Assembly: GCA_964445745.1 (NCBI GenBank)
Contig: CAYULU010000001.1
Span: forward strand, 35,873-99,872
Direction: 5' to 3'
Length of the DNA stretch: 64,000 nucleotides
Source of the DNA: an uncultured bacterium
Lineage (GTDB): Bacteria; Omnitrophota; Omnitrophia; Omnitrophales; Aquincolibacteriaceae
In this document: in pieces, positions 1 through 64,000 of the stretch
How positions within the stretch are numbered: position 1 is the first letter of the stretch
Layout: each line of letters opens with the position of its first letter
Program-made: the position numbers and the translations under genes
The notes under the pieces: generated by a model
The model's input: the letters and a program-made list of their open reading frames with translations, nothing else
The model's database searches: none
What the model was told of the DNA's origin: nothing

Positions 1-56
1 ACGGACTCAGCAAAACATGGGAACAGGTAAAAAGTCCCACGTCTGAACCTGCATCT

Positions 57-3000
57 GTGGAGACGATAGCAGAAGGTCCAACAGATATGACAACACTCCC
101 CACTGCGGTGCCTCTTGCGGATGCTGTTCAGCAGAAACTGGCACAATTTCATGACACCTTAGATGAAATGGGAGCAACGGTTGACATGCCTGTGGAGGAT
201 CGTGCGGCCCAAGTTCGGGAGATCCGGGAAGGACTAACCAGGATTTCAAATGAGTATTTCGGCTTAAGCGGGGATGGAGCTATTGCTACATCTTTTGTGG
301 ATATCTCAAGACGGGTTGCTCAAGAGGAGTGGGCATTGCGACCTGCAGAACCTGCTATTCCAGCACCAAAATCCAGTCAGGATGTTGGGAGTACGATCGT
401 CGCAGTTGTCGGTGACGGAGCGGTGGCCGGTGTTGTGGCAGTAGCGGCTGAGGTAGCGGATGCGGTCGAGACAGCAAAGGCTCTCGGCGTGTCACCGGGC
501 GGCGAGACGCCAGCAGTAGCTACACTTACAAAGGCTGCTGTTGGAGGGCAAGTCATTGCAGGAGCGGCACTGTATGATGCTCTGAAGAAAGGCATTACTG
601 ATCCAACCGTTCAGAGTGCGTTACGAAACGAGCTTGAAAGAAGTCCGATGCCGACCACGACTGAGGAAATGCTTTTTAGTGAGATGGCACAGCTTTATTC
701 ATTGCTGGCGGCGAGTGAAGAAGCCCTTAAGACCCAAGAATATTCAGATCAATACCGAAAGTGGACGGCATTTGTTAACGCGGGACTGAATGCCGTTTTA
801 ACGAGACATTACGAAAAAACAAGGTACCAGGGAACGGCTGAGGAGGCTTATCCTGGAGATCCCTCGATTGTTAAATTAGTGCCTTACACAAGGACGAATT
901 CCACTTCGCGTTATGACTCGTGGAGTGCGTTTGCCGGAGCGGGACTTCGGACCGGCAGTGACATGGTTCAGTTCAATGAAGTACTAGAGGCCGAAGCGGC
1001 TTCTGCTCTGAGCAATTACCAGATCGCAGTGGCCCAGGTGATACAACAAAAACTTTTTCACATGACTGAAATCGCTACGCTCAATGAACGGTTGAATCGG
1101 CTTGATGCGATTAAGAGAGCTTATCTTGATAAAATTCAGAGTTTGCAGGAGACCCTCAGCAAATCTCACGCTTCACTGCCGGCGCTAAAACGACAGTTGG
1201 AAGCGTCCCTAACAAGCCTTGAAATTGCCAGATCAAACATTTTGGCGTCTCGAGACAGGCACAAGACCCGGCTCGCGTTTTTAATGGGGCGTGATCCCAC
1301 ATTTGCGCATAACGATAAGGACTACACCAGCTATGTTGAAACGCTAACCTATGACACGATCCGTAATGCCGCGCTGACAGATGAGCGCACGGATGACGGG
1401 ATCCGCATTATCGTCGAACAAGCTCAGAATTATATTCTTCGCCGCTCGGCTGAACTGGATAAGGTGCTCCCCGGTCTTAGCTGGCAGTTGACGGCTCCTG
1501 AGGCCCTGGTAAGCCTTGGAGATGAAAGTGATTGGACGGCGAGGGTCAATCTCTTTACCTTTGATATTGCTTGGTCTTTCAAGGATTACATGGAGAACCA
1601 GTGGGTGAACGCAAAAACCGAAGCGGCGAAAGCCTCGGTGATGGGCAGGATGGTTGATATCCAACATGATGCAATTAAGCGGCTCTATGAACTTCGCTCA
1701 CTTCAGGCTTATGTTCAACAGATCAAGAAACAAAGCACAACGGAACTGCTTGTTGTTGAAGCCTTGCTGACTAGCGTGACCCAAAAACCTGTGCGCGATA
1801 TGGATCCGATCGCCGCGGCCGATCAATATATTCTTTTACTGGACCAGATTGCGTCTGCGGAAGGGGAACTCGTTAAATTGGAAAATGCTGAAGCCGAGTT
1901 AACCAAACAGCTTGACGGGATTAAGAACGGAATGACTAAGCTGGTTGAGGAAAATCAGGAGATCGCTAAGGAGGTGGGCTTTGATCCGGCCGGTGCGAAA
2001 TTTCGTGAAACCGCGGAATTCGGTTATCAGCAATTGACGGACAATGTTAATACAGAAGCTAACAGTCTTGTGGCGAGCTATGAGGACGCTCAAGATAAAG
2101 ATGCATTTATTCATGAACTATTGGCACCTAGCTCCCGTCTGGCGGCCGGTCAGTATCAAGCGGCGGCGATGCGGCTAGACCGGGTGCATCAGGAAAGGTT
2201 GCGCCTTTTTGCGTACCTGAATGCCGGTTTCGGAGCTTCGCTCGAGGACCCTGGTGCGTGGACCTTTGTTGTGAACGGCGGGGTTGGTTTTGACATTCCT
2301 CTTCTGAGTTTTACCCGAAGGGCCGCGAAGTATTCAGCAGACGCGGCCCAAGAACGCGCTGATTCGTATTTGCTAGATCTTGAGACCCGGACGCATTTTG
2401 AACTCAAAGTGTTGCTTGACCGGCTTGCGTTCATGGGAAAGCAGATTACGGACCAGACAAATCGCGTTCAAACCGCTCAGAAAGTTCTTGCGGAACGTGT
2501 CGTGGAGGTCCGTAAACGCCTTGGGGAGAGAGGGATCGTGGTTGATGATGAAACTGGCCGTATCCTTGATGCGCTCTCGGCGGGTCAAACGGATGAATTA
2601 ACAAAACTCATTCCGGTCTTGGTTGGTAGGCCTATGGCTGAGCGGCTTGAAGAAAAAATCTGGGAAGCTCTGGCGGGTGCGGCGAATGAATTGGCAAAAG
2701 AAAAAACCGCTCTGTCCGCAATGACTGATAACCGGGTGAAGGTTCAGCTTCTTGTCAAAAGGCTCGTGACGCCGGACTTTCGATCGGTTCCTTCCGCGGA
2801 AGCTTTGACGCAGGCCAATAAGGAATTTACCGACGCTGACTATCAGGCTCAATTAAAACGAGTCACCAATCCTTACTTCCGGTTTCTCAATGAGAATGGC
2901 ATATTTTTACCGTCAGCAGCCAAAGATTTGAGGACAATGGAGGGTGTGTTAGCAAGGTTCCTTCCGGAGATGAAGGAGGCGGCGGATTCAGCGTGGGCGA

Positions 3001-6000
3001 AGTATCCGAAGTTTAGAGAATCGAAACAAGCCGGTGATGCTGAAAAAGAGAGGTTGATTGCTGGCGAGACAAAGAGGTTAGAAGAAAAACGAGAGGAGTT
3101 GGCTGGCGCAAGAAGGCAACTTGATCTCGAAAAACCCGATGAGAAAGCAGATAAAAAGACCCAACGGGCGTGGCAAAAAAGCCTTAGTGATCTAGATAAA
3201 AAACAACAGAAATTGGACGAGGAATTGCTGGAACTCGGGAAAGTCGAAAGTTTGATACGGACTTATAAACTTTTTGAGGAGTCCCAAGGGAAACTTCAGC
3301 GTCTAGTCGGTGATGCCAATAATCAGTCGCTCGAGGATCAGCGCCATGCGATGCGGGAGCTCCTTGAGGGGCTTGTCACCGGTACGGAATCTTATTTAAC
3401 TTCCGAATATCTTCTTGCCAAGATGCTTGACCTCGGAGCGTATGAATCCCGTGATGACTGGTATCAGGGCATCCGACAGATGCTAGGATTTATCGGGGAC
3501 GAGGGGACCTCAGTGTTCGGGTACACGGGCAGGATCGAGGCGATCCAGGCGGCGTTTGTGAATGTTGAAAAAGCTTGGGCTGCCATGAAAGCGGATCTGG
3601 GTATATATGGGGGAGTTGGATATCAGCGGTCCAGAGTTCAGCCTGAGACCGGTGAAGTTACTACAGGTTCGGTTTTTACGGTTGGTTTAGGAGGTATATT
3701 CAACCATTTAAAACGAGTGATTTTGGGAGCCCGATCCGGTTCTCAACAAACCGTGGCCCAACTATTAGCGGAAAGTTCCGGCGAAGTCATTGCGCGTGCC
3801 AAAGCCCATGCCCAAGAATCGAATGAAACATGGGGGATCCAAAGCGAGATGGGAAAACTGGCGGCACGGATCGAGCTTTATGAAAAGATCAAAGAGGAGT
3901 TTCTGCAATGGCGTGCCTCCTATGAACCAAGACCCGACGGTGTACGAACCAATGTAGATCGGTTACGGTCTCTCCTTGGTCCTGATCGCACGACAGATGA
4001 AAGTTATAGCTTGAAAACGGCTGATCTGGAGGCACGTATCCAAAGTGATACGGAAGCTATTCGGTATTTAGAGGCTCAACTGAAGCGCCTGGGTTTTTCA
4101 CCGAGTGTGATTCGACAGGGAACGGCGCATGCCGAAGGCTTCCAGTCGGAAACAACCGCGCTGGCCCCGATTGGCGAGCAGTTGCGGGAGATGAGTCGAG
4201 AAAACTACAGCAGGCAGTCCGTTACATTGAATTCCATGTTGGATTCGGTCCTCGCTCGATCGACCGCAGGACCTTCCGCTTATGCGACTTCGGCATCAAT
4301 GACACAATCGCCATTTTACCGCGATGCGGGGGTTTTTTATCAAAGCCTGGATGCGGATGCCGGGTTGCCGGGCGCTGACAGTAATCGCTTCGCGGTTTTT
4401 AGCTGGAGCGGCGCCGATCTTTTCGGGAGTCAGAAACAAACCTACACTCTTATGCTGCGCCATACGAAGAGCCTTGAAGATTCGGCGGTCAAAGAGAACG
4501 AACGGGTGATTCAATCCAAGGTCCGGAGCATTGTTTCAGCGGCCAGCCGGTTGCGCGTTTTGAACCGAATGCAAAAGCTACTCGCGGATCAGGTGTCCGG
4601 ACTTCAAAAGCTTGAAGCAATGATCGGCGCGAGTCGTTATGAACACGGTATCAAAGCAAGAAGTTTTGATGCTTTGGAAACCATCGCGTCACATGAATCT
4701 GAGGACGCGTTTGCCGCTAACTTGAGCGCACTCTGGGCCGAAGTCAAGGGGATGAGCGTCGGCGAAGATGAGAAAAAGAAAATCTTTTACGACCGCCTCG
4801 CGGATCTAATGAAGGTGGAAGAAAATAGTCTGGCGAAGGATCTCGATAGTCTTAAGAGACAGGCTGGTGAATTAGGGATCGCTCTGGATCTTGTTGAAGG
4901 ATTGGATCTTACGCAGGTCGGCAATCTTGAAAATTACGAATCGGATGAAGCGGTTCGCGCCCGGATTCGCGAAGAGATTAACAGGCAATTTGTCAAAACG
5001 CTGAATCAGAATCGCCTGCAGGTTTCTGTGAAGCTTGGCCTGAGCCATCCGTCCCATCAGTCCGCGCTTTCAGAGGGCGAGCCGTTCCTCGGGTTTGGCG
5101 CTTCTTATCTCATTTATGATTCTAATCTCCAGGCGATGATTAATTTTTGGGAAAACCGCGGATCCATCGAACAACTTTGGGCGAGGCAGGGAGATCAGGA
5201 TGATAAAGTTCGCTGGCTTGAGCTTGGCCTCGACGTTGAGAAGCTTCAAAAGGAGGTCGAACTGCGCAAGCAGGTCGTGGAATCTGTCGCGGTAGCGTAT
5301 CAGATTGCTCGTGAGCGGGCACGGCGCGATGGCTATCCGGACGCCCCGATTGATGCCGCGTTCCGCTACATGAACGAACTCAAGGCTTACAAAGGGGCTG
5401 TGGACGCTTATTGGGAAGCCAGTCAGCGAATGATTGATTTTGCCAAAGAGAAGAAATTTGAAATCGAACTGCCGCGCGGCACTGAAGATTCGATCGAGCG
5501 CATCAAGGCCATGATCCCGAAATGGATCGAAGATGATACGACCGAGGACGTAACTGCTCCGAAATATCTTGACGAGACCGTGAAACCGGAACTGATCGGC
5601 GAAGGCACACGCGCCGCAGATTTCTCAGTGGATGAAACATTGATGTATAAGGACCAGCAATTGGCCACTGCTGTTTCAGATTTACTCAAAACTTTGGGAA
5701 TAGCTGACCTTTCTGCGGAAGCCACTCTAAGCCAGATTAAGGACCGGAAAGATCTTGAAACGGTCATGGTGAATATTTTCGGGAGGGTGGCGGAGCGGTA
5801 TGGGCGAAGAGATCCGGCCGCTTGGGTGGGGCAGGTCGCCAAGTCTTATCAATCTCTTACAAAGGATCAATTTTTTGAAAAGACCGGATTTATGGAGGTC
5901 GGCCTTGGCGAAGAGATCTGGGGTAACTTGTTCAGTCAGTGTTTTTCGATGGGGCCTTCGGCCCACAAGTTGCTCGACCAAAGCGGTATTGATATGAATC

Positions 6001-9000
6001 AGCTTGCCATGGCGGCATTCATGGGCGAGTTGGGCCAGTTGGCGGCTTCCCGTGGTGAAGATGGCGATTCCCAAAAGATAGCTCAAGCGCTCGTCAATGA
6101 TTTCCCGGGCGCGATTGCCGCTCTTGAGAGGATGCGAGGGCAGTCGCCGGGGACCTATTCTCTGAGGAGCCCGGTTGAGGGGGCGGAAGTTCTGACGCTC
6201 GTTCTTTATCGAGCGATGGGAGATGAAGCGTTGAGGGACTTAACATTTGACAAGATACTTGAGAATGAGGATCACAAGCGTGCGATCGAAAATCTTTCTC
6301 CTGAATTCAATCTGAATAATATTTTTCCGGGAATTATGGGTGTTGAACGTAATAAGGACGGTTGGGTGGACGGGTGGAAAGAGACTACGAAGTTTCTGTC
6401 GATCGCTTCCGGTCTTTATGATGTCGAGACCCAGACGGTTAAACTCCGTGAGATCCCGGTGGGTGATCCGGAAGAATTTGCTTATGTTATGGCCCAGAAC
6501 ATTGCGACTATCCTGGCACATCCGCGCCCCGGCCCGGACGCGAACCCGGATCAGATTGCTGATTATCAAAAGATGATGGAGCAGATGGCCTATCTGACGG
6601 CTCGATTCTCGCATCATCTCGCAAACTCCACGAATTTGACCATCAAGGAATCAGATTTGACGAGCACGACCTACCTCCGGCTAAAAGCCCTGGAAGCAAA
6701 GATGATCGATGAAGAAAAGACTCAAATGATCGATCCTGTGTCCGGTACGGTGGTGACTTTAGAAAATGTCAAAATTCGAAAACAGGCGGCCCGTGATGCG
6801 GAAGTCGAAGGGCGCCGGATGTCGAACGCGCTCGCTTATGTGAATGATGTCCTTTTTGGTTCCGGGCATGATGCCGGAGAAAATCGGAAGGAGTGGCTTG
6901 AAAAAGATCTCGCGGAGCGGCTCAGGCTCACCGAAGACAGAGTAAGGCTTGAAGATGATTTCTGGGGCAGAAAGGAACTTCAGGGTTATTTAAGTGAGCT
7001 TACCACCGGAGCTGATGGTAAAAAATATAAAGGTGATCGCCCGGCGACGGCGATGGAAATTTATAAAGACAAACAGCAGGTTGGAGGAAGTATTTCCAAC
7101 ATGGCTTGGGAAGCGCTCGGAGAAACCGGGAAGACGCTTGATCGTGAGTCCTTGGCGTATATGGAAACACTAAGCGCGGAGATAGCGGTTCTTGAGACCC
7201 GCATAGTTCACCCTGCCACTTCCGCGGCTGATAAATTGGCGGCGCAGGACACAGTGAAAGGTAAAAAATTCTTGCTTGAGCGCTTTAACCATGCCAAGGC
7301 TAAAAAGGTAGCAGACTATACGGTTCTTATGGGCGAAGAAACCGGCAGGGGTGATAAGTCATGGACAGAAAGTGACCGGATTGCGCGTGTGATCGCGACA
7401 CGCAGAGTCATGAGGGATTTGCGCCCCAAGGCGGAAGGTTTGCTCGGGGAGTTGAGTAATGATGATCCTTACGATGTGAGTATTCTGAGAATGTTGGCGG
7501 AATCGGCGTTGCCGGATATTCAGCCAAGGTACATGCCTGGGGCGGGAGGGTTTGATCGAGAGAAAGACTGGCAGAACTGGGAGGATCTGGGGATTGAACG
7601 GCGGAGGGAAATACTGAACAACCGACTGGATTATGCTCGCATAATCAACGCGCAACTGAAAAAGGAAGGAATCGAGCTACGGCTGAAAGACACGAAAGAC
7701 ACGCCGGTTAATTTGCGCGGTAAGGACATGGGGATGCTGATAGCGGACGCGATGGAGGCGAGCGGGGAAACGGGAAACAAATTGGGTTGGGAAGCTGTTC
7801 AGCATATTGAGAAACTTGAAAATGAAATAATAGAACTTAAGGCGAAGATTGCAAGAGATGCCACGCCAGATCCAACGGTTCAGGCTCAATTAAACGAAAA
7901 ATTGGAAAACTTGGCTGTTTGGAAAGCTGCGCAGAAAAAAGTGGCCAAAGATTATGAAGTGCGGCAGGGGTGGGAAGACTCAAAGCGGATTGAGCGGATG
8001 GTGGAACTTCGCAAGATCATCAAAGCGATTCGACCCTATGTCGAAAGAATCTACGGTCCGTTGGATGACTCAAACCCCCGCGACTCGGGAATTCTTCGGA
8101 CCTTGGCGGAACTCGTTTATGGAGACGTTCAGGATGCACATATGCTTGGCGCCCTGGGTTTTGACGATGCCGAGGAATGGGCAGAGTGGCGGGACATGGG
8201 CAAAGATAAGCGTCAAGCGGTTTTAACCGGCCGGCTTCAAATTGCCGCAAATCTCAATCGTTCGCTCCAGGATTCGGGCATTGTCCTCGACCTCAAAGAT
8301 ACCAATGTCACCAACTTGGACGAAAAAGGCGCGGATATGGGGCTCTTGATGGCGATCGCGGAAAACCCGGAGGCTTGGAAAGAATTCTTTGGGCTTCAAA
8401 AAGGGAAAGACGGTAGCTGGAGCGTACAGCTTAAGTCCCCGTATCCTTCCCGAATCAAGGCTTTGTTTGAGATGGTGGAGGAAGAGCGCGGCCAAGCACT
8501 TGATCCTGCCAAGTTTTCGATCGAGGGCTTTCTGCGCGCAACAGATCCAACTGGAATTCGAGGTTCGATGTCGGTGAGAAGGCAGCAGGCAGATTGGTTG
8601 AGTGTAGCTAGCCGGCTCGTTTTTAATGCGGAGAAAGAACTTGGGGCAGGGGCGGATGTAAAAGCTGTTAAAGCGAGAGCCGTAGAGATAGGAAATAGAA
8701 AGATCGAAATTTATAAAGTTGCGAATAATGAAGGAATGGCTCTGACAAGAAATAATCTCGAATTCGAAGATGAAAATCTTGAATCTCTGCAGAAGAGCGA
8801 CGAGGGTCTTACGGCGCAAATTTATTATCGGTGGATCAAAGAAGCTAGGGGCGCTCGCGAAAAAGCCGGGGAAACAATTTTGGCTGATTTAAATGAAAAG
8901 AAACCGTTTTGGATGCATCCAAAAGAACTGATAGCGATGAGAGCCAAGGTCGTGGGGCGAAAAGAAGAATCGAATAATCCGGGTCTAGCGAACGAGCCGG

Positions 9001-12000
9001 GGGATGCCACCGCGGACCGTGCGGTGATCGACTTGCTGATCGAAGACGGCAAGATCACGGCGGCGAATGCTGAAAAGGCTTTGGATCGAACAAAATACGA
9101 GACAATGGTCAAGATGTACCTGCAGGCCGCTTATATGCTCTATAACCTTGAGATCCCGGAAAATGCTGCTCCCGGCAGCAATGAGCGTGTGTCAAAACGG
9201 CTTCAGACCGGAGATCTTTCTTCGAAGATCAATCCGATCATGGCGGCCTATGACAGCGACAATCTTAAGGAGGCCGAGCGTCTTTTGCAGAGAGAAGCTC
9301 AGATCCTGAAATTGACCGGTCTTTTTAAGGCCGCGCTGAATGGGGACAATACTATCCCGATCGCGGATAATCCCTATGCTGCAATGGCGGTTAATTTTCC
9401 AGATCTGATATCGAAAGAATTAGAGAAGATGGGGATACATCTTCAACCCAAAGACGTTACTAAGATTTTTAGGAATATGTCGAAGGAAAATGTTGAGGGG
9501 CTTATGTCCAGGGTCATGTTCCTTCAGGAATCTAATGCGCCCTTCATGGAAAAGGATAATGACAGCGAGGCTGTTGATTACATATATAACTGGCTCCGGG
9601 ACATGGCATTCTTTTCCGCAGCCGCGTACGAGGTATACGGCTATTTCCCGACCTATGAGAAACTCGAAAGCTTGTTGAAAGATGCCCGGGGAAGTATGGA
9701 CCGGCTGCCCACGGGTCCGGTGAATGGTGGACTTCGCAGGTGGTATGAAAAAAAGAAATTAGCCGGTATCCTTTTGCGCGATGCGGATCTTGCGGGCGAT
9801 CGCACGCTCAAACCGGTGATCGTTTCTCCGGTCGGTCAAAATGTCCCCGGACCGGAAAGATCTCTCGCTGCGACACAGCCTGCGGACGAGTCTTTCAGCC
9901 TCCGTGAGATCCTGACGGCTCGATCGATCAGAAGGAATGTTTTTCAGGAGCTCCAGCCTTTCTCACCGTTTAAAGATCAAGGGGACGGCATAGGGGATCT
10001 ATGGTATGCCAGAAAATTTAAAGCGATCAAGGTTCAATTGGTAAAAGAAAAACCGGAGGTAACAGAATCGGAAATTCTTTCGGTCCAAACAAGGTTTGTG
10101 TCGGAGATGAAGCGTGCTCGCGAGCTGTTTTTGAGATCTTCCAATGAAAGTCAGGACGTATTGCCTGAGAACGCCGCAGCCCAAGCGGATGCGTTCATGG
10201 GGGAATGGGCGGATTATTGGATTAGGAATGTTTTAAGTGATGATGCGAGAAAAGATAGGCTGGAATCTTTGGCGGCTTCGACCGCGAGGATGAATGCCGA
10301 TCGGGTCAGGGCTGAGCGGGAATCCGCAAGAAAAGGGAATGCGGCGGCTATCCGGGAGAGGGTTTTGGCGGGCGAAACCGAGCAGGATATCCTGAAGAAA
10401 AACGCTGCCGCCATCACCGATTTTTATAATCAGTCGTCATGGAAAGGGGACGGAAAAATAGGCGCCCGGCTGTTGAGGAGCTACGCTGATGAGATGATCA
10501 GTCAGGGATACTCAGAAGAGGAGATCGTCCTTCTCCGGCTTTATATTCGTCCCCGTTTGATCGCAATCGTATGGCCAGGACTCAGCGCTCGTGATCTGGA
10601 TGTCCGACATCTTGCTGATATCGATGCGTGGTCTCTTGAGATCCTTGATAGTGTGAGCGATCTGAAAAAACTGGACGATATCGATAATAAAATTGATGTT
10701 CGGTTTTCAGAGATCCAAGCTTTTAAAGGCCAGATAAGGGGTCTTCTGAATGCAGACGCGTCCTTCGTTGAGTTGGGAAAAACCGAGGAGGGAAGGCTTA
10801 AGCAGAAAAACATGGTGAACCGTTTGGCGAATGATGCTTCAAACAGGAAGCTGTCGCCGGACAAAATTACAAAATGGTTTGAGGTCGCTAAAAAGATGGT
10901 GCCGGTGCCTGTTTTGGGGCCTGCGGCGCCGGGAGACAAAGGCTCGAGGCAGCCCGTAGGTTTGAGCCGGGCGCTTTGGTATGCGGACAGTTTGATGCAG
11001 TTGGGCATTGCGGAAAGTCTGAAACCGATCTCATGGAGTGATCAGGTCGCGAAGGGCATGACCGATCGATTTTTTGTTTCCATAGATGAGATGTACGGCC
11101 TCGCGCCGCGGGATCCGGCTACCCAGGAAAAGCAAGAGCTCACGCCGAGACAAGCAGCACTATTCTCAAAGGCGGGGTATGAGGAACTTCATAATTACGA
11201 CAGAAAATGGAAAGAAATGTGGACGCCAAGTGCGAAATGGTATGAGTTTTGGAGATGGGATGAACTCTGGAACCCCACAGGTGTGATCACCAAGGACCAG
11301 ATCGAAAGAATGGGGCTTGATTGGGCGGAAGTTTCCACAAAACTCGTGAATGAAAATAAGGCGACATTTAAGAAGGACTGGTTGTTTTGGAAGAATCCGG
11401 ATGCTTTGAGGTTGACGCAGAATGTGGGCGACGAGATTGCGAGAGACGCTGTCCAAAAAAGAGCGCAATTCCTGCTGGATCGCGGAGATATTCTTCCCGT
11501 AGATTTCGATATGTTCCTGCGGCGCGTCCGGAGTAATTATCAGCAAACGATCGATCAGCGGGCGCGCGGATTCTCGGACGGTTACCTTGAGATCGACAAG
11601 ACGCAGGTTTCTTCCGTGTCACCGTTTGTTATTGCCATGATCGCCGATCAGCAGAATCCACAGCAGAACCAGCAGTTCGGGTTTTTCAAGATGTTCTTTG
11701 GCGATGCCGATCCTAAAGACCTCTGGCGCGCGGATTCCTTGGTCAACTCCGCCATGGCGAGCGCAGAGCGCCGTGTGAACATGGAGATCGTGGATAAGAG
11801 TTCTCCCTCTGATAGCGAAAAGGGTTGGATCTCGCGCCTTCTGAGTCCTGAAAGAGCGGCTGGAAAGAGCTGGTGGCGCGCTCACGTTGATAGGTTAGTA
11901 CCCTCCGCGAAGAAGGATGCTCAGGCGCCTCTTTTTGGAGCATCGATCTATGCGGCTTTGGCCGGACTTGTTTTCCTGGTTGTCGCTCTTTTCAGTACCA

Positions 12001-15000
12001 AACGGCGCATTCCAAAATATGGCTTTGATAAAGCGAAAGACGCTGCCGAAAAACCGGCCGCGATTGCTGCTGCTTTAACTGCTGCGCAGGCCGAAAGGAC
12101 CCGTCTCGCAGCGGTACTTGCGGCTGCGGAGGCTGCGCAACAGCCGCCGCCGGCGCAACGGTCCGAGGTTCGCTCAATCGAGGAAATTAGGGCCGCGATC
12201 GCTGCCCAAGACAGACGGATCAAAGAGCTCGAGGCTAAGCAACAAGTATTTGCCGGTCTTCCTGCCGCTGAACAGGAGAAGCTGAAAGCCGACGAAAAGG
12301 CTTGGGATAAGCATCAGACTCTTTCACGGTTCCGTCTGGATCTACTTGCCGCGCTCATGTTCTCGATGCGTGTATTCCTCGTGCTTTGGATTGCCGCGGC
12401 TCTGACACCTTACTTGGGTCTTACCTGGGCTTTTGCTTTACCCCTTGCATTCACGCTCGTATTTCTGAAGATCTATGGCTGGTTGTACAAGAATCTTAGC
12501 TATGTGGGGATCTCAGTCTTGAGTGCGACGATCAAAACCCTCGTGTTCACGCTTGTTGTCATTGTTCCGATTACGGGGGTACTCGTATCATTGACCCCGT
12601 GGGTTACTTTGGGGGGATTTTTTGGCGGAGCCTTGGGAATCGCTACGATTCTTTGGACGACGGTTCTTCTTCAGCCGGGGTTATTGGTGATGGGCCTTAT
12701 GTGGGGCGTCATGCTGGTTCTTATGACGAAGTGGGCGGATCCTCAGTCATCGCTGATCGTGGTGGATATGAAGGACGAGGTTCGCGAGCAGTTTAAAAAG
12801 GATTTTGCTGAAGAAGAGGCGCAGAGGGTTCTTAGGGATTTACGTGAGCTGCGTGATTGGCTTCAGGCTGCCGAGAAGAAAGCTGAAAAGGACAAAGTGA
12901 CAGTCGCAACAGCTTTGGGGACGGGGAAGGGGAGTCTGAAGGAAAAGATACAGGCGAGGATCGCGGAACTCAGGAACAGTCTTGTTGTGAAAAACGGGAA
13001 TACTTATATCCGGATGCCGGACGGCAGCCTGTATTTTAAAGAAGGCGAGATGGCCGTTGTGAAAGGTGTTACGCTTCATGCCGGGGGCACTCAGGAAATG
13101 GACGAGGTCGTCTATTCCTTCGCCGAGAGCTTGATCCAGAATAACATTGAACAAGCCAGGTTTGCCTTGGGGATCAACGGTGGAAGCATCACCAAATACA
13201 TGAAATTGAAGGACCGCTATGAAAAGAAAGAAATAACAAAAGAAGATTACGAAAAAGAGCTTAAGACGTACAAGGTCGGGAGTTTGACCATTGAAGAGTA
13301 TGTGCGTGGACTGAGAAAACGTCTTGAGGTTTACGCTCTTGTGATCCCTGACGTGCAAAGAAGGTTGCAGATCTTTTTGGAGCCGGGGTGCAGAAAGCCG
13401 TTTCCGAACGTTCTGAAGTGGGGTGCGTTTACGATGTACGGGGAAGACGGCTCCAAACGGAACGCGGAAAATACAAAAGGCGGGTCCATGGGACAGGTCT
13501 CCTCAAAGGGCATAAATTTTGTGACGACGTTTAACATCTTCGGACGTAGGATCCTGCTCGGTATGACTCCCGCGGTGATCGAGGCCTGGCTTGCGGAGAA
13601 TGGCGGTGCAAAACCCGGTGATCTCAGGATCCCTCTGGCGGCCGCTAACGAGCCTTTCTTTGCGGGAGTTATTAAAATACCGCCTCAGGATATCGATGGC
13701 TGGATTGCTGAGGTCGATGCTTCTTCCAAAAAGCCCCAGACGATAGACGAAATGGTCATTCCTCTCGAAGAGACCCGTAAGGATGAGAATCTGATGGGTC
13801 AGTATTATCCTCAGTTGGATGAACAGGGGAATCTCGTACCGAGAGTTAAACATTCGACAACGGTAGATGGAGGGAATTATGTTAGCAATGGTTCCATTCT
13901 GACGGTATCCCAGGCCCTTGCGGACCGTCCTGATGTCGGAGGGCTGCAAATGGATACCGGCTATCATACTGAGGATGGGACTTCGATGGATTGGGTACAG
14001 CGCCGGTTTGCCCATCATTCCGGGTTCTGGACAATTCGTTTTAATGCGGCCGTGGCGGGTTTTGAGCGGTTCTTCGGGAAGTACACGCTTGTAACTCGAT
14101 GGGCGGGCGAAATGTCGCGTCCGACCGCCGGGATGCCCTGGGGTGCTTATTACACAAGGACCGTTATTCTTTCAGGTTTTATTCTGAATGCCATACGCCG
14201 GGCTCTCAGTGAAGGCGGCGGGTCTTATAAATTTGTGGCTGGTGTTGGGGATCTTGCGATAGTTAAGGATGGCGAACATAAGGGCGAGCTTGCCATTAAA
14301 GAGGCACTGAAACATACTGCTCGAAAGGCAGTTAATGATATCGTGATCGCAAAACTTCCCACGGGCGTTACTCTGGACAATGCCACAGATGCCCAGTTGG
14401 TGGAGGCGCTGAATAAAACCCTAGAGAATCCGGGACTCTATGAAAAGGCGAAACCTCTTTTGGACAATGCCGGAATTTCCAGAGCGGAAGCTATGGCGAA
14501 AAAAGGAAAAGATGCTGTTGCGCAACTTGGCTTGCGAAATCGTGCCATTCTCCAGGCGATATACGGCGAAGAAATACAAAATCAAACGGAATTATCTTCA
14601 ACCCTTGATCAAAAAGGGCTGAACGGCTATGCGGAAGGTTTTCCCGATGCGGTGAACGGGATCATCGCGAAAATGAACGGCGAGGATGAGATCGTCACGA
14701 ATACGCCCTCGGATAACTATGTCATCCACGATTATGTTCGCAGACATTATGACAGGATCAAGGCCTACAAGAGCATGCCGGAGGGACCTGCTAAGGGATG
14801 GTACTGGATGTGGAATCTCGGACGAGGACCAAAACTACCGATTGGGTGGTTGATCGCGAAGTTGTTCCGTGTATCGGAGCTTTCCGAGCGTTATTTGATT
14901 TTATCGCGTCTTTGGATAATCCATCTCCCGTCGTTGCATCAGCCGGCGCCGTTCGGAAAAGATTTTATGGATACGACCGGGATGGAATATTTTGACAAAA

Positions 15001-18000
15001 TGCGGGAAGAAATGAAGACGGAGCCGGTTCTTTTGCAGGGGATGAATGCCGCGCTGGTCGTGAGGGCCGACGAGGTTTCCGGGATCATCGACGATACTCA
15101 GGAAAATTACAAAAAAGAAGAATTCCAGGTTAAGAAATCGAGCGAATCGAATGACGAGCCGACGGAGTGGGCGAGGGAAGCCGGCATTTTTGCACTGACC
15201 AAACCGACGGATTTTTTCAACATTTTCCCGAGAGAGGGTGCCGTTGCGAATAAACAGTGGCTCAAGTCGCTTCTCCTCTCCTGGGCGTTGGTGTTTGTGC
15301 CGGCCCTCTTCATTATTACAGCGACCCATCTTGCGGTGCTGCAGATGCTCGTGGTGTTGAGTGTTCTGGTGCTTGCATTTTTGTGGGGGGCATTTTCGAA
15401 ATCGATAGCTGTGACTATGGTTAATTTCAGGAATGATGTTCAACGGATGAGAAACGGCGAAATTCGAAAAGGTTTTGGTTTGTTGGTATGGCACTATATA
15501 CAGATGCATCTTTGGCTTGTAAAGGATGTCCTGATGTGGTGTTCCGAAAAGGTTTTTTCGACGCTGAAGTACATGGCCCGTGTTTTAAATCTTTGGGACT
15601 TTTTCTGGGGTCAGCCAGGACGCATCGGGGTTTTTGATCGGGATCGCAAGGCGCCTCCCGCGCCCCCGGCATTAGGAGCTTTGGCAACTCCTTCCGCGAC
15701 CCAGTATGCCGTCGAGCCAAACGCACGGCGGGGTATTACGTTCGGAGTTGCGCTTTTGGGGATGCTGACGCTCGCAAAAGCTTTCGCAGTTACCGAGATT
15801 TTGGCCGGACTTGGGTTTGCGGTTATTGGGATTGCTGTCGCATCGTGGATGCTGTGGACTTTTCTTTCAGATCCGGATTCAATCGGGAATGTAGCGGGTA
15901 AAGCCCTCGGTGAAGTTGTAAAAGATAACGAGGCCCTTGGGTGGGTGAAGGGAATTCTTGCGGGCGTAAACACTGCCGATGATGCTGTTGCTGCTTTTAA
16001 AAAGGTTGGTGTGCTGAAACGAGTACATGTGATCTGGACCGTGGGATGGAAATCACGCGGGCGAATAAAAGAGATGGTTAAAGCCGAGGAAGAGTTGGCC
16101 GCGAAAGTAGGGCGCGCGGCATTTTTTCCTCGCGCGGCATTTCCGTTTGTGGATTTCATCCGGCTGTCGAATCATCTTTTTATTCCGTTGTTGTTCCTAG
16201 GTGTCGTGGGACTTCTCATGCCGGTTTTTGCGATTAATGTCCCGATATCCCTTATCATCTTAACGTTGCCTTTGACCATTCCATGGGTTTTTGGTCCGTT
16301 TGGCCAATTTGTCGGTGGTTATATTTTTAATCGTAAGGGAGAGCATAACGGCAAGTGGAGGGCCCAAGCGTGGAGTATTGGGCTTGGGGCCGCTTTCCTT
16401 GGAATGGGCATTGCAGTTCATAAATTGACCCTGATGCAGAATGTTTTCGGGGCGATTTTGGAGCTCATAATACACGCGCCGATCACCGCAGCCATCTCCG
16501 GGATGGTCGAGGGTGGGGTTGGTCCCTTCATGGGCGTCTTATCGGGTTTGTCGCCATATATGATGTGGGTGCAGTCCTTTATCGTGGGCGGCATGGTATT
16601 GCTTGTCATTGTCGGTATGGTGTGGGCTCTTATATATTGGAATCAGGTAAGAAAAGAAAAGAAAGCCGCGGACCAAAAAGCTGCAGCTAAGAAAGCCGCG
16701 GATGATGCTACCGCGGCGGCTGCCGCTGCTGCGAAATCTGCCGCGGGGACGCCAGCTGGGAACGGAACGTCGGGGACGACGAGTGGTACGTCGACAGCGA
16801 CCACGCCTACGCAAGCACCTGCGGACACTTCGGATAAGGCACTGGCGGGAACTGAAAAGCCAGATGTGCATGCAACCGATGTGCCTGGAACCACTGAAGT
16901 GACGCCGCCTTCGGATCAGGCTCAGGTTGAAGTGCCAGCGACCGAGCAAAAACCCGCTGTTGAGCAAACACAACCAACGGAACAAAAAGAATCCGCTGCT
17001 GACACGGCGGCATCTGCAATTCCCGAAAAATCAGGGTCCTTATTGACTGAGGAACAAGAAGCTGCACTTCGGATGGTTGCGGCCAATTATGCCAAAGTGC
17101 CCTACATTGCGAAATACGTGCGAATGGCTCTGCTTTATTTTGGGCGTTCCACGGACTCCAAATTTAAAGAAGTCGAATCGGCGTATGTAGCGGCGAAACC
17201 GAATGGAGAGGGATTTCCAAAGACAGAATTTAGCTCAATTGAGGGAAATGCTTCGTTAAAAAAGCTTGCTAAAACCGCAGTCATCCAGGTTTTGAGTTTG
17301 GATGGTGGTTTGGGCGAAAAATTGCGTCGTTCCCTTTGGAAATCCTGGTTGCTAATGAAAGGGTTCTTGAACAGGGAAGGACTGGAAATCGATTCCGAGG
17401 GCAACCCCAGGCTTGGTGCGAAGGGCACCGATATGGGGTATTTTGTGAAGCTCCCGGATGGCAGGATCGTCTATGTCAGCGTCTCAGAATCCAAATTGAT
17501 TAATCTTTACAGACAAGGACAACAGTCCCGTTTTAGCGGATTGAGCTTTCGTGCTATTGTTAACGCAGCATCCCGACCTTCCTATGAGGCTCTGTTTGAA
17601 AAGCCCAATCTTCTGGGAATTATCGCAGAGGGTAGCACAGTCCCGATGACGTATAGGGAACTGCTTGCATCCGTGAATGTAAAGGTCGATGACTTTCTTT
17701 TTCAAGACAAGGTCCCGGGCCTTCGGGTATGGGTAGATAAGACGGGGAAGGAAGTATTCCTTCCGTCTGTGTCGGATGCTGGCTATAGCCAGGAAGGAGG
17801 CCATGGTCAGATTGGCGTGTTGACGGTTATTAATCCTGAAGATTATGTCCCCCGGACGGATGGAGCGCCTGATTTTGTGGCTTTTACGAATGGGGATGGA
17901 CAGGTCTCTTCCGACATTTCGCCGGAGATTATCGGGGACATGATTCAACGCGGCAGAGCGATCGGTAATCTTGTGACGGCGGCGACTCGCGTGGATCGGA

Positions 18001-19943
18001 AGGGTGGTAAATATATTGTCAGATTGCTTGAATACCTTGGAATTCGGCGATGGGTCCCCGGGCAGCGGGAGTTGGCGGCAGCGAAAGAACTTGGTAAAGA
18101 ATCCGAGTCTAATTTTTACAAGGCTGGGCAACCGGACGGAGCGCCTGTTTTTGGCGACAATTCAGTTGGAAAACAGCCGTTTAACACCAACACTTTTTAT
18201 ATCAATCAGGCCCGATTGATGCCTTTTCTTGCGGATCTCAAGCGCGTGATGGGGGAAGATGCGTATCTGGCAGAAGTTATTTCGCCCAATTTTATGAAGA
18301 AAGATACGAAACCTGGTCAGGATGGATATCAATATTTCCCAATCGACGGAGCAATTGGGAACGTCTACCACAATATTAACGAATTTGTGATGAAGCTGAC
18401 CCTGATCAGAGATGCTGGGAAGCTAACTGAGAAACAAAAGGAAATTCTGGAGGTGTTCGCGAAACATGGGATTCAGGAAGTGATCCACTATTACAATGTG
18501 CCGCGAACCATGTTTACGCCCCAAAAAAATCCCCTGGATGCTCTATTGCAAATGCTTGGGGGATACTATCGCTATGATCTTGAGACGGGCAACCTGGCGG
18601 AAACAGAAAATGATCTGGTGCCGCCTGAGGTTGTGATTGTGGATTCCCAGGGGAAGGCACAGGACAGTGGGGCCGGATATTACAGCGAATTTTTGAACAT
18701 GCTCCAGACCTTTGTCTCGATGGACAGAATCGAATCTATTCAGGCCTCCTCTTTTGATATTCGGGAGCTGGACAAGCTTGAAATCCATGGCAATATCTCA
18801 GTGCGGGACACGAAATTCGTCGGGAATGTGGAGATCATTAACCGGGGCACGAGTGAGAAGGTTTTTGATGTCCGCGATGCGATTTTGAGAAATTCCGGGC
18901 TTCGTGATCAAGTTGGCTACCAGGAAGGGCAGCCGCTTAAGCTGGAAAATGTGCGAATTACGATTGGTGAGTCGGGAGACATGTCAATTGAATCTGTCGG
19001 GGCACGCTCCGAAATTCGCCGTGTCCCCGTCAGTCCTGTCTCGGAAGTGAAATCATATGGGGCCTTTGTAAATAATTTTAGGGCGAAAGTTGATAATGGG
19101 AGTCCTTTGTTACCGGAAGAGAAAAGGGACTTTATTAAAGCCAGCTTGGAAAAAGCCAAAGGGTTGCAACGCATAATTTGGGATGCCCCTGAGGGGATTT
19201 TTGTGAGTTCTGAAGTGACAACAGTGTTTCAACCGGCGAATCGGCTCTACGAGGACATGCCGGATAATGAGTTTCTGAAAGCGGGCGACAGTCTGATTAA
19301 ATGGGATAGCGATATCAGTAAAAAAATATATGAGAGAGCGATGCGTGATGCTCTTAATGCGGTGGTGACCCAGAGACAGGAAGTGCGGCTCACGACGGAA
19401 GTTTCGAATCCTATTGCTTTGAGAGTCGAGGCGGGGGTGGCAGACGCCATTATTGCCGGGCTTAAGGCCGAAGGCATTGTCGTTCCTGTTGCGGAAGTTC
19501 TGGATAAGGGCGCTCTTATTGTGAAATATGACACAGAATTGATCGATCAGATGATCAAGCAGCGCGCAAGCGGCCAGATCGCCGCTGGCGTGAAGATCAT
19601 CGTGACGGCACGGGATATGGACGAGGCCTTCGCGGTCAGCAAACATTATGGCGACGCGGTGACCGCGGTCGTGACGAGTGTCGCGTATAACGTTAACAGT
19701 ATCGTTACTGATGAGATGGAGGCTCTTGGCTTGCGGGAACGCGGCAGAAGCCTGATCCAGGTGCGGCCCGGGACCGAAGCTACTCAAAATACCGCGGCTT
19801 ATCTTGCGGCAGCCCTGCTTTCGAATGGCAGGATCGTGGTGGTTGGAGAAGAAGAGCTGGTGTCTGGTGCGATCCAGATCAGCGTAGCCCAGATGCTCCG
19901 CGCCGAAATGCGCGCCGCTGAAGCTATCGCGAAGTCGGCGTAG
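57..19943 (+). CDS. Giant membrane protein (>=6628 aa). Mostly coiled-coil/helical and of unknown function. TM clusters at about aa 3950-4200 and 5050-5540. An Ala/Thr/Gly/Pro-rich linker, then a C-terminal UDPGP-family (UDP-sugar pyrophosphorylase-like) domain. 5' end possibly truncated by the window edge.
   Basis: Uninterrupted 19.9 kb ORF in the track. The frame has no stop back to nt 3, so the GTG at 57 is only the first start codon inside the window. Hydrophobic helices read directly from the translation. UDPGP motifs: LSLDGGLGEKL, GGHGQIG, FTNGDG, RKGGKYIVRLLEY, FNTNTFYIN. Confidence 0.88.
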   Translation: METIAEGPTDMTTLPTAVPLADAVQQKLAQFHDTLDEMGATVDMPVEDRAAQVREIREGLTRISNEYFGLSGDGAIATSFVDISRRVAQEEWALRPAEPAIPAPKSSQDVGSTIVAVVGDGAVAGVVAVAAEVADAVETAKALGVSPGGETPAVATLTKAAVGGQVIAGAALYDALKKGITDPTVQSALRNELERSPMPTTTEEMLFSEMAQLYSLLAASEEALKTQEYSDQYRKWTAFVNAGLNAVLTRHYEKTRYQGTAEEAYPGDPSIVKLVPYTRTNSTSRYDSWSAFAGAGLRTGSDMVQFNEVLEAEAASALSNYQIAVAQVIQQKLFHMTEIATLNERLNRLDAIKRAYLDKIQSLQETLSKSHASLPALKRQLEASLTSLEIARSNILASRDRHKTRLAFLMGRDPTFAHNDKDYTSYVETLTYDTIRNAALTDERTDDGIRIIVEQAQNYILRRSAELDKVLPGLSWQLTAPEALVSLGDESDWTARVNLFTFDIAWSFKDYMENQWVNAKTEAAKASVMGRMVDIQHDAIKRLYELRSLQAYVQQIKKQSTTELLVVEALLTSVTQKPVRDMDPIAAADQYILLLDQIASAEGELVKLENAEAELTKQLDGIKNGMTKLVEENQEIAKEVGFDPAGAKFRETAEFGYQQLTDNVNTEANSLVASYEDAQDKDAFIHELLAPSSRLAAGQYQAAAMRLDRVHQERLRLFAYLNAGFGASLEDPGAWTFVVNGGVGFDIPLLSFTRRAAKYSADAAQERADSYLLDLETRTHFELKVLLDRLAFMGKQITDQTNRVQTAQKVLAERVVEVRKRLGERGIVVDDETGRILDALSAGQTDELTKLIPVLVGRPMAERLEEKIWEALAGAANELAKEKTALSAMTDNRVKVQLLVKRLVTPDFRSVPSAEALTQANKEFTDADYQAQLKRVTNPYFRFLNENGIFLPSAAKDLRTMEGVLARFLPEMKEAADSAWAKYPKFRESKQAGDAEKERLIAGETKRLEEKREELAGARRQLDLEKPDEKADKKTQRAWQKSLSDLDKKQQKLDEELLELGKVESLIRTYKLFEESQGKLQRLVGDANNQSLEDQRHAMRELLEGLVTGTESYLTSEYLLAKMLDLGAYESRDDWYQGIRQMLGFIGDEGTSVFGYTGRIEAIQAAFVNVEKAWAAMKADLGIYGGVGYQRSRVQPETGEVTTGSVFTVGLGGIFNHLKRVILGARSGSQQTVAQLLAESSGEVIARAKAHAQESNETWGIQSEMGKLAARIELYEKIKEEFLQWRASYEPRPDGVRTNVDRLRSLLGPDRTTDESYSLKTADLEARIQSDTEAIRYLEAQLKRLGFSPSVIRQGTAHAEGFQSETTALAPIGEQLREMSRENYSRQSVTLNSMLDSVLARSTAGPSAYATSASMTQSPFYRDAGVFYQSLDADAGLPGADSNRFAVFSWSGADLFGSQKQTYTLMLRHTKSLEDSAVKENERVIQSKVRSIVSAASRLRVLNRMQKLLADQVSGLQKLEAMIGASRYEHGIKARSFDALETIASHESEDAFAANLSALWAEVKGMSVGEDEKKKIFYDRLADLMKVEENSLAKDLDSLKRQAGELGIALDLVEGLDLTQVGNLENYESDEAVRARIREEINRQFVKTLNQNRLQVSVKLGLSHPSHQSALSEGEPFLGFGASYLIYDSNLQAMINFWENRGSIEQLWARQGDQDDKVRWLELGLDVEKLQKEVELRKQVVESVAVAYQIARERARRDGYPDAPIDAAFRYMNELKAYKGAVDAYWEASQRMIDFAKEKKFEIELPRGTEDSIERIKAMIPKWIEDDTTEDVTAPKYLDETVKPELIGEGTRAADFSVDETLMYKDQQLATAVSDLLKTLGIADLSAEATLSQIKDRKDLETVMVNIFGRVAERYGRRDPAAWVGQVAKSYQSLTKDQFFEKTGFMEVGLGEEIWGNLFSQCFSMGPSAHKLLDQSGIDMNQLAMAAFMGELGQLAASRGEDGDSQKIAQALVNDFPGAIAALERMRGQSPGTYSLRSPVEGAEVLTLVLYRAMGDEALRDLTFDKILENEDHKRAIENLSPEFNLNNIFPGIMGVERNKDGWVDGWKETTKFLSIASGLYDVETQTVKLREIPVGDPEEFAYVMAQNIATILAHPRPGPDANPDQIADYQKMMEQMAYLTARFSHHLANSTNLTIKESDLTSTTYLRLKALEAKMIDEEKTQMIDPVSGTVVTLENVKIRKQAARDAEVEGRRMSNALAYVNDVLFGSGHDAGENRKEWLEKDLAERLRLTEDRVRLEDDFWGRKELQGYLSELTTGADGKKYKGDRPATAMEIYKDKQQVGGSISNMAWEALGETGKTLDRESLAYMETLSAEIAVLETRIVHPATSAADKLAAQDTVKGKKFLLERFNHAKAKKVADYTVLMGEETGRGDKSWTESDRIARVIATRRVMRDLRPKAEGLLGELSNDDPYDVSILRMLAESALPDIQPRYMPGAGGFDREKDWQNWEDLGIERRREILNNRLDYARIINAQLKKEGIELRLKDTKDTPVNLRGKDMGMLIADAMEASGETGNKLGWEAVQHIEKLENEIIELKAKIARDATPDPTVQAQLNEKLENLAVWKAAQKKVAKDYEVRQGWEDSKRIERMVELRKIIKAIRPYVERIYGPLDDSNPRDSGILRTLAELVYGDVQDAHMLGALGFDDAEEWAEWRDMGKDKRQAVLTGRLQIAANLNRSLQDSGIVLDLKDTNVTNLDEKGADMGLLMAIAENPEAWKEFFGLQKGKDGSWSVQLKSPYPSRIKALFEMVEEERGQALDPAKFSIEGFLRATDPTGIRGSMSVRRQQADWLSVASRLVFNAEKELGAGADVKAVKARAVEIGNRKIEIYKVANNEGMALTRNNLEFEDENLESLQKSDEGLTAQIYYRWIKEARGAREKAGETILADLNEKKPFWMHPKELIAMRAKVVGRKEESNNPGLANEPGDATADRAVIDLLIEDGKITAANAEKALDRTKYETMVKMYLQAAYMLYNLEIPENAAPGSNERVSKRLQTGDLSSKINPIMAAYDSDNLKEAERLLQREAQILKLTGLFKAALNGDNTIPIADNPYAAMAVNFPDLISKELEKMGIHLQPKDVTKIFRNMSKENVEGLMSRVMFLQESNAPFMEKDNDSEAVDYIYNWLRDMAFFSAAAYEVYGYFPTYEKLESLLKDARGSMDRLPTGPVNGGLRRWYEKKKLAGILLRDADLAGDRTLKPVIVSPVGQNVPGPERSLAATQPADESFSLREILTARSIRRNVFQELQPFSPFKDQGDGIGDLWYARKFKAIKVQLVKEKPEVTESEILSVQTRFVSEMKRARELFLRSSNESQDVLPENAAAQADAFMGEWADYWIRNVLSDDARKDRLESLAASTARMNADRVRAERESARKGNAAAIRERVLAGETEQDILKKNAAAITDFYNQSSWKGDGKIGARLLRSYADEMISQGYSEEEIVLLRLYIRPRLIAIVWPGLSARDLDVRHLADIDAWSLEILDSVSDLKKLDDIDNKIDVRFSEIQAFKGQIRGLLNADASFVELGKTEEGRLKQKNMVNRLANDASNRKLSPDKITKWFEVAKKMVPVPVLGPAAPGDKGSRQPVGLSRALWYADSLMQLGIAESLKPISWSDQVAKGMTDRFFVSIDEMYGLAPRDPATQEKQELTPRQAALFSKAGYEELHNYDRKWKEMWTPSAKWYEFWRWDELWNPTGVITKDQIERMGLDWAEVSTKLVNENKATFKKDWLFWKNPDALRLTQNVGDEIARDAVQKRAQFLLDRGDILPVDFDMFLRRVRSNYQQTIDQRARGFSDGYLEIDKTQVSSVSPFVIAMIADQQNPQQNQQFGFFKMFFGDADPKDLWRADSLVNSAMASAERRVNMEIVDKSSPSDSEKGWISRLLSPERAAGKSWWRAHVDRLVPSAKKDAQAPLFGASIYAALAGLVFLVVALFSTKRRIPKYGFDKAKDAAEKPAAIAAALTAAQAERTRLAAVLAAAEAAQQPPPAQRSEVRSIEEIRAAIAAQDRRIKELEAKQQVFAGLPAAEQEKLKADEKAWDKHQTLSRFRLDLLAALMFSMRVFLVLWIAAALTPYLGLTWAFALPLAFTLVFLKIYGWLYKNLSYVGISVLSATIKTLVFTLVVIVPITGVLVSLTPWVTLGGFFGGALGIATILWTTVLLQPGLLVMGLMWGVMLVLMTKWADPQSSLIVVDMKDEVREQFKKDFAEEEAQRVLRDLRELRDWLQAAEKKAEKDKVTVATALGTGKGSLKEKIQARIAELRNSLVVKNGNTYIRMPDGSLYFKEGEMAVVKGVTLHAGGTQEMDEVVYSFAESLIQNNIEQARFALGINGGSITKYMKLKDRYEKKEITKEDYEKELKTYKVGSLTIEEYVRGLRKRLEVYALVIPDVQRRLQIFLEPGCRKPFPNVLKWGAFTMYGEDGSKRNAENTKGGSMGQVSSKGINFVTTFNIFGRRILLGMTPAVIEAWLAENGGAKPGDLRIPLAAANEPFFAGVIKIPPQDIDGWIAEVDASSKKPQTIDEMVIPLEETRKDENLMGQYYPQLDEQGNLVPRVKHSTTVDGGNYVSNGSILTVSQALADRPDVGGLQMDTGYHTEDGTSMDWVQRRFAHHSGFWTIRFNAAVAGFERFFGKYTLVTRWAGEMSRPTAGMPWGAYYTRTVILSGFILNAIRRALSEGGGSYKFVAGVGDLAIVKDGEHKGELAIKEALKHTARKAVNDIVIAKLPTGVTLDNATDAQLVEALNKTLENPGLYEKAKPLLDNAGISRAEAMAKKGKDAVAQLGLRNRAILQAIYGEEIQNQTELSSTLDQKGLNGYAEGFPDAVNGIIAKMNGEDEIVTNTPSDNYVIHDYVRRHYDRIKAYKSMPEGPAKGWYWMWNLGRGPKLPIGWLIAKLFRVSELSERYLILSRLWIIHLPSLHQPAPFGKDFMDTTGMEYFDKMREEMKTEPVLLQGMNAALVVRADEVSGIIDDTQENYKKEEFQVKKSSESNDEPTEWAREAGIFALTKPTDFFNIFPREGAVANKQWLKSLLLSWALVFVPALFIITATHLAVLQMLVVLSVLVLAFLWGAFSKSIAVTMVNFRNDVQRMRNGEIRKGFGLLVWHYIQMHLWLVKDVLMWCSEKVFSTLKYMARVLNLWDFFWGQPGRIGVFDRDRKAPPAPPALGALATPSATQYAVEPNARRGITFGVALLGMLTLAKAFAVTEILAGLGFAVIGIAVASWMLWTFLSDPDSIGNVAGKALGEVVKDNEALGWVKGILAGVNTADDAVAAFKKVGVLKRVHVIWTVGWKSRGRIKEMVKAEEELAAKVGRAAFFPRAAFPFVDFIRLSNHLFIPLLFLGVVGLLMPVFAINVPISLIILTLPLTIPWVFGPFGQFVGGYIFNRKGEHNGKWRAQAWSIGLGAAFLGMGIAVHKLTLMQNVFGAILELIIHAPITAAISGMVEGGVGPFMGVLSGLSPYMMWVQSFIVGGMVLLVIVGMVWALIYWNQVRKEKKAADQKAAAKKAADDATAAAAAAAKSAAGTPAGNGTSGTTSGTSTATTPTQAPADTSDKALAGTEKPDVHATDVPGTTEVTPPSDQAQVEVPATEQKPAVEQTQPTEQKESAADTAASAIPEKSGSLLTEEQEAALRMVAANYAKVPYIAKYVRMALLYFGRSTDSKFKEVESAYVAAKPNGEGFPKTEFSSIEGNASLKKLAKTAVIQVLSLDGGLGEKLRRSLWKSWLLMKGFLNREGLEIDSEGNPRLGAKGTDMGYFVKLPDGRIVYVSVSESKLINLYRQGQQSRFSGLSFRAIVNAASRPSYEALFEKPNLLGIIAEGSTVPMTYRELLASVNVKVDDFLFQDKVPGLRVWVDKTGKEVFLPSVSDAGYSQEGGHGQIGVLTVINPEDYVPRTDGAPDFVAFTNGDGQVSSDISPEIIGDMIQRGRAIGNLVTAATRVDRKGGKYIVRLLEYLGIRRWVPGQRELAAAKELGKESESNFYKAGQPDGAPVFGDNSVGKQPFNTNTFYINQARLMPFLADLKRVMGEDAYLAEVISPNFMKKDTKPGQDGYQYFPIDGAIGNVYHNINEFVMKLTLIRDAGKLTEKQKEILEVFAKHGIQEVIHYYNVPRTMFTPQKNPLDALLQMLGGYYRYDLETGNLAETENDLVPPEVVIVDSQGKAQDSGAGYYSEFLNMLQTFVSMDRIESIQASSFDIRELDKLEIHGNISVRDTKFVGNVEIINRGTSEKVFDVRDAILRNSGLRDQVGYQEGQPLKLENVRITIGESGDMSIESVGARSEIRRVPVSPVSEVKSYGAFVNNFRAKVDNGSPLLPEEKRDFIKASLEKAKGLQRIIWDAPEGIFVSSEVTTVFQPANRLYEDMPDNEFLKAGDSLIKWDSDISKKIYERAMRDALNAVVTQRQEVRLTTEVSNPIALRVEAGVADAIIAGLKAEGIVVPVAEVLDKGALIVKYDTELIDQMIKQRASGQIAAGVKIIVTARDMDEAFAVSKHYGDAVTAVVTSVAYNVNSIVTDEMEALGLRERGRSLIQVRPGTEATQNTAAYLAAALLSNGRIVVVGEEELVSGAIQISVAQMLRAEMRAAEAIAKSA

Positions 19944-20141
19944 TGGAGTAACATTATCTCCGCACGCCGCAGTACTAAGTAAGCAAAATCAAGTATTTGT
20001 TCATTTGATTCATACTTCTTGATTCGGAAGAATGGTCCAAGTTCACAAATACTTATGCTCTTCTACTTAGCATATTGATGCGGGTGCAAGTCGGCGTAGT
20101 GGAGTAACATTATCTCCGCACGCTGCAGTACTGAGTAAGCA
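19932..20141 (+). repeat. Two copies of a 54-bp direct repeat (2 mismatches). The first copy includes the last 4 codons and stop of giant gene 1. The copies flank a ~100-bp AT-rich spacer containing an imperfect 13-bp inverted repeat.
   Basis: Copy 1 at 19932..19985 and copy 2 at 20088..20141: AAGTCGGCGTAGTGGAGTAACATTATCTCCGCACGC[C/T]GCAGTACT[A/G]AGTAAGCA. Inverted repeat AAGTATTTGTTCA ... TTCACAAATACTT in between. Confidence 0.8.
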
Positions 20142-20492
20142 TAGGAAAGTAGCCGGGGTTTCCCCCTCTTTGAAAAAGAGGGGAAGGGGAGATTTTTAAA
20201 ATCCCCCTCAATCCCCCTTTAGCAAAGGGGGAAGTATCTTGTGTGACGGTTATTTTTTTTGTTTTCTGTATGCGTTACCCGTTGCTCGCTATTGTTAGAA
20301 ATTGTTTTCATATGAAACTACCCTCCTGTTTTAGGAAAGTGCCGATTCTCTCCTTAAGTGAAATCAATTTTCCGGTAAAGGAATTTATAAAGAATTTATT
20401 TCCGCACTTCTCTTCTCTTTCTCTGGATTCATGCTACTTTTTAGCAGAATTTCCTATATTCAAAATTCAATCAAAAAAGGAAAATTCAGACT

Positions 20493-23400
20493 ATGCAAAA
20501 TGACCCGATGTTCGTGCCCGGTTTCTCGTGGAAGCGAAGTAAGTCGATAGTTGCGTTTGTCACGCTTGTCGCTTTTACCGTGACGACCCTTGTCTGGGAC
20601 CCCAGGGCATTCGCGGGGACGGGTGTGCCCGTGGCCGGTGAAGTTTCGGCCTTTGCACAAGGGGTTTTGCAGATTCCGGCTGAATTGGGTCAGGTGACCG
20701 AGACTTTGGTGGGGGATCCAAAGGCCCCTGCCTTCATTCATATCCAGTCCGCGCACGGGAACTATTCTGCGGAAAAGAATATCGAGAAACTTCTCGGATT
20801 TATCGAAAAGAATTCTTCTGTAAAACTGATGCTTCTTGAAGGGGCTTCCGGGAAGCTACATCCTAAAATGTTTCGCATGTTCCCCGCGCATCCGGAATTC
20901 AATCAAAAGGTCACGGACAAACTGGTGCGGGAAGGGTATCTCACCGGGCCGGAATCTTTTTTGATCGGGTCGGATGACAAAACAGAGGGATGGGGGATCG
21001 AGGACCTTGAAGCTTACAAAAAGGATCGTGAGTCGTTTATCCATGTCGTGGAGAAAGAAAAGGTTGCTGAGAAGTTCCTGGGTTCTTTGCGGGCCACGAT
21101 CGACAGACGTTTTTCATCGAAACTTAATAAAGACCTCCTGAACCTCGTCCGTCAGGAAGAAGCGTTTGGGTCGGGAACGGTTTCGTTTGAGGGCTGGCTT
21201 ACTGTCCTTAAAGCCGCGAGCCAAAAACATCTTACCCTTGACCTTTCGGATGCCTTTTATCAGAACCAGTATCCCTTTCTCATCCGCTATTTCCGCTTAC
21301 AGGCTATCGGTTCCAAGATCGACCGTGAAAAAGCGCGGCACGAAGCCGATGCTTTTCTCGTCGATCTTGCCAGTCGCAAGGTTTCTGAGGAAGTCCTCGA
21401 GAACTTCAAAGCCATCCTGCAAACATCCGAAACAGAGCTTTTGAGAACGGTCAGCCGTACCACGGATGGCTATTCCACGTTACGTCGGGCTTTCGACCTC
21501 GCTTTTAGCAGTCTCCCCAAAGATTTTTCCATGACGCAGTGGCCAAACTGGACCCTGTATGCCCAACACATCATCCTGATGCAGGAGATGGAAGGCAAAG
21601 GGCTTCATGAAGAGACCTTGAAGCTGAAGGACAAGATTCAGACAGCTTTAGCCAAGACCGCGGATGAAAAAGCATATCTCTCTCAGGCTCGGGAGCTGTA
21701 TTTATTGCGCCGTCTTTTTAACCTTGAACTAACGCGGCCGGAATATGAGGAGCTGGCGCAAACCGTTAAAACGTCCGACACTCAAGAGATTCAAACGCTC
21801 TATAAAACCGCCATGGATTTCTACTCGACCGCTGTTGAGCGTGAAAACAAGATGTTCCAAAATGCCCTTACGAAAATGGCCGGGACGAAGCAACAGCACG
21901 CTGTGATCGTCACAGGAGGATTCCACGCCGAAGGTCTCAAGAAACTCGTCACATCCAAAGGCTGTTCCTACATTCAGATCACGCCGCGCATTGCAGAAGT
22001 CTCGAAGCGTGACCATGAAGTGTATCTTCGCTCGATTCTCGGTTCCCGCGACGTTGAAACTTCCCAGATGAGCGCATTGCTTGGGATCGTCGATCGCGCG
22101 CAGCGTGTCGCCGTGACTGGCGTTGCTGCGACCAAAGACTGGGCTCGCGATGTCCGCAGTCTTGTTTTAGGTCTGATCAATTCTGAAAATGTCTCTGCCC
22201 GTCAGGCTCTTTCAGTGTCCTTTTCTAATTCTATTTTTGGTTCCCAAACACCTGCCTTGGTGCCTGTCATTGCTCGCGCTGAGGTGAGGGAAAAACAAGC
22301 TGCTACTAAAGTAGTTGCTGTAGACTCGCAGATCAATAGCATTGCCCAGAAATTGACGTTGGCGGCAGCGCTAGCTTTTACATCCGTTTCTGCCCATGCT
22401 GATTCAGTTGGAGTGCTTTCTTCGTTCTCCAGCGAACAGTCTGTTTCAGTATGGTTCTGGGGTAGCGTACTTTCCCTTGGAGCTCTTTTTGCTGGTTACT
22501 TTATCGTTTGGCGTCTCTTTTTTCCGATTAACTGGCACCTTCGGCGGCTTCTTAGTAATGAATATGCTGTTAGGAGCCGTGCGATTGAGAAACTTGTTAG
22601 CATAGGGTCTAAGGCCGTTCCCGCACTGATCAGAATTTTAGAAGATAAAACTAATATATCCAGTTCAAATGTTATAGAAATACTTGAAAGAATTAAAGAT
22701 GCTCGGTCCATTCCAGGATTGATTGTCGGACTGGGTGACAAATCTGAAGAAATACGTTTTCGCTCGGCTAGAGCGCTCGCGGAATTTGCTGATGCGCGAA
22801 TAGTTCCAACGTTGCGAAAAACTGCTGATGGTTGGTTGCAAGATCTTAGAAAACAGCGAGGTGAACTTGAGGAGACGCTTAAACAGACTCCCTCCACGAT
22901 TGAGCAAGAGGAAACTAGACAAGAGGAGCTTGTGGAATTGGGTGGCCGTGGGGACAGAGGAGGTGTTTATACAATAGGATATGAAATTGTCCCAACGGGG
23001 AGAATGGAAACTGTATCGAATTCTGCATATACGGATCTTTCTTGGAGAATTAGCCGTTTGGAAGTTGTGGAGCGAGAGATTGCATCCTTCTTGCTAAGAG
23101 CCGAAGAAGTAAACCATGTTCGCTCCGAAGTCCGCCTGACGCCCGCGCAGGAAAAGCAATTTCAGAAAGCTCTCCGCGATCTTCAGCCCAAGTGGTGGGA
23201 TGGACTGTTGGGTGAAATTGACGGGAATGAACGTAAAAAGCGTGCCTTAAAAACTCTTGGCGAACTCAAGGACTCCCGTTCGTTTAGGGTGCTGAAAGAA
23301 AAAATTTTGTTGCATCAAGAAGAGCCGAATTTTCCTTCTCAGCAGGCGGTCAAGTCCATGAAAGAATTTCCAACAGATATGCTACTTTCGGGGTTGATGC

Positions 23401-26400
23401 CGTTCTTGGGCTCCGAAGATGAGCGGGTCGGGCAAAACATGGTTTCTATATTCGAGGGGCTTGAAGATCCCGCGATAGTTTTGCCGATGATCCAGGCTCT
23501 CGAAGGCCGGGATCCGCGTGCCCGCGAGCGTGCCGCGAGCGTGCTTCTTGGATCACGCGACTTTCGGTCCCTCGACGCATTTTTGAGGGTTCTCAAAAAT
23601 TTAAACGAATCTGCTGAAATGCGTCGCACGGCAATTTCTGCCATCAGAAACTGGAATCCTTCAGATCTGGGCAAGGAGAGGACGACGCAGTGGGTCGAGG
23701 CGCTTATCTCGTGTCTGGATAATCCGCCTACACGAGACGATGCGGCTCGCACTTTGGGTGATTTAAAAGATCGAAGGGCTATCAAGCCGTTGGTTGATCG
23801 GCTTATGACGATCGATCCAAGCATGCTTCCGCCGGTCTTCTTGTTCGCGTTGAGAGACCTTCAGTGGGAACCAAAGAACGTAAACGAAGCAATCCGTTTT
23901 GCTTGCGGTTTGCGGAGTGATGCGACGATTTGGGACAAAGTGGCTTTATTTGGACCCGCGGCCGTTCCTTTGCTCATGGATCTTCTCATTTCCAAAGATT
24001 TTGAGTTGAGGCGAAATGTTGCGACGGTGCTTTTGAAAATTGCCGACCCCAAACTGGCGGGGCTCGACCGCTATCTTGAATGGACTCAGGATGGTACCCC
24101 ACCAGAACAGAGGAAGCTTATCTTCTTGACCCCTGAGAAAATTGAAACAATAAAAAGGGCTTTTGCGGAGGGAAGAACGATCCAGGTCGAATATGAGGAG
24201 CAAGAGATGGTCTCTCATCAGGAATCGTATCTGGACACGTACGGGCAAGATTATTTCTATGTTGTGGTCGATACTCCAGGGTATCTTTCTGTGAAGATTA
24301 CGGGCATGGGACAAGAGATCGGATCTGTTTCTGTTGCTCGGACTGTAGGGCCTGCTGTTACTGCTTCACCCAATGGTTTTCCGGAACCCTACGCGAAGGA
24401 TGTCGGTTTTTGGGAATTCCGGCTCCCTGTTTTTAACGCGGCGAGCGAAGGACTAAGTGTCACCCGGTTACGCGATGCGCTCGAAGTTCTGAAGAATCGT
24501 GGCTGGCTCTGGAGCCATTTTGAGTCCACCCATCGGGAGAGGGTCAACCAGCGCGCTACCGATCGGCTTGAGCAGCTCTTGTCGAAAGTTCACGCGGTCA
24601 TGATCACTTTGTATGCGAACGGGATTTTATCTGCGGCAACTCCGCTTGTTTCGCTTCAGCTTGCGGGAAGTTATCTCTGGACCGACTCGCCGAACGATCT
24701 GGATCTGGTCGTGATCGTCGAGGGCGAGCGGAATTTTGAAAAAATGTCCGCTTCGAATCATACGAATGGCTTCCTTCCCGTGATTCCCGGCATTGAGACT
24801 TCGTACGAAGTGGTCGGGCTCGAGACATTGAGACGGGCCGTGGGGGGGGATGAGGTCAAGGATGCGAATGTGATCCGGCGCAAGGCTATTATGTATTCGG
24901 TTTCTGTCCCTCTTGCCGGGATTGATCTTTTTGCTTCTCAATCGATTCCCTTCGATAGCTATGTCACGATGCGGAACGATCTTATGACGGATGCATCGAG
25001 AGCGGCGTGGAGGGATCTCAAGGGAGATCCGGCCAAGATTGCAGCCAAACGCCTCTGGCGTCAGGAGGAATCGGACGCAATGGAAAAATGGCTGGCAATG
25101 CAGAGGCGGTTGATTTCAGAAGGCAGTACTGAAGAACTTCGGAAAATGCATGAGCGGTTGAGTCAGATCGATTCGCTGATTCTCGCGGCCGAGGCGAATC
25201 TGGAGGAGGAAAAGTCGAAGTTGGCCAGGTTGCGGCAGCAAGATGTTTCTTTCGATGCCGGTGCGTCGCGAAGTGAAGCTAGCCAAAAACAGACTTTGCG
25301 ATCTGAGGTGAGAACCCAGCTGGGGGCAGAAGATTATGCTGCCGCCAATGGAGTGTTTTCGTATTTGGCCGAGCAGTCGCAGGATATTCCCATGAATCCG
25401 GATGTTTTGATTGTGCTCGGGAATCCTGACCATGAGGTGAACGGAACAGCGGCGGCAGCCCTGTATCATCGGCTCAATCCCAAATGGGTGTTAGTGGCTG
25501 GGAAAGGAAAAAAAGATCGGCCGGAGGCCCATGAATTCCGTGATGTTCTTGTCGCGAGGGGTGTGCCTGGAGATAAAATTTTTATCGAAGATCAGTCCAT
25601 GAACACGGGACAAAACGCACAATTTGGATCCAAATTGCTTCGCGAAGCGATGGAAAATCGCGATCCGGACATGCTCAATCGCCCAATCACGGCTGTCGTA
25701 ACACAGAAACCGATGGGACAACGATTATCGACGGATATCATGGAGAAACAATTCGCATGGCCGCAGGGTATCTCATTTTTTCCGTCGGCGCCCCGTGTGC
25801 CTCAGGTTAATGGACAAACTGACAATGAAGAATTTTTCCAGCTTGTTGCCGAAGCCCTTGACCAGATAAGACGTTTTCCAGACTTCGCGCGGCAAAAGTT
25901 CATTGATCCTAAAGCGGCTCAGCATCCTAATGAAGTGACGCAGGCCGTTGGGAGATTGACAGCCCTTATGCAATCCCGTTCCGAAACCCGCCTGACGCTC
26001 CATCAGGCCGATGACTCTGGCGAGCAGGAAAAGCAATTCCAGAAAGCTCTCCGCAATTTTCAGCTTTTTTCCTGGAAAAAGGTTGTGCCGATTGTGTTTT
26101 ACGTTGGGATTCACGTCGGGGGCTTTTTGCTCGTTCTTTCTTTTATTGTTTCATACTTCGACCTGGACCTTAAGTCTTTGCAGGATCGATATTGGTTAGT
26201 CTTGATGGGAAGTCCCTCATTTTTGATGACGGTTATGTTTCTCAGATCGTTGCCGGGTCTCTTGCGGCAGATACCTTCTGTCAATGATCATATCGCCGGG
26301 CGCCAAGCGGAAGAAGAGGCTGGCGCGGAATCTCGCTCCGAATCCCGGTTGTCATTGACGCCGCTGATCGGGCTGCCGGCGGAGCTGGATCTTGAGACAT

Positions 26401-29400
26401 TGGCGGTCCGGTATGGGCCGGGGGTCAGTTTTCTCAAGGCGTGGGAGAAAACGATGTTAAGCGAGACGCCCGCGGGAAATGGGCTTCCGCTCTGGAAGAG
26501 CATGGCTTTTGCGGCGGAATATATGAATGCAGCGGGCGAGGTTATTCAGCAGCCTGATCTTGAGAAATACTACGATCCTTCCAAAGTCCTATATCACGGT
26601 CACCAGGGAGCCTACTGGAGCGATCCGGAGCTTCAAAAATTGCTTGCGGCGCAGCATCTGAGGCCTGACGTGACGGTGCTTCCTGCGGGAGTGATTGGCC
26701 GTGAATTTCTGCGAACCGAAGGTCACCATCATCTTTCGGGTTTGCCGGAGGTTTATGAAACGGCGTATGGGACGAATGGGTATCTTCTTTTCAAGACCGT
26801 GAGTGAGGACTCGGAGGATATCGCGGACGTCATGTATGTTATGGCCGAGGCGGGGGATCATGTCCTGTTCCCTCCCGGGTATCAGCATATCAGCATTAAC
26901 ACGGGTTCGAGGCCGTTTGTGATGACCGATTGGGTGAGCATGAAAGCGAACTCTGATTTCAAGTACATCAAGCGCCATCATGGGGCCCCTTACCTGGTAG
27001 TCCGGGGGCCGGACGGTCAAGCTCAATTTGAGCGGAACGCACAATATCCTGGTAAAGTTCCGCCGATTCGTTTGGTGCGTCCAGCGGACGAGATTAAACT
27101 GGGTGATCAGGTGATCTTCAAAAAAGGTGTACCCATGTTCGATCTTGTCAAAAACGGACAGATTGATCTTTTAGCCTTCCTGAATGACACCAATGAGTCA
27201 GGGCGTTACGACGAACTTTACAAAAATGCGTTCCGCTCCGAATCTCGTTTATCCGTTTCTTCGGGAATCTCCTCGGACACAGATTCAGTAACGGGCGTGA
27301 CGCCGGCTCAGGAAAAGCAATTTCAGAAAGCTACCCGCAATTTTCAGTTCTTTTCCTGGAAAAGGGTCTTGCCGATTGTGTTGTACGTTGGGATTCACGT
27401 CGGGGGCTTTTTGCTCGTTCTTTCCTTGATTGTTTCAAACTTCGACCTGGACCTTAAGTCTTTGCAGGATCGATATTGGTTGGTCTTGATGGGAAGTCCC
27501 TCATTTTTGATGACGGTGATGTTTCTCAGATCGTTGCCGGATCTTTTGCGGCAGATGCCTTCAAACAATGATCATATCACCGGGCGCCAAGCGGAAGGAG
27601 AGGCTGGCGCGAAATCTCGCTCTGAGGTCCGGTGGACCGATTCTGAGGAAAGGCAATTCAAGGAGGTTCTTACCGGACATCAGGAAGGTTTGCCGCGCGG
27701 CAAGTTTGTTATGGAACTATTGCTAGCGGGGATGATAGGGATGATCTCGCTTGTAAGCCGAGCGGCTGAGGCTCCACGGACTAGAGGCGGTTTCACAAGT
27801 ATTTCCAACCCATTGTTTCTCAAGGGGTTGGAAAATGTAAAAGGGACTTATGAAAACGCTTCTATTGAGAACTCGACGGAAATCCGGGCGAAGGGGAGTG
27901 TGGCAACTCAATCTTTTTCCTCTCAACGGGTGGATCAGGAAACCCTGCATGCACATGTTGCTGACATCCCCAGCCTTTTGGAATCCTTGTATCATGAGGA
28001 TTCGTGGGTACGGGAACAGGCCCTGACGGCGCTCCGTACAATCAAGACGGAATCGGTTGTCACCGGACTCCTGAAGTCTTTGGACGACAAAACCGGTTTG
28101 AATGTTGCGGCCCGTGCGCGGGTGATTCAAACACTGAGTGAAATGGATGTTCTCGAAGCGGTCCCGGTTTTTATTCGAATTGCAAACGATCCGACGGAAC
28201 TTCGCTCCATTCAGGATATTGCTCTTCTTGCCATTTATTCGGTCAGGAATCCGGTAGCGGCCCCCGATCTGGTCAAAGCGCTTTCTTCGGATGATGCGGT
28301 TCTCAGGTTCTTTATCCTGAAAGCTCTCTCTGAGATGCCCGCTGTTTCAGTGACGGAAGCTTTGAAAGAGGGGCTTCATAACCCGGACCCCCGAATTGCA
28401 GAGAGTTCTTTTGTAGCGTTGGTCCAGCGCGGGAAAATTTATGAAGTGAATGATCCGGCGCTCGTGCCTTTTCTTAAAAAGATGATGGCTCACGGAGAGT
28501 TTTCTTACAGACATTTCGCCGCGGACGCATTGTACCGGATCAGCAAAATCCAATACTATCAAGCTGCTTATGGTCCGCTTCTTAAGGAAATAATCAAAAT
28601 GTGGGCAGGAATATTTGCTTTTATCCTGACGCCTTTTGGAGTGGCACGTGTGCTTAAGAAAATCCAGCTCCACCACTATCGCGAACGGGATTTTTATGCC
28701 AGCCATACCGATTCTGGCATTGATTTTGCCGGTACTGTAGATAAGAGCGCGAAGTACCCTCGCTCCGAATCTCGGAATATTGAGGAAACGCGCCCTGGTT
28801 TTTTTACGTCAGAAATTCGGTCTGAAATGCGATGGGATGAGGCTGTGGTGACGCCCCGGGTCTTGGTGGAATCCGGGAGTGGCAGTTTAGCCGCGAAGAT
28901 TGGGACGGCGGCCCGGGTAGCGGCGAACACGGTTTCGCCTCTGCTTTCGAGTTCGCCTGTCTATGCTTCAGAAATCGCCCCGCAACTTTTTGCGGGGACT
29001 GAACACTACCAGTCTGTTCCGGAAATTCCGGGTTCTTTCACGGCACAATGGCCGGTACTGGGAAAGATCGTAAGCGGGTCTGCGACTGCGTCTGCGGAGC
29101 GCCTGGTCATTGATCAGCGGCACGGGATTCCCGATAAGGAGAGCGTTCTTCCCCTGGTTGCGTTTGCCCGCTATAACCCGAAGACCACAGTGGTGCTGGC
29201 GCTGATCGCGACTGAAGATCAGGTCTCGGATTTTCAAAAAGCAGTGGCGGCTCTCCACGGAGGGAAGGCATGGCCGCAAAATTTAAAAGTTCGGGCCTTT
29301 GCGGATGAGAATGCGTTTATTCCGGAGTTTAATGGGTTTTATAACGCTTCTGCGCCGTTGGGCCGCCCTGTAGCACTTGTGACGGATCAGGAGGGTTCAC

Positions 29401-29633
29401 TTGTGACCGGAAAGATCGGGTTTCGGAGAAGTCTCTTGAGCGTTGTGGGTGACAGGGACTCTCTTAAGCAGACGGCGTCGGTGTTGCTTGCCGCGGACAA
29501 ACTTCTTGATGAATCCGTGTGGTCGTTGGGTTATCACTTTGTCTCTGTCGATAAGCTTGGCGGGCTGGAGATGCTGATGACGGAGCTTACGAACTTTATA
29601 CGGTCTGAGGCCCGAATGGCCGCCTCGGCATAA
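20493..29633 (+). CDS. Giant multidomain membrane protein (3046 aa). N-terminal signal anchor plus a TraB/GumN-like domain, HEAT-repeat arrays, an NTase-fold motif, a DUF218/YdcF-like domain, and a cupin-type PGI-like domain flanked by duplicated TM hairpin repeats.
   Basis: 9.1 kb ORF with ATG start, hydrophobic N-terminus SIVAFVTLVAFTVTTLVW. HEAT repeats around AVPALIRILED...VRFRSARALAEFAD. NTase motif GSYLWTDSPNDLDLVVIV. DUF218 motif IFIEDQSMNTGQNAQF. Cupin PGI motifs TEGHHH...PEVYE and PPGYQHISIN. Confidence 0.9.
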   Translation: MQNDPMFVPGFSWKRSKSIVAFVTLVAFTVTTLVWDPRAFAGTGVPVAGEVSAFAQGVLQIPAELGQVTETLVGDPKAPAFIHIQSAHGNYSAEKNIEKLLGFIEKNSSVKLMLLEGASGKLHPKMFRMFPAHPEFNQKVTDKLVREGYLTGPESFLIGSDDKTEGWGIEDLEAYKKDRESFIHVVEKEKVAEKFLGSLRATIDRRFSSKLNKDLLNLVRQEEAFGSGTVSFEGWLTVLKAASQKHLTLDLSDAFYQNQYPFLIRYFRLQAIGSKIDREKARHEADAFLVDLASRKVSEEVLENFKAILQTSETELLRTVSRTTDGYSTLRRAFDLAFSSLPKDFSMTQWPNWTLYAQHIILMQEMEGKGLHEETLKLKDKIQTALAKTADEKAYLSQARELYLLRRLFNLELTRPEYEELAQTVKTSDTQEIQTLYKTAMDFYSTAVERENKMFQNALTKMAGTKQQHAVIVTGGFHAEGLKKLVTSKGCSYIQITPRIAEVSKRDHEVYLRSILGSRDVETSQMSALLGIVDRAQRVAVTGVAATKDWARDVRSLVLGLINSENVSARQALSVSFSNSIFGSQTPALVPVIARAEVREKQAATKVVAVDSQINSIAQKLTLAAALAFTSVSAHADSVGVLSSFSSEQSVSVWFWGSVLSLGALFAGYFIVWRLFFPINWHLRRLLSNEYAVRSRAIEKLVSIGSKAVPALIRILEDKTNISSSNVIEILERIKDARSIPGLIVGLGDKSEEIRFRSARALAEFADARIVPTLRKTADGWLQDLRKQRGELEETLKQTPSTIEQEETRQEELVELGGRGDRGGVYTIGYEIVPTGRMETVSNSAYTDLSWRISRLEVVEREIASFLLRAEEVNHVRSEVRLTPAQEKQFQKALRDLQPKWWDGLLGEIDGNERKKRALKTLGELKDSRSFRVLKEKILLHQEEPNFPSQQAVKSMKEFPTDMLLSGLMPFLGSEDERVGQNMVSIFEGLEDPAIVLPMIQALEGRDPRARERAASVLLGSRDFRSLDAFLRVLKNLNESAEMRRTAISAIRNWNPSDLGKERTTQWVEALISCLDNPPTRDDAARTLGDLKDRRAIKPLVDRLMTIDPSMLPPVFLFALRDLQWEPKNVNEAIRFACGLRSDATIWDKVALFGPAAVPLLMDLLISKDFELRRNVATVLLKIADPKLAGLDRYLEWTQDGTPPEQRKLIFLTPEKIETIKRAFAEGRTIQVEYEEQEMVSHQESYLDTYGQDYFYVVVDTPGYLSVKITGMGQEIGSVSVARTVGPAVTASPNGFPEPYAKDVGFWEFRLPVFNAASEGLSVTRLRDALEVLKNRGWLWSHFESTHRERVNQRATDRLEQLLSKVHAVMITLYANGILSAATPLVSLQLAGSYLWTDSPNDLDLVVIVEGERNFEKMSASNHTNGFLPVIPGIETSYEVVGLETLRRAVGGDEVKDANVIRRKAIMYSVSVPLAGIDLFASQSIPFDSYVTMRNDLMTDASRAAWRDLKGDPAKIAAKRLWRQEESDAMEKWLAMQRRLISEGSTEELRKMHERLSQIDSLILAAEANLEEEKSKLARLRQQDVSFDAGASRSEASQKQTLRSEVRTQLGAEDYAAANGVFSYLAEQSQDIPMNPDVLIVLGNPDHEVNGTAAAALYHRLNPKWVLVAGKGKKDRPEAHEFRDVLVARGVPGDKIFIEDQSMNTGQNAQFGSKLLREAMENRDPDMLNRPITAVVTQKPMGQRLSTDIMEKQFAWPQGISFFPSAPRVPQVNGQTDNEEFFQLVAEALDQIRRFPDFARQKFIDPKAAQHPNEVTQAVGRLTALMQSRSETRLTLHQADDSGEQEKQFQKALRNFQLFSWKKVVPIVFYVGIHVGGFLLVLSFIVSYFDLDLKSLQDRYWLVLMGSPSFLMTVMFLRSLPGLLRQIPSVNDHIAGRQAEEEAGAESRSESRLSLTPLIGLPAELDLETLAVRYGPGVSFLKAWEKTMLSETPAGNGLPLWKSMAFAAEYMNAAGEVIQQPDLEKYYDPSKVLYHGHQGAYWSDPELQKLLAAQHLRPDVTVLPAGVIGREFLRTEGHHHLSGLPEVYETAYGTNGYLLFKTVSEDSEDIADVMYVMAEAGDHVLFPPGYQHISINTGSRPFVMTDWVSMKANSDFKYIKRHHGAPYLVVRGPDGQAQFERNAQYPGKVPPIRLVRPADEIKLGDQVIFKKGVPMFDLVKNGQIDLLAFLNDTNESGRYDELYKNAFRSESRLSVSSGISSDTDSVTGVTPAQEKQFQKATRNFQFFSWKRVLPIVLYVGIHVGGFLLVLSLIVSNFDLDLKSLQDRYWLVLMGSPSFLMTVMFLRSLPDLLRQMPSNNDHITGRQAEGEAGAKSRSEVRWTDSEERQFKEVLTGHQEGLPRGKFVMELLLAGMIGMISLVSRAAEAPRTRGGFTSISNPLFLKGLENVKGTYENASIENSTEIRAKGSVATQSFSSQRVDQETLHAHVADIPSLLESLYHEDSWVREQALTALRTIKTESVVTGLLKSLDDKTGLNVAARARVIQTLSEMDVLEAVPVFIRIANDPTELRSIQDIALLAIYSVRNPVAAPDLVKALSSDDAVLRFFILKALSEMPAVSVTEALKEGLHNPDPRIAESSFVALVQRGKIYEVNDPALVPFLKKMMAHGEFSYRHFAADALYRISKIQYYQAAYGPLLKEIIKMWAGIFAFILTPFGVARVLKKIQLHHYRERDFYASHTDSGIDFAGTVDKSAKYPRSESRNIEETRPGFFTSEIRSEMRWDEAVVTPRVLVESGSGSLAAKIGTAARVAANTVSPLLSSSPVYASEIAPQLFAGTEHYQSVPEIPGSFTAQWPVLGKIVSGSATASAERLVIDQRHGIPDKESVLPLVAFARYNPKTTVVLALIATEDQVSDFQKAVAALHGGKAWPQNLKVRAFADENAFIPEFNGFYNASAPLGRPVALVTDQEGSLVTGKIGFRRSLLSVVGDRDSLKQTASVLLAADKLLDESVWSLGYHFVSVDKLGGLEMLMTELTNFIRSEARMAASA
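26025..26348 (+). repeat. Intragenic direct repeat A (324 bp) inside giant gene 2. About 95% identical to repeat B at 27309..27632. Encodes a QEKQFQKA helix plus a two-helix TM hairpin plus RSExR.
   Basis: Near-identical nucleotide blocks seen directly. Spacing 1284 bp, in frame. Confidence 0.9.
27309..27632 (+). repeat. Intragenic direct repeat B (324 bp), paired with 26025..26348.
   Basis: Same as repeat A. The two repeats bracket the cupin-PGI-like domain. Confidence 0.9.
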
Positions 29634-29761
29634 TTTTGAGTCTGGGGCTCGGAGCTAATAAAACAAAGCTCTGTTGGGACCTGGTTTCAAGCTAGGTTTC
29701 GAGCCCAGGTTTCGAGCTTCTGAAACTATTTTCAGGGTCAAGTTGTGATATACTCCTTCGC

Positions 29762-31456
29762 ATGAAAAATTCTCCCCTTAAGATAGCGATTGGTCAGATG
29801 AATCCCACTGTTGGGGACTATGCGGCCAATGCGGCCAAAATCATGGATTGGATCGGAAAGGCAGAGCGGGAGGGCGCGGATCTCGTTGTGTTCCCCGAAT
29901 GCGCGCTTTGCGGTTACCCCGTCTGGGATCTTGCCAATAAAAAAGCGTTCCTTGCGGAAGGCGCGAAGTGGCTTAGGGAGATTGTAGCTTCGACGCGCGG
30001 TAAAAAAATCGCTGTCGTTTTAGGTTTTATTGATAAGGGGTTTTCACCGAATGCTGAACGCCGTACACCGTACTCATTGAATGCCGCGGCGTGGATTGAA
30101 ACCGGGAAAATTCGTGCGGTTTACCACAAACGCTTGCTACCCACTTACGATGTTTTTCTCGAAGAGATTTTTTTCCGTCCGGGCCAAAAACCGGGAATCG
30201 TGTCGTTTCGCGGCCGCAAAATAGGTCTTACCGTATGTGAAGATATTTGGGATGCCGGATATCAACTGAAGCCGCTTGCGGAGCTTAAGGCTCTGGGTGC
30301 AGATTTTGTCATTAATATTTCCGCGTCACCTTACTACCGGCAAGTTCGTAAAAAACGGGCGGCTGTGGTTTGTTCGCAGTCCCGTCGTTACAAATTCCCG
30401 ATTCTCTATGTCAATCAGGTGGGGGGACAGGATGATCTGGTCTTTGACGGTGCGAGTCTGATGACGAACGAACAGGGACGAATCCTTTTCCAAGCTCCGG
30501 CATTTTCCGAGGATCTCTTTTTCCTTTTTCCCGGGGAGCTTGATTTGACACGGGGGGAATCCCGGTCGGTTCCATCTCAGGACGATGACGATGTGGAAAC
30601 CTATATTCCGGAAATGTATCAGGCGCTTGTGACCGGTGTCAGAGACTATTTTCGGAAGAACGGCTTTAAGAAGGCGATTCTTGGTTTGAGTGGAGGGATT
30701 GATTCGGCGATCGTGGCGTGCATTGCAGTGGATGCCCTCGGGGCTCATGCCGTGAAGGGGGTGACCATGCCCGGTCCGTTTTCGTCGCGGGGAAGCTGGA
30801 AGGATTCTGAGCGGTTGGCGAAAAATCTCGGGATTGATTTCGAAACACGTCCGATCCAAAAAATGTATCAGACGTTTTTGAATCAAACGACCCGGGTAGC
30901 GAATCGCGGAGAATGTAGCCCAAGCCTGGCCATGGAAAATCTCCAGGCGAGGTTGCGGGGACTGGAGCTGATGTACTTTTCCAACAGTGAAGGTCGTCTG
31001 CTTCTTGCAACCGGAAACAAATCTGAACTTGCGATGGGATATTGCACGCTTTACGGAGATATGGCCGGCGGCCTGGCGGTGATCGGGGATGTCTATAAAA
31101 CGGATGTCTACAAACTTTCCCGGTACCGGAATTTGATTCGACACCTGATTCCCGATGTCATTCTTGACAAGGCGCCGTCCGCGGAACTTAGGCCGAACCA
31201 AAAAGATCAGGATTCGCTGCCGCCCTATGAGGTCCTGGATGAAATCCTGCGACTTTACATCGAAAAAAATCTTGATTGTCGAGAGATCGTTCGAAGGCTC
31301 GGGAAAAAGAAAATTCGGCCCGCAGTGATCGAGGAGACTCTTCGCAAGGTGGATCATAACGAGTACAAGCGCCGCCAGACGCCGCCCATTCTTCGTGTGA
31401 CGGAAAAAGCCTGGTTTGGCCGCCGGATGCCGATCACCAACAGGTTTCAAGGATAG
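29762..31456 (+). CDS. nadE: Glutamine-dependent NAD+ synthetase (N-terminal CN-hydrolase domain plus C-terminal NAD synthase domain).
   Basis: N-terminus MKNSPLKIAIGQMNPTVGDYAAN. FPECALCGYP nitrilase-type Cys. PP-loop LGLSGGIDSA. Length 564 aa typical of the fused form. Confidence 0.9.
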   Translation: MKNSPLKIAIGQMNPTVGDYAANAAKIMDWIGKAEREGADLVVFPECALCGYPVWDLANKKAFLAEGAKWLREIVASTRGKKIAVVLGFIDKGFSPNAERRTPYSLNAAAWIETGKIRAVYHKRLLPTYDVFLEEIFFRPGQKPGIVSFRGRKIGLTVCEDIWDAGYQLKPLAELKALGADFVINISASPYYRQVRKKRAAVVCSQSRRYKFPILYVNQVGGQDDLVFDGASLMTNEQGRILFQAPAFSEDLFFLFPGELDLTRGESRSVPSQDDDDVETYIPEMYQALVTGVRDYFRKNGFKKAILGLSGGIDSAIVACIAVDALGAHAVKGVTMPGPFSSRGSWKDSERLAKNLGIDFETRPIQKMYQTFLNQTTRVANRGECSPSLAMENLQARLRGLELMYFSNSEGRLLLATGNKSELAMGYCTLYGDMAGGLAVIGDVYKTDVYKLSRYRNLIRHLIPDVILDKAPSAELRPNQKDQDSLPPYEVLDEILRLYIEKNLDCREIVRRLGKKKIRPAVIEETLRKVDHNEYKRRQTPPILRVTEKAWFGRRMPITNRFQG

Positions 31457-31487
31457 GTCCTGCGTGACAATTTTGAAGCCTCCCCCG

Positions 31488-31955
31488 ATGATACATCATG
31501 TCGACCTTAGGACCAGGGGCGGAGTATTTCGGCTTGAATTTAGTGGCAGGGGCCTTTATCGGATCAAGTTCCCGAAGGGTGACCCCTTACCGGAATCTCC
31601 GCGAGAAGTTTTTCGGATCTTTAAGAAGTATTTGAGTGCGAAACTGGATCTGACCGGGTTGACTCCCTTTCAAAAGAAAATTTATTCAACCCTGATGAAT
31701 GTACCCGAAGGGGCGACGATTTCATACGGGGATCTTGCGGTTCGAGCGGGATTCCCCAAAGCGGCACGGGCCGTGGGGACGGCGATGAGGAAGAACCGGT
31801 TGCCCTTGGTCATCCCTTGCCACCGTGTTGTTCCGGCGAAAGGAGGAGTGGGCGAGTATTCGGCCCTGCCGGGGCTCCGGCAGGCCGGCAAGAAGTGGAA
31901 ACGGGCACTGCTTGATTATGAGCACTGTCTGAAGGGCCATTCTCAACTTTTGTAA
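31488..31955 (+). CDS. ogt: Methylated-DNA-[protein]-cysteine S-methyltransferase (Ogt/MGMT).
   Basis: Active-site motif IPCHRVV. DNA-binding-domain-like TPFQKKIYSTLMNVPEGATISYGDLA. Track ORF begins at 31416 and overlaps nadE; I prefer the ATG at 31488 (alternative GTG at 31464). Confidence 0.8.
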   Translation: MIHHVDLRTRGGVFRLEFSGRGLYRIKFPKGDPLPESPREVFRIFKKYLSAKLDLTGLTPFQKKIYSTLMNVPEGATISYGDLAVRAGFPKAARAVGTAMRKNRLPLVIPCHRVVPAKGGVGEYSALPGLRQAGKKWKRALLDYEHCLKGHSQLL

Positions 31956-31972
31956 AACAAGATCGTTGTTCA

Positions 31973-32002
31973 TTGAGAGTTGAGCGTCGTGTGTGTTATA
32001 AT
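31973..32002 (+). promoter_or_regulatory. Candidate promoter for rsfS (-35 TTGAGA, 18-bp spacer, extended -10 TGtTATAAT).
   Basis: Perfect TATAAT with upstream TG in the ogt-rsfS gap. Confidence 0.45.
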
Positions 32003-32110
32003 TCCGAACTTTTTAATTCCGCAACGTAGTTTAATGGCGGATCAATCCATGTCTGTCGCTCCTTACGAAACGCCAGGCTGTGCGGACATCCAGGAAGGTG
32101 AGTTGATATT

Positions 32111-32482
32111 TTGCAACCGAAACGAATGGCTGAGCTAATCCGATCGCTCGCGGAAGACAAGAAAGCGGAAGACCTTGTGCTGCTGGATATTTCAAAATTG
32201 TCCAGCCTGACCCATTATTTTATCGTGACCCACGGGAATAATGCTCCCCATGTTCGCGCGATTTCCGAACACGTTATGGTCGAGATGAAAAAACGGAAGA
32301 TGCCTGTTTTTCATGTGGAGGGATTGCAAGACGCGAAATGGGTCCTGTTGGATTTTGGCCCGGTGATTGTCCACGTATTCTACAAGGAAACCCGCGAATT
32401 TTATTCAATTGAGCGTCTTTGGGGGGAAGGTAAACTGCTTTTAAAACGGGACGAGATTGACGAAAAACAGGACACGAAATGA
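32111..32482 (+). CDS. rsfS: Ribosomal silencing factor RsfS (Iojap family).
   Basis: KKAEDLVLLDISKLSSLTHYFIVTHGNNAPHVRAISEHV is a typical Iojap core. TTG at 32111 is preceded by AGGAAGGTGAG. Alternative ATG start at 32126. Confidence 0.78.
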   Translation: MQPKRMAELIRSLAEDKKAEDLVLLDISKLSSLTHYFIVTHGNNAPHVRAISEHVMVEMKKRKMPVFHVEGLQDAKWVLLDFGPVIVHVFYKETREFYSIERLWGEGKLLLKRDEIDEKQDTK

Positions 32483-32560
32483 TGCCCGCTCTCCCGGCCT
32501 CAGGCGTTGATTTCCGGTTCTTTTTACCCATCATTTTTGTGGGTCTAACCAGGTGATTGT

Positions 32561-34216
32561 ATGAAATTTAAAATCGAAACCATTCTCGCGACGGTCATTG
32601 ATGGCCTTTGTGTCGCCAAGGGGATTGAAAAGCCCGCCGGTTTTTCGTACGACCTTCATCCCCCAAGAGAATCCGGCCGAGGAGATCTTTCCACGAATGT
32701 TGCTTTCAAGCTGTCCAAGATTTTAAAGAAGAAACCCGCCGAGATTGCCGGGATGATGATCGCCGCGATCGAGGCCTTGGGGGATTCGCCTGTGGAGCGA
32801 ATGGAGATTGCGGGCGGGGGATTTATCAATTTTTTCTTTCGCAAGGAAGACCTGGGTTCGATGATTGTTGCGATTCACCGGGCTGACCGGCAATACGGCA
32901 GTTCGGATTATGGGAAGGGAAAAAAGGTCATTGTCGAATTTGTGAGCGCCAATCCTACGGGTCCGATGACGATTGCGCACGGAAGGCAGGCTGCTGTGGG
33001 AGATTCCCTGTGTCGGATCCTGAAGGCCGCCGGGTATGAAGTTCACGCCGAATATTACCTGAACGATGCCGGCCGGCAAATGAATTTGTTAGCGCGAAGT
33101 GTTTGGGCCCGTTACCACGAGCTCTTGGGGATTGAAATGGCACTTCCGGAGGACGGTTACAAGGGCGAGTATGTTCGCCAAATCGCTCGTGACATCATTG
33201 AAAAAGAAAAAAAAGACAACCTTCATCAGGGGCCGGAGGACAAGGCAATCGAATATTGCGGCGCCTATGCGGTGAAGACGATCATGAGCTGGATCGAGAC
33301 GGATCTTGCGAAAATGGGAGTTCACTTTGACCATTATTTCAGCGAGAAAACGCTCTATGAAAAAAAATCTGTGGAGCATGCGCTTGAGGTATTGCGGCAG
33401 AAAGGGTTCCTTTTTGAAAATGAGGGGGCGCTTTGGTTCCGATCGACCGATTTCGGGGATGACAAGGACCGGGTGGTAAAAAAAACGACAGGGGAGTACA
33501 CCTATCTGGCACCGGATATTGCCTATCATCTTTCAAAATATGAACGGGGTTATGAATTTCTTGTGAATTTTTGGGGCCCTGATCACCATGGCTACATCCC
33601 GCGGCTTAAGGCGGCTTGTCAGGCGCTGGGTTATCCTCCGGAAGCGATCCATATCAGAATTGTCCAGCTTACGACACTTTTTCGGGAAGGACAGCCTGTG
33701 CGAATGTCGACACGGGCAGGGGAGTTTGTAACCCTTCGCGAGCTTTATGATGAAGTGGGTGTTGATGCCACTCGTTTTTTCTTTACGATGCGGCGTCAGG
33801 AAAGTCCGCTTGATTTTGACCTCGATCTCGCGAAGGCACAGTCTCAGGAAAATCCGGTTTACTACCTTCAGTATGCTCACGCCCGTATCGCCAGCCTTCT
33901 GAAGTTCTCGGGGGAAAAGGTCACGACCGAAGTGGACCTTGGACTGCTTTCCTCCAAAGAGGAAGGGGAATTGATCGGTTGTCTGTCACAGTTTCCCGAT
34001 ATGGTGGTGGCGGCGAGCCGGCTCACGGAGCCCTACCGACTTGCGGATTATTTAAGACAAGTGGCAGCGTGTTTTCACAAGTTTTATTCTTCCCACCGAA
34101 TTGTGACCGAGGACAAGGATCTTACGAAGGCGCGCCTGCTTTTGTCTGATGCGACACGTATTGTGCTTCGCAATGGTCTCGAACTGCTTGGTATCTCACA
34201 ACCGGAATCGATGTAG
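32561..34216 (+). CDS. argS: Arginine--tRNA ligase.
   Basis: Class I HIGH region SANPTGPMTIAHGRQAAVGD. C-terminal anticodon-binding region with DYLRQ. 551 aa. Confidence 0.9.
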   Translation: MKFKIETILATVIDGLCVAKGIEKPAGFSYDLHPPRESGRGDLSTNVAFKLSKILKKKPAEIAGMMIAAIEALGDSPVERMEIAGGGFINFFFRKEDLGSMIVAIHRADRQYGSSDYGKGKKVIVEFVSANPTGPMTIAHGRQAAVGDSLCRILKAAGYEVHAEYYLNDAGRQMNLLARSVWARYHELLGIEMALPEDGYKGEYVRQIARDIIEKEKKDNLHQGPEDKAIEYCGAYAVKTIMSWIETDLAKMGVHFDHYFSEKTLYEKKSVEHALEVLRQKGFLFENEGALWFRSTDFGDDKDRVVKKTTGEYTYLAPDIAYHLSKYERGYEFLVNFWGPDHHGYIPRLKAACQALGYPPEAIHIRIVQLTTLFREGQPVRMSTRAGEFVTLRELYDEVGVDATRFFFTMRRQESPLDFDLDLAKAQSQENPVYYLQYAHARIASLLKFSGEKVTTEVDLGLLSSKEEGELIGCLSQFPDMVVAASRLTEPYRLADYLRQVAACFHKFYSSHRIVTEDKDLTKARLLLSDATRIVLRNGLELLGISQPESM

Positions 34217-34323
34217 GATTTAGAGGATAGGGCTTAGCAGACAGAAAAATGTTTTTCCTATACCGCAAACACTTTACCCTATTAGCACAGATCCTGACCC
34301 GGTACGCCTGTGAATAAAAATAC

Positions 34324-35292
34324 ATGCTGATTTCTCCCGTTGTTTTGTTGATTGTCGGTCCGACCGCTTCAGGAAAAACTTCCCTCTCCATTGAACTCGC
34401 AAAACGTCTCGGGGGAGAGATTATTTCTGCCGATTCCATGCTTGTTTACAAAGGAATGGATATCGGGACTGCGAAGCCGTCCTTAAAGGATCGCCTCAGG
34501 ATTCCACACCACGGTATTGATCTTATTGAGCCGACCCGAAAATTTTCCGTATTTCAATACCGTCAATTTGCCTTGAAATCGATCCGCGATGTTGTCGCTC
34601 GCGGCAAAGTCCCGATTGTGGTAGGCGGGACCGGGTTTTATATCAGGGCGCTTTTGGAGGGGTTGTCACCTTTACCCGGGGCCGATGCGAAGATCCGGAA
34701 AAAACTGGAGCAAGAATTGAAAATGAAAGGACCTGAACGGCTCTATAAGCGGCTTTTGAAGATTGATCCCGAAAGAGCCCGGGACATCGGGCCACATAAT
34801 ATAAGGCGCATTGTGAGGGCCCTTGAGATTTATCTGGTTTCAGGGCGGAAACCTTCCCGGCCAGCTTCCCCGAGCCCCGGTCTGCGTGAATTGGGTTATT
34901 GCCCGGTGGTCATCGGACTCAACCGCGACAGAGCTTCCCTTTATGAGGAGATCAATCGTCGAGTTGACCGAATGTTTCGAAAGGGGCTTTTGACGGAGAT
35001 CAAAAAGCTTTCGAGGAAACGGCTTTCGATGACGGCCCGTCAGGGAGTGGGCTATAAGGAAATCCTTGCCGATGTCTTGCACGCTTCCGGTTCAGCGGCG
35101 GGGTGGGAACGCCGGGCGCGAACCCAGGGTCGGGACAGGATCAAGCAGGCAACGCGGCAGTTTGCAAAACGTCAATGGACCTGGTTTAAAAAAGAAAAAG
35201 GGATCCGTTGGGTGTGGTGGCCTGAGGGAATTCCTGTGTCTAGGATATCGGATTTCATTGTGGACTTGGTTGAAAGGTCTTCGCATGGCTGA
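34324..35292 (+). CDS. miaA: tRNA dimethylallyltransferase.
   Basis: P-loop GPTASGKTSLSIELAKRLGGEIISADSMLVYKGMDIGTAKP, the canonical MiaA N-terminus. Confidence 0.9.
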   Translation: MLISPVVLLIVGPTASGKTSLSIELAKRLGGEIISADSMLVYKGMDIGTAKPSLKDRLRIPHHGIDLIEPTRKFSVFQYRQFALKSIRDVVARGKVPIVVGGTGFYIRALLEGLSPLPGADAKIRKKLEQELKMKGPERLYKRLLKIDPERARDIGPHNIRRIVRALEIYLVSGRKPSRPASPSPGLRELGYCPVVIGLNRDRASLYEEINRRVDRMFRKGLLTEIKKLSRKRLSMTARQGVGYKEILADVLHASGSAAGWERRARTQGRDRIKQATRQFAKRQWTWFKKEKGIRWVWWPEGIPVSRISDFIVDLVERSSHG

Positions 35293-35369
35293 TTATTTTA
35301 CGCACAAAACGCAACGCGCAACGTTTTCGATAGTTTTGTTTCATTGTCCATGGAATTTTACACTGATTT

Positions 35370-36446
35370 ATGGATAAAGTGTTTCTTGTGATTGCCAAGC
35401 ATTCACGGATGAATGCGGCGGATACGGCGGCCATGTTGGCCGAAATGAAAGAGTTGACTCTCTCCGCTAACGGAACCCTGGTGGGGGAAACGCGTGCGAA
35501 TGTCGCGGAACCGAGCCCCAGTCATTATATTCGGGGTGGAAAGCTTGAAGAACTCAGGGTTCGTACCCTCGAAACGCGGGCGAGTGTCGTCATTTTTAGC
35601 GTGGACCTTTCGGCGGTACAAGCCCGCAATATTGAGAATGCGCTGGGGGGAGTCCGGGTGGTTGACCGGACGGGATTAATTCTCGATATTTTTGCCCGTC
35701 GCGCGGTTTCAAAAGATGGAAAACTTCAAGTGGAACTTGCCCAGCTTCAATACCTTTTGCCGAGGCTGGTCGGAAAAGGCGTGATGATGTCACGGCTTGG
35801 GGGTGGAATCGGAACCCGGGGACCCGGGGAGCAGAAACTCGAGATTGACCGGCGAAAAATCCGGAATCGAATTGAGCATATCAAGGAACAGATCGAGAAA
35901 CTTTCGCGGCATCGGGCCTTGGTCAGGGCCGGCCGTAGGCAAAAAGGTCTGCGTCAGGTTGCGATTGTCGGATACACGAATGCCGGGAAATCGACTCTCC
36001 TGAATGCGTTGACCGGAGCCGATGCCTACGTGGAAAATCGCTTGTTTGCCACACTGGATCCCAAAACCCGGATTTTAAATGATGCTGCCGGAGATCCGGT
36101 TCTTTTTACGGACACGGTCGGGTTCATCCGGGATTTGCCTCACGGACTCGTCAAAGCCTTTCATGCGACCCTTGAAGAATCGACTGAAGCTGACCTGATC
36201 TTAATGGTGGTGGATGCCTCCGACGAGCAGGCCCTGAAACACAAAGATGTGGTGGAGAAAGTCTTGAAGGAAATTGGTGCGGAGGCTCGCCCTAAAGTGA
36301 TGGTACTGAACAAGGCGGATTTGTTGAATGATCAGGCGAAGGTTCGTATCGGTGATCAGTTCCCCGAATCTATTCTTATTTCGGCAAGCCAAAAATCAGG
36401 GTTACCGGACTTGTTGAAAAAAATCCGGAAGATTCTTTTTGCCTGA
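35370..36446 (+). CDS. hflX: GTPase HflX.
   Basis: G1 box VAIVGYTNAGKSTLLNALTG. TLDP, DTVGFI and NKAD motifs. N-terminal HflX domain. Confidence 0.88.
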   Translation: MDKVFLVIAKHSRMNAADTAAMLAEMKELTLSANGTLVGETRANVAEPSPSHYIRGGKLEELRVRTLETRASVVIFSVDLSAVQARNIENALGGVRVVDRTGLILDIFARRAVSKDGKLQVELAQLQYLLPRLVGKGVMMSRLGGGIGTRGPGEQKLEIDRRKIRNRIEHIKEQIEKLSRHRALVRAGRRQKGLRQVAIVGYTNAGKSTLLNALTGADAYVENRLFATLDPKTRILNDAAGDPVLFTDTVGFIRDLPHGLVKAFHATLEESTEADLILMVVDASDEQALKHKDVVEKVLKEIGAEARPKVMVLNKADLLNDQAKVRIGDQFPESILISASQKSGLPDLLKKIRKILFA

Positions 36447-36505
36447 TCAACAGTCTTCCGTCGGTGTATTGTTCCAGAAAAGTTTCATCAAAGCTGGAGG
36501 GGCTA

Positions 36506-36514
36506 TGCTATAAT
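36506..36514 (+). promoter_or_regulatory. Extended -10 element TGcTATAAT upstream of the tal-pgi fusion gene.
   Basis: Perfect TATAAT 72 nt upstream of the ATG. SD GAGAGGA 5 nt before the ATG. Confidence 0.4.
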
Positions 36515-36585
36515 TTCGCCTGTTTGACCCGCCCAAGATGACTTAATTTCAAGAAATATCCAACACCTGTTAACGAGAGGAAATT

Positions 36586-39462
36586 ATGGAGACTATGATG
36601 GAACCGCGTGCGAGTATTGAACTTTTTAAAGCGGGACAGGGTCCCTGGCTTGACACGATCAGCCGGAGGCTTTTGAAATCCGGGCAACTAAAAAAATGGA
36701 TTGAGGACGACGGGCTCCTCGGTGTGACATCGAACCCCTCCATTTTTCAGCAGGCCATCACTCAGGGTGAAGGTTACGAGCAGGATATCCGAAAAATGCT
36801 CGCCCAGGGGGCTTCCACACTTGAAATTTATGATGCGCTTACAATCGCGGATATTCGAGAAACCTGCAAACTTTTTCTTCCGGTTTTTGAGAGAACACAA
36901 CAGGAGCATGGGTTCGTAAGTCTTGAGGTTCTTCCGTGCCTTGCGGCGAATAAAGAAGCCACGATCCGGGAAGCCAAACGGCTATTTTCGGCGGTTCATT
37001 GTTCCAATCTTATGATCAAGGTTCCGGCCACGCCAGCCGGGATTTTGGCGGTGGAGGAACTGATCGCTCTCGGAATTAATGTGAATGTGACACTGATTTT
37101 TTCCCAGGCGAATTACCGCGAAGTGGCCCAAGCGTATATTGCCGGTCTGACGCGATTTGCGGCGAAAGGTGGAGATCCCGCGAAGGTCCATTCGGTGGCG
37201 AGTGTTTTCGTAAGCCGAATTGATACGGAGATTGATAAACAACTGGATCTGAAACTTGCCGGGGAGCGGGACAGTGTGAAGCGAATGACGCTCGACGAAC
37301 TCAAGGGCAAAGCCGCGATTGCAAATGCCAAGCTGATCTATCAGGATTTTAAGGAGATTTTTTCTTCGGAAGAGTTCCGGTCACTCCGCGATCGTGGGGC
37401 ATTTGTCCAGAAAGTTCTCTGGGGAAGCACGAGCGCTAAAAATCCTTCCTATCCCGACCTTGTTTATGTTGAAAATCTGGTGGGTAACGATAGCGTCAAC
37501 ACCCTGCCTCAGGCCACATGGGAAGCCCTTTTGGATCATGGACAGATTCGCGCGAATTCCATCGAGGAGAATCTTGACGAATCGCGCGATACCATTTCCT
37601 GTCTTAAGAAGTTCGGAATTGATGTCCACGAGGTATGCGAGAAGCTACAACGGGATGGGGTCAAGGCCTTCGTCATGGCCTTTGAATCGTTGATGTCTGT
37701 GATCGAGAAGAAACGTTTTGAAAATCTTAAATGTGCCGGCACCGTCAAGGTGACGTATGCTCTCCCTGAAAAAACGGAAAAAGCCATTGGGGTTGCAATC
37801 AAGGATTTTGAAAAAAAAGATCTGCATGCCCGATGGCTTGCGAAGGACCCGACCCTCTGGACGAATGATCCGGCCCATCACAAAGTGATCTTGAACCGGC
37901 TGGGGTGGGTGGAAATCGCTGAGAAGGTGACTGGGAAACTTTATGAACTGGATCTTTTGCAGGCAAAGATCGCGAGAGAAAATGTCCGCGATATTGTATT
38001 GCTGGGTATGGGAGGTTCCAGTCTGGCGGCTGAAGTGATGTCGTCGATTCTCAAAAAGCCTTCCCACCGCTCACCGTCGGCGGTCAAGCCGCGGTTCCAC
38101 TTACTGGATACCACGGATCCGCTCAGTATTTCTCGGGTCAATAGCGTGATCCAGTACGATAAAACGATGTTTATCGTTGGAAGTAAATCCGGCTCTACCA
38201 TTGAAACCCGTTCTCAGTATCAATTTTTCTTTCATGCCGTCAAACGGTTCTATCGGGGCGATGAACCAAAAGCCGCGAGTCGGTTCGTGATAGTGACCGA
38301 TGAGGGGTCGCCGTTTGCCCAAATGGGGAAGGCCATGAACCTGGCGGGACTTTTTCTGAACCCCTCCGATATTGGCGGGCGCTATTCGGCGCTTTCACTT
38401 TTTGGACTTGTCCCGGCGGCGTCTCTCGGGACGGATGTTCGGAAAATGCTTAAAGACGCTCAAATGGCTCTCTCGAATATGAGAGACTCCAAGGACTTGA
38501 AAAAGAATCGCGGGATTTACCTCGGAATTGTCCTCGGGATCTTAGCGATTCAAGGGAAGGACAAGTTGACGTTTCTGACATCATCGTCACTGGCTTCTTT
38601 TGCGGATTGGGCGGAACAACTGATCGCGGAAAGTACCGGGAAGGAAGGTAAAGGTATTACCCCTGTTGCCGGGGAGCCTTTTCTCGGTCTGGAAAAATAC
38701 GGATCGAACCGTGTGTTTGTTCTTTTGCGGCAAAAGGGGGAAAACGAAAAGGGATGGGCGGATCGATCTCGTTCGCTCAAGGCGAAAGGTTTTCCGGTCA
38801 TTGATTGTCTTTGGGAAGATGGCATGAATGTTGGCGGGGAGTTTCTCGTCTGGGAAATTGCAACCAGCATTGCCGGCGTTCTCCTTCGGATCAACCCGTT
38901 TGACGAGCCCAATGTCAAGGAGTCAAAGGACATTACAGGGCGCATTCTTCAGAAAATGCAGAAAAAGAGAGCTCTGCCGAAGCCGGCTATGTCGCTTAAG
39001 GTGTCGTCGTCGCGCCTTTCTGCGATCGAAAAAAATCTTCTGGGCAGGTTTTTTAGCAAGTTGGATCCCAAGGGTTATCTATCGTTGCTTGCCTACATCG
39101 ACCGGACGGCGGATTCCAAAAAGGATCTGCAGGCCATTCAAAAACTTCTGGCGGCGGCACTTCGGGTGCCGGCTTTATCAGGGTTCGGCCCTCGCTATTT
39201 GCATTCGATCGGACAGCTCTATAAAGGCGGTCCCAAGAGCGGGAGTTTCATCGAGTTTTACGTTCGAGACACAAAGGATTTGAAGATCCCCGGCGAATTC
39301 TATGGTTTCAGCCAGTTGAAGACGGCGCAGGCGATGGGGGACTACTTGGCAACGTCAAACAAGGGACTTCCAGTGCTTGTGGTGGATCTTGGACGTGACC
39401 CCAACCGAGGGCTTCGAACCTTTGGTGCGAAATTAACGGCGTATCTGAAGTCCGTTGGATGA
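36586..39462 (+). CDS. Bifunctional transaldolase / glucose-6-phosphate isomerase (Tal-Pgi fusion).
   Basis: N-terminal ~370 aa transaldolase (GVTSNPSIFQQAI, active-site region). C-terminal SIS-type PGI (LLGMGGSSLAAEV, GSKSGSTIETRS). 958 aa. Confidence 0.85.
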   Translation: METMMEPRASIELFKAGQGPWLDTISRRLLKSGQLKKWIEDDGLLGVTSNPSIFQQAITQGEGYEQDIRKMLAQGASTLEIYDALTIADIRETCKLFLPVFERTQQEHGFVSLEVLPCLAANKEATIREAKRLFSAVHCSNLMIKVPATPAGILAVEELIALGINVNVTLIFSQANYREVAQAYIAGLTRFAAKGGDPAKVHSVASVFVSRIDTEIDKQLDLKLAGERDSVKRMTLDELKGKAAIANAKLIYQDFKEIFSSEEFRSLRDRGAFVQKVLWGSTSAKNPSYPDLVYVENLVGNDSVNTLPQATWEALLDHGQIRANSIEENLDESRDTISCLKKFGIDVHEVCEKLQRDGVKAFVMAFESLMSVIEKKRFENLKCAGTVKVTYALPEKTEKAIGVAIKDFEKKDLHARWLAKDPTLWTNDPAHHKVILNRLGWVEIAEKVTGKLYELDLLQAKIARENVRDIVLLGMGGSSLAAEVMSSILKKPSHRSPSAVKPRFHLLDTTDPLSISRVNSVIQYDKTMFIVGSKSGSTIETRSQYQFFFHAVKRFYRGDEPKAASRFVIVTDEGSPFAQMGKAMNLAGLFLNPSDIGGRYSALSLFGLVPAASLGTDVRKMLKDAQMALSNMRDSKDLKKNRGIYLGIVLGILAIQGKDKLTFLTSSSLASFADWAEQLIAESTGKEGKGITPVAGEPFLGLEKYGSNRVFVLLRQKGENEKGWADRSRSLKAKGFPVIDCLWEDGMNVGGEFLVWEIATSIAGVLLRINPFDEPNVKESKDITGRILQKMQKKRALPKPAMSLKVSSSRLSAIEKNLLGRFFSKLDPKGYLSLLAYIDRTADSKKDLQAIQKLLAAALRVPALSGFGPRYLHSIGQLYKGGPKSGSFIEFYVRDTKDLKIPGEFYGFSQLKTAQAMGDYLATSNKGLPVLVVDLGRDPNRGLRTFGAKLTAYLKSVG

Positions 39463-39560
39463 TTTCAGGTCGTGCCGGTTTCGTGAAGGCGCAATCAAAA
39501 AATAGGCTCAAGCAAAAAGCTAACAGGGCGAAAATATAGTCTAAAGGATTTAAACGCGCC

Positions 39561-40367
39561 ATGTTTCAAAAGCGAAAAGTTTCGCTCCAAAATCTGAGGT
39601 TTCTTCTTCCTGCGGTTTTCTTGGGGGTGGGTATTTTTATCTCAGGATGCGCCTCTACGCCTCCGCCGGCCGCAATGCCCAATTTCCGTCCTGCAAGTGC
39701 CATGACGGTTAACCTGCCGGCTCCCACGACCGGCGGTATGCGTGACATCTACCATGTGGTCGGACCCTACGAGTCTCTTTGGCGGATTGCGACGATTTAT
39801 GGGAAGGACATGGACTCGATCATGCGCGATAACCAGATTTCAGATGCGACTAAAATTAAAAAAGGGCAGAGACTTCTGATCCGGAATACCTATGGGCCGC
39901 GTCCGAATATCCCGCTTTATCCCACAACGCGCTGGACTCATATTGTGATCCACCACACGGCAACCGATGTCGGGAACGCTTATACGATCGATTCTGCGCA
40001 TGTGAACCGTGGCTGGGAGCGTGGAATGGGATATGATTTTTTGATTGATAACGGAACTCATGGGAAAACCTTAGGACAAATTGAGGTGGGACCCCGATGG
40101 CTGAAACAGATTGATGGTGCTCATGTTAAAGAGGCGGATTGGAATAAAAAAGCGATCGGCATTGCCGTGATGGGAAATTATAGTGAAAATGCCATGCCCG
40201 AACGCATGATGGACAGTCTTGTTTTTCTCGTGGCTACTCTCAAAAATTTCTACAGAATACCGGAGCAAAATATTCTCGGACACCGCGATGTTCCGGGGTC
40301 GGCGACCGAGTGCCCGGGAAAGATTTTCCCCTGGAATGAATTTAAACGGCGGGTCCGGATGTATTGA
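39561..40367 (+). CDS. Lipoprotein N-acetylmuramoyl-L-alanine amidase with LysM domain (Amidase_2/PGRP-like).
   Basis: Lipobox ISGCAS after a hydrophobic leader. LysM YHVVGPYESLWRIATIYG...KKGQRLLI. Amidase_2 motifs IVIHHTATD and HRDVPGSATECPG. Confidence 0.85.
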   Translation: MFQKRKVSLQNLRFLLPAVFLGVGIFISGCASTPPPAAMPNFRPASAMTVNLPAPTTGGMRDIYHVVGPYESLWRIATIYGKDMDSIMRDNQISDATKIKKGQRLLIRNTYGPRPNIPLYPTTRWTHIVIHHTATDVGNAYTIDSAHVNRGWERGMGYDFLIDNGTHGKTLGQIEVGPRWLKQIDGAHVKEADWNKKAIGIAVMGNYSENAMPERMMDSLVFLVATLKNFYRIPEQNILGHRDVPGSATECPGKIFPWNEFKRRVRMY

Positions 40368-40462
40368 TCGAAAATCGAGATTCCGGACGAAGAAAATCAT
40401 TCCACTCGCCGTTGAGGTACGTATTCCTCGTTAGCCTTTCATCCCCAATTGCAATCTGCTGA

Positions 40463-40491
40463 AGTTGACAAAAATTCCCCTTGTGGTAAAG
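40463..40491 (+). promoter_or_regulatory. Candidate promoter (-35 TTGACA, 16-bp spacer, extended -10 TGgTAAAGT) driving a ~270-nt transcript that ends at the 40728..40767 terminator.
   Basis: Perfect -35 hexamer. Weak -10 compensated by the TG. See finding on the small transcription unit. Confidence 0.35.
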
Positions 40492-40727
40492 TTTGCCCGT
40501 GAGTGCAAAAAGAGGCTAAACTATGAAACTTTGTAACCTCAATAGTGAGAGCAGGTTAGAGCTTTATCCCATGACGTGTGTTATGGCGAAAGCGTGGATT
40601 CTGCCCGTTTTTTGGGGGCAGGTAGCCACGAAAATTTTTCGCCATCGATGCCAAAGTGTGGCAGTTCATGGGACTTGGGGGGTCAAAAGATTATCCTGAA
40701 ATAAGAAGATAAAAAGAAATCATTCCA

Positions 40728-40767
40728 AAGCCCATGATCGCTTCAACGGTCATGGGCTTTTTTTTTG
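40728..40767 (+). terminator. Rho-independent terminator (13-bp stem AAGCCCATGATCG / CGGTCATGGGCTT, 6-nt loop, 10-T run).
   Basis: Seen directly: aagcccatgatcg cttcaa cggtcatgggctt tttttttt. Confidence 0.75.
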
Positions 40768-40964
40768 TTCCAGTTTAACCTGTTTTCATGGAAGGTTAAG
40801 TCCCGATTATGCAGTCAGAAGCTGGGGCATGCGGCACGTACTTCATATTGCCATGCCCTTTTTAGAGAAGGAAGGAATGTTCTTTCCGGTGAAACCCGTA
40901 AAGGCCTCGAGCGGTTTTATCGGACATCAAAATCGAGGCGACATAATGGAAGGGAAGGATACAT

Positions 40965-41186
40965 ATGAAGAACCCGACTCTCAATGCCGGCAGTGCAATT
41001 TATCGTTGTGGGCGAAAAAACAGGGATCCTGTCAAGTTGACCGCTCTTTTGTGTTTGCGGGAATCCTTGATAGGGGAACGTTATGAAGAGTGCGGCGAAT
41101 TTGTCGCGATTGCCCGGGAATTCGGGGCGCTGGCTTCTGAGATCAAAGCCATCGTCGAGAATCCAAGGCGACACCCACAGTCATAA
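40965..41186 (+). CDS. Hypothetical small protein (73 aa).
   Basis: ORF preceded by AAGGA at 6 nt spacing. Sits in an otherwise gene-free 1.45 kb gap. No recognisable family. Confidence 0.4.
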   Translation: MKNPTLNAGSAIYRCGRKNRDPVKLTALLCLRESLIGERYEECGEFVAIAREFGALASEIKAIVENPRRHPQS

Positions 41187-41414
41187 TCAACCGGATGTGT
41201 TTTTAGTTCGACAGGTTACCATCTTGCGTTTTTTAAATTGGGAGATGGTTCAGGAGGGGTGTGTCTTTATAAAAAAGGTACGCAGTCAAGATTCTACTTT
41301 TTTTGCCGTAATATACAAAGTCTGGGGGCAGAATTTGATGATGATAACGATGTCGGGCTACTCCGGATCCCAAAATGCTATTAAATCATTTCTAATTTTA
41401 AAGGTGGAGGATTT

Positions 41415-41627
41415 ATGATCAACAACATGGTATTGTCGACTGAAATCGAATGGATCGGATATGAGCATCGTCGAAGCATGTTGCAGGTGGAGTTTATTGC
41501 CGGGCCGGTATATCAATACGATAATGTCCCCGAGAAGATCTATTCTGATTTTTTGACGGCTCCGTCTCATGGAAGATTTTTCGAAAGCAACATTAAGGGA
41601 AAATTTTCCTGCCGTAAAATACGCTGA
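41415..41627 (+). CDS. KTSC-domain small protein (70 aa).
   Basis: Strong SD AAGGTGGAGG 5 nt upstream of the ATG. Sequence IEWIGYEHRRSMLQVEFIAGPVYQYDNVPEKIYSDFLTAPSHGRFFESNIKGKF matches the KTSC fold consensus. Confidence 0.65.
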   Translation: MINNMVLSTEIEWIGYEHRRSMLQVEFIAGPVYQYDNVPEKIYSDFLTAPSHGRFFESNIKGKFSCRKIR

Positions 41628-41850
41628 CTCACTGCTTTCATTTTACCTGAAAGGTGCACACGATGTTTTTAACGTCATTTCCGTTTGTCCATCCGATGAA
41701 TCCATCCCTTATTTTGCAGTCACCGACTGAGGATGCTCTCGTCATCAAAGTTGAAGATCACCCTGACGTGGAATCCTGAACGGTTTCCCGTCGCTCTCCT
41801 TGCAATTCGAGGGGGCTTACGTAAAATAGGCTCCTCACGTTAGGAGAATT

Positions 41851-43431
41851 ATGAGGCAATTCACACATACCTTGAAGCCACGGGAGCAATGGGGGACACA
41901 ACTTGGGCTGATTCTTGCCATGGCGGCGAATGCGGTCGGATTGGGCAATTTTCTTCGTTTTCCCGTGCAATGCGCGAGCCATGGCGGCGGAGCTTTTCTC
42001 ATCCCTTACTTTATCGCATTTATTCTTCTCGGGATTCCCCTCATGTGGATCGAATGGGGAATCGGGCGTTTTGGCGGCAAGTACGGACATGGGACCACCC
42101 CTGGAATGTTTCACTACTTATGGCGCCATCCCATAGCCAAGTACATCGGCGCGATCGGGATTGCGGTGCCGTTTCTGCTGGTGATCTACTACAACTACAT
42201 TGTGTCCTGGACCTTGGCTTATAGTGTATTTTCTTTCACGGGGAAGTATGCGGGGCTGACGAGTTTTGAGGGGATGTCGGAATTTCTTGCGGCCTATCAG
42301 GGAAAGGTCTCCAATGCTCATTTCCCGACGATTGCGACGGCGTTCCTTTTTTTTGTGATAACACATAGCATTATGATGTGGGTGGTTTCGCACGGGGTGA
42401 CTCGGGGGATTGAACGACTGGTCCGGATCGCCATGCCTCTCATCATTGTTTTTGGAGTGATCCTTGTGGTTCGGGTGCTGTTCATTGGTACGCCGAATCC
42501 GGCCTACCCGGAAAACAATATTGCGAACGGGTTTGGCTTTATCTGGAATCTGGATTTTTCAGTTTTAAGGGACAGTAAGGTTTGGTTGGCCGCTACAGGA
42601 CAGATTTTTTTTACTTTAAGCGTCGGTTTTGGAGCGATTCAGACCTACGCAAGCTATCTCAAACCCAAAGATGATGTTGTTCTCTCGAGTATCGCGACTT
42701 GCGCCACGAATGAGTTCTGCGAAGTTGTTTTGGGTGCGTCGATTGCCATCCCGGTGACGCTTGCCTTTTTTGGTCTCGCTCAGACACGCTTGATTGCGGC
42801 AGGGGGGTCTTTTGATCTTGGTTTTTTTGCGATGCCGATTATTTTTCAGCAGATGATGTTCGGCCAATTTTTCGGAGCGATCTGGTTTTTTCTCCTGTTT
42901 CTTGCGGGACTTACATCTGCTGTCGCGATGGCTCAACCCATGATGGCTTTTTTGCAGGAGGAATTTCGAATGACTCGAAAAACTGCTTCGTGGGTGGTCG
43001 GCACCATGGTTTTCTTTTTTACGCTCCCCGTGATTTTTTTTCTAAAGCATGGATTTCTTGATGAACTCGATTTCTGGGTGGGGACTTTCGGGCTAGTGGT
43101 TTTTGCCATTATTGAGGTGGTGCTTTTTATCTGGGTATTTGGCGAGCGAAACGCCTGGAAGGAAATTAACTCGGGGTCGGAGATCCGTATACCGCGCGTC
43201 GTGATCCGAATTATGAAATACGTGACGCTGGCCTATTTGGTTGTTCTGTTGGTGTTTTGGCTTGCCCAGGACGGAATTTCTTTTTTGCTGATGAAAAATG
43301 TAACGCGAGAAGATTTCCCTTATGTTTGGTTCGCAAGGTTTATGATGGCGGGGGTGTCTGCCCTGATGATCTTTTTGGTGCATCTGGCATGGCAACGCAA
43401 ACATCACATCCAGCAGAGAATTCCCGATTAA
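41851..43431 (+). CDS. Sodium-dependent transporter, neurotransmitter:sodium symporter (SNF/NSS) family.
   Basis: WGTQLGLILAMAANAVGLGNFLRFPVQCASHGGGAFLIPYFIAFILLGIPLMWIEWGIGR is the NSS TM1-TM2 signature. About 12 TM helices. SD AGGAGA before the ATG. Confidence 0.88.
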   Translation: MRQFTHTLKPREQWGTQLGLILAMAANAVGLGNFLRFPVQCASHGGGAFLIPYFIAFILLGIPLMWIEWGIGRFGGKYGHGTTPGMFHYLWRHPIAKYIGAIGIAVPFLLVIYYNYIVSWTLAYSVFSFTGKYAGLTSFEGMSEFLAAYQGKVSNAHFPTIATAFLFFVITHSIMMWVVSHGVTRGIERLVRIAMPLIIVFGVILVVRVLFIGTPNPAYPENNIANGFGFIWNLDFSVLRDSKVWLAATGQIFFTLSVGFGAIQTYASYLKPKDDVVLSSIATCATNEFCEVVLGASIAIPVTLAFFGLAQTRLIAAGGSFDLGFFAMPIIFQQMMFGQFFGAIWFFLLFLAGLTSAVAMAQPMMAFLQEEFRMTRKTASWVVGTMVFFFTLPVIFFLKHGFLDELDFWVGTFGLVVFAIIEVVLFIWVFGERNAWKEINSGSEIRIPRVVIRIMKYVTLAYLVVLLVFWLAQDGISFLLMKNVTREDFPYVWFARFMMAGVSALMIFLVHLAWQRKHHIQQRIPD

Positions 43432-43525
43432 TTTTTTCACGCATCTTCTGCCCTTCTAAAGCGTAGATTTGAATCCGCGTATCGGCTCCCCGTACTTTCA
43501 TGACTGATAATTTTGTCAAACTGCT

Positions 43526-43555
43526 ATAGCAAAAAATAGTAAAACATAGCAAAAT
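43526..43555 (+). repeat. Three tandem 10-bp units ATAGCAAAAA / ATAGTAAAAC / ATAGCAAAAT (helically phased A-tracts) upstream of giant gene 3.
   Basis: Seen directly in the AT-rich 240-bp gap. A TTGTCA hexamer lies immediately upstream. Confidence 0.7.
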
Positions 43556-43733
43556 TATATAATAAGATAAAAAATACTATAAAAACATCCTTGAAATAGC
43601 TTCGCTGTGATGGCATGCTTTAAGTAGATGTAAATAATCAACATATAAAAATTAGATCAGCTTACTACCGTTGGCTGTCTTGACGGGCTGGCGTGTTGAG
43701 GAACTTCGAACCTTTAGTAAGACAACATTTTTT

Positions 43734-46700
43734 ATGAGCGATAAAACTATCAAAAACAAGAGTGTTCAATTTCGGGTTACTGCCCTTGCGGTCTTGGTCT
43801 GTTTTATAACCACGAGCGTATCGTTACCTGTGTCCGCAGATGCTTCGTCCGCAGGTCCTGCTGTTCCAACCCTTTTGCCCTTTGCTGAGTTGACCATTCC
43901 AGATGAGTTGGGAACCATGACGAAAGCGGTTGGAGCTCAAAGTGTGGCGGCGGGTGATCCGGGAAAAACCAGTGTCCAGGATTCTTCTCAACGAACCGTT
44001 ATCCTGATTCAAGATGCCCATGCCGTGAATGATGCCCAGAATAAAATTCAACAAATAATCGCGCATCTGCAGACCCATCATTATGCCGACGTGCTCCTTG
44101 TGGAAGGGGCGCAAGGTCGTTTAGACCCCACGATACTCCGGAATTATCCCGATAAAAATGTAAAACAGAGAGTCATCAACGAATATCTCGAGCGAGCAGA
44201 GCTTGCCGGTGTGGAATCTGCCGCTGTATTAAATGACACGCTTGGCCGTTTCGAAGGAGCGGAAGACTGGGCCCTTTATTCGGAAAACTTCGATGCCTAT
44301 CAGCGAGCGCAGGCGGAAAAAGAAAGTCTCCTGGACGTCCTGTCGGGTTATGAGCATAAGCTCGAAATGGAAAATACCGGTCGAATTAATTCGAGGCTGG
44401 AGGATTTTCTGAAACAGTGGACAGGGTTTCGATCCGGCTCTGTTTCCTTTCATGACATGCTTATTTCCCTGCAGGAGTTTTCAAGTCTGGCGAAAGAGGG
44501 GGATGGTTTCTCAGAGCTCAAAAGAATCCTGGATGCACTGGGTTATGAGAAATCAAGCCAACCGACTGCGCTCGAACCTGCGGTGAAAAAAATGGCCGCC
44601 GAATTCAAACAGAAATTTGCGAACGTGATGGATGTCCGTGACCAGGCGAACTTTTACATGAACTATCAGAAATTCCTGACGGGGCAGTTGGGAGCAGGTG
44701 AAATGCTGAGTCATCTTCTTCGTCTGGGACGGAAGTTGGGGAAGGAACCCAGGCTCAGTCCGGAAATGCGTCGTCTTCTGGGGCACACGCAGACTTTGGC
44801 CGCGATCAAGGGCAACAGACTTTTTGAGGAGCTGAACCGGTTTCTTGTGATGGTCGCCATGAGCCTCGCCCAAAACTCCGACGATGTAAGCACGGTCGAG
44901 CGATATGAAAAATTGTTCATTCTTGAAGATCTTGTAAAACTGGAGTTGACCCATCACTCGATATCCTCATTAATGAAATCTGGAGCGCACAGTACGAAAG
45001 TCGAAACGAGTTCCCGTGCCCCTGATTTACAGGCCCCCGACAAAATCAAAGTCCTGAATTTGGATGATTTTGATTTGGGATTTCTTTCAGATTTCGGATT
45101 GAGCGTTTCGGATTTTGAAAAAAGACTGCAACCGGCCATTGATTTTTACCGGGCCGCCTTGGAACGTGACCGGGTGTTCTATGAGCGGATTAAAGCAGTG
45201 CCCGAAAGCGATCGTACGATTGTCCTGATTGCCGGAGGCTTTCATACCAGCGGGATCGAACGACTGCTTCGTGAGAATCAGGACTCGTATGCGGTTGTGA
45301 CTCCCAGAATCGAATCCCTCAAAGGATCGGAAAATTATTTTCGCGTCATGAATAACGATTTTTCCTACCAGAAATATCTTGGCACTACCTACTATGATGG
45401 ATTGATCCGTCATGCGATTCGCAAATTGACGGAAGGCCTCGGTGAGGCTGAGCTCCGGCAAACAGCCAAGCGTTGGCGCGATAATCTTATCCGGGACCTT
45501 GCCTCGCAAAACAGGATCACGGACTTCGGGCAATATAGCCACTATCTTGATGATTTAAATCAGGTTTATGCTGAACGTTTTGCCAAAGATCTTAAACCTC
45601 TTACCAAGGAAGATATCCTGGAGGTGATTAAAAAGGAGTTAGAGAAGTTTAAATCAGATGTGCTGGTTTCACTGCGGAGGCAAGTCGAAGGTGATCTGCA
45701 AAGTACCACGGCCGGGATTCAGGGTCTGGAGGATCAAAAAGAATCTTCCGGCACAAAGCCTTCGGATCTTGCGCTTGATATTCCCGTTTCCAAGCCATCG
45801 ATGTTGAGCGCGGCTCTAGCGCTTGCTCCCAGGGTTCCGATATTAAAACTGCCTCTCAGTGAAGTCCGCCAGCCGACGGTAGTGGCCAGCGATATTCCTG
45901 AAGCCTTGAGGGAACCTGTGTCGCTAGAGGCCAGCGGCATTGAGATCGGGCCGGGGGTAGGAGAAGAAGGTTCAGGGCGGAGTGAGACCCGGGTTAATGA
46001 TGCGGTGAAAGAGAAAATTGAAAGCATTCGTGCCGGATTGCATCAGTTACTGCGCTGGCTTGTTGCAAAAATGGCGGTCGGCCCGTGGCGGGAAAAGATG
46101 CTCGGGTTTTTACTTGAAAGCGACCATGTGAAAATTCTGATCGACGACGGGAAAAAACATCAGCTTAAGCGATACGTCGCGAAATACGAGCCGAAGACCG
46201 GGCGCGTATATTTGTCTCAGGTGTTTCCGGGACATTATTCAAAAGAGAGCCTTTTAAGCCATCTCCCCGGGGCTGCTCAGCCGGAGATCTATAAAGGGAA
46301 AGGGGTGGAATTAATTTTGGGGGATGATGGTCGACCGTATCTATCAGTTAAATTTGATCAACCGGTGCTAATTGTTGATAGCGATCAGAAAATCCTTCAG
46401 TCAGAAAACATCAAGCCTCTTCTGGTGCCGCTTCCTAAAGTGAGCGAGACAATTGCTTTTCTCAAGAAAACGGTGCCGGGTTTCAGCCGTTGGCAGAAGG
46501 CGCGTGTGAAGGCACTGGAACAGCAAAAACTCGAAGCAGCGAGATTATGGTTTAATGCAGGCCGTTTTATGGCAAGAGAGTCCAAGGCCTTTGATAAGGA
46601 TGGGGATGTCGATACACTGGAATACGGATCCAGCCGATTTGAGGTCGGCATATCGGATTCCGGGGAGGAAATTGTTGTTAGGGTATTTAATCGTGATACG

Positions 46701-49700
46701 GGAATACTGGACGGGATTCTTTTCTACCCGTTTTTGGTTGGTGCCTGGTTCACGGCAGGTCAAGGATACGCGAATGAGATCCCGGTTTTGGATCCTGGTC
46801 TTCCGCCGATGGCTCTGAGATTTAGCTTGGGAGACAAGGGGGTTTATGTTTCCTCGGTTGCGGAGATTTCTGTCTACTTGCAGGCGGATGGTGTTCGTTC
46901 TGAGGAGTTAATACCGAGTTTCGAAGAAGCTGTGGCCAAGAATCCTGATTACCCCGGTGTTCTCCTTCCTCACACTGCCGGGAAAATCGAAAAACTAAAG
47001 TTGTTTCCGTTGGAACAGTCTCCGGACATGATAGGTCCTCCCTTTCATGTCAATCCTGAGGGCCCAAATGCCCCTTATATTCTTCGGGCGAGAGCTGAGG
47101 TTCGGAGTGAGGATGGGCGCCGGCCCGCTGGGATGATATCCAATGTTCGTAAGATTCTCATGGCCGGCATCTTATCTATTGCGATGATGAGTTCTGCGAT
47201 TGCGATGTCACCCCGAAGTTTTGGAGCCTTTCAAGGCGGACTTCAGACCCTTGGTTGGTATACAGGAAAAGTTGACCGAAAGGATGGACCCCGGACACAG
47301 TCGGCTGTCAGGACGCTCCAGACCATACTTCGTGATGAATTGGGGTTTACAGGGATTCGTGTTAACGGGCGCTATGACGATCCAGCGACACTGGCGGCAG
47401 TTAAAGAACTCCAGCGAAAGTTTCAGGAGCTCTGGACTGCGAAATATCGGGGCGGAGTGGACGGAGTTTTAGGCCCAGCAACGGCGCCTTTTTTTAAGCG
47501 GTACCTGGAACTTCTCAGAAAAGGGAGAGAGGCCCAAGGGCTTGTCGGTCAGGGTTTGTCAGATTCTGTGGTTTTGCCGTCCTATTTTCTATCGGATCCG
47601 GCCACCGAAGTTCTGAATAACCCAACCTTGCAGGCAGGTTTCTCTGGCTTGGGTTTTCAGGTGATTCAGCGGTTACTGGTATCTCGGCAACTTGTTCCGA
47701 AAACGCAAGAAACCAGGAATTTTATCTACACCTATCTGTATGAGACCCATCAGATAGTTCAGACGGCTAAACAAACGCTGACGGACTCCGAGTTTCAACG
47801 TGTTTTTCATTCAAAAAAATCTGAAATGACTCTGGAGCGGGTGGCCCAACTCGCGATGTTCGTTTTTGATCTGAATAATCACGAGAGCATGGGACATGTC
47901 CATATCAAAAACAAACGAGGCAGCGATTTTTCTCAAGCGCAAATCGTGATAGGGACTCGAAAAGAACTTTTTCAAAAAAACTTGTTTAAAAAAATAGCGG
48001 GAGTTACAGAGACTCAGCCTGCGACATCGAAGGAGTGGGAAGAATTTCTCGTAACTGGTTCTTCCGCGAACCGAAACCGCATTGCGATGGTGATTATTCA
48101 TTTTTTAAGAGCTCCCCGAGGCTTGTCTTTTGAGAAATTGTTCCCGATAGATACTGTGGAAGGATCGAAAATTTGGGGGAAATATTACCAAACCCAGTCG
48201 CTTGAAAAAGCGATGAGGAATTTCAGCGAAAGGGCTAAACGTTTTAGAGATGATTGGGGCCAAGTGACACAATATTATTTGTCACACCAGCGCTCGGAGG
48301 TGAGGGCTGAGGGAAGCTTGCCTGATGATGTTCGTGATTCGATGTTGCCGGAAAAATTACCGAATGTTGTGATACTGTCCCCGGTTTTTAATGAGCGGGA
48401 TAAGCTTCCGGAGGTTTTGGAAAATATTAAACAGCAGAAATATTTAAAGAATGTGATTTTTGTTGATGATGGTTCAAGTGACACGACGGCGACGTTTCTG
48501 CGGGATTCGGGTGTTTATTTTATTTCTTTTGCCAAAAACGCACAGAAAGAAGGCGCTCTTTTGAATGCGCTGGAAATCTTGCAGAATCGCTATGGGTTGC
48601 CCGATTATTTTGTGGCGATAGACGGAGATTCTTATTTTGGCGGAGAGAACATCCTCGCTGTTCTGAAGAAAGCGATTAAGGAGATGGAAAAGGGGGGCAA
48701 TGTGGCCCGCCCGATTGATATTGAAGCTCATTTGACCGCCCGTTCCGGGGCTCTCGAATGGCTCCAGGGGATCCACTGGTATTTAACGATGGGGATCCGC
48801 ACGATCTATTCAAAAATTTCTTTTTTCCCTCCGAGTTTGTTGGGCGGAGGAAATATTTTTAAAACCCAGGTCTTTTTGGATGCCGTTGCGAAAAGAAAGG
48901 CCGGTTTCGAAGCAGGGGATGTGGAATTAAACGGGATTATTAGTTCGATGGGGAAAGTGGCGAAACCCCTTTCGACCGTCAGGGTCAGAACCGAAGTTTT
49001 TAAGAAATGGAATGACTTTTTTAAGCAACAAAGAAGGTGGGCTCGTGCCCAGCTCGAAGGAACTCCAAACTGGTTTTTTGCTGTTTTTCTGTCAGGCCTT
49101 GTTTTATTTGACGCGTTCATTTTATGGAATCTCCCGGCATTTCTGGCCCTGACGGCGGTGTTAGCGGTTGCGTCTGTTTTTTCGGTCATGTTGCGTTACG
49201 GGGTTATGCAGTTCCAGAAGTTTGCTAGCGCGGGTTCGAAACGAAATTTGCCTGAACAACAATCGATTCGTGTCCGGTTTTGGCGTGATGTTGTGTTGTT
49301 ATCGCCGTTACTTGCTCTTTATGAAACTGTCAATATGTTTACCATGTTCAACGTGGCAACCTTCCAACAATTGCAGGCTCCCAAAAGTATTCCTCCGTGG
49401 ACCGATACGACTGCTACACGCTCCGAGATTCGTAGCGATGAGATTGATCCTAATCCTAATGATTATGGTTTAAGGAGGGGGAGACTGAGCCGGGATTCAG
49501 AAATAATGCTGGGGTCTCTTGCGGATTATCTTTCCAGAAACCAGATAGCCAGAGATGACGCGAACCTGATAGCTCGGACACTAGTTCGTATGAAACCTCT
49601 GTCTCTGGAACTACTCCGTGATTGGGGAGTCCTCACAGCGGAAGAAACCAGGCTGGTCGCCGCCGGGGATATTGGCAAAATCATGATTTCTCAGGATATG

Positions 49701-52700
49701 AGTAATTCCCTTGCCCAAAGAATGCGGCGTCTTCTGGAATCTTATGATCAACGAGAATTTTATGATCAACGACGCTACACCAGGGCACAAAAGGATGTTC
49801 TCTTGTCGCGGCTTATTCCCGTTGACCAGATCGATGCAATTTTGGCCCGAAGTCCGGACCTTAATGACGGCGTTGTGATTGAGATGCTGGACAGCCGCTT
49901 TTCTCTGATTCTTCAAATGGATCGCGCCATTGAAATTGCGGCAAGTCTGCGAGAGTTGGGCATTGTTTCTAGTCTGGCCTGGAGAATTTTGATCAAGCAG
50001 GGGACTGATCGGGCATTGTCTTGGGCCTCTGACGCACAGGCGGTCGTTGAAAGAATTAAGGACGCTCAAGGAGTGAACGGACAAAGAAATGCCTGGCTGA
50101 TGATTATGAATCACGGCATTGAAAAAGTGGAAGAAGCTGAACGTCGAGGGACACTTCCTAAATTGATGAACGCGTGGGACACACGCTCCGAGCTTCGCGA
50201 CAATGACATCCCCGAAGGGCTGAAAGAGGAGATTCAGAGGGCTTATGGCAGGGCTGGCGGGCCGGAGATTTTTGCAGAACATTTATCCATGGAAAATATT
50301 ATCCATCAGGTTCTGGAAGATTTTGGCAAAGACAACAACGTGAAGCTGGTAGAAGGAAAGGATTTTGAGCTTTTTTGGTACCGGCAGCGTTTTGGAATTA
50401 TCATGAAAAATGCCGAATCTAACAAATATAACACGGACGAGGTCAAAGCCGAAATTATTGAGCGACTTAAATCTTATTACCATAAGTATAAGCCCAAAAT
50501 AAATGTAAACGTTGAGCCTCTTGATGATGGAGTTGAAGTATCTTACCGGATCACTCCGGCCTCGCTGACGGAATTCGGAAAGTTTTTCGGAACGGCAGAT
50601 ATTCAATATTATGATGAAGGTCACAGATTCCCGAGGCCTTTTACCCCCGAAGAAATACGGGAGAAATTTGTCCATAAGGCGGAAATGTTCTTGAGAGGAA
50701 TGGAACTTTATGAGCTACCACCTGATGCAATCGAAAAATTCAAGAAGTGGGCATTGGGTGTTGTTGCCTCTGCACTTGCCAATTCGGACCGGTATGGACG
50801 GAAGGAGATTATCCGGACGGAGTCGATCAAGCGTAGTGTTCGTGAAAGACATGAGGACGGATACAGGTATACGACCTTGAATGCCATGAGGAAAAATGCT
50901 GAGGGAAGTGTTCTGTTTGATTTCTTGCTTCGTGAGTTACGTCGCCGCGAAAATGCCAAACGAGTTGTCTATCTAGCTCGCGGTGCGGGGAGCTTGAAGA
51001 AAGTCGCACGGTATGCGAATTGGTTGTTTTCTCCCGAAATTGTGCAGGGGGCTCGTGAGAATTTTCTTTTTATGCTTTCGCAGGATACCGAATGGGATGT
51101 TATTCGTGACATTAAAGATCTATTCCGATTTTCTCCTGAGACATACCTCCCGGGGGAAGGGGGCGATCCTGATGAGTTTGTGGAAAGCGTTTCCTATGAT
51201 GTCTTGGAAAGACAAGCGATGGAAATTCTTGAGGATTTAGACAATGGGAAGAGTCGTTTGATGCACGGACCAGGACTGGGTGCGCGGGAAATTAAACCTC
51301 ACGGCGAGGATGGAAAAGGCCCTAATCGATTTGCTCAGTTTTTTGACAGAATCTATGACTGGGTCAAGGAGGCAGGGATTGTGGACGGTCTTCAACCTGG
51401 GGAGACTATCCTGGTCGTGGATGAGTCTTCCAGCGGGACTTACCCCTGGATTTTGAAATATGTAATTGAAACACGATACCGCGCTGAGTTGGCAAAACGG
51501 TTGGGAAAACCTGTATCGGAGATCAAGCTCCAGGTTATTTTTTGGGCGGGCGGTCGATCGAATAATGACTATGGAATCGTAGGTTTTCCTATGTTTTACC
51601 CCAATGACTATAAGAAAACTTTTGGGTTCGGAGATTTTGCCAGCCACGCAATTAGCGTTGCAGGAGAAAATATGCCGCATCCGGTAAAGGTTGGTCGGTA
51701 CAGCAAGGGGGATGCGGATGAAGGGGAGTATGAGGTGGAAGAAACTGATGTGCTTTTGGGGGCTTACCTGAATTCGATGTTTATCTACAATGAAGTGGTG
51801 AAATTTTATAGCGAGCTGAATGGTATTGTGCTCAAAAAGGACAAAACCGAACAAGAGTGGAATCTGGTTTTGCATTACCTGGCACTTAAACTGCCCCCAG
51901 AGGTAGAGGTCACCCCTGCGGCGCTCGCCCGTGCGTCCGGATTTGCCTTAACGGCAGATGATATCCAGAAGGAACTGTCTCGCTCTGAAACGAGGGGGTC
52001 TGTTCCTTTGAAGGACGGGTTTGAGAAATTCGTTGAACGGGTGGATGTGATCCGAAGAGAATGGGACACTTCTGTAAAGAAAGCAGATGAAGGAAAACAA
52101 GGGGCTAAAGAATCATTCGCATCGGAAGCTGTCGTGAGTCTGGGCGCTTTAAAGAGTGGTCATCTTTGTCTGGTGCGAGGCAATTTTGACAAGCTGACTC
52201 AGGGTCTTCGTACCGCTCTGGATGCGGTCCGGGATGAATTTCCGGTATTTAAATCAGGGGATGAAACTGACCCATTATCGGGCGAGCTCAAAATGCTTAC
52301 TGAGCTTGTTCGCAATATCTCGCAACATGTCCAGAGTAAGGAAGGGATTGTGGCGATCCAGTTCGATAAGGAAGCCAAACGGTTGTATGTGGCAGCGATT
52401 GATCGAGGCGCCGGTTTTTCCTTCCGGACGCAAGGTGCTGAAGAAGCGTCTGGCATTGCAATTCGTGATGCGGGGCATTTTGTACAAAGTGGAATTAATC
52501 GTGTTGGCGAAGGAATTGGAATGAGAGCTGTTGTCCGGCAATGCGAACACGTTTTAATACGCAGTGGCGATAAAGAATGGTCTGATGAAGATCTTAAGTC
52601 GCAAGGGGTAATTCCGGGAGTTGAGCGAAAGGATGGTCTGCCGGGCTCTCTTGTTTCGGTGAGTGTTAATCTTGAGGAATCCATGCAGATCATTAATAAC

Positions 52701-54395
52701 GCGATAAAAATACGTATGATCGATAAAAAGTTAAAGGATCTTGCGAATGCGGTCGGCAACTTCTCGCGTTTTTCAGATCTTCGGTGGGAGTTTGCTTCTG
52801 AAATTCCCTGGCCTGAATTAGTAAGAGTTACGTCGCCGGAAGAACAATATCGTCCTCGAAATGGTGTGGACAGAACTTATGGCACACAAGAAAACCGCTG
52901 GAATTATTGGTCCAATCAAATTGACGTCCGTTATGCTTTCTTGCATCTGATCGGTAATGCCCTGGAGCAGAAGCGGCCTCTGACAATTAAAGAGGTTGAA
53001 AAATATCTACGGACAGCTCACCACCGATTAATTTTCGGGGTGAATGATCAATCGCCCTATTATTCTCCGACGTTGCTTAGCATGGGATTTCCTAATCCTG
53101 AGGTAGCTTTGAGAGCGGGCACTGGTAAACTTTACTTGACTAAAGAAGGCATTACCGGTTACACGCAAAAGCTCAACGTTCTTCTGGAGCGTTTAGCGCG
53201 GCCCAAGTTGACCGTTGAGGATATTATTCAGCCTCTCTTTGATCTTCATCGAGCTATCATTGTCCCGGAAGTGCCTCGAGAATCCAAAGGGGCCTTTGCC
53301 TTTCCATTCGCGAATAATTCATTTTCGATGAATCAAATCAATGCCGTAAGGCGTTTGCTGGGGCACGCCGGAATTTCTCACGACGGGATCGATTTTGCGT
53401 TGCTTCAGAACAGAAAGGATGTTACTCGCGCCTTAAAATATTTCACAGCTCTGATGCGCGGGGAATCGTACCCCTCCGATGAGAATGCCTTTGCCCCCAC
53501 AGTGGCAGGCTCAGCGCAGGCGCCTTCAGATGTTCGCCGCGCTGAGATCCGCGAATCTCCGGGATTTGAGCCTCTTGAACTGGAAGGGGAGTTGGAAGGT
53601 CAGTTGAAAGATCGGGGGTTTGCGCTTTTGGCGGAGCTTGAAAAACGGCCGGAGCTGAGGGATTATGTCCTAGGCTCGGAATTTGAAGAATTGGTCAAAA
53701 AACTGTTGGGAATCTTTGGGGATGTGGCAGTGTTTGTGAAGGGTGTCCGAGAGGCGATGATTCCTAAGATTTTGGCGGCTGAAACAGTGGATCTGGAACT
53801 TGCGAGTATCTTGCCGGATGCGATGTCAGCTTTGACAGCCACGTTGAAACAGGTTAAAGGAAATGTGACCATTGCCGTGGGTGATATGCTGGATGTCATG
53901 GATCAGTTTATAGAAATTCCAAGCGAGTATACAAGTCAGGTCAATGAAATTGGCGTGACGGGAATGTTGCACCCTAAGGTCCGGACTCTTTTGCGGGAAA
54001 GAGGCGTTACCATCCGATCCGTCAAGCCAAAGTGGAATTTTATTTCCCGAAATCAAAGCCAGGTACCTTATGTGACCGATACGAATTCCCTGGTTGAAAT
54101 GCTTGCCGGTGTTTTTGACCCGATTCTGGCGGATCAGGTCGAAACTGGGGATGTTTCGGTACAGCGCTATCGGGACCGATTTTTGATTGTGGCGGCGATC
54201 CATCTTGCTGATATCAGGAGAATCGGAAAGGCGATGAGCCAATCCGAGATACTGGACGAACTTTTGCGACGTCTCAACTTGAAGGAGCAGGAAGCGATGA
54301 TTGAGATCCGGGGAGGGAGGTTTGTCGTCTCCAGCACGGCGATCCAGCTTTACCTCAAGATGCAAGCTGAAAAATCCATCCAAAGGGCCGCTTAA
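43734..54395 (+). CDS. Giant multidomain membrane protein (about 3550 aa). Signal anchor plus TraB/GumN-like N-domain (paralogous to giant protein 2), a PG-binding domain, a processive GT2 glycosyltransferase with TM helices, and a GHKL-ATPase-like domain.
   Basis: 10.7 kb ORF. Track start is TTG at 43671; I prefer the ATG at 43734 (MSDKTIKNK plus hydrophobic helix plus SADA). PG_binding_1 LQTLGWYTGKVDRKDGPRTQSAVRTLQ. GT2 VILSPVFNERD...VIFVDDGSSDT...AIDGDS...FKQQRRWARAQ. GHKL ELVRNISQH...AAIDRGAGF...GEGIGM. Confidence 0.9.
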   Translation: MSDKTIKNKSVQFRVTALAVLVCFITTSVSLPVSADASSAGPAVPTLLPFAELTIPDELGTMTKAVGAQSVAAGDPGKTSVQDSSQRTVILIQDAHAVNDAQNKIQQIIAHLQTHHYADVLLVEGAQGRLDPTILRNYPDKNVKQRVINEYLERAELAGVESAAVLNDTLGRFEGAEDWALYSENFDAYQRAQAEKESLLDVLSGYEHKLEMENTGRINSRLEDFLKQWTGFRSGSVSFHDMLISLQEFSSLAKEGDGFSELKRILDALGYEKSSQPTALEPAVKKMAAEFKQKFANVMDVRDQANFYMNYQKFLTGQLGAGEMLSHLLRLGRKLGKEPRLSPEMRRLLGHTQTLAAIKGNRLFEELNRFLVMVAMSLAQNSDDVSTVERYEKLFILEDLVKLELTHHSISSLMKSGAHSTKVETSSRAPDLQAPDKIKVLNLDDFDLGFLSDFGLSVSDFEKRLQPAIDFYRAALERDRVFYERIKAVPESDRTIVLIAGGFHTSGIERLLRENQDSYAVVTPRIESLKGSENYFRVMNNDFSYQKYLGTTYYDGLIRHAIRKLTEGLGEAELRQTAKRWRDNLIRDLASQNRITDFGQYSHYLDDLNQVYAERFAKDLKPLTKEDILEVIKKELEKFKSDVLVSLRRQVEGDLQSTTAGIQGLEDQKESSGTKPSDLALDIPVSKPSMLSAALALAPRVPILKLPLSEVRQPTVVASDIPEALREPVSLEASGIEIGPGVGEEGSGRSETRVNDAVKEKIESIRAGLHQLLRWLVAKMAVGPWREKMLGFLLESDHVKILIDDGKKHQLKRYVAKYEPKTGRVYLSQVFPGHYSKESLLSHLPGAAQPEIYKGKGVELILGDDGRPYLSVKFDQPVLIVDSDQKILQSENIKPLLVPLPKVSETIAFLKKTVPGFSRWQKARVKALEQQKLEAARLWFNAGRFMARESKAFDKDGDVDTLEYGSSRFEVGISDSGEEIVVRVFNRDTGILDGILFYPFLVGAWFTAGQGYANEIPVLDPGLPPMALRFSLGDKGVYVSSVAEISVYLQADGVRSEELIPSFEEAVAKNPDYPGVLLPHTAGKIEKLKLFPLEQSPDMIGPPFHVNPEGPNAPYILRARAEVRSEDGRRPAGMISNVRKILMAGILSIAMMSSAIAMSPRSFGAFQGGLQTLGWYTGKVDRKDGPRTQSAVRTLQTILRDELGFTGIRVNGRYDDPATLAAVKELQRKFQELWTAKYRGGVDGVLGPATAPFFKRYLELLRKGREAQGLVGQGLSDSVVLPSYFLSDPATEVLNNPTLQAGFSGLGFQVIQRLLVSRQLVPKTQETRNFIYTYLYETHQIVQTAKQTLTDSEFQRVFHSKKSEMTLERVAQLAMFVFDLNNHESMGHVHIKNKRGSDFSQAQIVIGTRKELFQKNLFKKIAGVTETQPATSKEWEEFLVTGSSANRNRIAMVIIHFLRAPRGLSFEKLFPIDTVEGSKIWGKYYQTQSLEKAMRNFSERAKRFRDDWGQVTQYYLSHQRSEVRAEGSLPDDVRDSMLPEKLPNVVILSPVFNERDKLPEVLENIKQQKYLKNVIFVDDGSSDTTATFLRDSGVYFISFAKNAQKEGALLNALEILQNRYGLPDYFVAIDGDSYFGGENILAVLKKAIKEMEKGGNVARPIDIEAHLTARSGALEWLQGIHWYLTMGIRTIYSKISFFPPSLLGGGNIFKTQVFLDAVAKRKAGFEAGDVELNGIISSMGKVAKPLSTVRVRTEVFKKWNDFFKQQRRWARAQLEGTPNWFFAVFLSGLVLFDAFILWNLPAFLALTAVLAVASVFSVMLRYGVMQFQKFASAGSKRNLPEQQSIRVRFWRDVVLLSPLLALYETVNMFTMFNVATFQQLQAPKSIPPWTDTTATRSEIRSDEIDPNPNDYGLRRGRLSRDSEIMLGSLADYLSRNQIARDDANLIARTLVRMKPLSLELLRDWGVLTAEETRLVAAGDIGKIMISQDMSNSLAQRMRRLLESYDQREFYDQRRYTRAQKDVLLSRLIPVDQIDAILARSPDLNDGVVIEMLDSRFSLILQMDRAIEIAASLRELGIVSSLAWRILIKQGTDRALSWASDAQAVVERIKDAQGVNGQRNAWLMIMNHGIEKVEEAERRGTLPKLMNAWDTRSELRDNDIPEGLKEEIQRAYGRAGGPEIFAEHLSMENIIHQVLEDFGKDNNVKLVEGKDFELFWYRQRFGIIMKNAESNKYNTDEVKAEIIERLKSYYHKYKPKINVNVEPLDDGVEVSYRITPASLTEFGKFFGTADIQYYDEGHRFPRPFTPEEIREKFVHKAEMFLRGMELYELPPDAIEKFKKWALGVVASALANSDRYGRKEIIRTESIKRSVRERHEDGYRYTTLNAMRKNAEGSVLFDFLLRELRRRENAKRVVYLARGAGSLKKVARYANWLFSPEIVQGARENFLFMLSQDTEWDVIRDIKDLFRFSPETYLPGEGGDPDEFVESVSYDVLERQAMEILEDLDNGKSRLMHGPGLGAREIKPHGEDGKGPNRFAQFFDRIYDWVKEAGIVDGLQPGETILVVDESSSGTYPWILKYVIETRYRAELAKRLGKPVSEIKLQVIFWAGGRSNNDYGIVGFPMFYPNDYKKTFGFGDFASHAISVAGENMPHPVKVGRYSKGDADEGEYEVEETDVLLGAYLNSMFIYNEVVKFYSELNGIVLKKDKTEQEWNLVLHYLALKLPPEVEVTPAALARASGFALTADDIQKELSRSETRGSVPLKDGFEKFVERVDVIRREWDTSVKKADEGKQGAKESFASEAVVSLGALKSGHLCLVRGNFDKLTQGLRTALDAVRDEFPVFKSGDETDPLSGELKMLTELVRNISQHVQSKEGIVAIQFDKEAKRLYVAAIDRGAGFSFRTQGAEEASGIAIRDAGHFVQSGINRVGEGIGMRAVVRQCEHVLIRSGDKEWSDEDLKSQGVIPGVERKDGLPGSLVSVSVNLEESMQIINNAIKIRMIDKKLKDLANAVGNFSRFSDLRWEFASEIPWPELVRVTSPEEQYRPRNGVDRTYGTQENRWNYWSNQIDVRYAFLHLIGNALEQKRPLTIKEVEKYLRTAHHRLIFGVNDQSPYYSPTLLSMGFPNPEVALRAGTGKLYLTKEGITGYTQKLNVLLERLARPKLTVEDIIQPLFDLHRAIIVPEVPRESKGAFAFPFANNSFSMNQINAVRRLLGHAGISHDGIDFALLQNRKDVTRALKYFTALMRGESYPSDENAFAPTVAGSAQAPSDVRRAEIRESPGFEPLELEGELEGQLKDRGFALLAELEKRPELRDYVLGSEFEELVKKLLGIFGDVAVFVKGVREAMIPKILAAETVDLELASILPDAMSALTATLKQVKGNVTIAVGDMLDVMDQFIEIPSEYTSQVNEIGVTGMLHPKVRTLLRERGVTIRSVKPKWNFISRNQSQVPYVTDTNSLVEMLAGVFDPILADQVETGDVSVQRYRDRFLIVAAIHLADIRRIGKAMSQSEILDELLRRLNLKEQEAMIEIRGGRFVVSSTAIQLYLKMQAEKSIQRAA

Positions 54396-54520
54396 AAAGC
54401 TTTAACCAAAGGGCATGTGCCATCTTTCCTGATCGCTCCCTAACAGGATGCTAAAAAGGAGCTTTTTCATTAGCTGGCCATCAGCCGGCCAAGAAGATTT
54501 TCTGTCTTTATAAAAAATTT

Positions 54521-54529
54521 TGATACAAT
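54521..54529 (+). promoter_or_regulatory. Extended -10 TGaTACAAT upstream of the permease gene.
   Basis: About 30 nt upstream of the permease ATG in an AT-rich gap. Confidence 0.3.
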
Positions 54530-54559
54530 ATGCCCTTCAAAAGTGAAAGGATTTTTTAA

Positions 54560-55966
54560 ATGGAAAAATTCAAGATTCCTCTTGTCATTCTTGCGATCCT
54601 TCTGATCGGAGCGGGTCTGTTGCCGGAGGCCGGTTTTTCTCCGCAACAGGTCGTTTCAGTTCTTGTTTTTCTCGTGATTTTGTGCGGCACTCTTTTTTAC
54701 TGGAAGTTTCGTCTGGCGTTCGCATTTGCCGGTATTTCGATCTTGTTAGGCACTAAATTGATTGATGTCCCGCATATTATCGAGTTTGCGGGTCTTGATA
54801 TCATTTTGTTTCTGGTGGGAATGATGACGATCATTGGTTTCCTCGAAGAGAACCACTTCTTTGAGTATCTTGTGGCCCGTGCCGTCGACAAGGTGGGGGA
54901 ACGTCCTTATTGGCTGATTTCCATGCTCATGGGGATGGCGTTTTTTTCTGCGGCGCTGGTGGATGAAGTGACTTCCATTTTATTCATGATGTCGACCTTG
55001 TTTCATATTACCCGGCGTTACAAAATCAATCCGGTCCCTTTTTTACTGATGATCGTTTTTGCCACCAATATCGGAAGCAGTGCGACGGCTGTTGGCAATC
55101 CGATCGGAGTTATGATCGCTCTCCGCGCCAAACTGACCTTCCTGGATTTTTTGAGGTGGGCGGCTCCCGTGTCTGTGGTGTGTCTGCTGGTGACAGTGAT
55201 TTTGTCCTTTTTTCTTTTCAGGAAACCGATCCGTGAGTTAGGGGAAAATATGAGGGAGGAGGGGAACGAGCCTCACGAGCTAGAGCGTGTTCACTATACG
55301 CAAGCGGGGATTCGTCAATGCTGGCTACTTTTTTCGGCCACGGTGATCTGCCTCATTCTCCATCACAACATCGAAGAGTTTCTTCATCTGGAGAAGAACA
55401 CGCTTCTGATCGGAACGGCCTTGTTTTTTGCGGCGGTTTCAATTTTTTTGAAAGGGGCAGAGGCAAGAGACTTTTTCATGCGGCGTGTGGATTGGTGGAC
55501 GCTCACTTTTTTTATGAGTCTGTTCGCGTCGGTCGGGACTCTCAAATATGTCGGCGTGACGGAGCATATCGCTCAGGGGATGATCCGGATCGGTAGTGGC
55601 GGTGGATTTTTGCTTCTGAATGTTTTTACGGCCGCGATTTGTCTGTTGACGGCATTTATGGATAACGTTCTGGCGGTGGCGACGTTCTTGCCGATCCTCG
55701 CGGACATTCAATCTATCGGTGTCTATGTTTTTCCGTTTTGGTGGGCGATGCTTTTTGGGGGGACGATGTTCGGGAATGCAACGGTCATCGGGAGTACGGC
55801 CAACATTGTTGCCATGGGAATGTTTGAAAAGGAAACCGGCCAGGCTATCAAGTTTATCGATTGGCTCAAACCGGGTCTGGTGGTTTCTGCGGTGACGGTT
55901 CTTGTGGCCATGGGGTTGTTGTATCTGCAGTTTCCTCTGATGCCTGACGCGCCGGCTCACTTTTAA
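54560..55966 (+). CDS. ArsB/NhaD-superfamily anion/ion permease (citrate-transporter-like).
   Basis: Polytopic membrane protein with duplicated halves and FATNIGSSATAVGNPIGVMIA / ANIVAMGM hairpin-loop motifs typical of ArsB/NhaD permeases. AAAGGA SD. Confidence 0.7.
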   Translation: MEKFKIPLVILAILLIGAGLLPEAGFSPQQVVSVLVFLVILCGTLFYWKFRLAFAFAGISILLGTKLIDVPHIIEFAGLDIILFLVGMMTIIGFLEENHFFEYLVARAVDKVGERPYWLISMLMGMAFFSAALVDEVTSILFMMSTLFHITRRYKINPVPFLLMIVFATNIGSSATAVGNPIGVMIALRAKLTFLDFLRWAAPVSVVCLLVTVILSFFLFRKPIRELGENMREEGNEPHELERVHYTQAGIRQCWLLFSATVICLILHHNIEEFLHLEKNTLLIGTALFFAAVSIFLKGAEARDFFMRRVDWWTLTFFMSLFASVGTLKYVGVTEHIAQGMIRIGSGGGFLLLNVFTAAICLLTAFMDNVLAVATFLPILADIQSIGVYVFPFWWAMLFGGTMFGNATVIGSTANIVAMGMFEKETGQAIKFIDWLKPGLVVSAVTVLVAMGLLYLQFPLMPDAPAHF

Positions 55967-55977
55967 AATTACCTGAG

Positions 55978-56000
55978 GGGTCGGGGAGTTTTCCCGACCC
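55978..56000. terminator. GC-rich hairpin between convergent genes (GGGTCGGG gagtttt CCCGACCC). Possible bidirectional terminator.
   Basis: 8-bp perfect stem 12 nt after the permease stop. No clean U-tract on the + side. A partial AATTTTAAAA run on the minus side. A second smaller hairpin GCCCT...AGGGC follows. Confidence 0.35.
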
Positions 56001-56156
56001 ACTCACCCTTAGGGACGCCCTGCTGTATAGGGCGGCATCGAAGGGTCTCGTTAATGAGATTCTTTTTCGAAGCCCCGGTAGGATTTAGCTGGCGTTACCG
56101 ATGGACGGGAGCTCAGTCTTTTACGCGCCAACTTGCGGATTTAAGAAAACTACTGA

Positions 56157-56591
56157 TTATGCTGTCCCGCCCCGCTCGACCATAATGTAGGTTTCCCAAA
56201 GCGGTTTCCAGTCCAGGATTACCCGAATCCGGAGCAGGCAATCTTCCTTCACGATAAGATCCGCGGGAAATGCGTGTTTGTGCCAGCGGAAAAGAACGCT
56301 GGAAGTGACGGGTTCAATGTCCATCGGGGCGGTTTTAAGGGTTGGGCTGTCTGGTAGCTCGTATTCAATCACTTCCTTGTGAAATTGTTTGTCCTTTCGC
56401 CAGCAGGTGACGGCGTAGAGATTTTTAAGATGGCACGGGTACGAAGGGACGTGAAGATTGCTGAGACAGGACATCGCGTTGTAAGAGTCTCGCGGGCCGT
56501 CATTAAATTCGCGGCAGATCATGAATTGAAGCAGGCTGATCGTGTCATGGGTCATGCGGTGCATCATAATTGAAACCGATATCCTTTTCAA
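56157..56591 (-). CDS. Hypothetical protein (144 aa, Cys/His-containing). Only minus-strand gene candidate in the window.
   Basis: Fills a 720-bp gap between convergent and divergent + strand genes. No family recognised. Start ambiguous (TTG in the track; internal ATGs at codons 9-10). Confidence 0.35.
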   Translation of the reverse strand: MKRISVSIMMHRMTHDTISLLQFMICREFNDGPRDSYNAMSCLSNLHVPSYPCHLKNLYAVTCWRKDKQFHKEVIEYELPDSPTLKTAPMDIEPVTSSVLFRWHKHAFPADLIVKEDCLLRIRVILDWKPLWETYIMVERGGTA

Positions 56592-56605
56592 GATTTGAAC
56601 TCAAT

Positions 56606-56634
56606 TTGACCCTGTCTTGAAACTAACATATAAT
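56606..56634 (+). promoter_or_regulatory. Sigma70-type promoter for lysS (-35 TTGACC, 17-bp spacer, -10 TATAAT).
   Basis: Consensus hexamers with ideal spacing about 55 nt upstream of the lysS ATG. AAGGA SD 8 nt before the ATG. Confidence 0.55.
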
Positions 56635-56687
56635 GGCGTCTCCAATCGTCTTAAATCATTCCGAATCAAGGCATAAGGAAAAAACTC

Positions 56688-58100
56688 ATGAGTACTTCAG
56701 ATTATGGAGCTAGGTTTCTCCCGAAAGAATCGATCATCGGCGTTCTGGCTGATTTTCAGCCCGGGAAAAAGGTTCGAATAGCGGGTCGTGTGATGTCCCG
56801 TCGGGATATGGGAAAGAGCACTTTTTCAGACGTCAAAGATGAAGGGGGGCGGATTCAGACCTATGCCAAAAAAGACATGTTGGGAGAGGAAAATTACAAG
56901 GCGTTCAAGGGGTTGAATCTTGGCGACATCATCGGTATCGAAGGTGAGCTTTTTCTTTCTCGAACGGGAGAAAAGACGGTCAAAATCGAAAAATACGAAC
57001 GGCTGTCAAAGATCGTTCAAACGCTCCCTGAAAAATGGCACGGTCTGAAGGATATCGAAATTCGCTATCGGCGGCGGTATGTCGATCTGATCGTCAATGA
57101 TGATGTGCGTGCAACCTTCAAAAAGAGAAGCCGGATTGTGAGCGAGATCCGCAAGTTTCTGGACGGTCGCGGATTTATGGAGGTGGAAACACCGATGATG
57201 CAGCCGCTTGCGGGGGGCGCTCGGGCAAAACCTTTCGTCACGCACCATCACGCACTGCACACGGACCTGTACCTTCGTGTAGCACCGGAACTTTACCTGA
57301 AACGTCTTCTGGTGGGTGGATTTGAAAAGGTCTACGAGATTAATCGTAACTTCAGGAATGAGGGGGTTTCGGTCCGGCACAATCCCGAATTTACCATGAT
57401 GGAGCTCTACCAGGCCTACGCGGATTATTCGGACATGATGAACATCACAGAAGAACTTGTTTCTCACCTTGTGAAAATGCTTTACGGGACGGAGGAAATT
57501 CCTTACGGTGACCGGACGCTGAATTTTAAGACACCGTGGAAACGCATTTCTTTTTACGGTGCCCTTCAGGATGCGACCGGTATGGATTTTCGTACCGTCA
57601 ATGTGCGGGAAGCCGCCAAGAAACTGCATGTCGAATTTTCCGACACAATGGAAGATATTGACATTCTCAACGAGATCTTCGGGGAGAAAGTCGAGAAGGA
57701 ACTTTGGGACCCGACCTTTGTGATCGATTATCCGACGGTGATGACTCCGCTTGCAAAAGCCAAATCTGACGACCCGAATCTTGTTTACCGTTTTGAATTA
57801 TTTATCGCACGCATGGAGGTGGCAAACGCCTTTTCTGAACTCAATGACCCGGCCATCCAGAGGCAACGGCTGGAAGATCAGCAAGAGTTGATCGGCGAAG
57901 AAAAAGAAATCGATGATGACTTCCTGATGGCCCTGGAGTATGCGATGCCCCCGGCGGGGGGACTTGGAATCGGGATTGACCGGCTTGTGATGCTTCTCAC
58001 GAATCAGCTTTCGATCCGCGATGTCATCCTGTTCCCGCAGTTGAAGCCCCTGAAGAAGTCTGAAGAAGGGCTGACCGCGACGGAGAATGAGCCGGTATGA
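56688..58100 (+). CDS. lysS: Lysine--tRNA ligase (class II).
   Basis: OB-fold N-domain. Class II motifs FRNEGVSVRHNPEFTMMELY and GGLGIGIDRLVMLLT. Strong promoter and SD upstream. Confidence 0.9.
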   Translation: MSTSDYGARFLPKESIIGVLADFQPGKKVRIAGRVMSRRDMGKSTFSDVKDEGGRIQTYAKKDMLGEENYKAFKGLNLGDIIGIEGELFLSRTGEKTVKIEKYERLSKIVQTLPEKWHGLKDIEIRYRRRYVDLIVNDDVRATFKKRSRIVSEIRKFLDGRGFMEVETPMMQPLAGGARAKPFVTHHHALHTDLYLRVAPELYLKRLLVGGFEKVYEINRNFRNEGVSVRHNPEFTMMELYQAYADYSDMMNITEELVSHLVKMLYGTEEIPYGDRTLNFKTPWKRISFYGALQDATGMDFRTVNVREAAKKLHVEFSDTMEDIDILNEIFGEKVEKELWDPTFVIDYPTVMTPLAKAKSDDPNLVYRFELFIARMEVANAFSELNDPAIQRQRLEDQQELIGEEKEIDDDFLMALEYAMPPAGGLGIGIDRLVMLLTNQLSIRDVILFPQLKPLKKSEEGLTATENEPV

Positions 58101-59404
58101 AGTTCGAACTTTTTATTGCTCATCGACATCTGACCCGGCGGCGCAAAAGTGGATTTATTTCCCTTATTTCCCTCATTTCGATTGGCGGCGTGGCGATCGG
58201 TGTGATGGCGTTGATTGTGGTGCTTTCAGTCATGACCGGGTTTGATACGGAGCTGAAGCGCAAGATCGTCAGCGTCCAGCCGCACCTGCGGATTGAAAAG
58301 TATCAATCGTGGGAAAACTCGGAAGAGGATATGCGGAAAATCCGGTCTCTCAATATCTCCAGTTTGAAGAACGTTGCCCGGTTTATTGAAAAACAAGCCA
58401 TTCTCCGGACGGATGATAGCGCACAGGGTGTGGTGGTGATGGGGGTGGATACTGAAAATGAGGACATGGCTTTTTATCAGAAAAATATTGTGTCCGGAAC
58501 GCTGGGCTTTCAGGAATCAGTTTATACGGAAAGCAAACGCACCTGGTGGTTCAAGAAAAAAACGCAGAAGTCGAATGTGCCTAGCGTGGTCATTGGCGAT
58601 ATTCTCGCAGGGCGATTGCGCGCCCAGGTGGGGGATCTGATTTATCTGATTACGCCGGAGCCCGAAAAGAAAAATCCTTTTTTACCTCTCCCGATGCACG
58701 TCAAGACCTGGCCTGTGATTGTTCGTGGAATCTTTCATGTCGGTATGTCGGATGCGGACGCCAATCTTGCCCTGATCAGTCTCGAAGCGGCCCAGGAGTT
58801 TTACCACATGGAGGGGAAAATTACAGGGCTGGGTCTGCGTTTTTTCAATGTGGATGATGCGGAAAAATGGAAATGGCCTTTGGCCGGTGAATTTTCCAAT
58901 CAGTACGTGCTGGCCTCGTGGTATGACATGAATCAAAGTTTTTTTCAGGCGTTAAAAGTTGAAAAATTTTTATTGGGAATTCTGTTGCTTCTGATCGTCG
59001 TGGTGGCGGCATTTAACATTGTCTCTACGCTCATCATGGTGGCGATGGAAAAAACGAAAGATATAGGAATTCTTCGAGCGCTGGGTGCGACAAAGTCGGC
59101 GGTTCGGAGAATTTTTATGATCGAAGGCATGAGCTACGGATTTTGGGGCATGATTCTTGGCGTGGGGTTTGGCGTGTGGTTTTCTCTTAAGATTAATGAC
59201 CTTGCCGATTTTCTTAAAAGCACTTTTGGTCTGGAAGTTTTCCCGCGCGACATTTATATCTTTGACAAGATTCCAGCGGAAGTTCACATGAGTGATGTGG
59301 TGACGATTGCGGGGATTGCCTTTGTGCTTGCGGTGATTGCCGCCCTTTACCCTGCGCACCGGGCTGCAAGCCTTAAGCCCGTGGAGGCGCTCCGCTATGA
59401 GTAG
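58097..59404 (+). CDS. lolE: Lipoprotein-releasing system permease LolC/LolE (FtsX-like, MacB-type periplasmic domain).
   Basis: N-terminal TM, large periplasmic domain, C-terminal FtsX 3-TM bundle (ILLLLIVVVAAFNIVSTLIMVAMEKTKDIGILRALGA). ATGA overlap with lysS stop. Confidence 0.8.
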   Translation: MKFELFIAHRHLTRRRKSGFISLISLISIGGVAIGVMALIVVLSVMTGFDTELKRKIVSVQPHLRIEKYQSWENSEEDMRKIRSLNISSLKNVARFIEKQAILRTDDSAQGVVVMGVDTENEDMAFYQKNIVSGTLGFQESVYTESKRTWWFKKKTQKSNVPSVVIGDILAGRLRAQVGDLIYLITPEPEKKNPFLPLPMHVKTWPVIVRGIFHVGMSDADANLALISLEAAQEFYHMEGKITGLGLRFFNVDDAEKWKWPLAGEFSNQYVLASWYDMNQSFFQALKVEKFLLGILLLLIVVVAAFNIVSTLIMVAMEKTKDIGILRALGATKSAVRRIFMIEGMSYGFWGMILGVGFGVWFSLKINDLADFLKSTFGLEVFPRDIYIFDKIPAEVHMSDVVTIAGIAFVLAVIAALYPAHRAASLKPVEALRYE

Positions 59405-60086
59405 CGCAGAGACCGCAATTCTCAGCACGGTGGATCTTCGGAAGGATTACGAAATGCCGACCGGGACGCTTGAAATTCTTCGCGGGGTCAACCTCGGAGT
59501 TAGCCGTGGAGAAATGCTTTTTATCACGGGAAAGTCCGGCTCCGGGAAATCGACCCTTTTGCATCTTCTCGGAGGACTTGATCGTCCCTCAGGCGGCCGG
59601 ATCCTTTATCAGGGGCGTGATCTTGCCAAGGCGTCGGAACGCGAACTGGCAAAGATCCGCAGCCGTAATATCGGCTATGTGTTTCAGTTCTATCATTTGC
59701 TTCCGGAATTGACGGTTTATGAAAATGTTTTGCTCCCGACACTGATCGCCGGGAAAAAGAACAAGGATTGGGTCAAGGAAGTCCTGAAGCGGGTCAAGCT
59801 CTGGAACCGGAGGACACATTTTCCGTCAGAACTCTCCGGTGGCGAGAAACAGCGGGTTGCGATTGCACGTGCCCTTGCGAACCGGCCGGATGTTGTGCTT
59901 TGCGACGAACCGACCGGAAATCTTGATGAAGAAACAGCGGGCTCTATCATGACGCTACTTCTTGAGCTCCATCGAAACGAAGGCCACACTTTTATGATTG
60001 TGACGCATGACGAAGAAATGGCTCGAATGGGGACGCGCGTGCTCAAACTTCACGAGGGGCAGTTGGTTCCTCCGAAGGCCCTTTAA
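59397..60086 (+). CDS. lolD: Lipoprotein-releasing system ATP-binding protein LolD (ABC ATPase).
   Basis: Walker A GKSGSGKSTLLHLLGG, signature LSGGEKQRVAIARAL, Walker B VVLCDEPTGNLD. ATG at 59397 overlaps the lolE stop (ATGAGTAG). Track ORF from 59337 is judged too long. Confidence 0.85.
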   Translation: MSSAETAILSTVDLRKDYEMPTGTLEILRGVNLGVSRGEMLFITGKSGSGKSTLLHLLGGLDRPSGGRILYQGRDLAKASERELAKIRSRNIGYVFQFYHLLPELTVYENVLLPTLIAGKKNKDWVKEVLKRVKLWNRRTHFPSELSGGEKQRVAIARALANRPDVVLCDEPTGNLDEETAGSIMTLLLELHRNEGHTFMIVTHDEEMARMGTRVLKLHEGQLVPPKAL

Positions 60087-60122
60087 AAAATAAATCATTT
60101 TTACTTTACGAGAGGAGATGTT

Positions 60123-61028
60123 ATGGAGCTTCAGATTTATATCGATGGGAAATGGTATCCTAAAAGCGAGGCCAAGATTTCTGTTTTTGATCATGGTCTT
60201 CTCTATGGGGATGGGGTGTTTGAAGGGATCCGGTCTTATCAAGGGCGCGTTTTCAAACTTGATGAGCATTTGAACCGTCTTTGGGAATCTGCCCACACGA
60301 TTATGCTTGAAATCCCGATGTCCCAGAAGGAAATGGAAAAAGCGGTGATTGAGACTTTGAAACGGAACAAAATTTTAAATGGGTACATTCGTCTTGTAGT
60401 GACCCGGGGGGTGGGCGATCTTGGGTTGTCACCCTGGCTTTGCAAAAGGCCCACTGTGTTCATCATTACGGACAATATCGCTTTGTATCCGAAGGAGCTC
60501 TACCAGAAAGGTCTCGCGATTATTACGGTTCCGACCGTCCGGAATCTTCCCGAGGCTGTGAACCCTTCGATTAAAAGCCTGAATTATCTCAACAATATTA
60601 TGGCCAAGATTGAAGCGAAGAACGGCGGGTGCATGGAAGCTCTGATGCTCAATCATCAGGGGTATGTTGCGGAATGTTCTGGGGACAATGTTTTCATGAT
60701 CAAACGGACCGGTAGAGCAAACACAGTCAAGGATTACCTCCTGCTGACGCCGCCGGCTTATCTGGGTGCGCTCAAGGGAATTACGCGTGACGCGATCATC
60801 GAAGTTGCGCAAAAGATCAGGCTTCCGTTTGCCGAACGTCCGCTGACCCGGCACGACCTTTTCAATGCCGATGAAGTTTTTTTGACGGGGACGGCGGCTG
60901 AGGTCATTCCGGTCGTCAAAATTGACGGGCGCCTGATCGGAGAAGGGAATCCCGGAAAAATCACAAAAACACTTCTCCGGAACTTTCACGAACTGACCCG
61001 TACAGACGGGGTGCGATACACCTTGTAA
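60123..61028 (+). CDS. ilvE: Branched-chain-amino-acid aminotransferase (class IV PLP aminotransferase).
   Basis: ISVFDHGLLYGDGVFEGIRSY...KLDEHLNRLWESA is a fold-type IV signature. 301 aa. SD GAGAGGAG. Confidence 0.78.
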   Translation: MELQIYIDGKWYPKSEAKISVFDHGLLYGDGVFEGIRSYQGRVFKLDEHLNRLWESAHTIMLEIPMSQKEMEKAVIETLKRNKILNGYIRLVVTRGVGDLGLSPWLCKRPTVFIITDNIALYPKELYQKGLAIITVPTVRNLPEAVNPSIKSLNYLNNIMAKIEAKNGGCMEALMLNHQGYVAECSGDNVFMIKRTGRANTVKDYLLLTPPAYLGALKGITRDAIIEVAQKIRLPFAERPLTRHDLFNADEVFLTGTAAEVIPVVKIDGRLIGEGNPGKITKTLLRNFHELTRTDGVRYTL

Positions 61029-61133
61029 TGCAGGAGTTTAAGATCCGGACCCTGGATATCTGGTGTTTTGATGGCCCGAGTTTTTTGATTTAAAAAGAGT
61101 GAAAAATAACCCTGAAGAAGCGAGATTGCCCCG

Positions 61134-61661
61134 ATGATTTGTAATGTATGCGGTACGAAAGAAGCGACCATCCATCTCACCGAAATTGTTAATGGTCAGA
61201 TGGCGGAAATTCACATTTGTGAACAGTGCGCGGAAGAGAAGGGGACCGATTTTAAAACCTACTTCAATTTCAGCGATTTATTGACGGGGTTCGCGGGGAT
61301 GGGGGGAATCGCCAAAAGCGGTGGTAAAAAAATGCCGCCGATTGCCTGCAAATCTTGCGGACTGACTTTTGAGGACTTTCCCAAACAAGGCCGGCTTGGT
61401 TGCGCTCACTGTTATAGTGCGTTCAAAAAGCCACTGGAGGTTGTCATTAAACAGGTGCAGAGGTCGGGATATCATGTGGGGAAAAAACCTTCCAGAATAC
61501 CGAAGGCAGTCCGAAGCACTCATGACCTTCGTCAACTGCAGGAGCGTCTCCGGAAAAGCGTCCAGGAAGAAGCTTTTGAGGAAGCGGCTCGTCTGCGGGA
61601 TGAGATCAAGCGGATCGAAGACAAGATGAAAAAGATTTCAAGGAAGCCAAAAAATGACTGA
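61134..61661 (+). CDS. mcsA: McsA-like protein (two CxxC zinc-finger pairs plus C-terminal UvrB/UvrC motif), activator of protein arginine kinase.
   Basis: CNVCGTKEATIHLTEIVNGQMAEIHICEQC and CKSCGLTFEDF...CAHCY zinc fingers. EEAFEEAARLRDEIKRIE UVR motif. 8-bp overlap with mcsB. Confidence 0.75.
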   Translation: MICNVCGTKEATIHLTEIVNGQMAEIHICEQCAEEKGTDFKTYFNFSDLLTGFAGMGGIAKSGGKKMPPIACKSCGLTFEDFPKQGRLGCAHCYSAFKKPLEVVIKQVQRSGYHVGKKPSRIPKAVRSTHDLRQLQERLRKSVQEEAFEEAARLRDEIKRIEDKMKKISRKPKND

Positions 61662-62718
61662 TGCGAATCGCTCCCCAACGCTGTCGGTGAACTGGCTTAA
61701 GGCGACGGGCCCCGAAAGTGATGTTGTGGTAAGTTCGCGGATTCGCTTGGCCCGAAATCTTTTCAAGTACCCGTTTGTGTTTAAACTTTCTCCGGAGCAA
61801 AGGGTTGCGATTATTTCGGATGTGGAAAAAGCTGTGCGTGGTTCAAGCTTACTTAAAAAGGCCCGTTTAAGCCAGACGAAGCATTTAAGTGAAATTGAAA
61901 AACAATTCCTTCTGGAGCGACATCTTGTTTCGAATGAATTGGTCCAAGAGGATTCTCCCAGTGCTGTGGCGATTACTCCGGATGAAATGGTCAGCCTGAT
62001 GGTGATGGAAGAAGATCATTTGCGCCTTCAGGTTTTTCAGTCGGGACTGAATCTTGGCGAAGCCTGGAAGATTGCGGATGATATTGATACGGAGCTTGAG
62101 CGGGAACTTGAGTATGCCTTTGATGCGACACTGGGGTATCTGACGGCCTGCCCGACGAATGTCGGAACGGGGCTCCGTGCGTCCTGTATGCTTCATCTTC
62201 CAAGCCTGGTCTTGACCAAACAGGCCGACAAAGTGCTTCAGGCTCTTTCCAAGCTGAACCTTGCCGTGCGTGGTCTTTACGGTGAGGGGACGCAGGCCCT
62301 TGGCAATTTTTTTCAATTTTCGAACCAGATCACGCTCGGACAGCCCGAAACGGAAATTATTTCGAATCTGGAGGGAGTGATCAAGCAGGTCATTGCTCAT
62401 GAGCGTGAGGCCCGGGATTACCTGAAGAAAAAACGGAAGTCAAAAATGGAAGACCAAGTGTGGCGGGCTCTTGGGATTCTGAAATCTGCGCGATTGATTT
62501 CATCTCAGGAATCCGTCCAGCTACTCTCTCTTGTCCAGGCGGGGATCGACATCGGCGTTCTGGAAGGGCCGGTCATTCCCAGGGATTTGAATCAGCTTTT
62601 TCTCTGGATTCAGCCGGGACATCTCCAGAAAATGAATGGCGGCGAGCTTAGCTCGGCCGAACGTGATGAGCGGCGCGCCGAGCGCATTCGCGCCTATTTT
62701 GCAAAAGTAACGCTGTAA
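61654..62718 (+). CDS. mcsB: Protein arginine kinase McsB (ATP:guanido phosphotransferase family).
   Basis: Phosphagen-kinase signature CPTNVGTGLRASCMLHLP. 354 aa. Directly follows mcsA. Confidence 0.82.
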   Translation: MTDANRSPTLSVNWLKATGPESDVVVSSRIRLARNLFKYPFVFKLSPEQRVAIISDVEKAVRGSSLLKKARLSQTKHLSEIEKQFLLERHLVSNELVQEDSPSAVAITPDEMVSLMVMEEDHLRLQVFQSGLNLGEAWKIADDIDTELERELEYAFDATLGYLTACPTNVGTGLRASCMLHLPSLVLTKQADKVLQALSKLNLAVRGLYGEGTQALGNFFQFSNQITLGQPETEIISNLEGVIKQVIAHEREARDYLKKKRKSKMEDQVWRALGILKSARLISSQESVQLLSLVQAGIDIGVLEGPVIPRDLNQLFLWIQPGHLQKMNGGELSSAERDERRAERIRAYFAKVTL

Positions 62719-62740
62719 AAGTAAAAGGAGGAACTGGGTC

Positions 62741-64000
62741 ATGAAAAAAATCCTGATTTTTTCGATCGGTTTAATACTTTCAGTGCCCGCGGCAGGATTG
62801 GCGGAGACGGTTAGTACGAAGTCCAAAATCAGCGAAGTGACTGTTTATGCGACGGATGCGTTTGTGACGCGGGTCGCATCCTTAGAAGTTAAACCGGGCG
62901 ACACCCAGATTCTCCTGGAGGACATTGTTGCAGAATTTGATCCAGATTCGCTTCGCGTAAAAGGGGCTGGGACCGCTGTCGTAAAAATTCTCGGAGCGCA
63001 GGTCAAAAAAGAGTTTTTGCAGGAAACCCCGGTCGAGAAAGTTCGCGAACTGGAAAACAAGATTCAGGAACTTGAAGACCAAAATCGTGCACGACAGAAC
63101 GAAAAACAAATCCTGGCGGAGGAGAAGGCGTATCTTGATTCGGTTCGTTTGTTTGCAGGCCAGCAGATCCCTGAAGATCTTGTAACGAAAATGCCGTCTC
63201 CCCAAGACCTGGAAGGCACCCTCAGTTTTCTTGGAGCGAAATTGAAAGAAAATTTTAGCCGTGTTCATGCGATTGATCTTGAGATCCGGGAGAACGGCAA
63301 AAAGTTGGTAGCCTTACGACGTGAATTAAGTGAAATTTCAGGAGGGCGTCAGAAGATGCGCCGGATCGTAGCAGTTGATGTGGAAGTGTCCCGTGCCGGT
63401 CATCTAGATCTTGAGGTTTCCTATAAGGTGGGTGGAGCCTCGTGGTCGCCTGTCTATGATGCGCGCGCGCAGTTTGATAAATCGGAAACCGAGCTTGTAA
63501 CTTATGCAATCGTCAGTCAGGGTACCGGGGAAGTGTGGGAGGATGTGGATATGACGCTCTCGACAGCTCAGGTGAGCGTGGGCGGTACGATGCCTGAAGT
63601 CAACAGCTGGTTTGTCCATCCCTCCCAGCCGCGCTCGTCTCTAAGGGCTGGGTCCATGAAGTTGAAAGCCCAAAGTCTTGGGATGGCCGATATGGCGATG
63701 AAAGCGGAGGAATCTATGCCGTCAGCCAGTGTAGCCCTGGAAGCTGAGAACCTCTATGCGCAAGCCTCCCAAAAGGGAATATCCGTTGTTTACAAACTAA
63801 CCCGAAAAGTGACGGTTCGTCCGGATGGTTCCGATCAAAAGGTCCCGGTTGCCGCGCAAATTCTCTCTTCCTCCTTTGAGTATTCGGCGTATCCCAGAAT
63901 GGTACCACTCGCCTATCTCACGAGCCGGGTGACCAACGCAAAAGACCTTCAACTTTTGAGCGGGCCGGTGAATATTTTTCTTGACGGAGATTTTGTGGGA
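62741..64000 (+). CDS. Secreted DUF4140/DUF4139-family protein (mucoidy-inhibitor MuiA-like), 3' truncated by the window end.
   Basis: ATG at 62741 with AAAGGAGG SD. Signal peptide MKKILIFSIGLILSVPAAGLA. Coiled-coil middle. VSYKVGGASWSPVYDARA...WEDVDMTLSTAQ is typical of DUF4139. Not in the ORF track because there is no stop before nt 64000. Confidence 0.75.
   Translation, partial: MKKILIFSIGLILSVPAAGLAETVSTKSKISEVTVYATDAFVTRVASLEVKPGDTQILLEDIVAEFDPDSLRVKGAGTAVVKILGAQVKKEFLQETPVEKVRELENKIQELEDQNRARQNEKQILAEEKAYLDSVRLFAGQQIPEDLVTKMPSPQDLEGTLSFLGAKLKENFSRVHAIDLEIRENGKKLVALRRELSEISGGRQKMRRIVAVDVEVSRAGHLDLEVSYKVGGASWSPVYDARAQFDKSETELVTYAIVSQGTGEVWEDVDMTLSTAQVSVGGTMPEVNSWFVHPSQPRSSLRAGSMKLKAQSLGMADMAMKAEESMPSASVALEAENLYAQASQKGISVVYKLTRKVTVRPDGSDQKVPVAAQILSSSFEYSAYPRMVPLAYLTSRVTNAKDLQLLSGPVNIFLDGDFVG

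Follow-up and report, generated by a model that had tools for sequence, protein, structure and literature searches.

Giant proteins of the Omnitrophota are a recognised puzzle, namely whether each functions as one intact polypeptide or is cleaved, and what explains the presence of enzymes of the glycolytic type in proteins with membrane segments or signal peptides. The window analysed here, i.e. the whole stretch of 64,000 nucleotides, raises this question with three plus-strand ORFs, G1 (57..19943; 6628 aa), G2 (20493..29633; 3046 aa) and G3 (43671..54395; 3574 aa). In the ORF list they comprise 39,753 nt together, or 62% of the window, in agreement with a preliminary description of this DNA. 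Housekeeping genes lie between them, as had also been described, and after them: nadE, ogt, argS, miaA, hflX, a tal-pgi fusion and a LysM-amidase, together with an SNF symporter, a CitMHS transporter and lysS. All three giants contain hydrophobic segments in a crude Kyte-Doolittle scan, in line with the signal anchors or TM clusters previously ascribed to each of them. The guess that the DNA is of Omnitrophota origin was right: the named homologues are almost all from Candidatus Omnitrophota/Omnitrophica MAGs, and the syntenic loci are from Omnitrophota MAGs as well.

Head, tail and family membership

G2, which is identical to a protein on an NCBI record (P0001), opens with a signal peptide or anchor (20493..20615; plus strand, as are all features below) that comprises a basic n-region, a hydrophobic helix at aa 13-34 and the sequence AFA-G. 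AF2 predicts the same helix, followed by a disordered stretch. Next comes a head domain of ~500 aa (20601..22052), whose paralogue in G3 (43842..45350) carries the motifs IQDAH..LVEGA. Since G2 aa 19-513 align with G3 aa 36-558 at 22.5% identity (E 8e-24), the N-domain that the two proteins were said to share is real. In G3, the alignments with homologues begin at about residue 27-36; its start is therefore probably ATG 43734 rather than the listed TTG 43671, and it would be about 3553 aa long (43734..54395).

This head also stands first in over 100 proteins of the Omnitrophota that are 1.7–5.3 kaa long. A search returned 107 family matches for the G3 head, and a genome scan with a closer alignment (A2) placed the head at no fewer than 474 loci in GTDB representative genomes. 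A hydrophobic segment precedes the head in 70 of 113 family members, and one after the head is absent in 32 of the 113. A constant TM segment downstream of the head was considered and was not found across these members.

With moderate confidence, we assign the head, which has a His/Glu/His set, to the TIKI/TraB/ChaN/erythromycin-esterase fold. In G2, a helical insert of ~260 aa divides the putative TIKI/ChaN/Ere-like alpha/beta core into two parts (aa ~60-180 and 440-520). Across 23 diverse heads, H88, E116, R450 and GGFH478 (G475-G476-F-H478) are invariant in G2 numbering, and the spacing of 28 residues between H88 and E116 is that of H85 and E113 in BcR135. The conserved His-Glu pair and the second His resemble the 2His/2Glu set and GxxH motifs of the TIKI superfamily (Tiki1/2, RRSP, HopBA1, EreB/EreC, BcR135, ChaN), whereas the all-helical insert is peculiar to the Omnitrophota heads. 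At the first acidic position of this set, most members have D or E, and the G2 subfamily has Ser. Foldseek comparison of the head with the PDB gave no significant match (E > 0.5), a head profile matched no PDB sequence, and PF04187 reached 20-21 bits, below its gathering score of 27.7, in 2 of the 23 members. The head may be catalytically active, with an ester or a peptide as possible substrate.

G1 is cut by the 5′ edge of the window, as its frame is open from base 3; what remains is the 3′ 19.9 kb of a giant gene (3..19943), encoding at least 6646 aa. Only 6 relatives were found among 1.84 billion representatives. The closest relative (P0112), with 53% identity over ~2000 aa, was the sole match to a 2947-aa query; a focused 900-aa query found no matches and missed P0112 too, which we read as a limit of the word index and not as evidence. 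Two of the six, P0113 and P0118, are full-length proteins of 7.6–7.7 kaa from other samples; they are collinear with G1 aa 2714-5523 and have the family head at their N-termini. For this reason, G1 probably has a head as well, upstream of the window, and collinearity with P0113 suggests a full length of ~8.2 kaa.

At the other end, all three giants close with an amphipathic C-terminal helix and [S/A]A-COOH. The conserved tail domain of G2 (28818..29630; aa 2776-3046) ends in ...IRSEARMAASA and is C-terminal in every close paralogue, and G1 shows the family tail as its C-terminal signature ...LRAEMRAAEAIAKSA-stop (19899..19943). BLAST among the three C-terminal regions detected no significant similarity past the terminal motif. 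Taken together, these comparisons support the earlier proposal that the three products form one family, which is specific to the Omnitrophota: directly for G2 and G3, and for G1 by way of the head of P0113 and P0118, the shared tail and the linker motif described below.

The constant ends also bear on whether the ORFs are concatenations of several genes, i.e. chimeric assemblies, or neighbouring genes that sequencing errors or frameshifts have joined. Two loci (L001, in UBA1443, and L013) have in-gene frame changes between head and tail, which means that some copies may be pseudogenes or misassembled. Furthermore, P0112 begins behind an in-frame stop that lies 97 nt from the end of a contig, and G1 itself is missing from both protein collections searched. 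Against this, chance cannot produce open frames 9-20 kb long at 50% GC, and those of the giants are uninterrupted, with even composition and skew along the genes. The head is N-terminal and the tail C-terminal in every one of more than 100 independent proteins from many studies, the two share a single frame at five loci (L002, L005, L006, L019 and L021), and G1 is collinear with large proteins of other samples. Conservation in related genomes, which had been named as a test of the ORFs, is seen for head and tail in the relatives and at the syntenic loci. The three ORFs are genuine genes, and we regard an artefact as extremely improbable.

Cargo modules and the linker motif

Between head and tail lies a string of variable cargo modules. 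In G2, a hydrophobic segment downstream of the head (22440..22523; aa 650-677; Kyte-Doolittle scan) is followed by a HEAT/ARM repeat block (22548..24062; aa 686-1190), seen with Pfam and in a PDB sequence search. A DUF218 module of the SanA/ElyC/YdcF type (25401..25835) lies between the motifs RSEVR1603 and RSETR1829; it scores 48.5 bits in Pfam against a cut-off of 27.6 and matches YdcF (3ca8) with an E of 0.002. There follow a first hairpin module (25977..26348; aa 1829-1952), built of RSExR, EKQFQKA, two hydrophobic helices and RSExR; a cupin-type phosphoglucose isomerase (cPGI) module (26628..27032); a second hairpin module (27234..27632; aa 2248-2380) that is a near-identical copy of the first; and a second HEAT block (27963..28370; aa 2491-2626). 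The cPGI module scores 77.9 bits with PF06560 (cut-off 20.7) and matches PDB 1j3p with an E of 3.5e-7. Both cPGI signatures, GxExxxTxGHxH and PPxxxHxxxN, are intact, as GREFLRTEGHHH at 2069 and PPGYQHISIN at 2127. The same signatures mark the Pyrococcus/Thermococcus enzymes (PF06560), but in G2 they belong to a single module inside a 3-kaa membrane protein.

In G3, a PG_binding_1 module (47229..47324; 31.9 bits in Pfam against 23) comes directly after a hydrophobic segment at aa 1155-1180. A GT2 glycosyltransferase that may be of the processive-synthase type (48333..49346) lies between RSEVR1541 and RSEIR1917 and scores 49 bits with PF00535 (cut-off 23.3). Its best NCBIfam models are PgaC/IcaA and NodC, with equivalog scores far below cut-off. 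It has the DDG, DGD and QQRRW of processive GT2 synthases (PgaC/NodC/BcsA type), but these have a multi-helix channel, whereas the G3 enzyme is a single module followed by a hydrophobic hairpin (aa 1815-1892) of two helices only by the Kyte-Doolittle scan.

G1 contains an internal duplication (7095..8258; aa 2365-2550 and 2581-2752; phmmer of tiles against G1, iE ~1e-26) and two hydrophobic clusters of about 6 segments each in the Kyte-Doolittle scan (11931..12719, aa 3977-4239; 15285..16634, aa 5095-5544). A motif search placed an RSEVR at aa 4053 (nt 12159-12173), within the first cluster. The conserved soluble core between the clusters (12990..15317; aa 4330-5105) has the invariants NGEDE, H, R..GKY and Y.T in an alignment (A3). 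A profile of this core had no match in the PDB, and the AF2 model made from a six-row alignment reached a pLDDT of 39, too low for use. The last 1313 aa gave only a far-subthreshold NCBIfam match. A GT2/GT48-like reading of the ‘ED’ motif (HTEDG, NGEDE) was dropped because the RW of QxxRW is not kept in the relatives and no model supports it.

The cPGI and DUF218 modules of G2 and the GT2 and PG-binding modules of G3 had all been proposed in the preliminary description, and the HMM search by tiles that it suggested confirms them with Pfam. Three other proposals found no counterpart: a UDP-sugar pyrophosphorylase in G1, which has no Pfam match as a whole protein or in ten 800-aa tiles (E<=1), and an NTase in G2 and a GHKL module in G3, for neither of which a tile matched Pfam at E<=0.1. 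PDB sequence searches gave no match for any of the three. These negatives rest on the sensitivity of HMMER, which fainter homology may escape.

Apart from one strict pentapeptide, R-[S/A]-E-x-R, the linkers that join the modules are not conserved (for example ...AGAESRSESRLSL...). The recurrent RSExR that the giants had been said to share is real and far above chance, with 9 copies observed against 0.08 expected in G2, 5 against 0.07 in G3 and 2 against 0.10 in G1, and zero copies in the 6178 aa of housekeeping proteins in the window. Across the family, R[S/A]ExR is enriched 65-fold. One copy sits 10 residues from the C-terminus in both G2 and G1. G1 as a whole has few, 3 in 6646 aa, and this counts against the explanation favoured below. 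A signal at the nucleotide level was rejected because the codons vary. The motif shows no association with TM segments, and a literature search for ‘RSExR’ returned only irrelevant papers.

Conservation pattern and related systems

The locus is syntenic with that of UBA1443. The two ArgS proteins are 92.6% identical, whereas the G2 heads share 65% identity and the G1-like gene 21-37%, and the cargo regions show no relationship. The G2 tail is 92% identical to that of UBA1443 and 64-66% identical at L002, L013 and L019. Head and tail alone are kept across the syntenic loci, and the cargo differs. In the family at large, the cargo is mostly of central sugar-phosphate metabolism (PGI, TIM, enolase, PFK, PGM, aldolase, hexokinase and PGK), with glycogen and nucleotide-sugar enzymes, GDH, methyltransferases and His-kinase/receiver modules in addition, and HEAT/ARM repeats are common. 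The earlier idea of an envelope machine that handles nucleotide sugars and polysaccharides was too narrow, since the cargo consists mostly of sugar-phosphate enzymes and varies between orthologous loci.

The same description had called the system undescribed, which is half true, because membrane-anchored multi-enzyme giants of the Omnitrophota with HEAT and sugar-metabolism domains appear in two preprints (10.1101/2023.11.21.568195 and 10.64898/2026.06.07.730766). By term searches, a TIKI/ChaN-like head, the pentapeptide R[S/A]ExR of the linkers and a tail ending in [S/A]A-COOH go unmentioned in both preprints. The Archaeovorin-type proteins of West-Roberts et al. (2023) and the ‘multi-enzyme metabolic cluster’ proteins of Nielsen & Lui (2026) belong to the same phylum and likewise combine a signal peptide and/or TM helices with HEAT repeats and long Pfam-dark stretches. 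Their embedded domains also include PGI, TIM, PGM, aldolase, glycosyltransferase, methyltransferase, His-kinase and receiver domains. Judged by signal/TM segments, HEAT repeats and sugar or glycosyltransferase domains, G2 (HEAT, cPGI, DUF218) and G3 (GT2, PG-binding) belong with them, and G1 has TM clusters and no recognisable domain. The catalogued proteins are longer, at least 30 kaa in West-Roberts et al. and at least 10 kaa in Nielsen & Lui, as opposed to 3046, about 3553 and at least 6646 aa here, and the N-terminal C39/S8 peptidase of the Archaeovorin type has no Pfam match in G2 or G3. Processing into smaller products is suspected for these giants and for the present family alike, and West-Roberts et al. 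state that the cleavage points of their giants are unknown (10.1101/2023.11.21.568195).

Conserved terminal regions, an exchangeable central array and a short recurring sequence at the module borders also recall MARTX toxins and viral polyproteins. On this likeness one could base the view that the giants are exported or surface-displayed effector arrays for interaction with host or prey, in the manner of MARTX or polymorphic toxins, with head and tail serving export and anchoring, the exchangeable cargo reaching or working on a partner cell or the envelope of that cell, and the linkers acting as release sites. TIKI-fold toxin effectors exist (RRSP, which MARTX itself carries, and HopBA1; PMC6254334), Omnitrophota giants have been tied to predation or episymbiosis (10.1101/2023.11.21.568195; 10.1101/2025.01.14.632903), the very fast divergence relative to the neighbours is in line with such a role, and so are the 32 members that have no hydrophobic segment after the signal-like N-terminus. 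In contrast to the toxins of MARTX, however, the cargo consists chiefly of sugar-phosphate enzymes of housekeeping type, whose phosphorylated substrates are found in the cytoplasm. Autoprocessing proteases (CPD or other), RTX-type repeats and T1SS genes were looked for here and not found; the window holds no toxin, adhesin or secretion-system gene, and where a T2SS/T4P-like cluster has been reported beside very large giants, the neighbours within the window are housekeeping genes. We therefore think it quite unlikely that these are effector arrays.

A proposed tethered enzyme array and its alternatives

The reading that we favour, and hold to be reasonably probable, is that the giants are paralogous modular mega-proteins of the Omnitrophota with one head-cargo-tail plan, forming tethered enzyme arrays whose linkers are processed or docked. 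The plan itself is seen in the sequences. A predicted Sec-type signal peptide or anchor comes first, then the head with its TIKI/ChaN/erythromycin-esterase-like core, its His/Glu/His(+Arg) set and its large helical insert. Behind the head stands a variable series of HEAT scaffolds, membrane hairpins of two helices, and enzymes that act on sugar phosphates, nucleotide sugars or glycans, and the amphipathic helix with its final [S/A]-A-COOH closes the chain. As cargo, G2 carries DUF218 and cupin PGI, G3 carries the PG-binding domain and the GT2 synthase, and G1 carries a multi-TM core that matches no known module; head and tail are retained as cargo is swapped, orthologous loci included. We infer that the head is exported and that the polypeptide remains tethered to the inner membrane, where it would serve as a single array of enzymes close to the envelope, translated together and in fixed stoichiometry. 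The R[S/A]ExR linkers could then be recognition sites for cleavage or docking of the array, possibly by the hydrolase-like head or a partner protease.

Two points of topology weaken this proposal. In the 32 of 113 members that lack a segment after the head, a functional signal peptide would export enzymes of the glycolytic type, which is biochemically odd. In G3, the segments of the crude scan cannot place both the PG-binding domain and the nucleotide-sugar-dependent GT2 sensibly. Further points against it are the subthreshold or non-significant matches of the head to TIKI-superfamily models, the Ser in the G2 subfamily, the failure to find a C39, S8 or CPD protease in the window, the head of G1, which is probable but lies beyond the window, and the frame changes at L001 and L013.

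Alternatively, the proteins could stay intact as a membrane-tethered metabolon with cytoplasmic cargo, in which the hairpins are re-entrant anchors. R[S/A]ExR would then not be cleaved but would serve as a short linear motif for docking or regulation, through which modules are organised or switched, e.g. by binding to the HEAT/ARM blocks or by phosphorylation of its Ser. The two near-identical hairpins that flank the cPGI module would leave both of its flanks on the same side of the membrane, and the intact cupin PGI and GT2 signatures belong to enzymes that need cytoplasmic substrates. HEAT/ARM repeats, frequent in the family, are classic binders of short basic motifs. In addition, Pfam scans found no C39, S8 or CPD domain of the autoprocessing type in the window. 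On the other hand, many motif-rich members have no HEAT match (e.g. P0013, with 18 motifs), G3 has 5 motifs and no HEAT, the near-terminal copy of the motif in G2 and G1 is oddly positioned for docking, and the signal-peptide-like N-terminal segment argues that the head, at least, lies outside. We consider the unprocessed metabolon possible, if doubtful.

At the other extreme, R[S/A]ExR could be the processing code of Omnitrophota giant proteins, cut by the TIKI-like head or a dedicated partner, so that each giant gene would encode a polyprotein releasing or displaying a lineage-specific set of rapidly swapped enzyme modules at the envelope or towards host or prey. This is a speculative proposal to which we give little credence; if true, bacteria would have a counterpart of MARTX arrays or of the polyproteins of viruses, made of metabolic enzymes.

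For the tethered head-cargo-tail array, the conserved ends and swapped cargo beside slowly evolving housekeeping genes point to unusually fast modular evolution. With regard to the puzzle of the Omnitrophota giants, the window presents a tractable class of medium size (2–8 kaa) that follows one plan at hundreds of loci. This plan yields a searchable family definition and a testable processing or docking motif, as well as predicted module borders for structure prediction and for expression of the dark regions.

Three giant genes within an ordinary neighbourhood

In the ORF listing, three + strand ORFs stand out by their length, G1 (57..19943), G2 (20493..29633) and G3 (43671..54395), which together occupy 39,753 nt (62% of the window). 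Since the reading frame of G1 is already open at base 3, this gene is truncated by the window edge and encodes at least 6646 aa. For G3, the earliest point reached by homologue alignments is residues ~27-36; thus, its start is likely the ATG at 43734, which would give a product of 3553 aa. GC content and GC skew are uniform across the genes of the window, and in two other genomes (loci L015 and L001) a G2-like gene is likewise immediately preceded by a G1-like gene. It is very unlikely that the giants are an assembly artefact.

Ordinary genes lie between and after the giants (nadE, ogt, argS, miaA, hflX, a transaldolase-PGI fusion, a LysM-amidase, an SNF symporter, a CitMHS transporter and lysS), and no tRNA or Rfam family is found in the window. 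The fusion gene (PF00923 + PF00342; 958 aa; 36586-39462, between G2 and G3) indicates that the genome has a conventional PGI besides the cupin PGI module inside G2. The ogt-like ORF (31416-31955, TTG start) overlaps by 41 nt the 3′ end of nadE, which ends at 31456, and its true start may lie further downstream. The ~1 kb at 40400-41400 has no convincing ORF, a lower GC content (0.46) and no tRNA/Rfam match. A 70-aa ORF at 41415-41627 presumably resembles a KTSC-domain protein.

At the 3′ end of G1, a ~52-bp direct repeat, 34 bp of which are exact (GTCGGCGTAGTGGAGTAACATTATCTCCGCACGC), occurs at 19934-19985 and 20090-20141 with a separation of 156 bp. Its first copy includes the final codons and stop of G1 (..TCG GCG TAG), and two G-rich, terminator-like hairpins (20168-20195 and 20212-20232) follow. 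The repeat could be a recombination footprint at a conserved gene end.

Conserved head, linker motif and tail around variable interiors

A search with G2 retrieved 111 proteins of 1.7-5.3 kaa, and the named ones are nearly all from Omnitrophota MAGs. Most of these matches cover just 15-20% of the query. Similarity mapping places the common part, referred to here as the head, at G2 aa ~15-520, and it starts within the first ~1-90 residues of the subject in every case. The N-terminus of G3 is also matched by 107 of these proteins, and G2 and G3 align with 22.5% identity (E 8e-24). The interiors differ widely in their Pfam families, namely: PGI, TIM, enolase, PFK, class II aldolase, PGM, hexokinase, FBPase, PGK, transaldolase, GDH, UDP-glucose dehydrogenase, glycogen synthase, amylase, UGPase, kinases, methyltransferases, radical SAM, NUDIX and His-kinase/receiver modules. 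Scanning a single genome for each GTDB species turned up at least 474 head-bearing loci, several of them within the same MAG. About 20 of the 77 loci that were fetched carry a divergent (head-to-head) pair of head-bearing genes, representing an orthologous locus in ~20 genomes (L024, L025, L026, L028, L029, L032-L040, L042, L044, L045 and others), while tandem copies occur in two (L019 and L030). A distant member, P0106 (2529 aa, E 3.7e-8), carries the label Endomicrobium sp. rather than Omnitrophota, reflecting either a binning issue or the presence of the head outside Omnitrophota.

Across 23 diverse heads (alignment A1), the invariant residues are, in G2 numbering, H88, E116-G117, G152, G168, E170, Y175, F443-Y444, R450, G475-G476-x-H478, P498 and Y511. 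AlphaFold2 on A1 (pLDDT 79.8, pTM 0.71) gives a hydrophobic N-terminal helix (aa 13-34), a disordered stretch and then an alpha/beta core interrupted by ~260 residues of helices. The catalytic set of the TIKI superfamily consists of a His-Glu pair and a second His, the pair in Bcr135 being His85/Glu113 (PMC6254334); H88/E116 have the same spacing of 28 residues, and H478 lies in a GxxH. Against this likeness, PF04187 scores sub-threshold on the head, a PDB profile search found nothing, no NCBIfam model matches, and Foldseek hits with the head model are not significant, with EreC and BcR135 among the top-ranked. We therefore consider the head TIKI-like with moderate confidence; it may be an active hydrolase.

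The pentapeptide RSExR is present in nine copies in G2, five in G3 and two in G1, where ~0.1 is expected in each, and in none of the housekeeping proteins of the window (6178 aa). It is by far the most enriched gapped pentamer of the family (417 observed vs. 6.4 expected), followed by RAE.R (109 vs. 9.8), which is the enriched form in members without RSExR. Across the family, the tripeptide RSE is followed by xR in 444 of 540 occurrences, with V, L, A, M or I at x. Flanking sequence, rich in A, S, G, P and E, is not conserved; the codons of the motif are variable, so that the constraint acts on the peptide. In the fetched loci, motif density is 0.023 per kaa in ORF segments of 150-500 aa vs. 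1.7 per kaa in segments of at least 1500 aa. The first motif has a median position of residue 654, just past the head, and motifs are spaced by a median of 268 aa. None of the 17 motifs of G2 and G3 falls within a Pfam envelope, and the G2 copy at aa 595 is inside a region with pLDDT <30. The motifs of G2 bracket DUF218, the cPGI module, two near-identical, two-helix hairpin modules of ~125 aa each, and the tail domain.

The last ~270 residues of G2 are common to its closer paralogues, always at their own C-terminus. G1, G2 and G3 end in ...IAKSA, ...MAASA and ...IQRAA, respectively. A terminal Ala is found in 93 of 120 proteins examined, the final dipeptides among 118 database proteins including SA (46), AA (28) and QA (10), and the ~25 residues before this ending show helical hydrophobic periodicity. 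Of 33 long ORFs in the fetched loci that reach a stop, 27 have SA or AA as their last two residues (terminal Ala background, 12%).

Interior modules and their exchange

Pfam and PDB sequence searches identify in G2 two HEAT/ARM blocks (aa 686-1190 and 2491-2626), DUF218 (aa 1637-1781) and a cupin-type PGI (aa 2046-2180; 77.9 bits vs. a cut-off of 20.7) with both cPGI signature motifs, GREFLRTEGHHH and PPGYQHISIN, intact. In G3, Pfam identifies PG_binding_1 (aa 1187-1218) and a GT2 domain (aa ~1555-1800) whose DDG, DGD and QQRRW motifs form the processive-synthase pattern, and two hydrophobic helices then follow. The NTase of G2 and the GHKL module of G3 proposed in the preliminary description are absent from both searches. 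Its UDP-sugar pyrophosphorylase in G1 was likewise not recovered: Pfam gives zero matches on G1, even with 800-aa tiles at E<=1, a PDB sequence search gives no match, and the single NCBIfam match to the last 1313 aa is far subthreshold.

An exhaustive HMMER search of 1.84 billion representatives with G1 aa 4339-5538 yielded six matches only, five of which are giants of 4.7-7.7 kaa; such counts are lower bounds, since protein collections may include too few very long proteins or index them poorly. Both collections lack G1, yet hold G2 of the same contig, and P0112 (55% identical) is not recovered by a 900-aa G1 query. P0112 is the one close relative for the last 2947 aa of G1 (53% identity over ~2000 aa). 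Of the six matches, P0113 (7569 aa) and P0118 (7727 aa) align collinearly with G1 aa 2714-5523 and carry the family head at their N-terminus (A1 profile, E 5e-108 and 3e-106, respectively); the offset of this collinearity suggests that ~1.5 kaa of G1 sits upstream of the window. A crude hydrophobicity scan places clusters of ~six segments each at G1 aa 3977-4239 and 5095-5544, flanking a conserved ~770-aa core with an invariant NGEDE and other motifs. The AF2 model of this core has a pLDDT of 39, too low to yield a fold, and a PDB profile search with the core found no match. An internal tandem duplication of ~180 aa (aa 2365-2550 / 2581-2752; window 7095-8258; phmmer iE ~1e-26) lies in the dark helical part of G1.

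At the UBA1443 locus (L001), the neighbouring genes are 88-93% identical to those of the window (ArgS 93%, HflX 93%, MiaA 88%), whereas its G1-like gene shows only patchy identity of 21-37% to G1. The nadE-argS-miaA-hflX block also follows a G2-like gene in L002, L005 and L013. Similarity to G2 at these syntenic loci is confined to the head (53-65% identity) and the tail (35-92%), with interiors that are unrelated save for an occasional DUF218 or HEAT piece. Thus, cargo is swapped between conserved ends, and the giants diverge much faster than the neighbouring genes. The G2-like genes of UBA1443 (10001-18807; frames 2/3/1) and SO_2017_LW3_130 (L013, 10001-21264; frames 2/1) shift frame between head and tail, which could be assembly error, pseudogenisation/decay or genuine splitting.

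Topology and comparison with described giants

The family shows a conserved head that looks exported and has a set of hydrolase-like residues, a strict pentapeptide that separates the modules, a helix conserved at the C-terminus, and exchange of cargo. Its N-terminus is Sec-signal-like (basic n-region, hydrophobic helix, AxA-like site), which argues for an exported head. In G2, the hydrophobic segment at aa 650-677, together with the two-helix hairpins, would hold the cargo in the cytoplasm. In a crude scan, no constant TM follows the head across the family (none in 32 of 113 members), and the PG-binding and GT2 modules of G3 have no sensible joint placement relative to the membrane. West-Roberts et al. 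met the same topology problem, with glycolytic domains predicted outside the cell, and report cleavage points as unknown (10.1101/2023.11.21.568195). We favour a model in which each giant would form a co-translated array of enzymes tethered to the membrane, with linkers that are possibly recognition sites for processing or docking. A metabolon that stays unprocessed and faces the cytoplasm, with the motif serving as a docking or phospho-site, is an unlikely alternative, and an effector array exported in the manner of MARTX is an improbable one.

The Omnitrophota giants described as ‘Archaeovorins’ have at least 30 kaa, TM helices or signal peptides, HEAT repeats and sugar-metabolism domains (10.1101/2023.11.21.568195), and the ‘multi-enzyme metabolic clusters’ are of the same kind, with at least 10 kaa (10.64898/2026.06.07.730766). 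In contrast, the G1-G3 proteins are smaller, and neither the C39 or S8 domains nor the adjoining secretion genes reported for the described giants are found in the window. The head/linker/tail grammar is not found in the text of either paper, nor the linker motif by a full-text literature search.

Follow-up and report, generated by a model that had tools for sequence, protein, structure and literature searches.

A lineage-specific pentapeptide delimits the modules of giant Omnitrophota proteins and may be a site of proteolytic processing

Introduction

How are the giant proteins of the Omnitrophota divided into working parts? This phylum stands out for its giant and very long proteins. The main paper on them suspects processing and describes the cleavage points as unknown (10.1101/2023.11.21.568195), a gap said there to have blocked structure prediction and interpretation. 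The DNA analysed here (the window, 64,000 nucleotides) is assigned to Candidatus Omnitrophota and encodes three giant proteins, P1, P2 and P3, in which the pentapeptide R-S-E-x-R recurs. A first-pass annotation proposed that the motif is a proteolytic maturation site, a docking or modification site, or the linker signature of a new protein family. Having such a delimiter makes the maturation question testable.

Results

Three giant open reading frames and their family

The giant proteins and their terminal domains are encoded as follows.

3..19943, + strand: P1, the C-terminal 6,646 aa of a larger open reading frame that crosses the left window edge
20493..29633, + strand: P2, 3,046 aa, with signal peptide, TIKI-like N-domain, cargo modules and C-domain
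20544..20600, + strand: N-terminal hydrophobic segment of P2 (hydropathy scan), a signal peptide or signal anchor, followed by AFA and then GTG
20616..22214, + strand: P2 N-domain, TIKI/Ere/ChaN/TraB/RRSP-fold hydrolase
28887..29630, + strand: P2 C-terminal domain, Rossmann-like alpha/beta fold, ending ...MAASA
43734..54395, + strand: P3, 3,553 aa, start codon ATG at 43734
43881..45371, + strand: P3 N-domain, TIKI-like, 22% identical to the P2 N-domain

P2 and P3 are members of a huge family with 9,872 cluster representatives, to which P1 probably also belongs; a few members come from Elusimicrobia. The query of the genome-collection scan was a 52-column sub-alignment of the N-domain. Family members begin with a cleavable-looking signal peptide, an N-domain of ~540 aa with the TIKI/Ere fold and a first delimiter. 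Unrelated modules then follow in a variable series (enzymes, HEAT repeats and TM hairpins; the kinds of cargo include HEAT, DUF218, cupin GPI and GT2), each preceded by a disordered linker and then a delimiter. The last delimiter leads into a C-terminal domain with a terminal [S/A/Q]A. Homologues keep the N- and C-domains, and the cargo between them is unrelated. A TIKI-like N-domain, delimiter-separated cargo and the [S/A/Q]A C-terminus together define a new family of about 10,000 cluster representatives.

The N-terminus of P1 lies outside the window. P1 has no Pfam matches and about 11 hydrophobic segments, ends in ...AIAKSA as in the family, and has a homologue (L013) with 53% identity across 1,984 aa. 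P2 is identical to a database protein from an NCBI contig (P0001). P3 has a database copy of 3,553 aa (P0240); its mechanical open reading frame begins earlier, at TTG 43671. The P3 N-domain matches profile A1 (E 4e-64) and Pfam finds GT2 and PG_binding domains in the protein, the cargo of which is essentially orphan, with 3 partial matches among 5.8 billion proteins. When the three giants were compared with each other by BLAST, the N-domains of P2 and P3 were the sole matching pair (E 1e-3). tRNA and Rfam searches of the window gave no matches.

RSExR is strict and confined to very long proteins

The three giants contain 16 exact RSExR sites (P1 2, P2 9, P3 5) and four RAExR sites.

12159..12173, + strand: RSEVR, P1 aa 4053; RSEAR in the L013 homologue, with diverged flanks
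19005..19019, + strand: RSEIR, P1 aa 6335, junction to the ~310-aa C-terminal domain
19899..19913, + strand: RAEMR, P1 aa 6633; homologue L015 has QSAME there
22275..22289, + strand: RAEVR, P2 aa 595, first delimiter, directly behind the N-domain; a signal-peptide-like segment comes next
23121..23135, + strand: RSEVR, P2 aa 877, start of HEAT/ARM module; BLAST alignments to P0014, P0006 and P0032 begin at aa 877
25299..25313, + strand: RSEVR, P2 aa 1603, start of DUF218 module (Pfam, aa 1637-1753); alignments to P0009, P0004 and P0053 begin at aa 1602-1604
25977..25991, + strand: RSETR, P2 aa 1829, start of TM-hairpin module 1 (aa 1829-1947)
26334..26348, + strand: RSESR, P2 aa 1948, start of cupin-type GPI module (PF06560, aa 2046-2180)
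27234..27248, + strand: RSESR, P2 aa 2248, start of TM-hairpin module 2 (aa 2248-2375)
27618..27632, + strand: RSEVR, P2 aa 2376, start of HEAT-like module with flanking hydrophobic segments
28761..28775, + strand: RSESR, P2 aa 2757, first of two tandem sites in the linker ahead of the C-domain
28818..28832, + strand: RSEMR, P2 aa 2776, junction to the C-domain, predicted disordered
29601..29615, + strand: RSEAR, P2 aa 3037
45978..45992, + strand: RSETR, P3 aa 770, first delimiter past the N-domain
47091..47105, + strand: RAEVR, P3 aa 1141, with a signal-peptide-like segment and the PG_binding domain downstream
48291..48305, + strand: RSEVR, P3 aa 1541, start of GT2 module (GT2 aa 1568-1672)
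49419..49433, + strand: RSEIR, P3 aa 1917
50184..50198, + strand: RSELR, P3 aa 2172
51981..51995, + strand: RSETR, P3 aa 2771
53538..53552, + strand: RAEIR, P3 aa 3290, junction to the C-terminal domain

The first-pass annotation had counted at least 12 exact copies and listed 13. All of these are RSExR in the frame of the long proteins, one of them a base off (25977-25991, not 25978-25992); the sites at 25299-25313 (RSEVR), 29601-29615 (RSEAR) and 50184-50198 (RSELR) are additional. The RAEVR and RAEIR variants it mentioned belong to the RAExR group at 19899, 22275, 47091 and 53538. Its description of all three giants as punctuated fits P2 and P3; P1 is punctuated only sparsely, with 3 R[SA]ExR sites in 6,646 aa and none within the first 4,000 aa. 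Two of the listed sites are probably chance instances: RAEMR at 19899, judging from its homologue, and RSEAR at 29601, which AF2 places inside the C-terminal helix and for which homologues have AAQSK or ATQSR.

Residue shuffling (2,000 rounds) gives a mean of 0.27 and a maximum of 3 RSExR, in line with the earlier estimate of well under one. The frame common to all giant proteins holds the 16 copies and each other frame of a six-frame count 0-1; the 14 other, housekeeping open reading frames of the window (6,013 aa) have none. Ordinary proteins also lack the enrichment elsewhere. In 80 related loci, frames of less than 700 aa have 0.038 RSExR per 1,000 aa (4 in 104,319 aa) and those of at least 1,500 aa have 1.6 (378 in 235,498 aa), an about 40-fold difference in density on the same contigs. 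RSExR is the commonest pentamer of 111 homologues (437 in 370 kaa), which bears out the proposed family signature, and in most of 91 independent cluster representatives the highest-ranking de novo pattern is RSExR or a close R-x-E-x-R variant of it (468 in 335 kaa). In about a quarter of the long family members no recurrent motif was detected.

Lysine never replaces R1 or R5, nor aspartate E3; position 2 is S or A. Position 4 can be V, T, S or I, as first described, and also L, A or M. Information content falls to near zero 1-2 residues beyond the motif, the flanks not being conserved. The motif is unlike furin/kexin-type R-x-[K/R]-R multibasic sites: positions 2 and 4 show no basic pattern and E is obligatory at position 3. 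Its arginines are encoded by CGC, CGG, CGA, CGT, AGA and AGG, its serines by TCC, TCT, TCG and AGT, and its glutamates by GAA and GAG; selection therefore acts on the peptide and not on the DNA, as the first reading had it. Sites lie a median of 234 aa apart, and the first in family members clusters at aa 550-770, right behind the N-domain. Some form tandems or are separated by fewer than 20 aa, and these delimit no module.

An artefact of composition, of linker duplication or of R-[STN]-E-[LV]-R, the catalytic strand in PL7 alginate lyases, is extremely improbable as the source of the motif. P2 has a single pair of duplicated modules (aa 1829-1947 and 2248-2375), and RSELR and RSEVR are present in published PL7 lyases, but the excess over shuffled sequence, the chance-level frequency in ordinary proteins, the dissimilar flanks and the varied codons all stand against this explanation. 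We rejected duplicated linkers as the motif source, since BLAST of the giants finds no internal repeats at E 1e-3. The same pentapeptide (R-[S/T/N]-E-[L/V]-R) forms, in PL7 lyases, a beta-strand with conserved partners in a jelly-roll domain, whereas here it is isolated in disordered linkers, and Pfam finds no alginate-lyase domain in P1-P3. A literature search for RSEVR and RSExR returned PL7 lyase papers only, and we found no prior description of the motif. The helix QEKQFQKA, earlier taken as a general companion of the motif, is confined to one TM-hairpin module type repeated in P2.

The motif marks the N-terminal edge of modules

In agreement with the first-pass placement of the motif at module boundaries, 29% of cargo BLAST alignments start within 3 residues of a motif, compared with 1.3% for random positions. 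Only 1.8% of alignments end that close to one, and alignments seldom span a motif (23% against 50%). The motif thus lies at the N-terminal edge of modules, and Pfam domains are located between motifs. Disorder propensity is maximal within ±10 residues of it, and AF2 gives the two sites that precede the P2 C-domain a pLDDT of 32-37 and no secondary structure.

Conservation at junctions is exemplified by the P2 C-domain. All 10 homologues have R[SA]ExR at this junction or no more than about 25 residues from it, and their upstream cargo is unrelated; in 8 of them the site falls in the aligned column, one being degenerate (PSEVR). A site before the C-domain is also conserved in homologues of P1 and P3. 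The RSEIR at P1 aa 6335 is identical in L015, with conserved sequence downstream and unalignable sequence upstream, and the alignment of P3 with P0241 begins exactly at the aa 3290 site (RAEQR at P0241 aa 2087) and extends to the C-terminus. Hence the junction motif is conserved among homologues of all three giants.

Signal-peptide-like segments directly follow some motifs, one at P2 aa 595 and another at P3 aa 1141 that precedes the PG-binding domain, and TM-like segments are 3-fold enriched 10-40 aa past motifs and depleted upstream. Such export-like segments are easily explained if a new N-terminus arises there. The motif could instead be a co-translational or topogenic signal, either a hand-off to a chaperone or insertase or a translation pause, that segments folding and insertion. 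Placement at N-terminal module edges and the asymmetry of the TM-like segments would suit this role, and two arginines would strengthen the positive-inside rule, but a hydrophobic segment lies downstream at only about 10% of sites, and the alternative delimiters GARLA and AASLG (below) carry one charge or none. The motif is also unlike known arrest peptides. We consider this explanation unlikely.

Other lineages use other delimiters

At equivalent positions, other lineages have RAExR, RPExR, [AG]xSLG, DPLHAGE, GARLA or G[SA]RxA; GARLA, for example, occurs 16 times, beginning at aa 595. The residue at position 2 is over-dispersed from one protein to the next (chi-square 363; simulations average 81 and reach 142 at most), and divergent paralogues of one genome have the same variant.

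These replacements bear on modification of the motif. Ala or Pro freely replaces Ser in whole lineages, so modification at the serine is not supported. Arginine-directed modification or a degron, such as phosphorylation by McsB leading to ClpC-ClpP, would fit the strictness of both arginines, for which lysine never substitutes, and McsA and McsB are encoded in the window (61134-62718). Their operon is, however, 7 kb from P3 and separated from it by housekeeping genes, neither gene occurs in the 80 related loci (1.2 Mb), so there is no conserved linkage, and the sister-lineage delimiters GARLA and AASLG have one arginine or none. No sequence motif is known for McsB. The suggested link to McsB finds no support in this arrangement, and we judge modification of arginine to be very improbable.

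An uncleaved chain is also conceivable, in which the motif is a ligand peptide at module starts, bound by a scaffold or receptor. The binder, acting in cis or in trans, would be HEAT/ARM repeats, the N-domain or the C-domain, and the giant chain would fold into an ordered multi-enzyme assembly or be recruited to one. A strict five-residue core, disorder, unconserved flanks and lineage co-variation fit any recognition element; HEAT/ARM repeats are frequent among the cargo, and ARM proteins bind basic extended peptides. Tandem and close sites suit multivalent binding, and in an extended strand the alternating R, E and R would point to the same side. Set against this, many members rich in sites, such as P0013 (19 sites), P0042 (21) and P0037 (16), are without a HEAT Pfam domain. 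Replacement by the chemically unrelated GARLA and AASLG is more usual for protease sites than for a docking peptide based on charge, signal-peptide-like segments right after some motifs make little sense in an uncut chain, and the motif is always at the N-terminal module edge and not elsewhere in the linker. On balance we regard docking as possible but rather doubtful. If it were correct, it would show how multi-enzyme megaproteins are organized.

The N-domain is a candidate protease

The N-domain, universal in the family, has an alpha/beta TIKI fold with a parallel beta-sheet core, which is split by a helical insertion of ~290 residues. H52, E80, R414 and H442, the putative His/Glu/Arg/His catalytic set, are invariant among 14 diverse sequences, and position 50 holds S, D, E, N or T. 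The catalytic set of the superfamily consists of two His and two Glu with a conserved basic residue, arranged as E-x-H ... E ... R ... H. Relatives of the N-domain include TIKI1/2 and RRSP, which act as sequence-specific endopeptidases; proteins of the TIKI fold also comprise esterases and a haem binder. By sequence comparison, residue order and the spacings of roughly 28 residues are as in RRSP (E3900/H3902/E3930/R4001/H4030) and BcR135 (H85/E113; PMC6254334). The match to Pfam PF04187 (ChaN/Tiki) has an E of 3.5e-4 and 21 bits, under the 27.7-bit cut-off, and PDB sequence searches with the N-domain gave no match. Compared with the TIKI/Ere/ChaN/TraB/RRSP superfamily, the domain is here fused to thousands of residues of cargo. 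The N-domain is a candidate protease and the sole universally conserved catalytic candidate.

A divergent, conserved protein of ~740 aa adjoins giant genes. It has no Pfam match, and alignment shows it to be a stand-alone N-domain paralogue; we rejected its assignment as a different enzyme on this basis.

Whether the N-domain could reach the motifs depends on topology. Lying behind a signal peptide, it should be periplasmic, whereas simple hydropathy places most of the P2 cargo and motifs in the cytoplasm; the N-domain may thus not reach the sites. The N-domains of P2 and P3, only 22% identical, go with the same motif, and that of P0039, at 31% identity, goes with [AG]xSLG. This mismatch and the occurrence of one variant throughout a genome are explained no less well by a separate factor acting in trans. 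Clustering of N-domains against delimiter class does not separate cis from trans specificity.

Discussion

The analysis establishes that the motif is enriched and strict, sits where modules start, lies in predicted disorder, is conserved at junctions and is replaced between lineages; for the N-domain it establishes the fold and catalytic residues. We conclude, with moderate confidence, that R-[S/A]-E-x-R is a lineage-specific, module-delimiting recognition motif that is probably a site of site-specific proteolytic processing. Of the roles put forward in the first-pass annotation, proteolytic maturation site and module-linker signature are the best readings, the former by inference from sequence. 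Standing at the N-terminal boundary of every cargo module, this short linear motif would be recognized by a site-specific endopeptidase that matures the giants as polyproteins and frees their modules, presumably by a cut at or adjacent to the motif. Co-evolution of protease specificity with the sites would give RAExR, RPExR, [AG]xSLG and GARLA at the same positions elsewhere. The arguments for cleavage are equally a case for specific recognition. Tryptic data are uninformative for cleavage after Arg.

A broader and tentative proposal is that Omnitrophota and some Elusimicrobia make enzymes as membrane-targeted polyproteins, cut at lineage pentapeptides by the N-terminal TIKI-family endopeptidase or its stand-alone paralogue. 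The enzymes covered by this polyprotein reading would be much of the enzyme complement, glycolytic enzymes included. If true, it would be a bacterial gene-expression strategy at about 10^4 protein clusters and a new programmable set of protease/site pairs. Cleavage, if true, would make this the most extensive polyprotein processing known from cellular organisms and yield new sequence-specific proteases. The motif would provide the first candidate processing points for Omnitrophota giant proteins, and a scannable delimiter with its lineage equivalents is a rule for cutting them into modules in silico.

Giant proteins of the same phylum have been described as 'Archaeovorins' (West-Roberts et al. 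2023, 10.1101/2023.11.21.568195) and as 'multi-enzyme metabolic cluster' proteins (10.64898/2026.06.07.730766). Both groups share with the family here HEAT repeats, glycosyltransferases, glycolytic enzymes, many TM helices and suspected cleavage. They differ in being >10,000-30,000 aa long and in the C39 or S8 peptidase domains proposed for them. The present proteins have the Omnitrophota origin, HEAT, GT, glycolytic enzymes and multiple TM helices of Archaeovorins; at 3,046, 3,553 and at least 6,646 aa they fall short of the size (gene >90 kb, protein >30,000 aa). The searched text of the Omnitrophota giant-protein papers contains neither the junction motif nor the TIKI-like N-domain or the [S/A/Q]A C-terminus.

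MARTX toxins of Vibrio and relatives are likewise very large, with conserved terminal regions, shuffled unrelated enzyme modules and unstructured linkers that carry short processing sites, in their case cut by an own protease domain; their effector RRSP has the TIKI fold of the N-domain here. MARTX toxins have RTX/glycine-rich repeats at both termini and a C80 cysteine protease activated by inositol hexakisphosphate, neither of which Pfam finds in P1, P2 or P3. The MARTX CPD cuts at a single Leu, in contrast to the strict pentapeptide of the Omnitrophota. The Omnitrophota proteins further differ in their N-terminal signal peptide and internal TM segments, in cargo that is largely housekeeping-type enzymes, and in occurring as several paralogues per genome of uncultured nanobacteria, and their cleavage is putative.

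Viral polyproteins (picornavirus 3C, flavivirus NS3, coronavirus Mpro/PLpro) also have a recurrent short junction motif, which differs between lineages, co-varies within a genome and is flanked by small residues. The Omnitrophota proteins differ from them as cellular chromosomal genes of a huge paralogous family with a protease that is only a candidate, and in having a motif tightly tied to the N-terminal edge of the downstream module.

A strict pentapeptide punctuates three giant proteins

The pentapeptide R-S-E-x-R (RSExR) is a real and strongly non-random feature, and it is family-wide. In the window it is carried by three large ORFs that share one reading frame:

3-19943, + strand, P1, 6,646 aa inside the window, N-terminus beyond the left edge
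20493-29633, + strand, P2, 3,046 aa
43671-54395, + strand, P3, probable start at ATG 43734, giving 3,553 aa

Exact copies in P1-P3 number 16 against 0.27 expected from residue shuffles (n=2,000; shuffle maximum 3), in agreement with the first-pass annotation, which had placed the motif far above chance; the window's remaining 14 ORFs (6,013 aa) contain none. The sites in that annotation all encode R-S-E-x-R, one with its coordinate off by a base, and three exact sites (25299, 29601 and 50184) had been missed. Four R-A-E-x-R sites lie at 19899, 22275, 47091 and 53538. All six Arg, four Ser and both Glu codons are used at the motif, and this variation bears out the earlier proposal that selection acts on the peptide.

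A logo built from 563 sites shows just the pentapeptide. Arg is obligatory at positions 1 and 5, with Lys excluded, as is Glu at position 3, with Asp excluded; position 2 is Ser (78%) or Ala, and position 4 is Val, Leu, Ala, Met, Ile, Thr or Ser. Small residues are weakly favoured at -1 and +1, and positions further out hold zero information. A helix thought to accompany the motif comes instead from two near-duplicate short modules of P2 (25977-26333 and 27234-27617), each running from a delimiter through an amphipathic helix (QEKQFQKA[LT]RNFQ), a pair of hydrophobic segments forming a hairpin, and an acidic linker to the next delimiter.

A giant-protein family with variable cargo

Used as a query, P2 retrieved 111 large proteins, the source-named ones all from Candidatus Omnitrophota but for one (Endomicrobium sp.). 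Their resemblance to P2 is confined to its first ~560 residues, joined in the closer homologues by the last ~270, and the modules between (cargo) differ. In P2 these comprise HEAT/ARM repeats, DUF218 and a cupin-type GPI, and in P3 a PG-binding domain and GT2 (Pfam); homologues carry TIM, PGI, enolase, PFK, glutamate dehydrogenase, PGM, histidine kinases, receivers and methyltransferases. P1 has no Pfam match in its 6,646 aa, and its aa 1-4000 (window 3-12000) also lack a delimiter and hold one hydrophobic segment. The cargo of P3 (aa 620-3290) is essentially an orphan: 5.8 billion clustered proteins, which include P3's own copy, yielded only three partial homologues. Cargo turnover in the family seems extremely fast.

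Among all pentamers of the 111 homologues, RSExR is the most frequent (437 in 370,059 aa). It or a close variant is the top de novo pattern in most of 91 independent representatives (each at least 1,500 aa), and 66 of these have at least three R[SAP]ExR sites. Nor is it equally frequent in ordinary proteins, which would have marked it as a compositional artefact: across 80 related loci, ORFs of <700 aa carry 0.038 sites per 1,000 aa and those of 1,500 aa upwards carry 1.6.

The extreme C-terminus is also conserved: of 243 family proteins, 171 have [S/A/Q]-Ala-COOH after an amphipathic helix. This ending may act as a signal for secretion or degradation, or as one of PDZ type; the C-terminus of HlyA (...LTASA) resembles it.

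C-termini of the three proteins (window coordinates)
P1, 19920-19940, ...AIAKSA
P2, 29616-29630, ...RMAASA
P3, 54378-54392, ...SIQRAA

The motif abuts the start of each module

The first motif falls at aa 550-770, straight after the N-terminal domain, and the median spacing is 234 aa. When the cargo regions were compared all against all by BLAST, 29% of the alignments began no more than 3 residues from a motif, as against 1.3% for random positions, confirming the suspected placement at module boundaries. Alignment ends, unlike starts, are rarely near a motif (1.8%), and alignments that span one occur at half the expected frequency. P2's alignments to other proteins begin at its own motifs (aa 877, 1602-1604 and 2772-2776), and Pfam domains are placed between motifs, as exemplified by family protein P0038, in which RSEAR is followed 10 residues later by the start of a TIM barrel. 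Hence the motif lies right against the N-terminal edge of the module that follows it, with a variable linker before it.

The motif is associated with disorder. Disorder propensity peaks within ±10 residues of it. In an AF2 model of P2 2716-3046 (10 homologues) the first 82 residues, which include RSESR (2757) and RSEMR (2776), have pLDDT 32-37 and no secondary structure, and the fold begins near aa 2799.

Conservation in orthologues, the other point on which the first-pass annotation would have fallen, is seen at the C-domain junction, where R[SA]ExR is present at or near the boundary in 10/10 P2 homologues sharing that domain, with unrelated sequence upstream. The site occupies an aligned column in eight, one of them degenerate (PSEVR), and lies within about 25 residues in the other two. 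RSEVR of P1 (4053) is RSEAR in locus L013; RSEIR of P1 (6335) is RSEIR in locus L015, homology beginning exactly at the motif; and RAEIR of P3 (3290) aligns with RAEQR of P0241, the alignment again starting there. RSEAR at P2 3037, within the terminal helix of the AF2 model, and RAEMR at P1 6633 are not kept in homologues and are probably chance instances.

Some lineages use other delimiters

In members without RSExR, different pentapeptides take the equivalent positions, among which is the first site after the N-terminal domain.

Alternative delimiters (P, family proteins; L, related loci)
[AG]xSLG: P0030, P0039, P0040, P0041, P0047, P0056
RPEAR or RPESR: P0055 and L031 (12 copies)
RAExR: P0111 (22 copies), L040 (12 copies)
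GARLA: P0090 (16 copies, first at aa 595)
G[SA]RxA: L078 (11 copies)
DPLHAGE: P0086

The choice of Ser, Ala or Pro at position 2 is uniform within a protein beyond chance (chi-square 363; simulations averaged 81 and did not exceed 142), and the variant is common to divergent paralogues of one genome. The sites thus behave as if co-evolving with a common recognition factor.

The N-terminal domain is a predicted TIKI-fold hydrolase

With clusters formed at 50% identity, a profile of the N-terminal domain (N-domain) matched 9,872 representatives, of which 6,863 had E <= 1e-30. With two exceptions, the 150 matches listed, which reach 7,462 aa, carry the domain at the N-terminus or close to it. In GTDB species genomes, pattern scanning confirmed 516 copies, most of them in Omnitrophota and a few in Elusimicrobia, with several per genome.

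The TIKI/Ere superfamily includes two sequence-specific endopeptidases as well as esterases. All the matches to the AF2 model of the N-domain (mean pLDDT 77) tabulated here belong to it.

Structural matches to the N-domain model (match value)
HopBA1, 10.4
BcR135, 10.0
ChaN, 9.4
TraB family protein, 9.3
BcR136, 9.0
EreC, 9.0
RRSP (MARTX Ras/Rap1 endopeptidase), 8.8

Invariant in a 14-sequence alignment are H52, E80, G81, E134, R414, G439, G440 and H442 (profile numbering); H52, E80 and H442 correspond to H88, E116 and H478 of P2. The invariant residues match, in order and in their ~28-residue spacings, the catalytic set of RRSP (E3900, H3902, E3930, R4001 and H4030; compare H85/E113 of BcR135; PMC6254334). 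Fold and invariant residues together lead us to predict a TIKI-fold hydrolase with its catalytic set intact.

In 19 related loci (within L025-L049 and L063), the giant gene has just upstream of it a divergent gene (minus strand, about 2.2 kb, for example L029:6038-8236) for a stand-alone N-domain paralogue of ~740 aa with a signal peptide. This paralogue bears the motifs QDVHAH...ALEGAW...VTGGFHT, has no Pfam match and is possibly a trans-acting form of the enzyme.

Recognition and possible cleavage at the delimiter

RSExR is very probably a selected recognition or delimiter motif. Its strict, isolated form, disorder, junction placement, conservation across unrelated cargo and concerted replacement in some lineages by chemically unrelated peptides are hallmarks of a specific recognition site. 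Most economically, it would be a protease site that matures a polyprotein, and we hold cleavage there to be an even prospect. Trypsin itself cleaves behind both arginines of the motif, and the proteome of the Ca. Velamenicoccus archaeovorus limonene culture (PRIDE PXD025008) is purely tryptic. The main rival, that it is a docking motif left uncleaved, we consider unlikely. Signal-peptide-like n/h/c segments directly follow the delimiter of P2 at aa 595 and that of P3 at aa 1141 (window 22290-22420 and 47106-47200), the latter preceding the peptidoglycan-binding domain; they have the look of Sec signal peptides, with a basic n-region and a hydrophobic core, then AHA|DS or AIA|MS. TM-like segments are enriched 3-fold in the stretch 10-40 aa downstream of motifs. 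Both would be natural if new N-termini arise there; that the motif acts in topogenic or co-translational signalling is improbable.

The candidate enzyme for such cleavage would be the N-domain, but that it is the protease is doubtful. It should be periplasmic whereas, by hydropathy, much cargo looks cytoplasmic; the N-domains of P2 and P3 are 22% identical yet go with the same motif, whereas one 31% identical goes with [AG]xSLG; and the proteins of one genome share their delimiter variant. A separate trans-acting factor is hence equally possible.

Modification of the motif's arginines, for which a link to McsB had been floated, is very improbable. An operon for McsA (UVR motif) and McsB (ATP:guanido phosphotransferase) does lie at window 61134-62718, but in the 80 related loci the giant-protein family shows no synteny with it, and some lineages lack arginine-rich delimiters.

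Comparison with known systems

The closest functional analogues are MARTX toxins and viral polyproteins. By Pfam, P1-P3 have neither RTX repeats nor a C80 protease and are therefore not MARTX members. Archaeovorins (10.1101/2023.11.21.568195) and multi-enzyme long proteins (10.64898/2026.06.07.730766) come from the same phylum and share the domain repertoire, but the window proteins are 5-10 times shorter; the largest Omnitrophota proteins exceed 30,000 aa, one of V. archaeovorus having 39,678 aa. In the searched text of both papers cleavage by C39 or S8 domains is suspected, and no junction motif, TIKI-like N-domain or conserved C-terminus is mentioned; in that of the former, cleavage points are stated to be unknown. 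A full-text literature search for the pentapeptide returned PL7 alginate lyases only, where it is a catalytic strand inside the domain, a reading that does not apply here. The RSExR delimiter appears to be undescribed so far, and it offers a way of testing how Omnitrophota mega-proteins are put together and perhaps processed.

Neighbouring genes

Housekeeping genes surround the three ORFs, encoding NadE, ArgRS, MiaA, HflX, a Tal-PGI fusion, an amidase, transporters, an aminoacyl-tRNA synthetase, ABC transporter components (FtsX-family permease and ATPase) and McsA/McsB. Between the amidase and SNF-family transporter genes, 1.4 kb of lower G+C (about 0.46; window 40400-41850) holds only short ORFs (at most 111 aa) and no tRNA or Rfam match. 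The transaldolase-PGI fusion (window 36586-39462, 958 aa) and the cupin-type glucose-6-phosphate isomerase module within P2 (26628-27032) may represent a duplicated sugar-phosphate isomerase function, one copy in an ordinary gene and the other in a giant-protein module.

What the first reader, a model, noticed from the sequence alone, without database searches (positions are those of the whole stretch)
26025..27632. Cupin-type phosphoglucose-isomerase-like domain bracketed by two 324-bp near-identical intragenic repeats in giant gene 2
Two ~95%-identical 324-bp blocks (26025-26348 and 27309-27632) are 1284 bp apart and in frame. Each encodes a helix, a two-TM hairpin and an RSExR motif. Between them, at about 26560-27100, is a cupin domain with the archaeal-type cupin PGI signatures VTVLPAGVIGREFLRTEGHHH...PEVYE (TxGHxH...ExY) and an exact PPGYQHISIN (PPx3Hx3N). 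So a sugar-phosphate isomerase-like cupin sits between duplicated membrane hairpins. The high nucleotide identity implies a recent duplication or ongoing gene conversion. The repeats could also drive deletion or amplification of the cassette (phase-variation-like).
Basis: seen in the sequence. Interest (0 to 1): 0.72.

Follow-up and report, generated by a model that had tools for sequence, protein, structure and literature searches.

The report
Cupin isomerase cassette in modular giant gene
A complete cupin-type sugar-phosphate isomerase-like protein sits between two recently duplicated membrane-anchor segments inside a 3,046-residue Omnitrophota gene that is built from whole proteins joined end to end by a strict five-residue marker (Arg-Ser/Ala-Glu-x-Arg), which may be the long-sought cutting site of these giant proteins.

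Summary
Two in-frame 324-bp repeats (26025-26348, 27309-27632) lie 1284 bp apart. Their identity is 91.7%, not about 95%. Each encodes an amphipathic helix, one strong and one borderline hydrophobic helix, and ends in RSExR.

The 300 residues between them hit Pfam PF06560 (82.6 bits), fold like the Pyrococcus and Thermococcus cupin PGIs, and keep all four metal ligands. The counterparts of PfPGI Tyr152 and His158 are lost. The genome also has a conventional transaldolase-PGI gene, so glucose-6-phosphate specificity is unproven.

RSExR belongs to the whole gene class, not to the repeat. R[S/A]ExR occurs 20 times in the three long ORFs (0.28 RSExR expected) and never in the other genes.

- It lies within 0-3 residues of where free-standing homologues of the cupin start and stop.
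- It brackets the cupin in an unrelated metagenomic giant ORF.
- It is replaced by GARLA or [AS][SG]SP[VIL] in other lineages.
- It ends g1 and g2 with a short tail.
- In relatives, a CAG/TAG polymorphism just after it splits the gene in two.
- Signal peptides follow some copies.

The organism is a Ca. Omnitrophota bacterium. Cleavage at the marker is inferred, not shown.

The parts
20493..29633 (+). g2, a 3046-aa modular ORF. Modules in order: signal anchor plus conserved ~600-aa module, HEAT/Arm modules, DUF218, anchor A, cupin, anchor B, TM-HEAT-TM module, conserved last module.
25299..25976 (+). DUF218 (YdcF-like) module, opening with delimiter RSEVR.
   Evidence: PF02698 E = 8.4e-14. Weak N-terminal register with E. 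coli YdcF 3ca8.
25977..25991 (+). Delimiter RSETR, at the start of anchor module A.
26025..26348 (+). Repeat copy A. Helix QEKQFQKALRNFQ 26025-26063; hydrophobic helix 1 26082-26159; borderline hydrophobic helix 2 26190-26252; delimiter RSESR 26334-26348.
26349..27233 (+). Complete cupin PGI-family module (295 aa after the delimiter). Pfam PF06560 match 26628-27035. Metal-ligand codons: H131 at 26724, H133 at 26730, E139 at 26748, H185 at 26886.
27234..27248 (+). Delimiter RSESR. It directly follows ...LYKNAF, the position where free-standing homologues end.
27309..27632 (+). Repeat copy B. Helix 27309-27347; hydrophobic helix 1 27366-27443; helix 2 27474-27536; delimiter RSEVR 27618-27632.
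27618..28760 (+). Next module: degenerate helix (SEERQFKEVL), TM, HEAT repeats, TM. It is homologous (29%) to the module that follows the single anchor-derived module in relative L015.
23121..23186 (+). Delimiter RSEVR plus a third copy of the TPAQEKQFQKAL helix-coding stretch (53 nt; 87% identical to copy B, 75% to copy A).
22275..22289 (+). Delimiter variant RAEVR, ending the N-terminal module. That module is a separate 649-aa gene ending RAELRQD* in relatives.
29601..29633 (+). Terminal delimiter RSEAR plus the 5-aa tail MAASA and the stop codon. Conserved as RSEARMATSA* in relatives.
57..19943 (+). g1, a 6628-aa ORF with no Pfam hit. Delimiters at 12159, 19005 and 19899. It ends RAEMRAAEAIAKSA*.
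43671..54395 (+). g3, a 3574-aa ORF. Delimiters at 45978, 47091, 48291, 49419, 50184, 51981 and 53538. An internal Sec-type signal peptide follows RAEVR (47091) and precedes PG_binding_1. The module from 48291 is a GT2.
36586..39462 (+). Conventional bifunctional transaldolase/PGI gene (PF00923 + PF00342). The genome therefore already has a canonical PGI.

Best explanation
The region is three consecutive modules of a modular long ORF in a Candidatus Omnitrophota chromosome: membrane-anchor module A, a complete cupin-PGI-family protein, and membrane-anchor module B.

**Shown.**
- These ORFs are strings of whole proteins (cytoplasmic enzymes, membrane pieces, secreted or lipoprotein precursors).
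- The proteins are joined with almost no linker by a strict pentapeptide, R-[S/A]-E-[V/T/I/L/A/S/M]-R.
- The 324-bp repeats are a recent duplication, or gene conversion, of the anchor module. It arose while a cupin cassette was gained next to a pre-existing anchor.
- Related genomes carry other cassettes at this place.

**Inferred.**
- The cupin is an active metal-dependent aldose-ketose isomerase acting on a phosphosugar. The positive-inside pattern of the anchors suggests it is held at the cytoplasmic face of the membrane.
- The pentapeptide is a maturation signal, most likely a proteolytic cleavage site after the second Arg. Cleavage would release the modules and leave ...R[S/A]ExR as a C-terminal tag. 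The giant ORF would then work like a polyprotein.
For: **Cupin.**
- PF06560: 82.6 bits against a cut-off of 20.7.
- PDB sequence hits are only cupin PGIs.
- AF2 model of the whole 300-aa module: pLDDT 94.8, pTM 0.91.
- The top 12 Foldseek hits are P. furiosus and T. litoralis PGIs or an engineered relative (E about 1e-15, TM on target 0.72-0.78). Other cupins score about 1e-6.
- PfPGI H88, H90, E97, H136, T71, T85, G87 and Y99 map to identical residues. The four metal ligands are invariant in 48 family members.

**The module is a whole protein.** 700 relatives were found. Many are free-standing proteins of 260-300 aa that match end to end. Their Met aligns 0-1 residue from the last Arg of the upstream delimiter. 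Their C-termini (AFIDF*, AFVPY*) align with ...NAF|RSESR.

**Delimiter.**
- 16 RSExR plus 4 RAExR in 13.3 k residues of the long ORFs, against 0.28 RSExR expected. It is the most frequent gapped 5-mer.
- None in 6.8 k residues of other + strand ORFs.
- Codons vary (TCN/AGT for Ser; CGN/AGR for Arg), so selection acts on the peptide.
- No conservation in the flanking residues across 47 unique sites.
- L004, an independent giant ORF, has 23 copies and brackets its cupin with RSEVR on both sides.
- L003 has GARLA 21 times at the same boundaries.
- Four more distant giants have [AS][SG]SP[VIL] near one or both boundaries.
- g1 and g2 end with the delimiter plus 5-9 residues.
- In relatives, a CAG/TAG difference three codons after RAELR separates a 649-aa gene from a 2291-aa gene. 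The two are fused in other strains.
- Signal peptides or lipoboxes follow some delimiters.

**Cassette turnover and age.**
- Relatives with at least 90% identical housekeeping proteins share the last module (87%) but have no cupin in the 3' ~2,360 residues that could be compared.
- Where the whole gene was annotated, the domains listed are cytidylate kinase, CofD, NTP_transf_3 and guanylate kinase, again with no cupin.
- L015 has one anchor-derived module before the same HEAT module.
- A and B are 91.7% identical, against 74-79% to L015.
Against: - No cleavage has been observed and no cognate protease was found in the window or in the modules.
- Not every domain boundary carries a delimiter. 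One 1340-aa stretch in L015 has none, and g1 has only 3 in 6628 aa.
- Some inter-delimiter pieces are only 19-40 aa.
- In the AF2 model the first beta-strand starts at the last delimiter residue, so a protease would have to act before folding.
- The PfPGI residues Tyr152 and His158 are not kept, and a canonical PGI exists in the window.
- The second TM helix of the anchor is borderline, so the side of the membrane is uncertain.
Confidence: 0.62

Rival explanations
1. The ORF is one uncleaved, membrane-tethered multi-enzyme protein. R[S/A]ExR would be a linker or docking peptide, for example bound by the abundant HEAT/Arm repeat modules, that organises the modules rather than separating them.
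For: - HEAT/Arm repeats are the commonest domains in g2 and in published Omnitrophota giants.
- No protease was found.
- Very short inter-delimiter pieces exist.
- The delimiter abuts folded structure.
Against: - Internal lipoprotein and Sec signal peptides right after delimiters make more sense with free N-termini.
- A natural stop codon just after a delimiter yields separate genes in many strains.
- The terminal delimiter with a short tail, and the exact match to the termini of free-standing proteins, point to separable units.
Confidence: 0.27
2. The repeats act as a phase-variation switch. Recombination between copies A and B would delete or amplify the cupin cassette in frame within a population, and this on/off switching would be the function.
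For: - The repeat spacing is 1284 bp, a multiple of 3, so a deletion would keep the frame.
- Exact runs of up to 43 nt exist.
- Cassette content differs between related genomes.
Against: - 8.3% divergence with 27 mismatches is a poor substrate for frequent switching.
- Only one repeat pair exists, and there is no associated recombinase or simple-sequence tract.
- The differences between relatives involve unrelated modules at 30-58% identity, which means long-term cassette replacement rather than toggling.
Confidence: 0.1
3. The cupin module is not a glucose-6-phosphate isomerase. It would be another cupin-type sugar isomerase or epimerase, or a non-catalytic sugar-binding unit.
For: - PfPGI Tyr152 and His158 map to Val and Ser (roles from PMC6627849).
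- The module is 300 aa with extra N- and C-terminal parts, against about 190 aa for solved cPGIs.
- No NCBIfam model matches.
- A canonical Tal-PGI gene is present.
- The family-specific invariant or near-invariant residues D112, R91 and R110 are not among the PfPGI active-site residues examined here.
Against: - The four metal ligands, T71, T85, G87 and Y99 are all kept.
- Solved cPGIs are the best structural match by nine orders of magnitude.
- Sources annotate relatives as glucose-6-phosphate isomerase family.
Confidence: 0.35
4. The duplicated arrangement is an assembly artefact: mis-threading through a repeat, or a chimera of strains.
For: - The exact g2 protein is not on record in the public gene index.
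- Short-read contigs of the same organism break inside g2.
Against: - The copies differ at 27 positions and the longest exact run is 43 nt.
- All four junctions are unique and the frame is intact over 9.1 kb.
- The module family is real in relatives.
Confidence: 0.03

Closest known systems
Cupin-type phosphoglucose isomerase (Pfam PF06560; P. furiosus and T. litoralis PGI, PDB 1x7n, 1j3p)
   Same: The module matches the Pfam profile and the cupin barrel. It keeps the four Mn/Fe ligands (H88, H90, E97, H136) and T71, T85, G87 and Y99. It also carries the GHxH...ExY and PPxxxHxxxN motifs.
   Different: It is 300 aa with structured N- and C-terminal extensions. Tyr152 and His158 are replaced. It belongs to an uncharacterised branch whose free-standing members (260-300 aa) occur in Armatimonadota and DPANN archaea, and as modules in Omnitrophota. 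Here it is embedded in a 3046-aa ORF. Its activity has not been tested.
Omnitrophota giant ORFs: 'Archaeovorins' and multi-enzyme metabolic giants (West-Roberts et al. 2023, 10.1101/2023.11.21.568195; 10.64898/2026.06.07.730766)
   Same: Same phylum. The ORF combines HEAT repeats, many TM segments and sugar-metabolism enzyme domains. Glucose-phosphate isomerase domains are listed for Archaeovorins. Post-translational cleavage has been proposed for them.
   Different: These ORFs are far shorter (3.0-6.6 k aa, against 30 k aa or more). No C39 or S8 peptidase domain was found. The published work states that cleavage points are unknown, and treats internal signal-peptide calls as artefacts. Here a discrete delimiter motif is identified.
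Viral polyproteins with short protease sites, internal signal sequences and TM hairpins (for example flavivirus polyproteins; my own knowledge)
   Same: Whole proteins are concatenated with short conserved junction peptides that differ between lineages. Internal signal peptides and TM hairpins set the topology. The junction is functionally equivalent to a stop/start.
   Different: This is a cellular chromosome. No protease has been identified and no cleavage shown. The modules are metabolic enzymes and scaffold repeats.
C-terminal protein-sorting or processing tags (sortase and exosortase type; my own knowledge)
   Same: [quoted passage not shown]
   Different: The tails are not hydrophobic TM segments. 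The motif is used many times internally. No sorting enzyme is known.

Membership tests
Cupin-type PGI (PF06560, EC 5.3.1.9) | Match to the Pfam PF06560 profile above the gathering score | tested here: met
   82.6 bits against 20.7, E = 2.7e-23, module residues 99-234 to profile positions 40-175 of 182.
Cupin-type PGI (PF06560, EC 5.3.1.9) | Cupin barrel closest to the solved cPGI structures | tested here: met
   AF2 pLDDT 94.8. Foldseek top 12 hits are PfPGI, TlPGI or an engineered relative, E = 8e-16 to 2e-13, TM on target 0.72-0.78. The next cupins score about 1e-6.
Cupin-type PGI (PF06560, EC 5.3.1.9) | Metal ligands His88, His90, Glu97 and His136 (PMC6627849) | tested here: met
   They map to H131, H133, E139 and H185. 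These are invariant in 48 relatives.
Cupin-type PGI (PF06560, EC 5.3.1.9) | Tyr152 and His158, involved in proton transfer and substrate contact (PMC6627849) | tested here: not met
   The phmmer alignment puts V201 and S207 there. The register in this C-terminal part could be shifted.
Cupin-type PGI (PF06560, EC 5.3.1.9) | Single-domain enzyme of about 190 aa | tested here: not met
   The module and its free-standing relatives are 260-300 aa, with confidently folded N- and C-terminal extensions.
Cupin-type PGI (PF06560, EC 5.3.1.9) | Catalyses G6P/F6P interconversion | not testable with these tools
   Needs an enzyme assay. A canonical Tal-PGI gene is also present.
Omnitrophota giant ORFs (Archaeovorin / multi-enzyme class) | Encoded by Omnitrophota | tested here: met
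   Housekeeping proteins cluster at 90% or more with Ca. Omnitrophota / Omnitrophica MAG proteins.
Omnitrophota giant ORFs (Archaeovorin / multi-enzyme class) | HEAT repeats, TM segments and metabolic enzyme domains in one ORF | tested here: met
   HEAT_2, Arm, DUF218 and GPI hits, with 6-8 hydrophobic segments. Relatives carry cytidylate and guanylate kinase, CofD and NTP transferase.
Omnitrophota giant ORFs (Archaeovorin / multi-enzyme class) | Length above the published thresholds (20 kb or more; 10,000 or 30,000 aa or more) | tested here: not met
   g2 is 3046 aa, g3 3574 aa and g1 6628 aa (19.9 kb).
Polyprotein processed at junction motifs | Units correspond to whole independent proteins | tested here: met
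   The cupin module matches free-standing proteins end to end. The N-terminal module is a separate 649-686-aa gene in relatives. For DUF218 and GT2 the N-terminal register is only approximate.
Polyprotein processed at junction motifs | A conserved short motif at the junctions, enriched over chance | tested here: met
   16 RSExR against 0.28 expected. None in other genes. Present at both cupin boundaries in the window and in L004. Lineage variants GARLA and [AS][SG]SP[VIL].
Polyprotein processed at junction motifs | A cognate protease encoded by the system | tested here: inconclusive
   No peptidase family was detected in the giants or in neighbouring genes. The weak Tiki/ChaN-like hit in the first module is below cut-off and its AF2 model is poor. 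The rest of the genome was not available.
Polyprotein processed at junction motifs | Cleavage products observed | not testable with these tools
   Needs proteomics or expression experiments.
Phase-variable (contingency) cassette | Within-population length heterogeneity generated by the repeats | not testable with these tools
   No reads are available. The repeats are 91.7% identical, with exact runs of 43 nt or less.

The most novel reading that the evidence does not exclude
R[S/A]ExR, and its counterparts GARLA and [AS][SG]SP[VIL] in other lineages, are lineage-specific maturation (cleavage) signals. Omnitrophota long and giant ORFs would then be true bacterial polyproteins. Dozens of independent cytoplasmic, membrane and secreted proteins would be translated as one chain and then separated, each keeping the motif as a C-terminal tag. 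Cassettes would be exchanged at the delimiters.
Probability: 0.42. Interest if true: 0.9.

Novelty: new variant of a known kind. Interest (0 to 1): 0.66.

Why it matters
Three papers on Omnitrophota giant ORFs leave open what these proteins are. One says outright that nobody knows whether they act as single chains or are cut into pieces, and that cleavage points are unknown. A strict, lineage-specific junction peptide would make that question directly testable and would give natural cut points for structure prediction and annotation. The peptide coincides with the ends of free-standing homologues, it ends the ORFs, and in nature it can be replaced by a stop codon. The cupin cassette is a clean test case: a confidently folded 300-aa enzyme-like unit with delimiters on both sides. 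By itself, a cupin PGI-family domain in an Omnitrophota long ORF is not surprising.

Tried and rejected
1. **DNA-level signal.** I asked whether RSExR encodes an internal Shine-Dalgarno (GAGGT) or a recombination site. Rejected: half of the Glu codons are GAA, and Ser and Arg use both codon families.
2. **Paralogous linker.** I asked whether the motif is just part of a duplicated linker. Rejected: 47 unique sites show no flanking conservation.
3. **Exact look-up of g2** with two alternative starts found nothing.
4. **Anchor module homologues.** A search of 5.8 billion proteins found none (earlier 552-aa query). The only relative is the truncated module in L015.
5. **Other libraries.** NCBIfam and PADLOC give nothing for the cupin, anchor or last module.
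6. **Protease hunt.** There is no peptidase family in g1-g3 or in neighbouring genes. The weak Tiki/ChaN hit in the first module is below cut-off, the PDB sequence search was empty and the AF2 model had pLDDT 58, so I ran no fold search.
7. **Literature.** No held paper contains RSEVR or RSExR. Hits to 'GARLA' are surnames.
8. **Genome-collection scan.** The GTDB-representative scan returned only one relative, L003.

Full report
**Observation**

The window carries three long + strand ORFs: g1 (57-19943, 6628 aa), g2 (20493-29633, 3046 aa) and g3 (43671-54395, 3574 aa). Inside g2 the only long direct repeat in the window is 26025-26348 against 27309-27632.
- The copies start 1284 bp apart, which is 428 codons, so they are in frame.
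- They differ at 27 of 324 nt (91.7% identity). At protein level 94 of 108 residues are identical.
- 14 codon differences are non-synonymous and 9 are synonymous. The longest exact run is 43 nt.
- Identity falls to 20-31% immediately outside.

Each copy encodes the helix QEKQFQKA(L/T)RNFQ and a strongly hydrophobic 26-residue helix. A second helix is borderline (Kyte-Doolittle maximum 1.53). Each copy then ends in RSESR or RSEVR. Basic residues before helix 1 and after helix 2, with an acidic loop between them, fit an in-out-in hairpin. That topology is an inference.

**The cupin**

The 300 residues between the delimiters at 26334 and 27234 hit PF06560 (GPI) with 82.6 bits against a cut-off of 20.7. 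By sequence they hit only the cupin PGIs in the PDB.

An AlphaFold model built on 48 relatives is confident from end to end (pLDDT 94.8, pTM 0.91). Its 12 best PDB matches are P. furiosus and T. litoralis PGIs or an engineered relative (E about 1e-15, TM on target 0.72-0.78). Other cupins follow at about 1e-6.

PfPGI His88, His90, Glu97 and His136 are the Mn ligands (PMC6627849). They map to H131, H133, E139 and H185. T71, T85, G87 and Y99 are also kept, and the four ligands are invariant in the family alignment.

Two points weaken the case for G6P specificity:
- Tyr152 and His158, described as involved in proton transfer (PMC6627849), align with Val201 and Ser207.
- A conventional transaldolase/PGI fusion gene lies at 36586-39462.

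I therefore call it a cupin-PGI-family, probably metal-dependent sugar-phosphate isomerase, with specificity unproven.

**The module is a whole protein**

An exhaustive profile search found 700 relatives. Many are free-standing proteins of 260-300 aa that match the module over its full length. Sources label them as hypothetical (a Pacearchaeota MAG), 'glucose-6-phosphate isomerase' (an Armatimonadetes MAG) or GPI-family (Omnitrophota).

In alignments the initiator Met of the free-standing forms falls 0-1 residue from the last Arg of RSESR. Their C-termini (AFIDF*, AFIAC*, AFVPY*) align with ...LYKNAF, directly before the next RSESR.

**The delimiter**

RSExR is the most frequent gapped 5-mer of the three long ORFs.
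- There are 16 copies against 0.28 expected from composition, plus 4 RAExR.
- There are none in 6.8 k residues of the other + strand ORFs.
- Codon choice varies at every position (TCN and AGT; CGN and AGR; GAA and GAG), so the constraint is on the peptide.
- Across 47 unique sites from the window and relatives nothing outside the five residues is conserved. Position 4 is V > T, I, L, A, S, M.

An unrelated metagenomic contig (L004, Ga0156526_1162) is one open frame of more than 4117 aa with 23 such motifs. Its cupin module has RSEVR on both sides.

The only relative among the one-genome-per-species representatives scanned (L003) is an open frame of more than 6817 aa. It has GARLA 21 times instead, at the same two cupin boundaries, with hybrids RSESGARLS and RAELRGARLA. 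Four more distant Omnitrophota giants have [AS][SG]SP[VIL] near one or both ends of their cupin modules.

g2 ends RSEARMAASA* and g1 ends RAEMRAAEAIAKSA*.

The N-terminal ~600-aa module of g2 ends with RAEVR and continues. In relatives the same protein is a separate 649-aa gene ending RAELRQD* (a cluster of 14 sequences). In other strains CAG replaces TAG and the frame runs on for 2799 aa.

Signal peptides follow some delimiters:
- a lipoprotein precursor, SMDRIVRVGLAGLSLAGLLGLSNGC, in L004;
- a Sec-type signal peptide before a peptidoglycan-binding domain in g3;
- a signal-peptide-like stretch after RAEVR in g2.

**Comparative context**

Housekeeping proteins place the window in Candidatus Omnitrophota; one of the named relatives is MAG ADurb.Bin292.

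In syntenic relatives the gene upstream of nadE keeps the last module (87% identity, same RSEMR and RSEAR). No cupin matched in the 3' ~2,360 residues that could be compared. Where the whole gene was annotated, the domains listed are cytidylate kinase, CofD, NTP_transf_3, DUF218 and guanylate kinase, again with no cupin.

L015 has one 84-aa anchor-derived module (TM1 deleted), directly before the homologue of the TM-HEAT-TM module that follows copy B here. Copies A and B are closer to each other (91.7%) than to L015 (74-79%). The duplication, or the last conversion, therefore post-dates that split. It most simply accompanied insertion of the cupin cassette next to an existing anchor.

A third copy of the helix-coding 53 nt sits after RSEVR at 23121.

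**Mechanism**

Shown:
- a modular ORF made of whole proteins;
- a peptide-level junction motif;
- cassette turnover between relatives;
- a recent anchor duplication;
- a cupin with an intact metal site.

Inferred:
- the motif is a maturation signal, most simply cleavage after the second Arg;
- the cupin works at the cytoplasmic face.

Against cleavage:
- no protease was found;
- some long stretches lack delimiters;
- some inter-delimiter pieces are only 19-40 aa;
- the delimiter abuts the first beta-strand of the model.

The main rival is an uncleaved scaffolded enzyme array in which the motif is a docking or linker peptide.

**Comparison with the literature**

Published work reports HEAT repeats, TM segments and glycolytic enzyme domains, including glucose-phosphate isomerase, in Omnitrophota giants. 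It proposes proteolysis, states that cleavage points are unknown, and discards internal signal-peptide calls. No held paper contains RSEVR or RSExR.

The cupin-in-a-long-ORF is thus a new member of a known kind. The delimiter is the new element.

**Dead ends**

These are listed under Tried and rejected.

Noticed in passing
window 61134-62718: An mcsA-like gene (UVR motif) is followed by an mcsB-type protein arginine kinase (PF00217, E = 6.6e-66). They lie in the same window as ORFs punctuated by an Arg-x-x-x-Arg motif. I tested no link.
   Followed up: no
window 19932-19995 and 20088-20151: A 64-nt direct repeat (91% identical, 156 nt apart) begins with the last three codons and the stop of g1 (AAG TCG GCG TAG). 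It lies in the 550-nt gap between g1 and g2.
   Followed up: no
L020:119-193, L024:202-276 versus L016-L018:641-715: A single CAG/TAG difference three codons after RAELR decides whether the first ~650-aa module is a separate gene or is fused to the downstream ORF of more than 2,000 aa.
   Followed up: yes
L003 (whole locus, frame 3): GARL(A) occurs 21 times in a 6817-aa open frame, against one RAELR. It takes the place of RSExR at both cupin boundaries. The source record labels this MAG 'Planctomycetia'.
   Followed up: partly
P0024, P0029, P0028, P0110: Omnitrophota multi-domain proteins with more distant cupin modules carry [AS][SG]SP[VIL] (up to 10 copies). In P0024 and P0029 it lies close to both ends of the module; in P0028 and P0110 at one end, with a degenerate version (SASSA, ASLPI) at the other. 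This may be another lineage's delimiter.
   Followed up: partly
L004:1325-2377: The L004 cupin has an insertion of about 45 aa in a loop. It contains LFSWKKLTPIHF, which resembles the start of hydrophobic helix 1 of the window's anchor module (LFSWKKVVPIVF).
   Followed up: no
window 57-19943: g1 (6628 aa) has no Pfam match at all. Every gene assigned a function in the 64-kb window lies on the + strand, with positive GC skew throughout, and all three long ORFs share one reading frame.
   Followed up: no
window 47091-47250: An internal Sec-type signal peptide (MISNVRKILMAGILSIAMMSSAIA) starts 10 residues after delimiter RAEVR in g3. A PG_binding_1 domain follows it.
   Followed up: partly
window 20493-22274: The first module of g2 has a signal anchor and a weak Tiki/ChaN-superfamily hit (PF04187, about 20 bits, below cut-off). 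It contains HxxSAH...LLEGA...GGFH-like motifs. Its AF2 model is poor (pLDDT 58), so whether it is a peptidase is open.
   Followed up: partly
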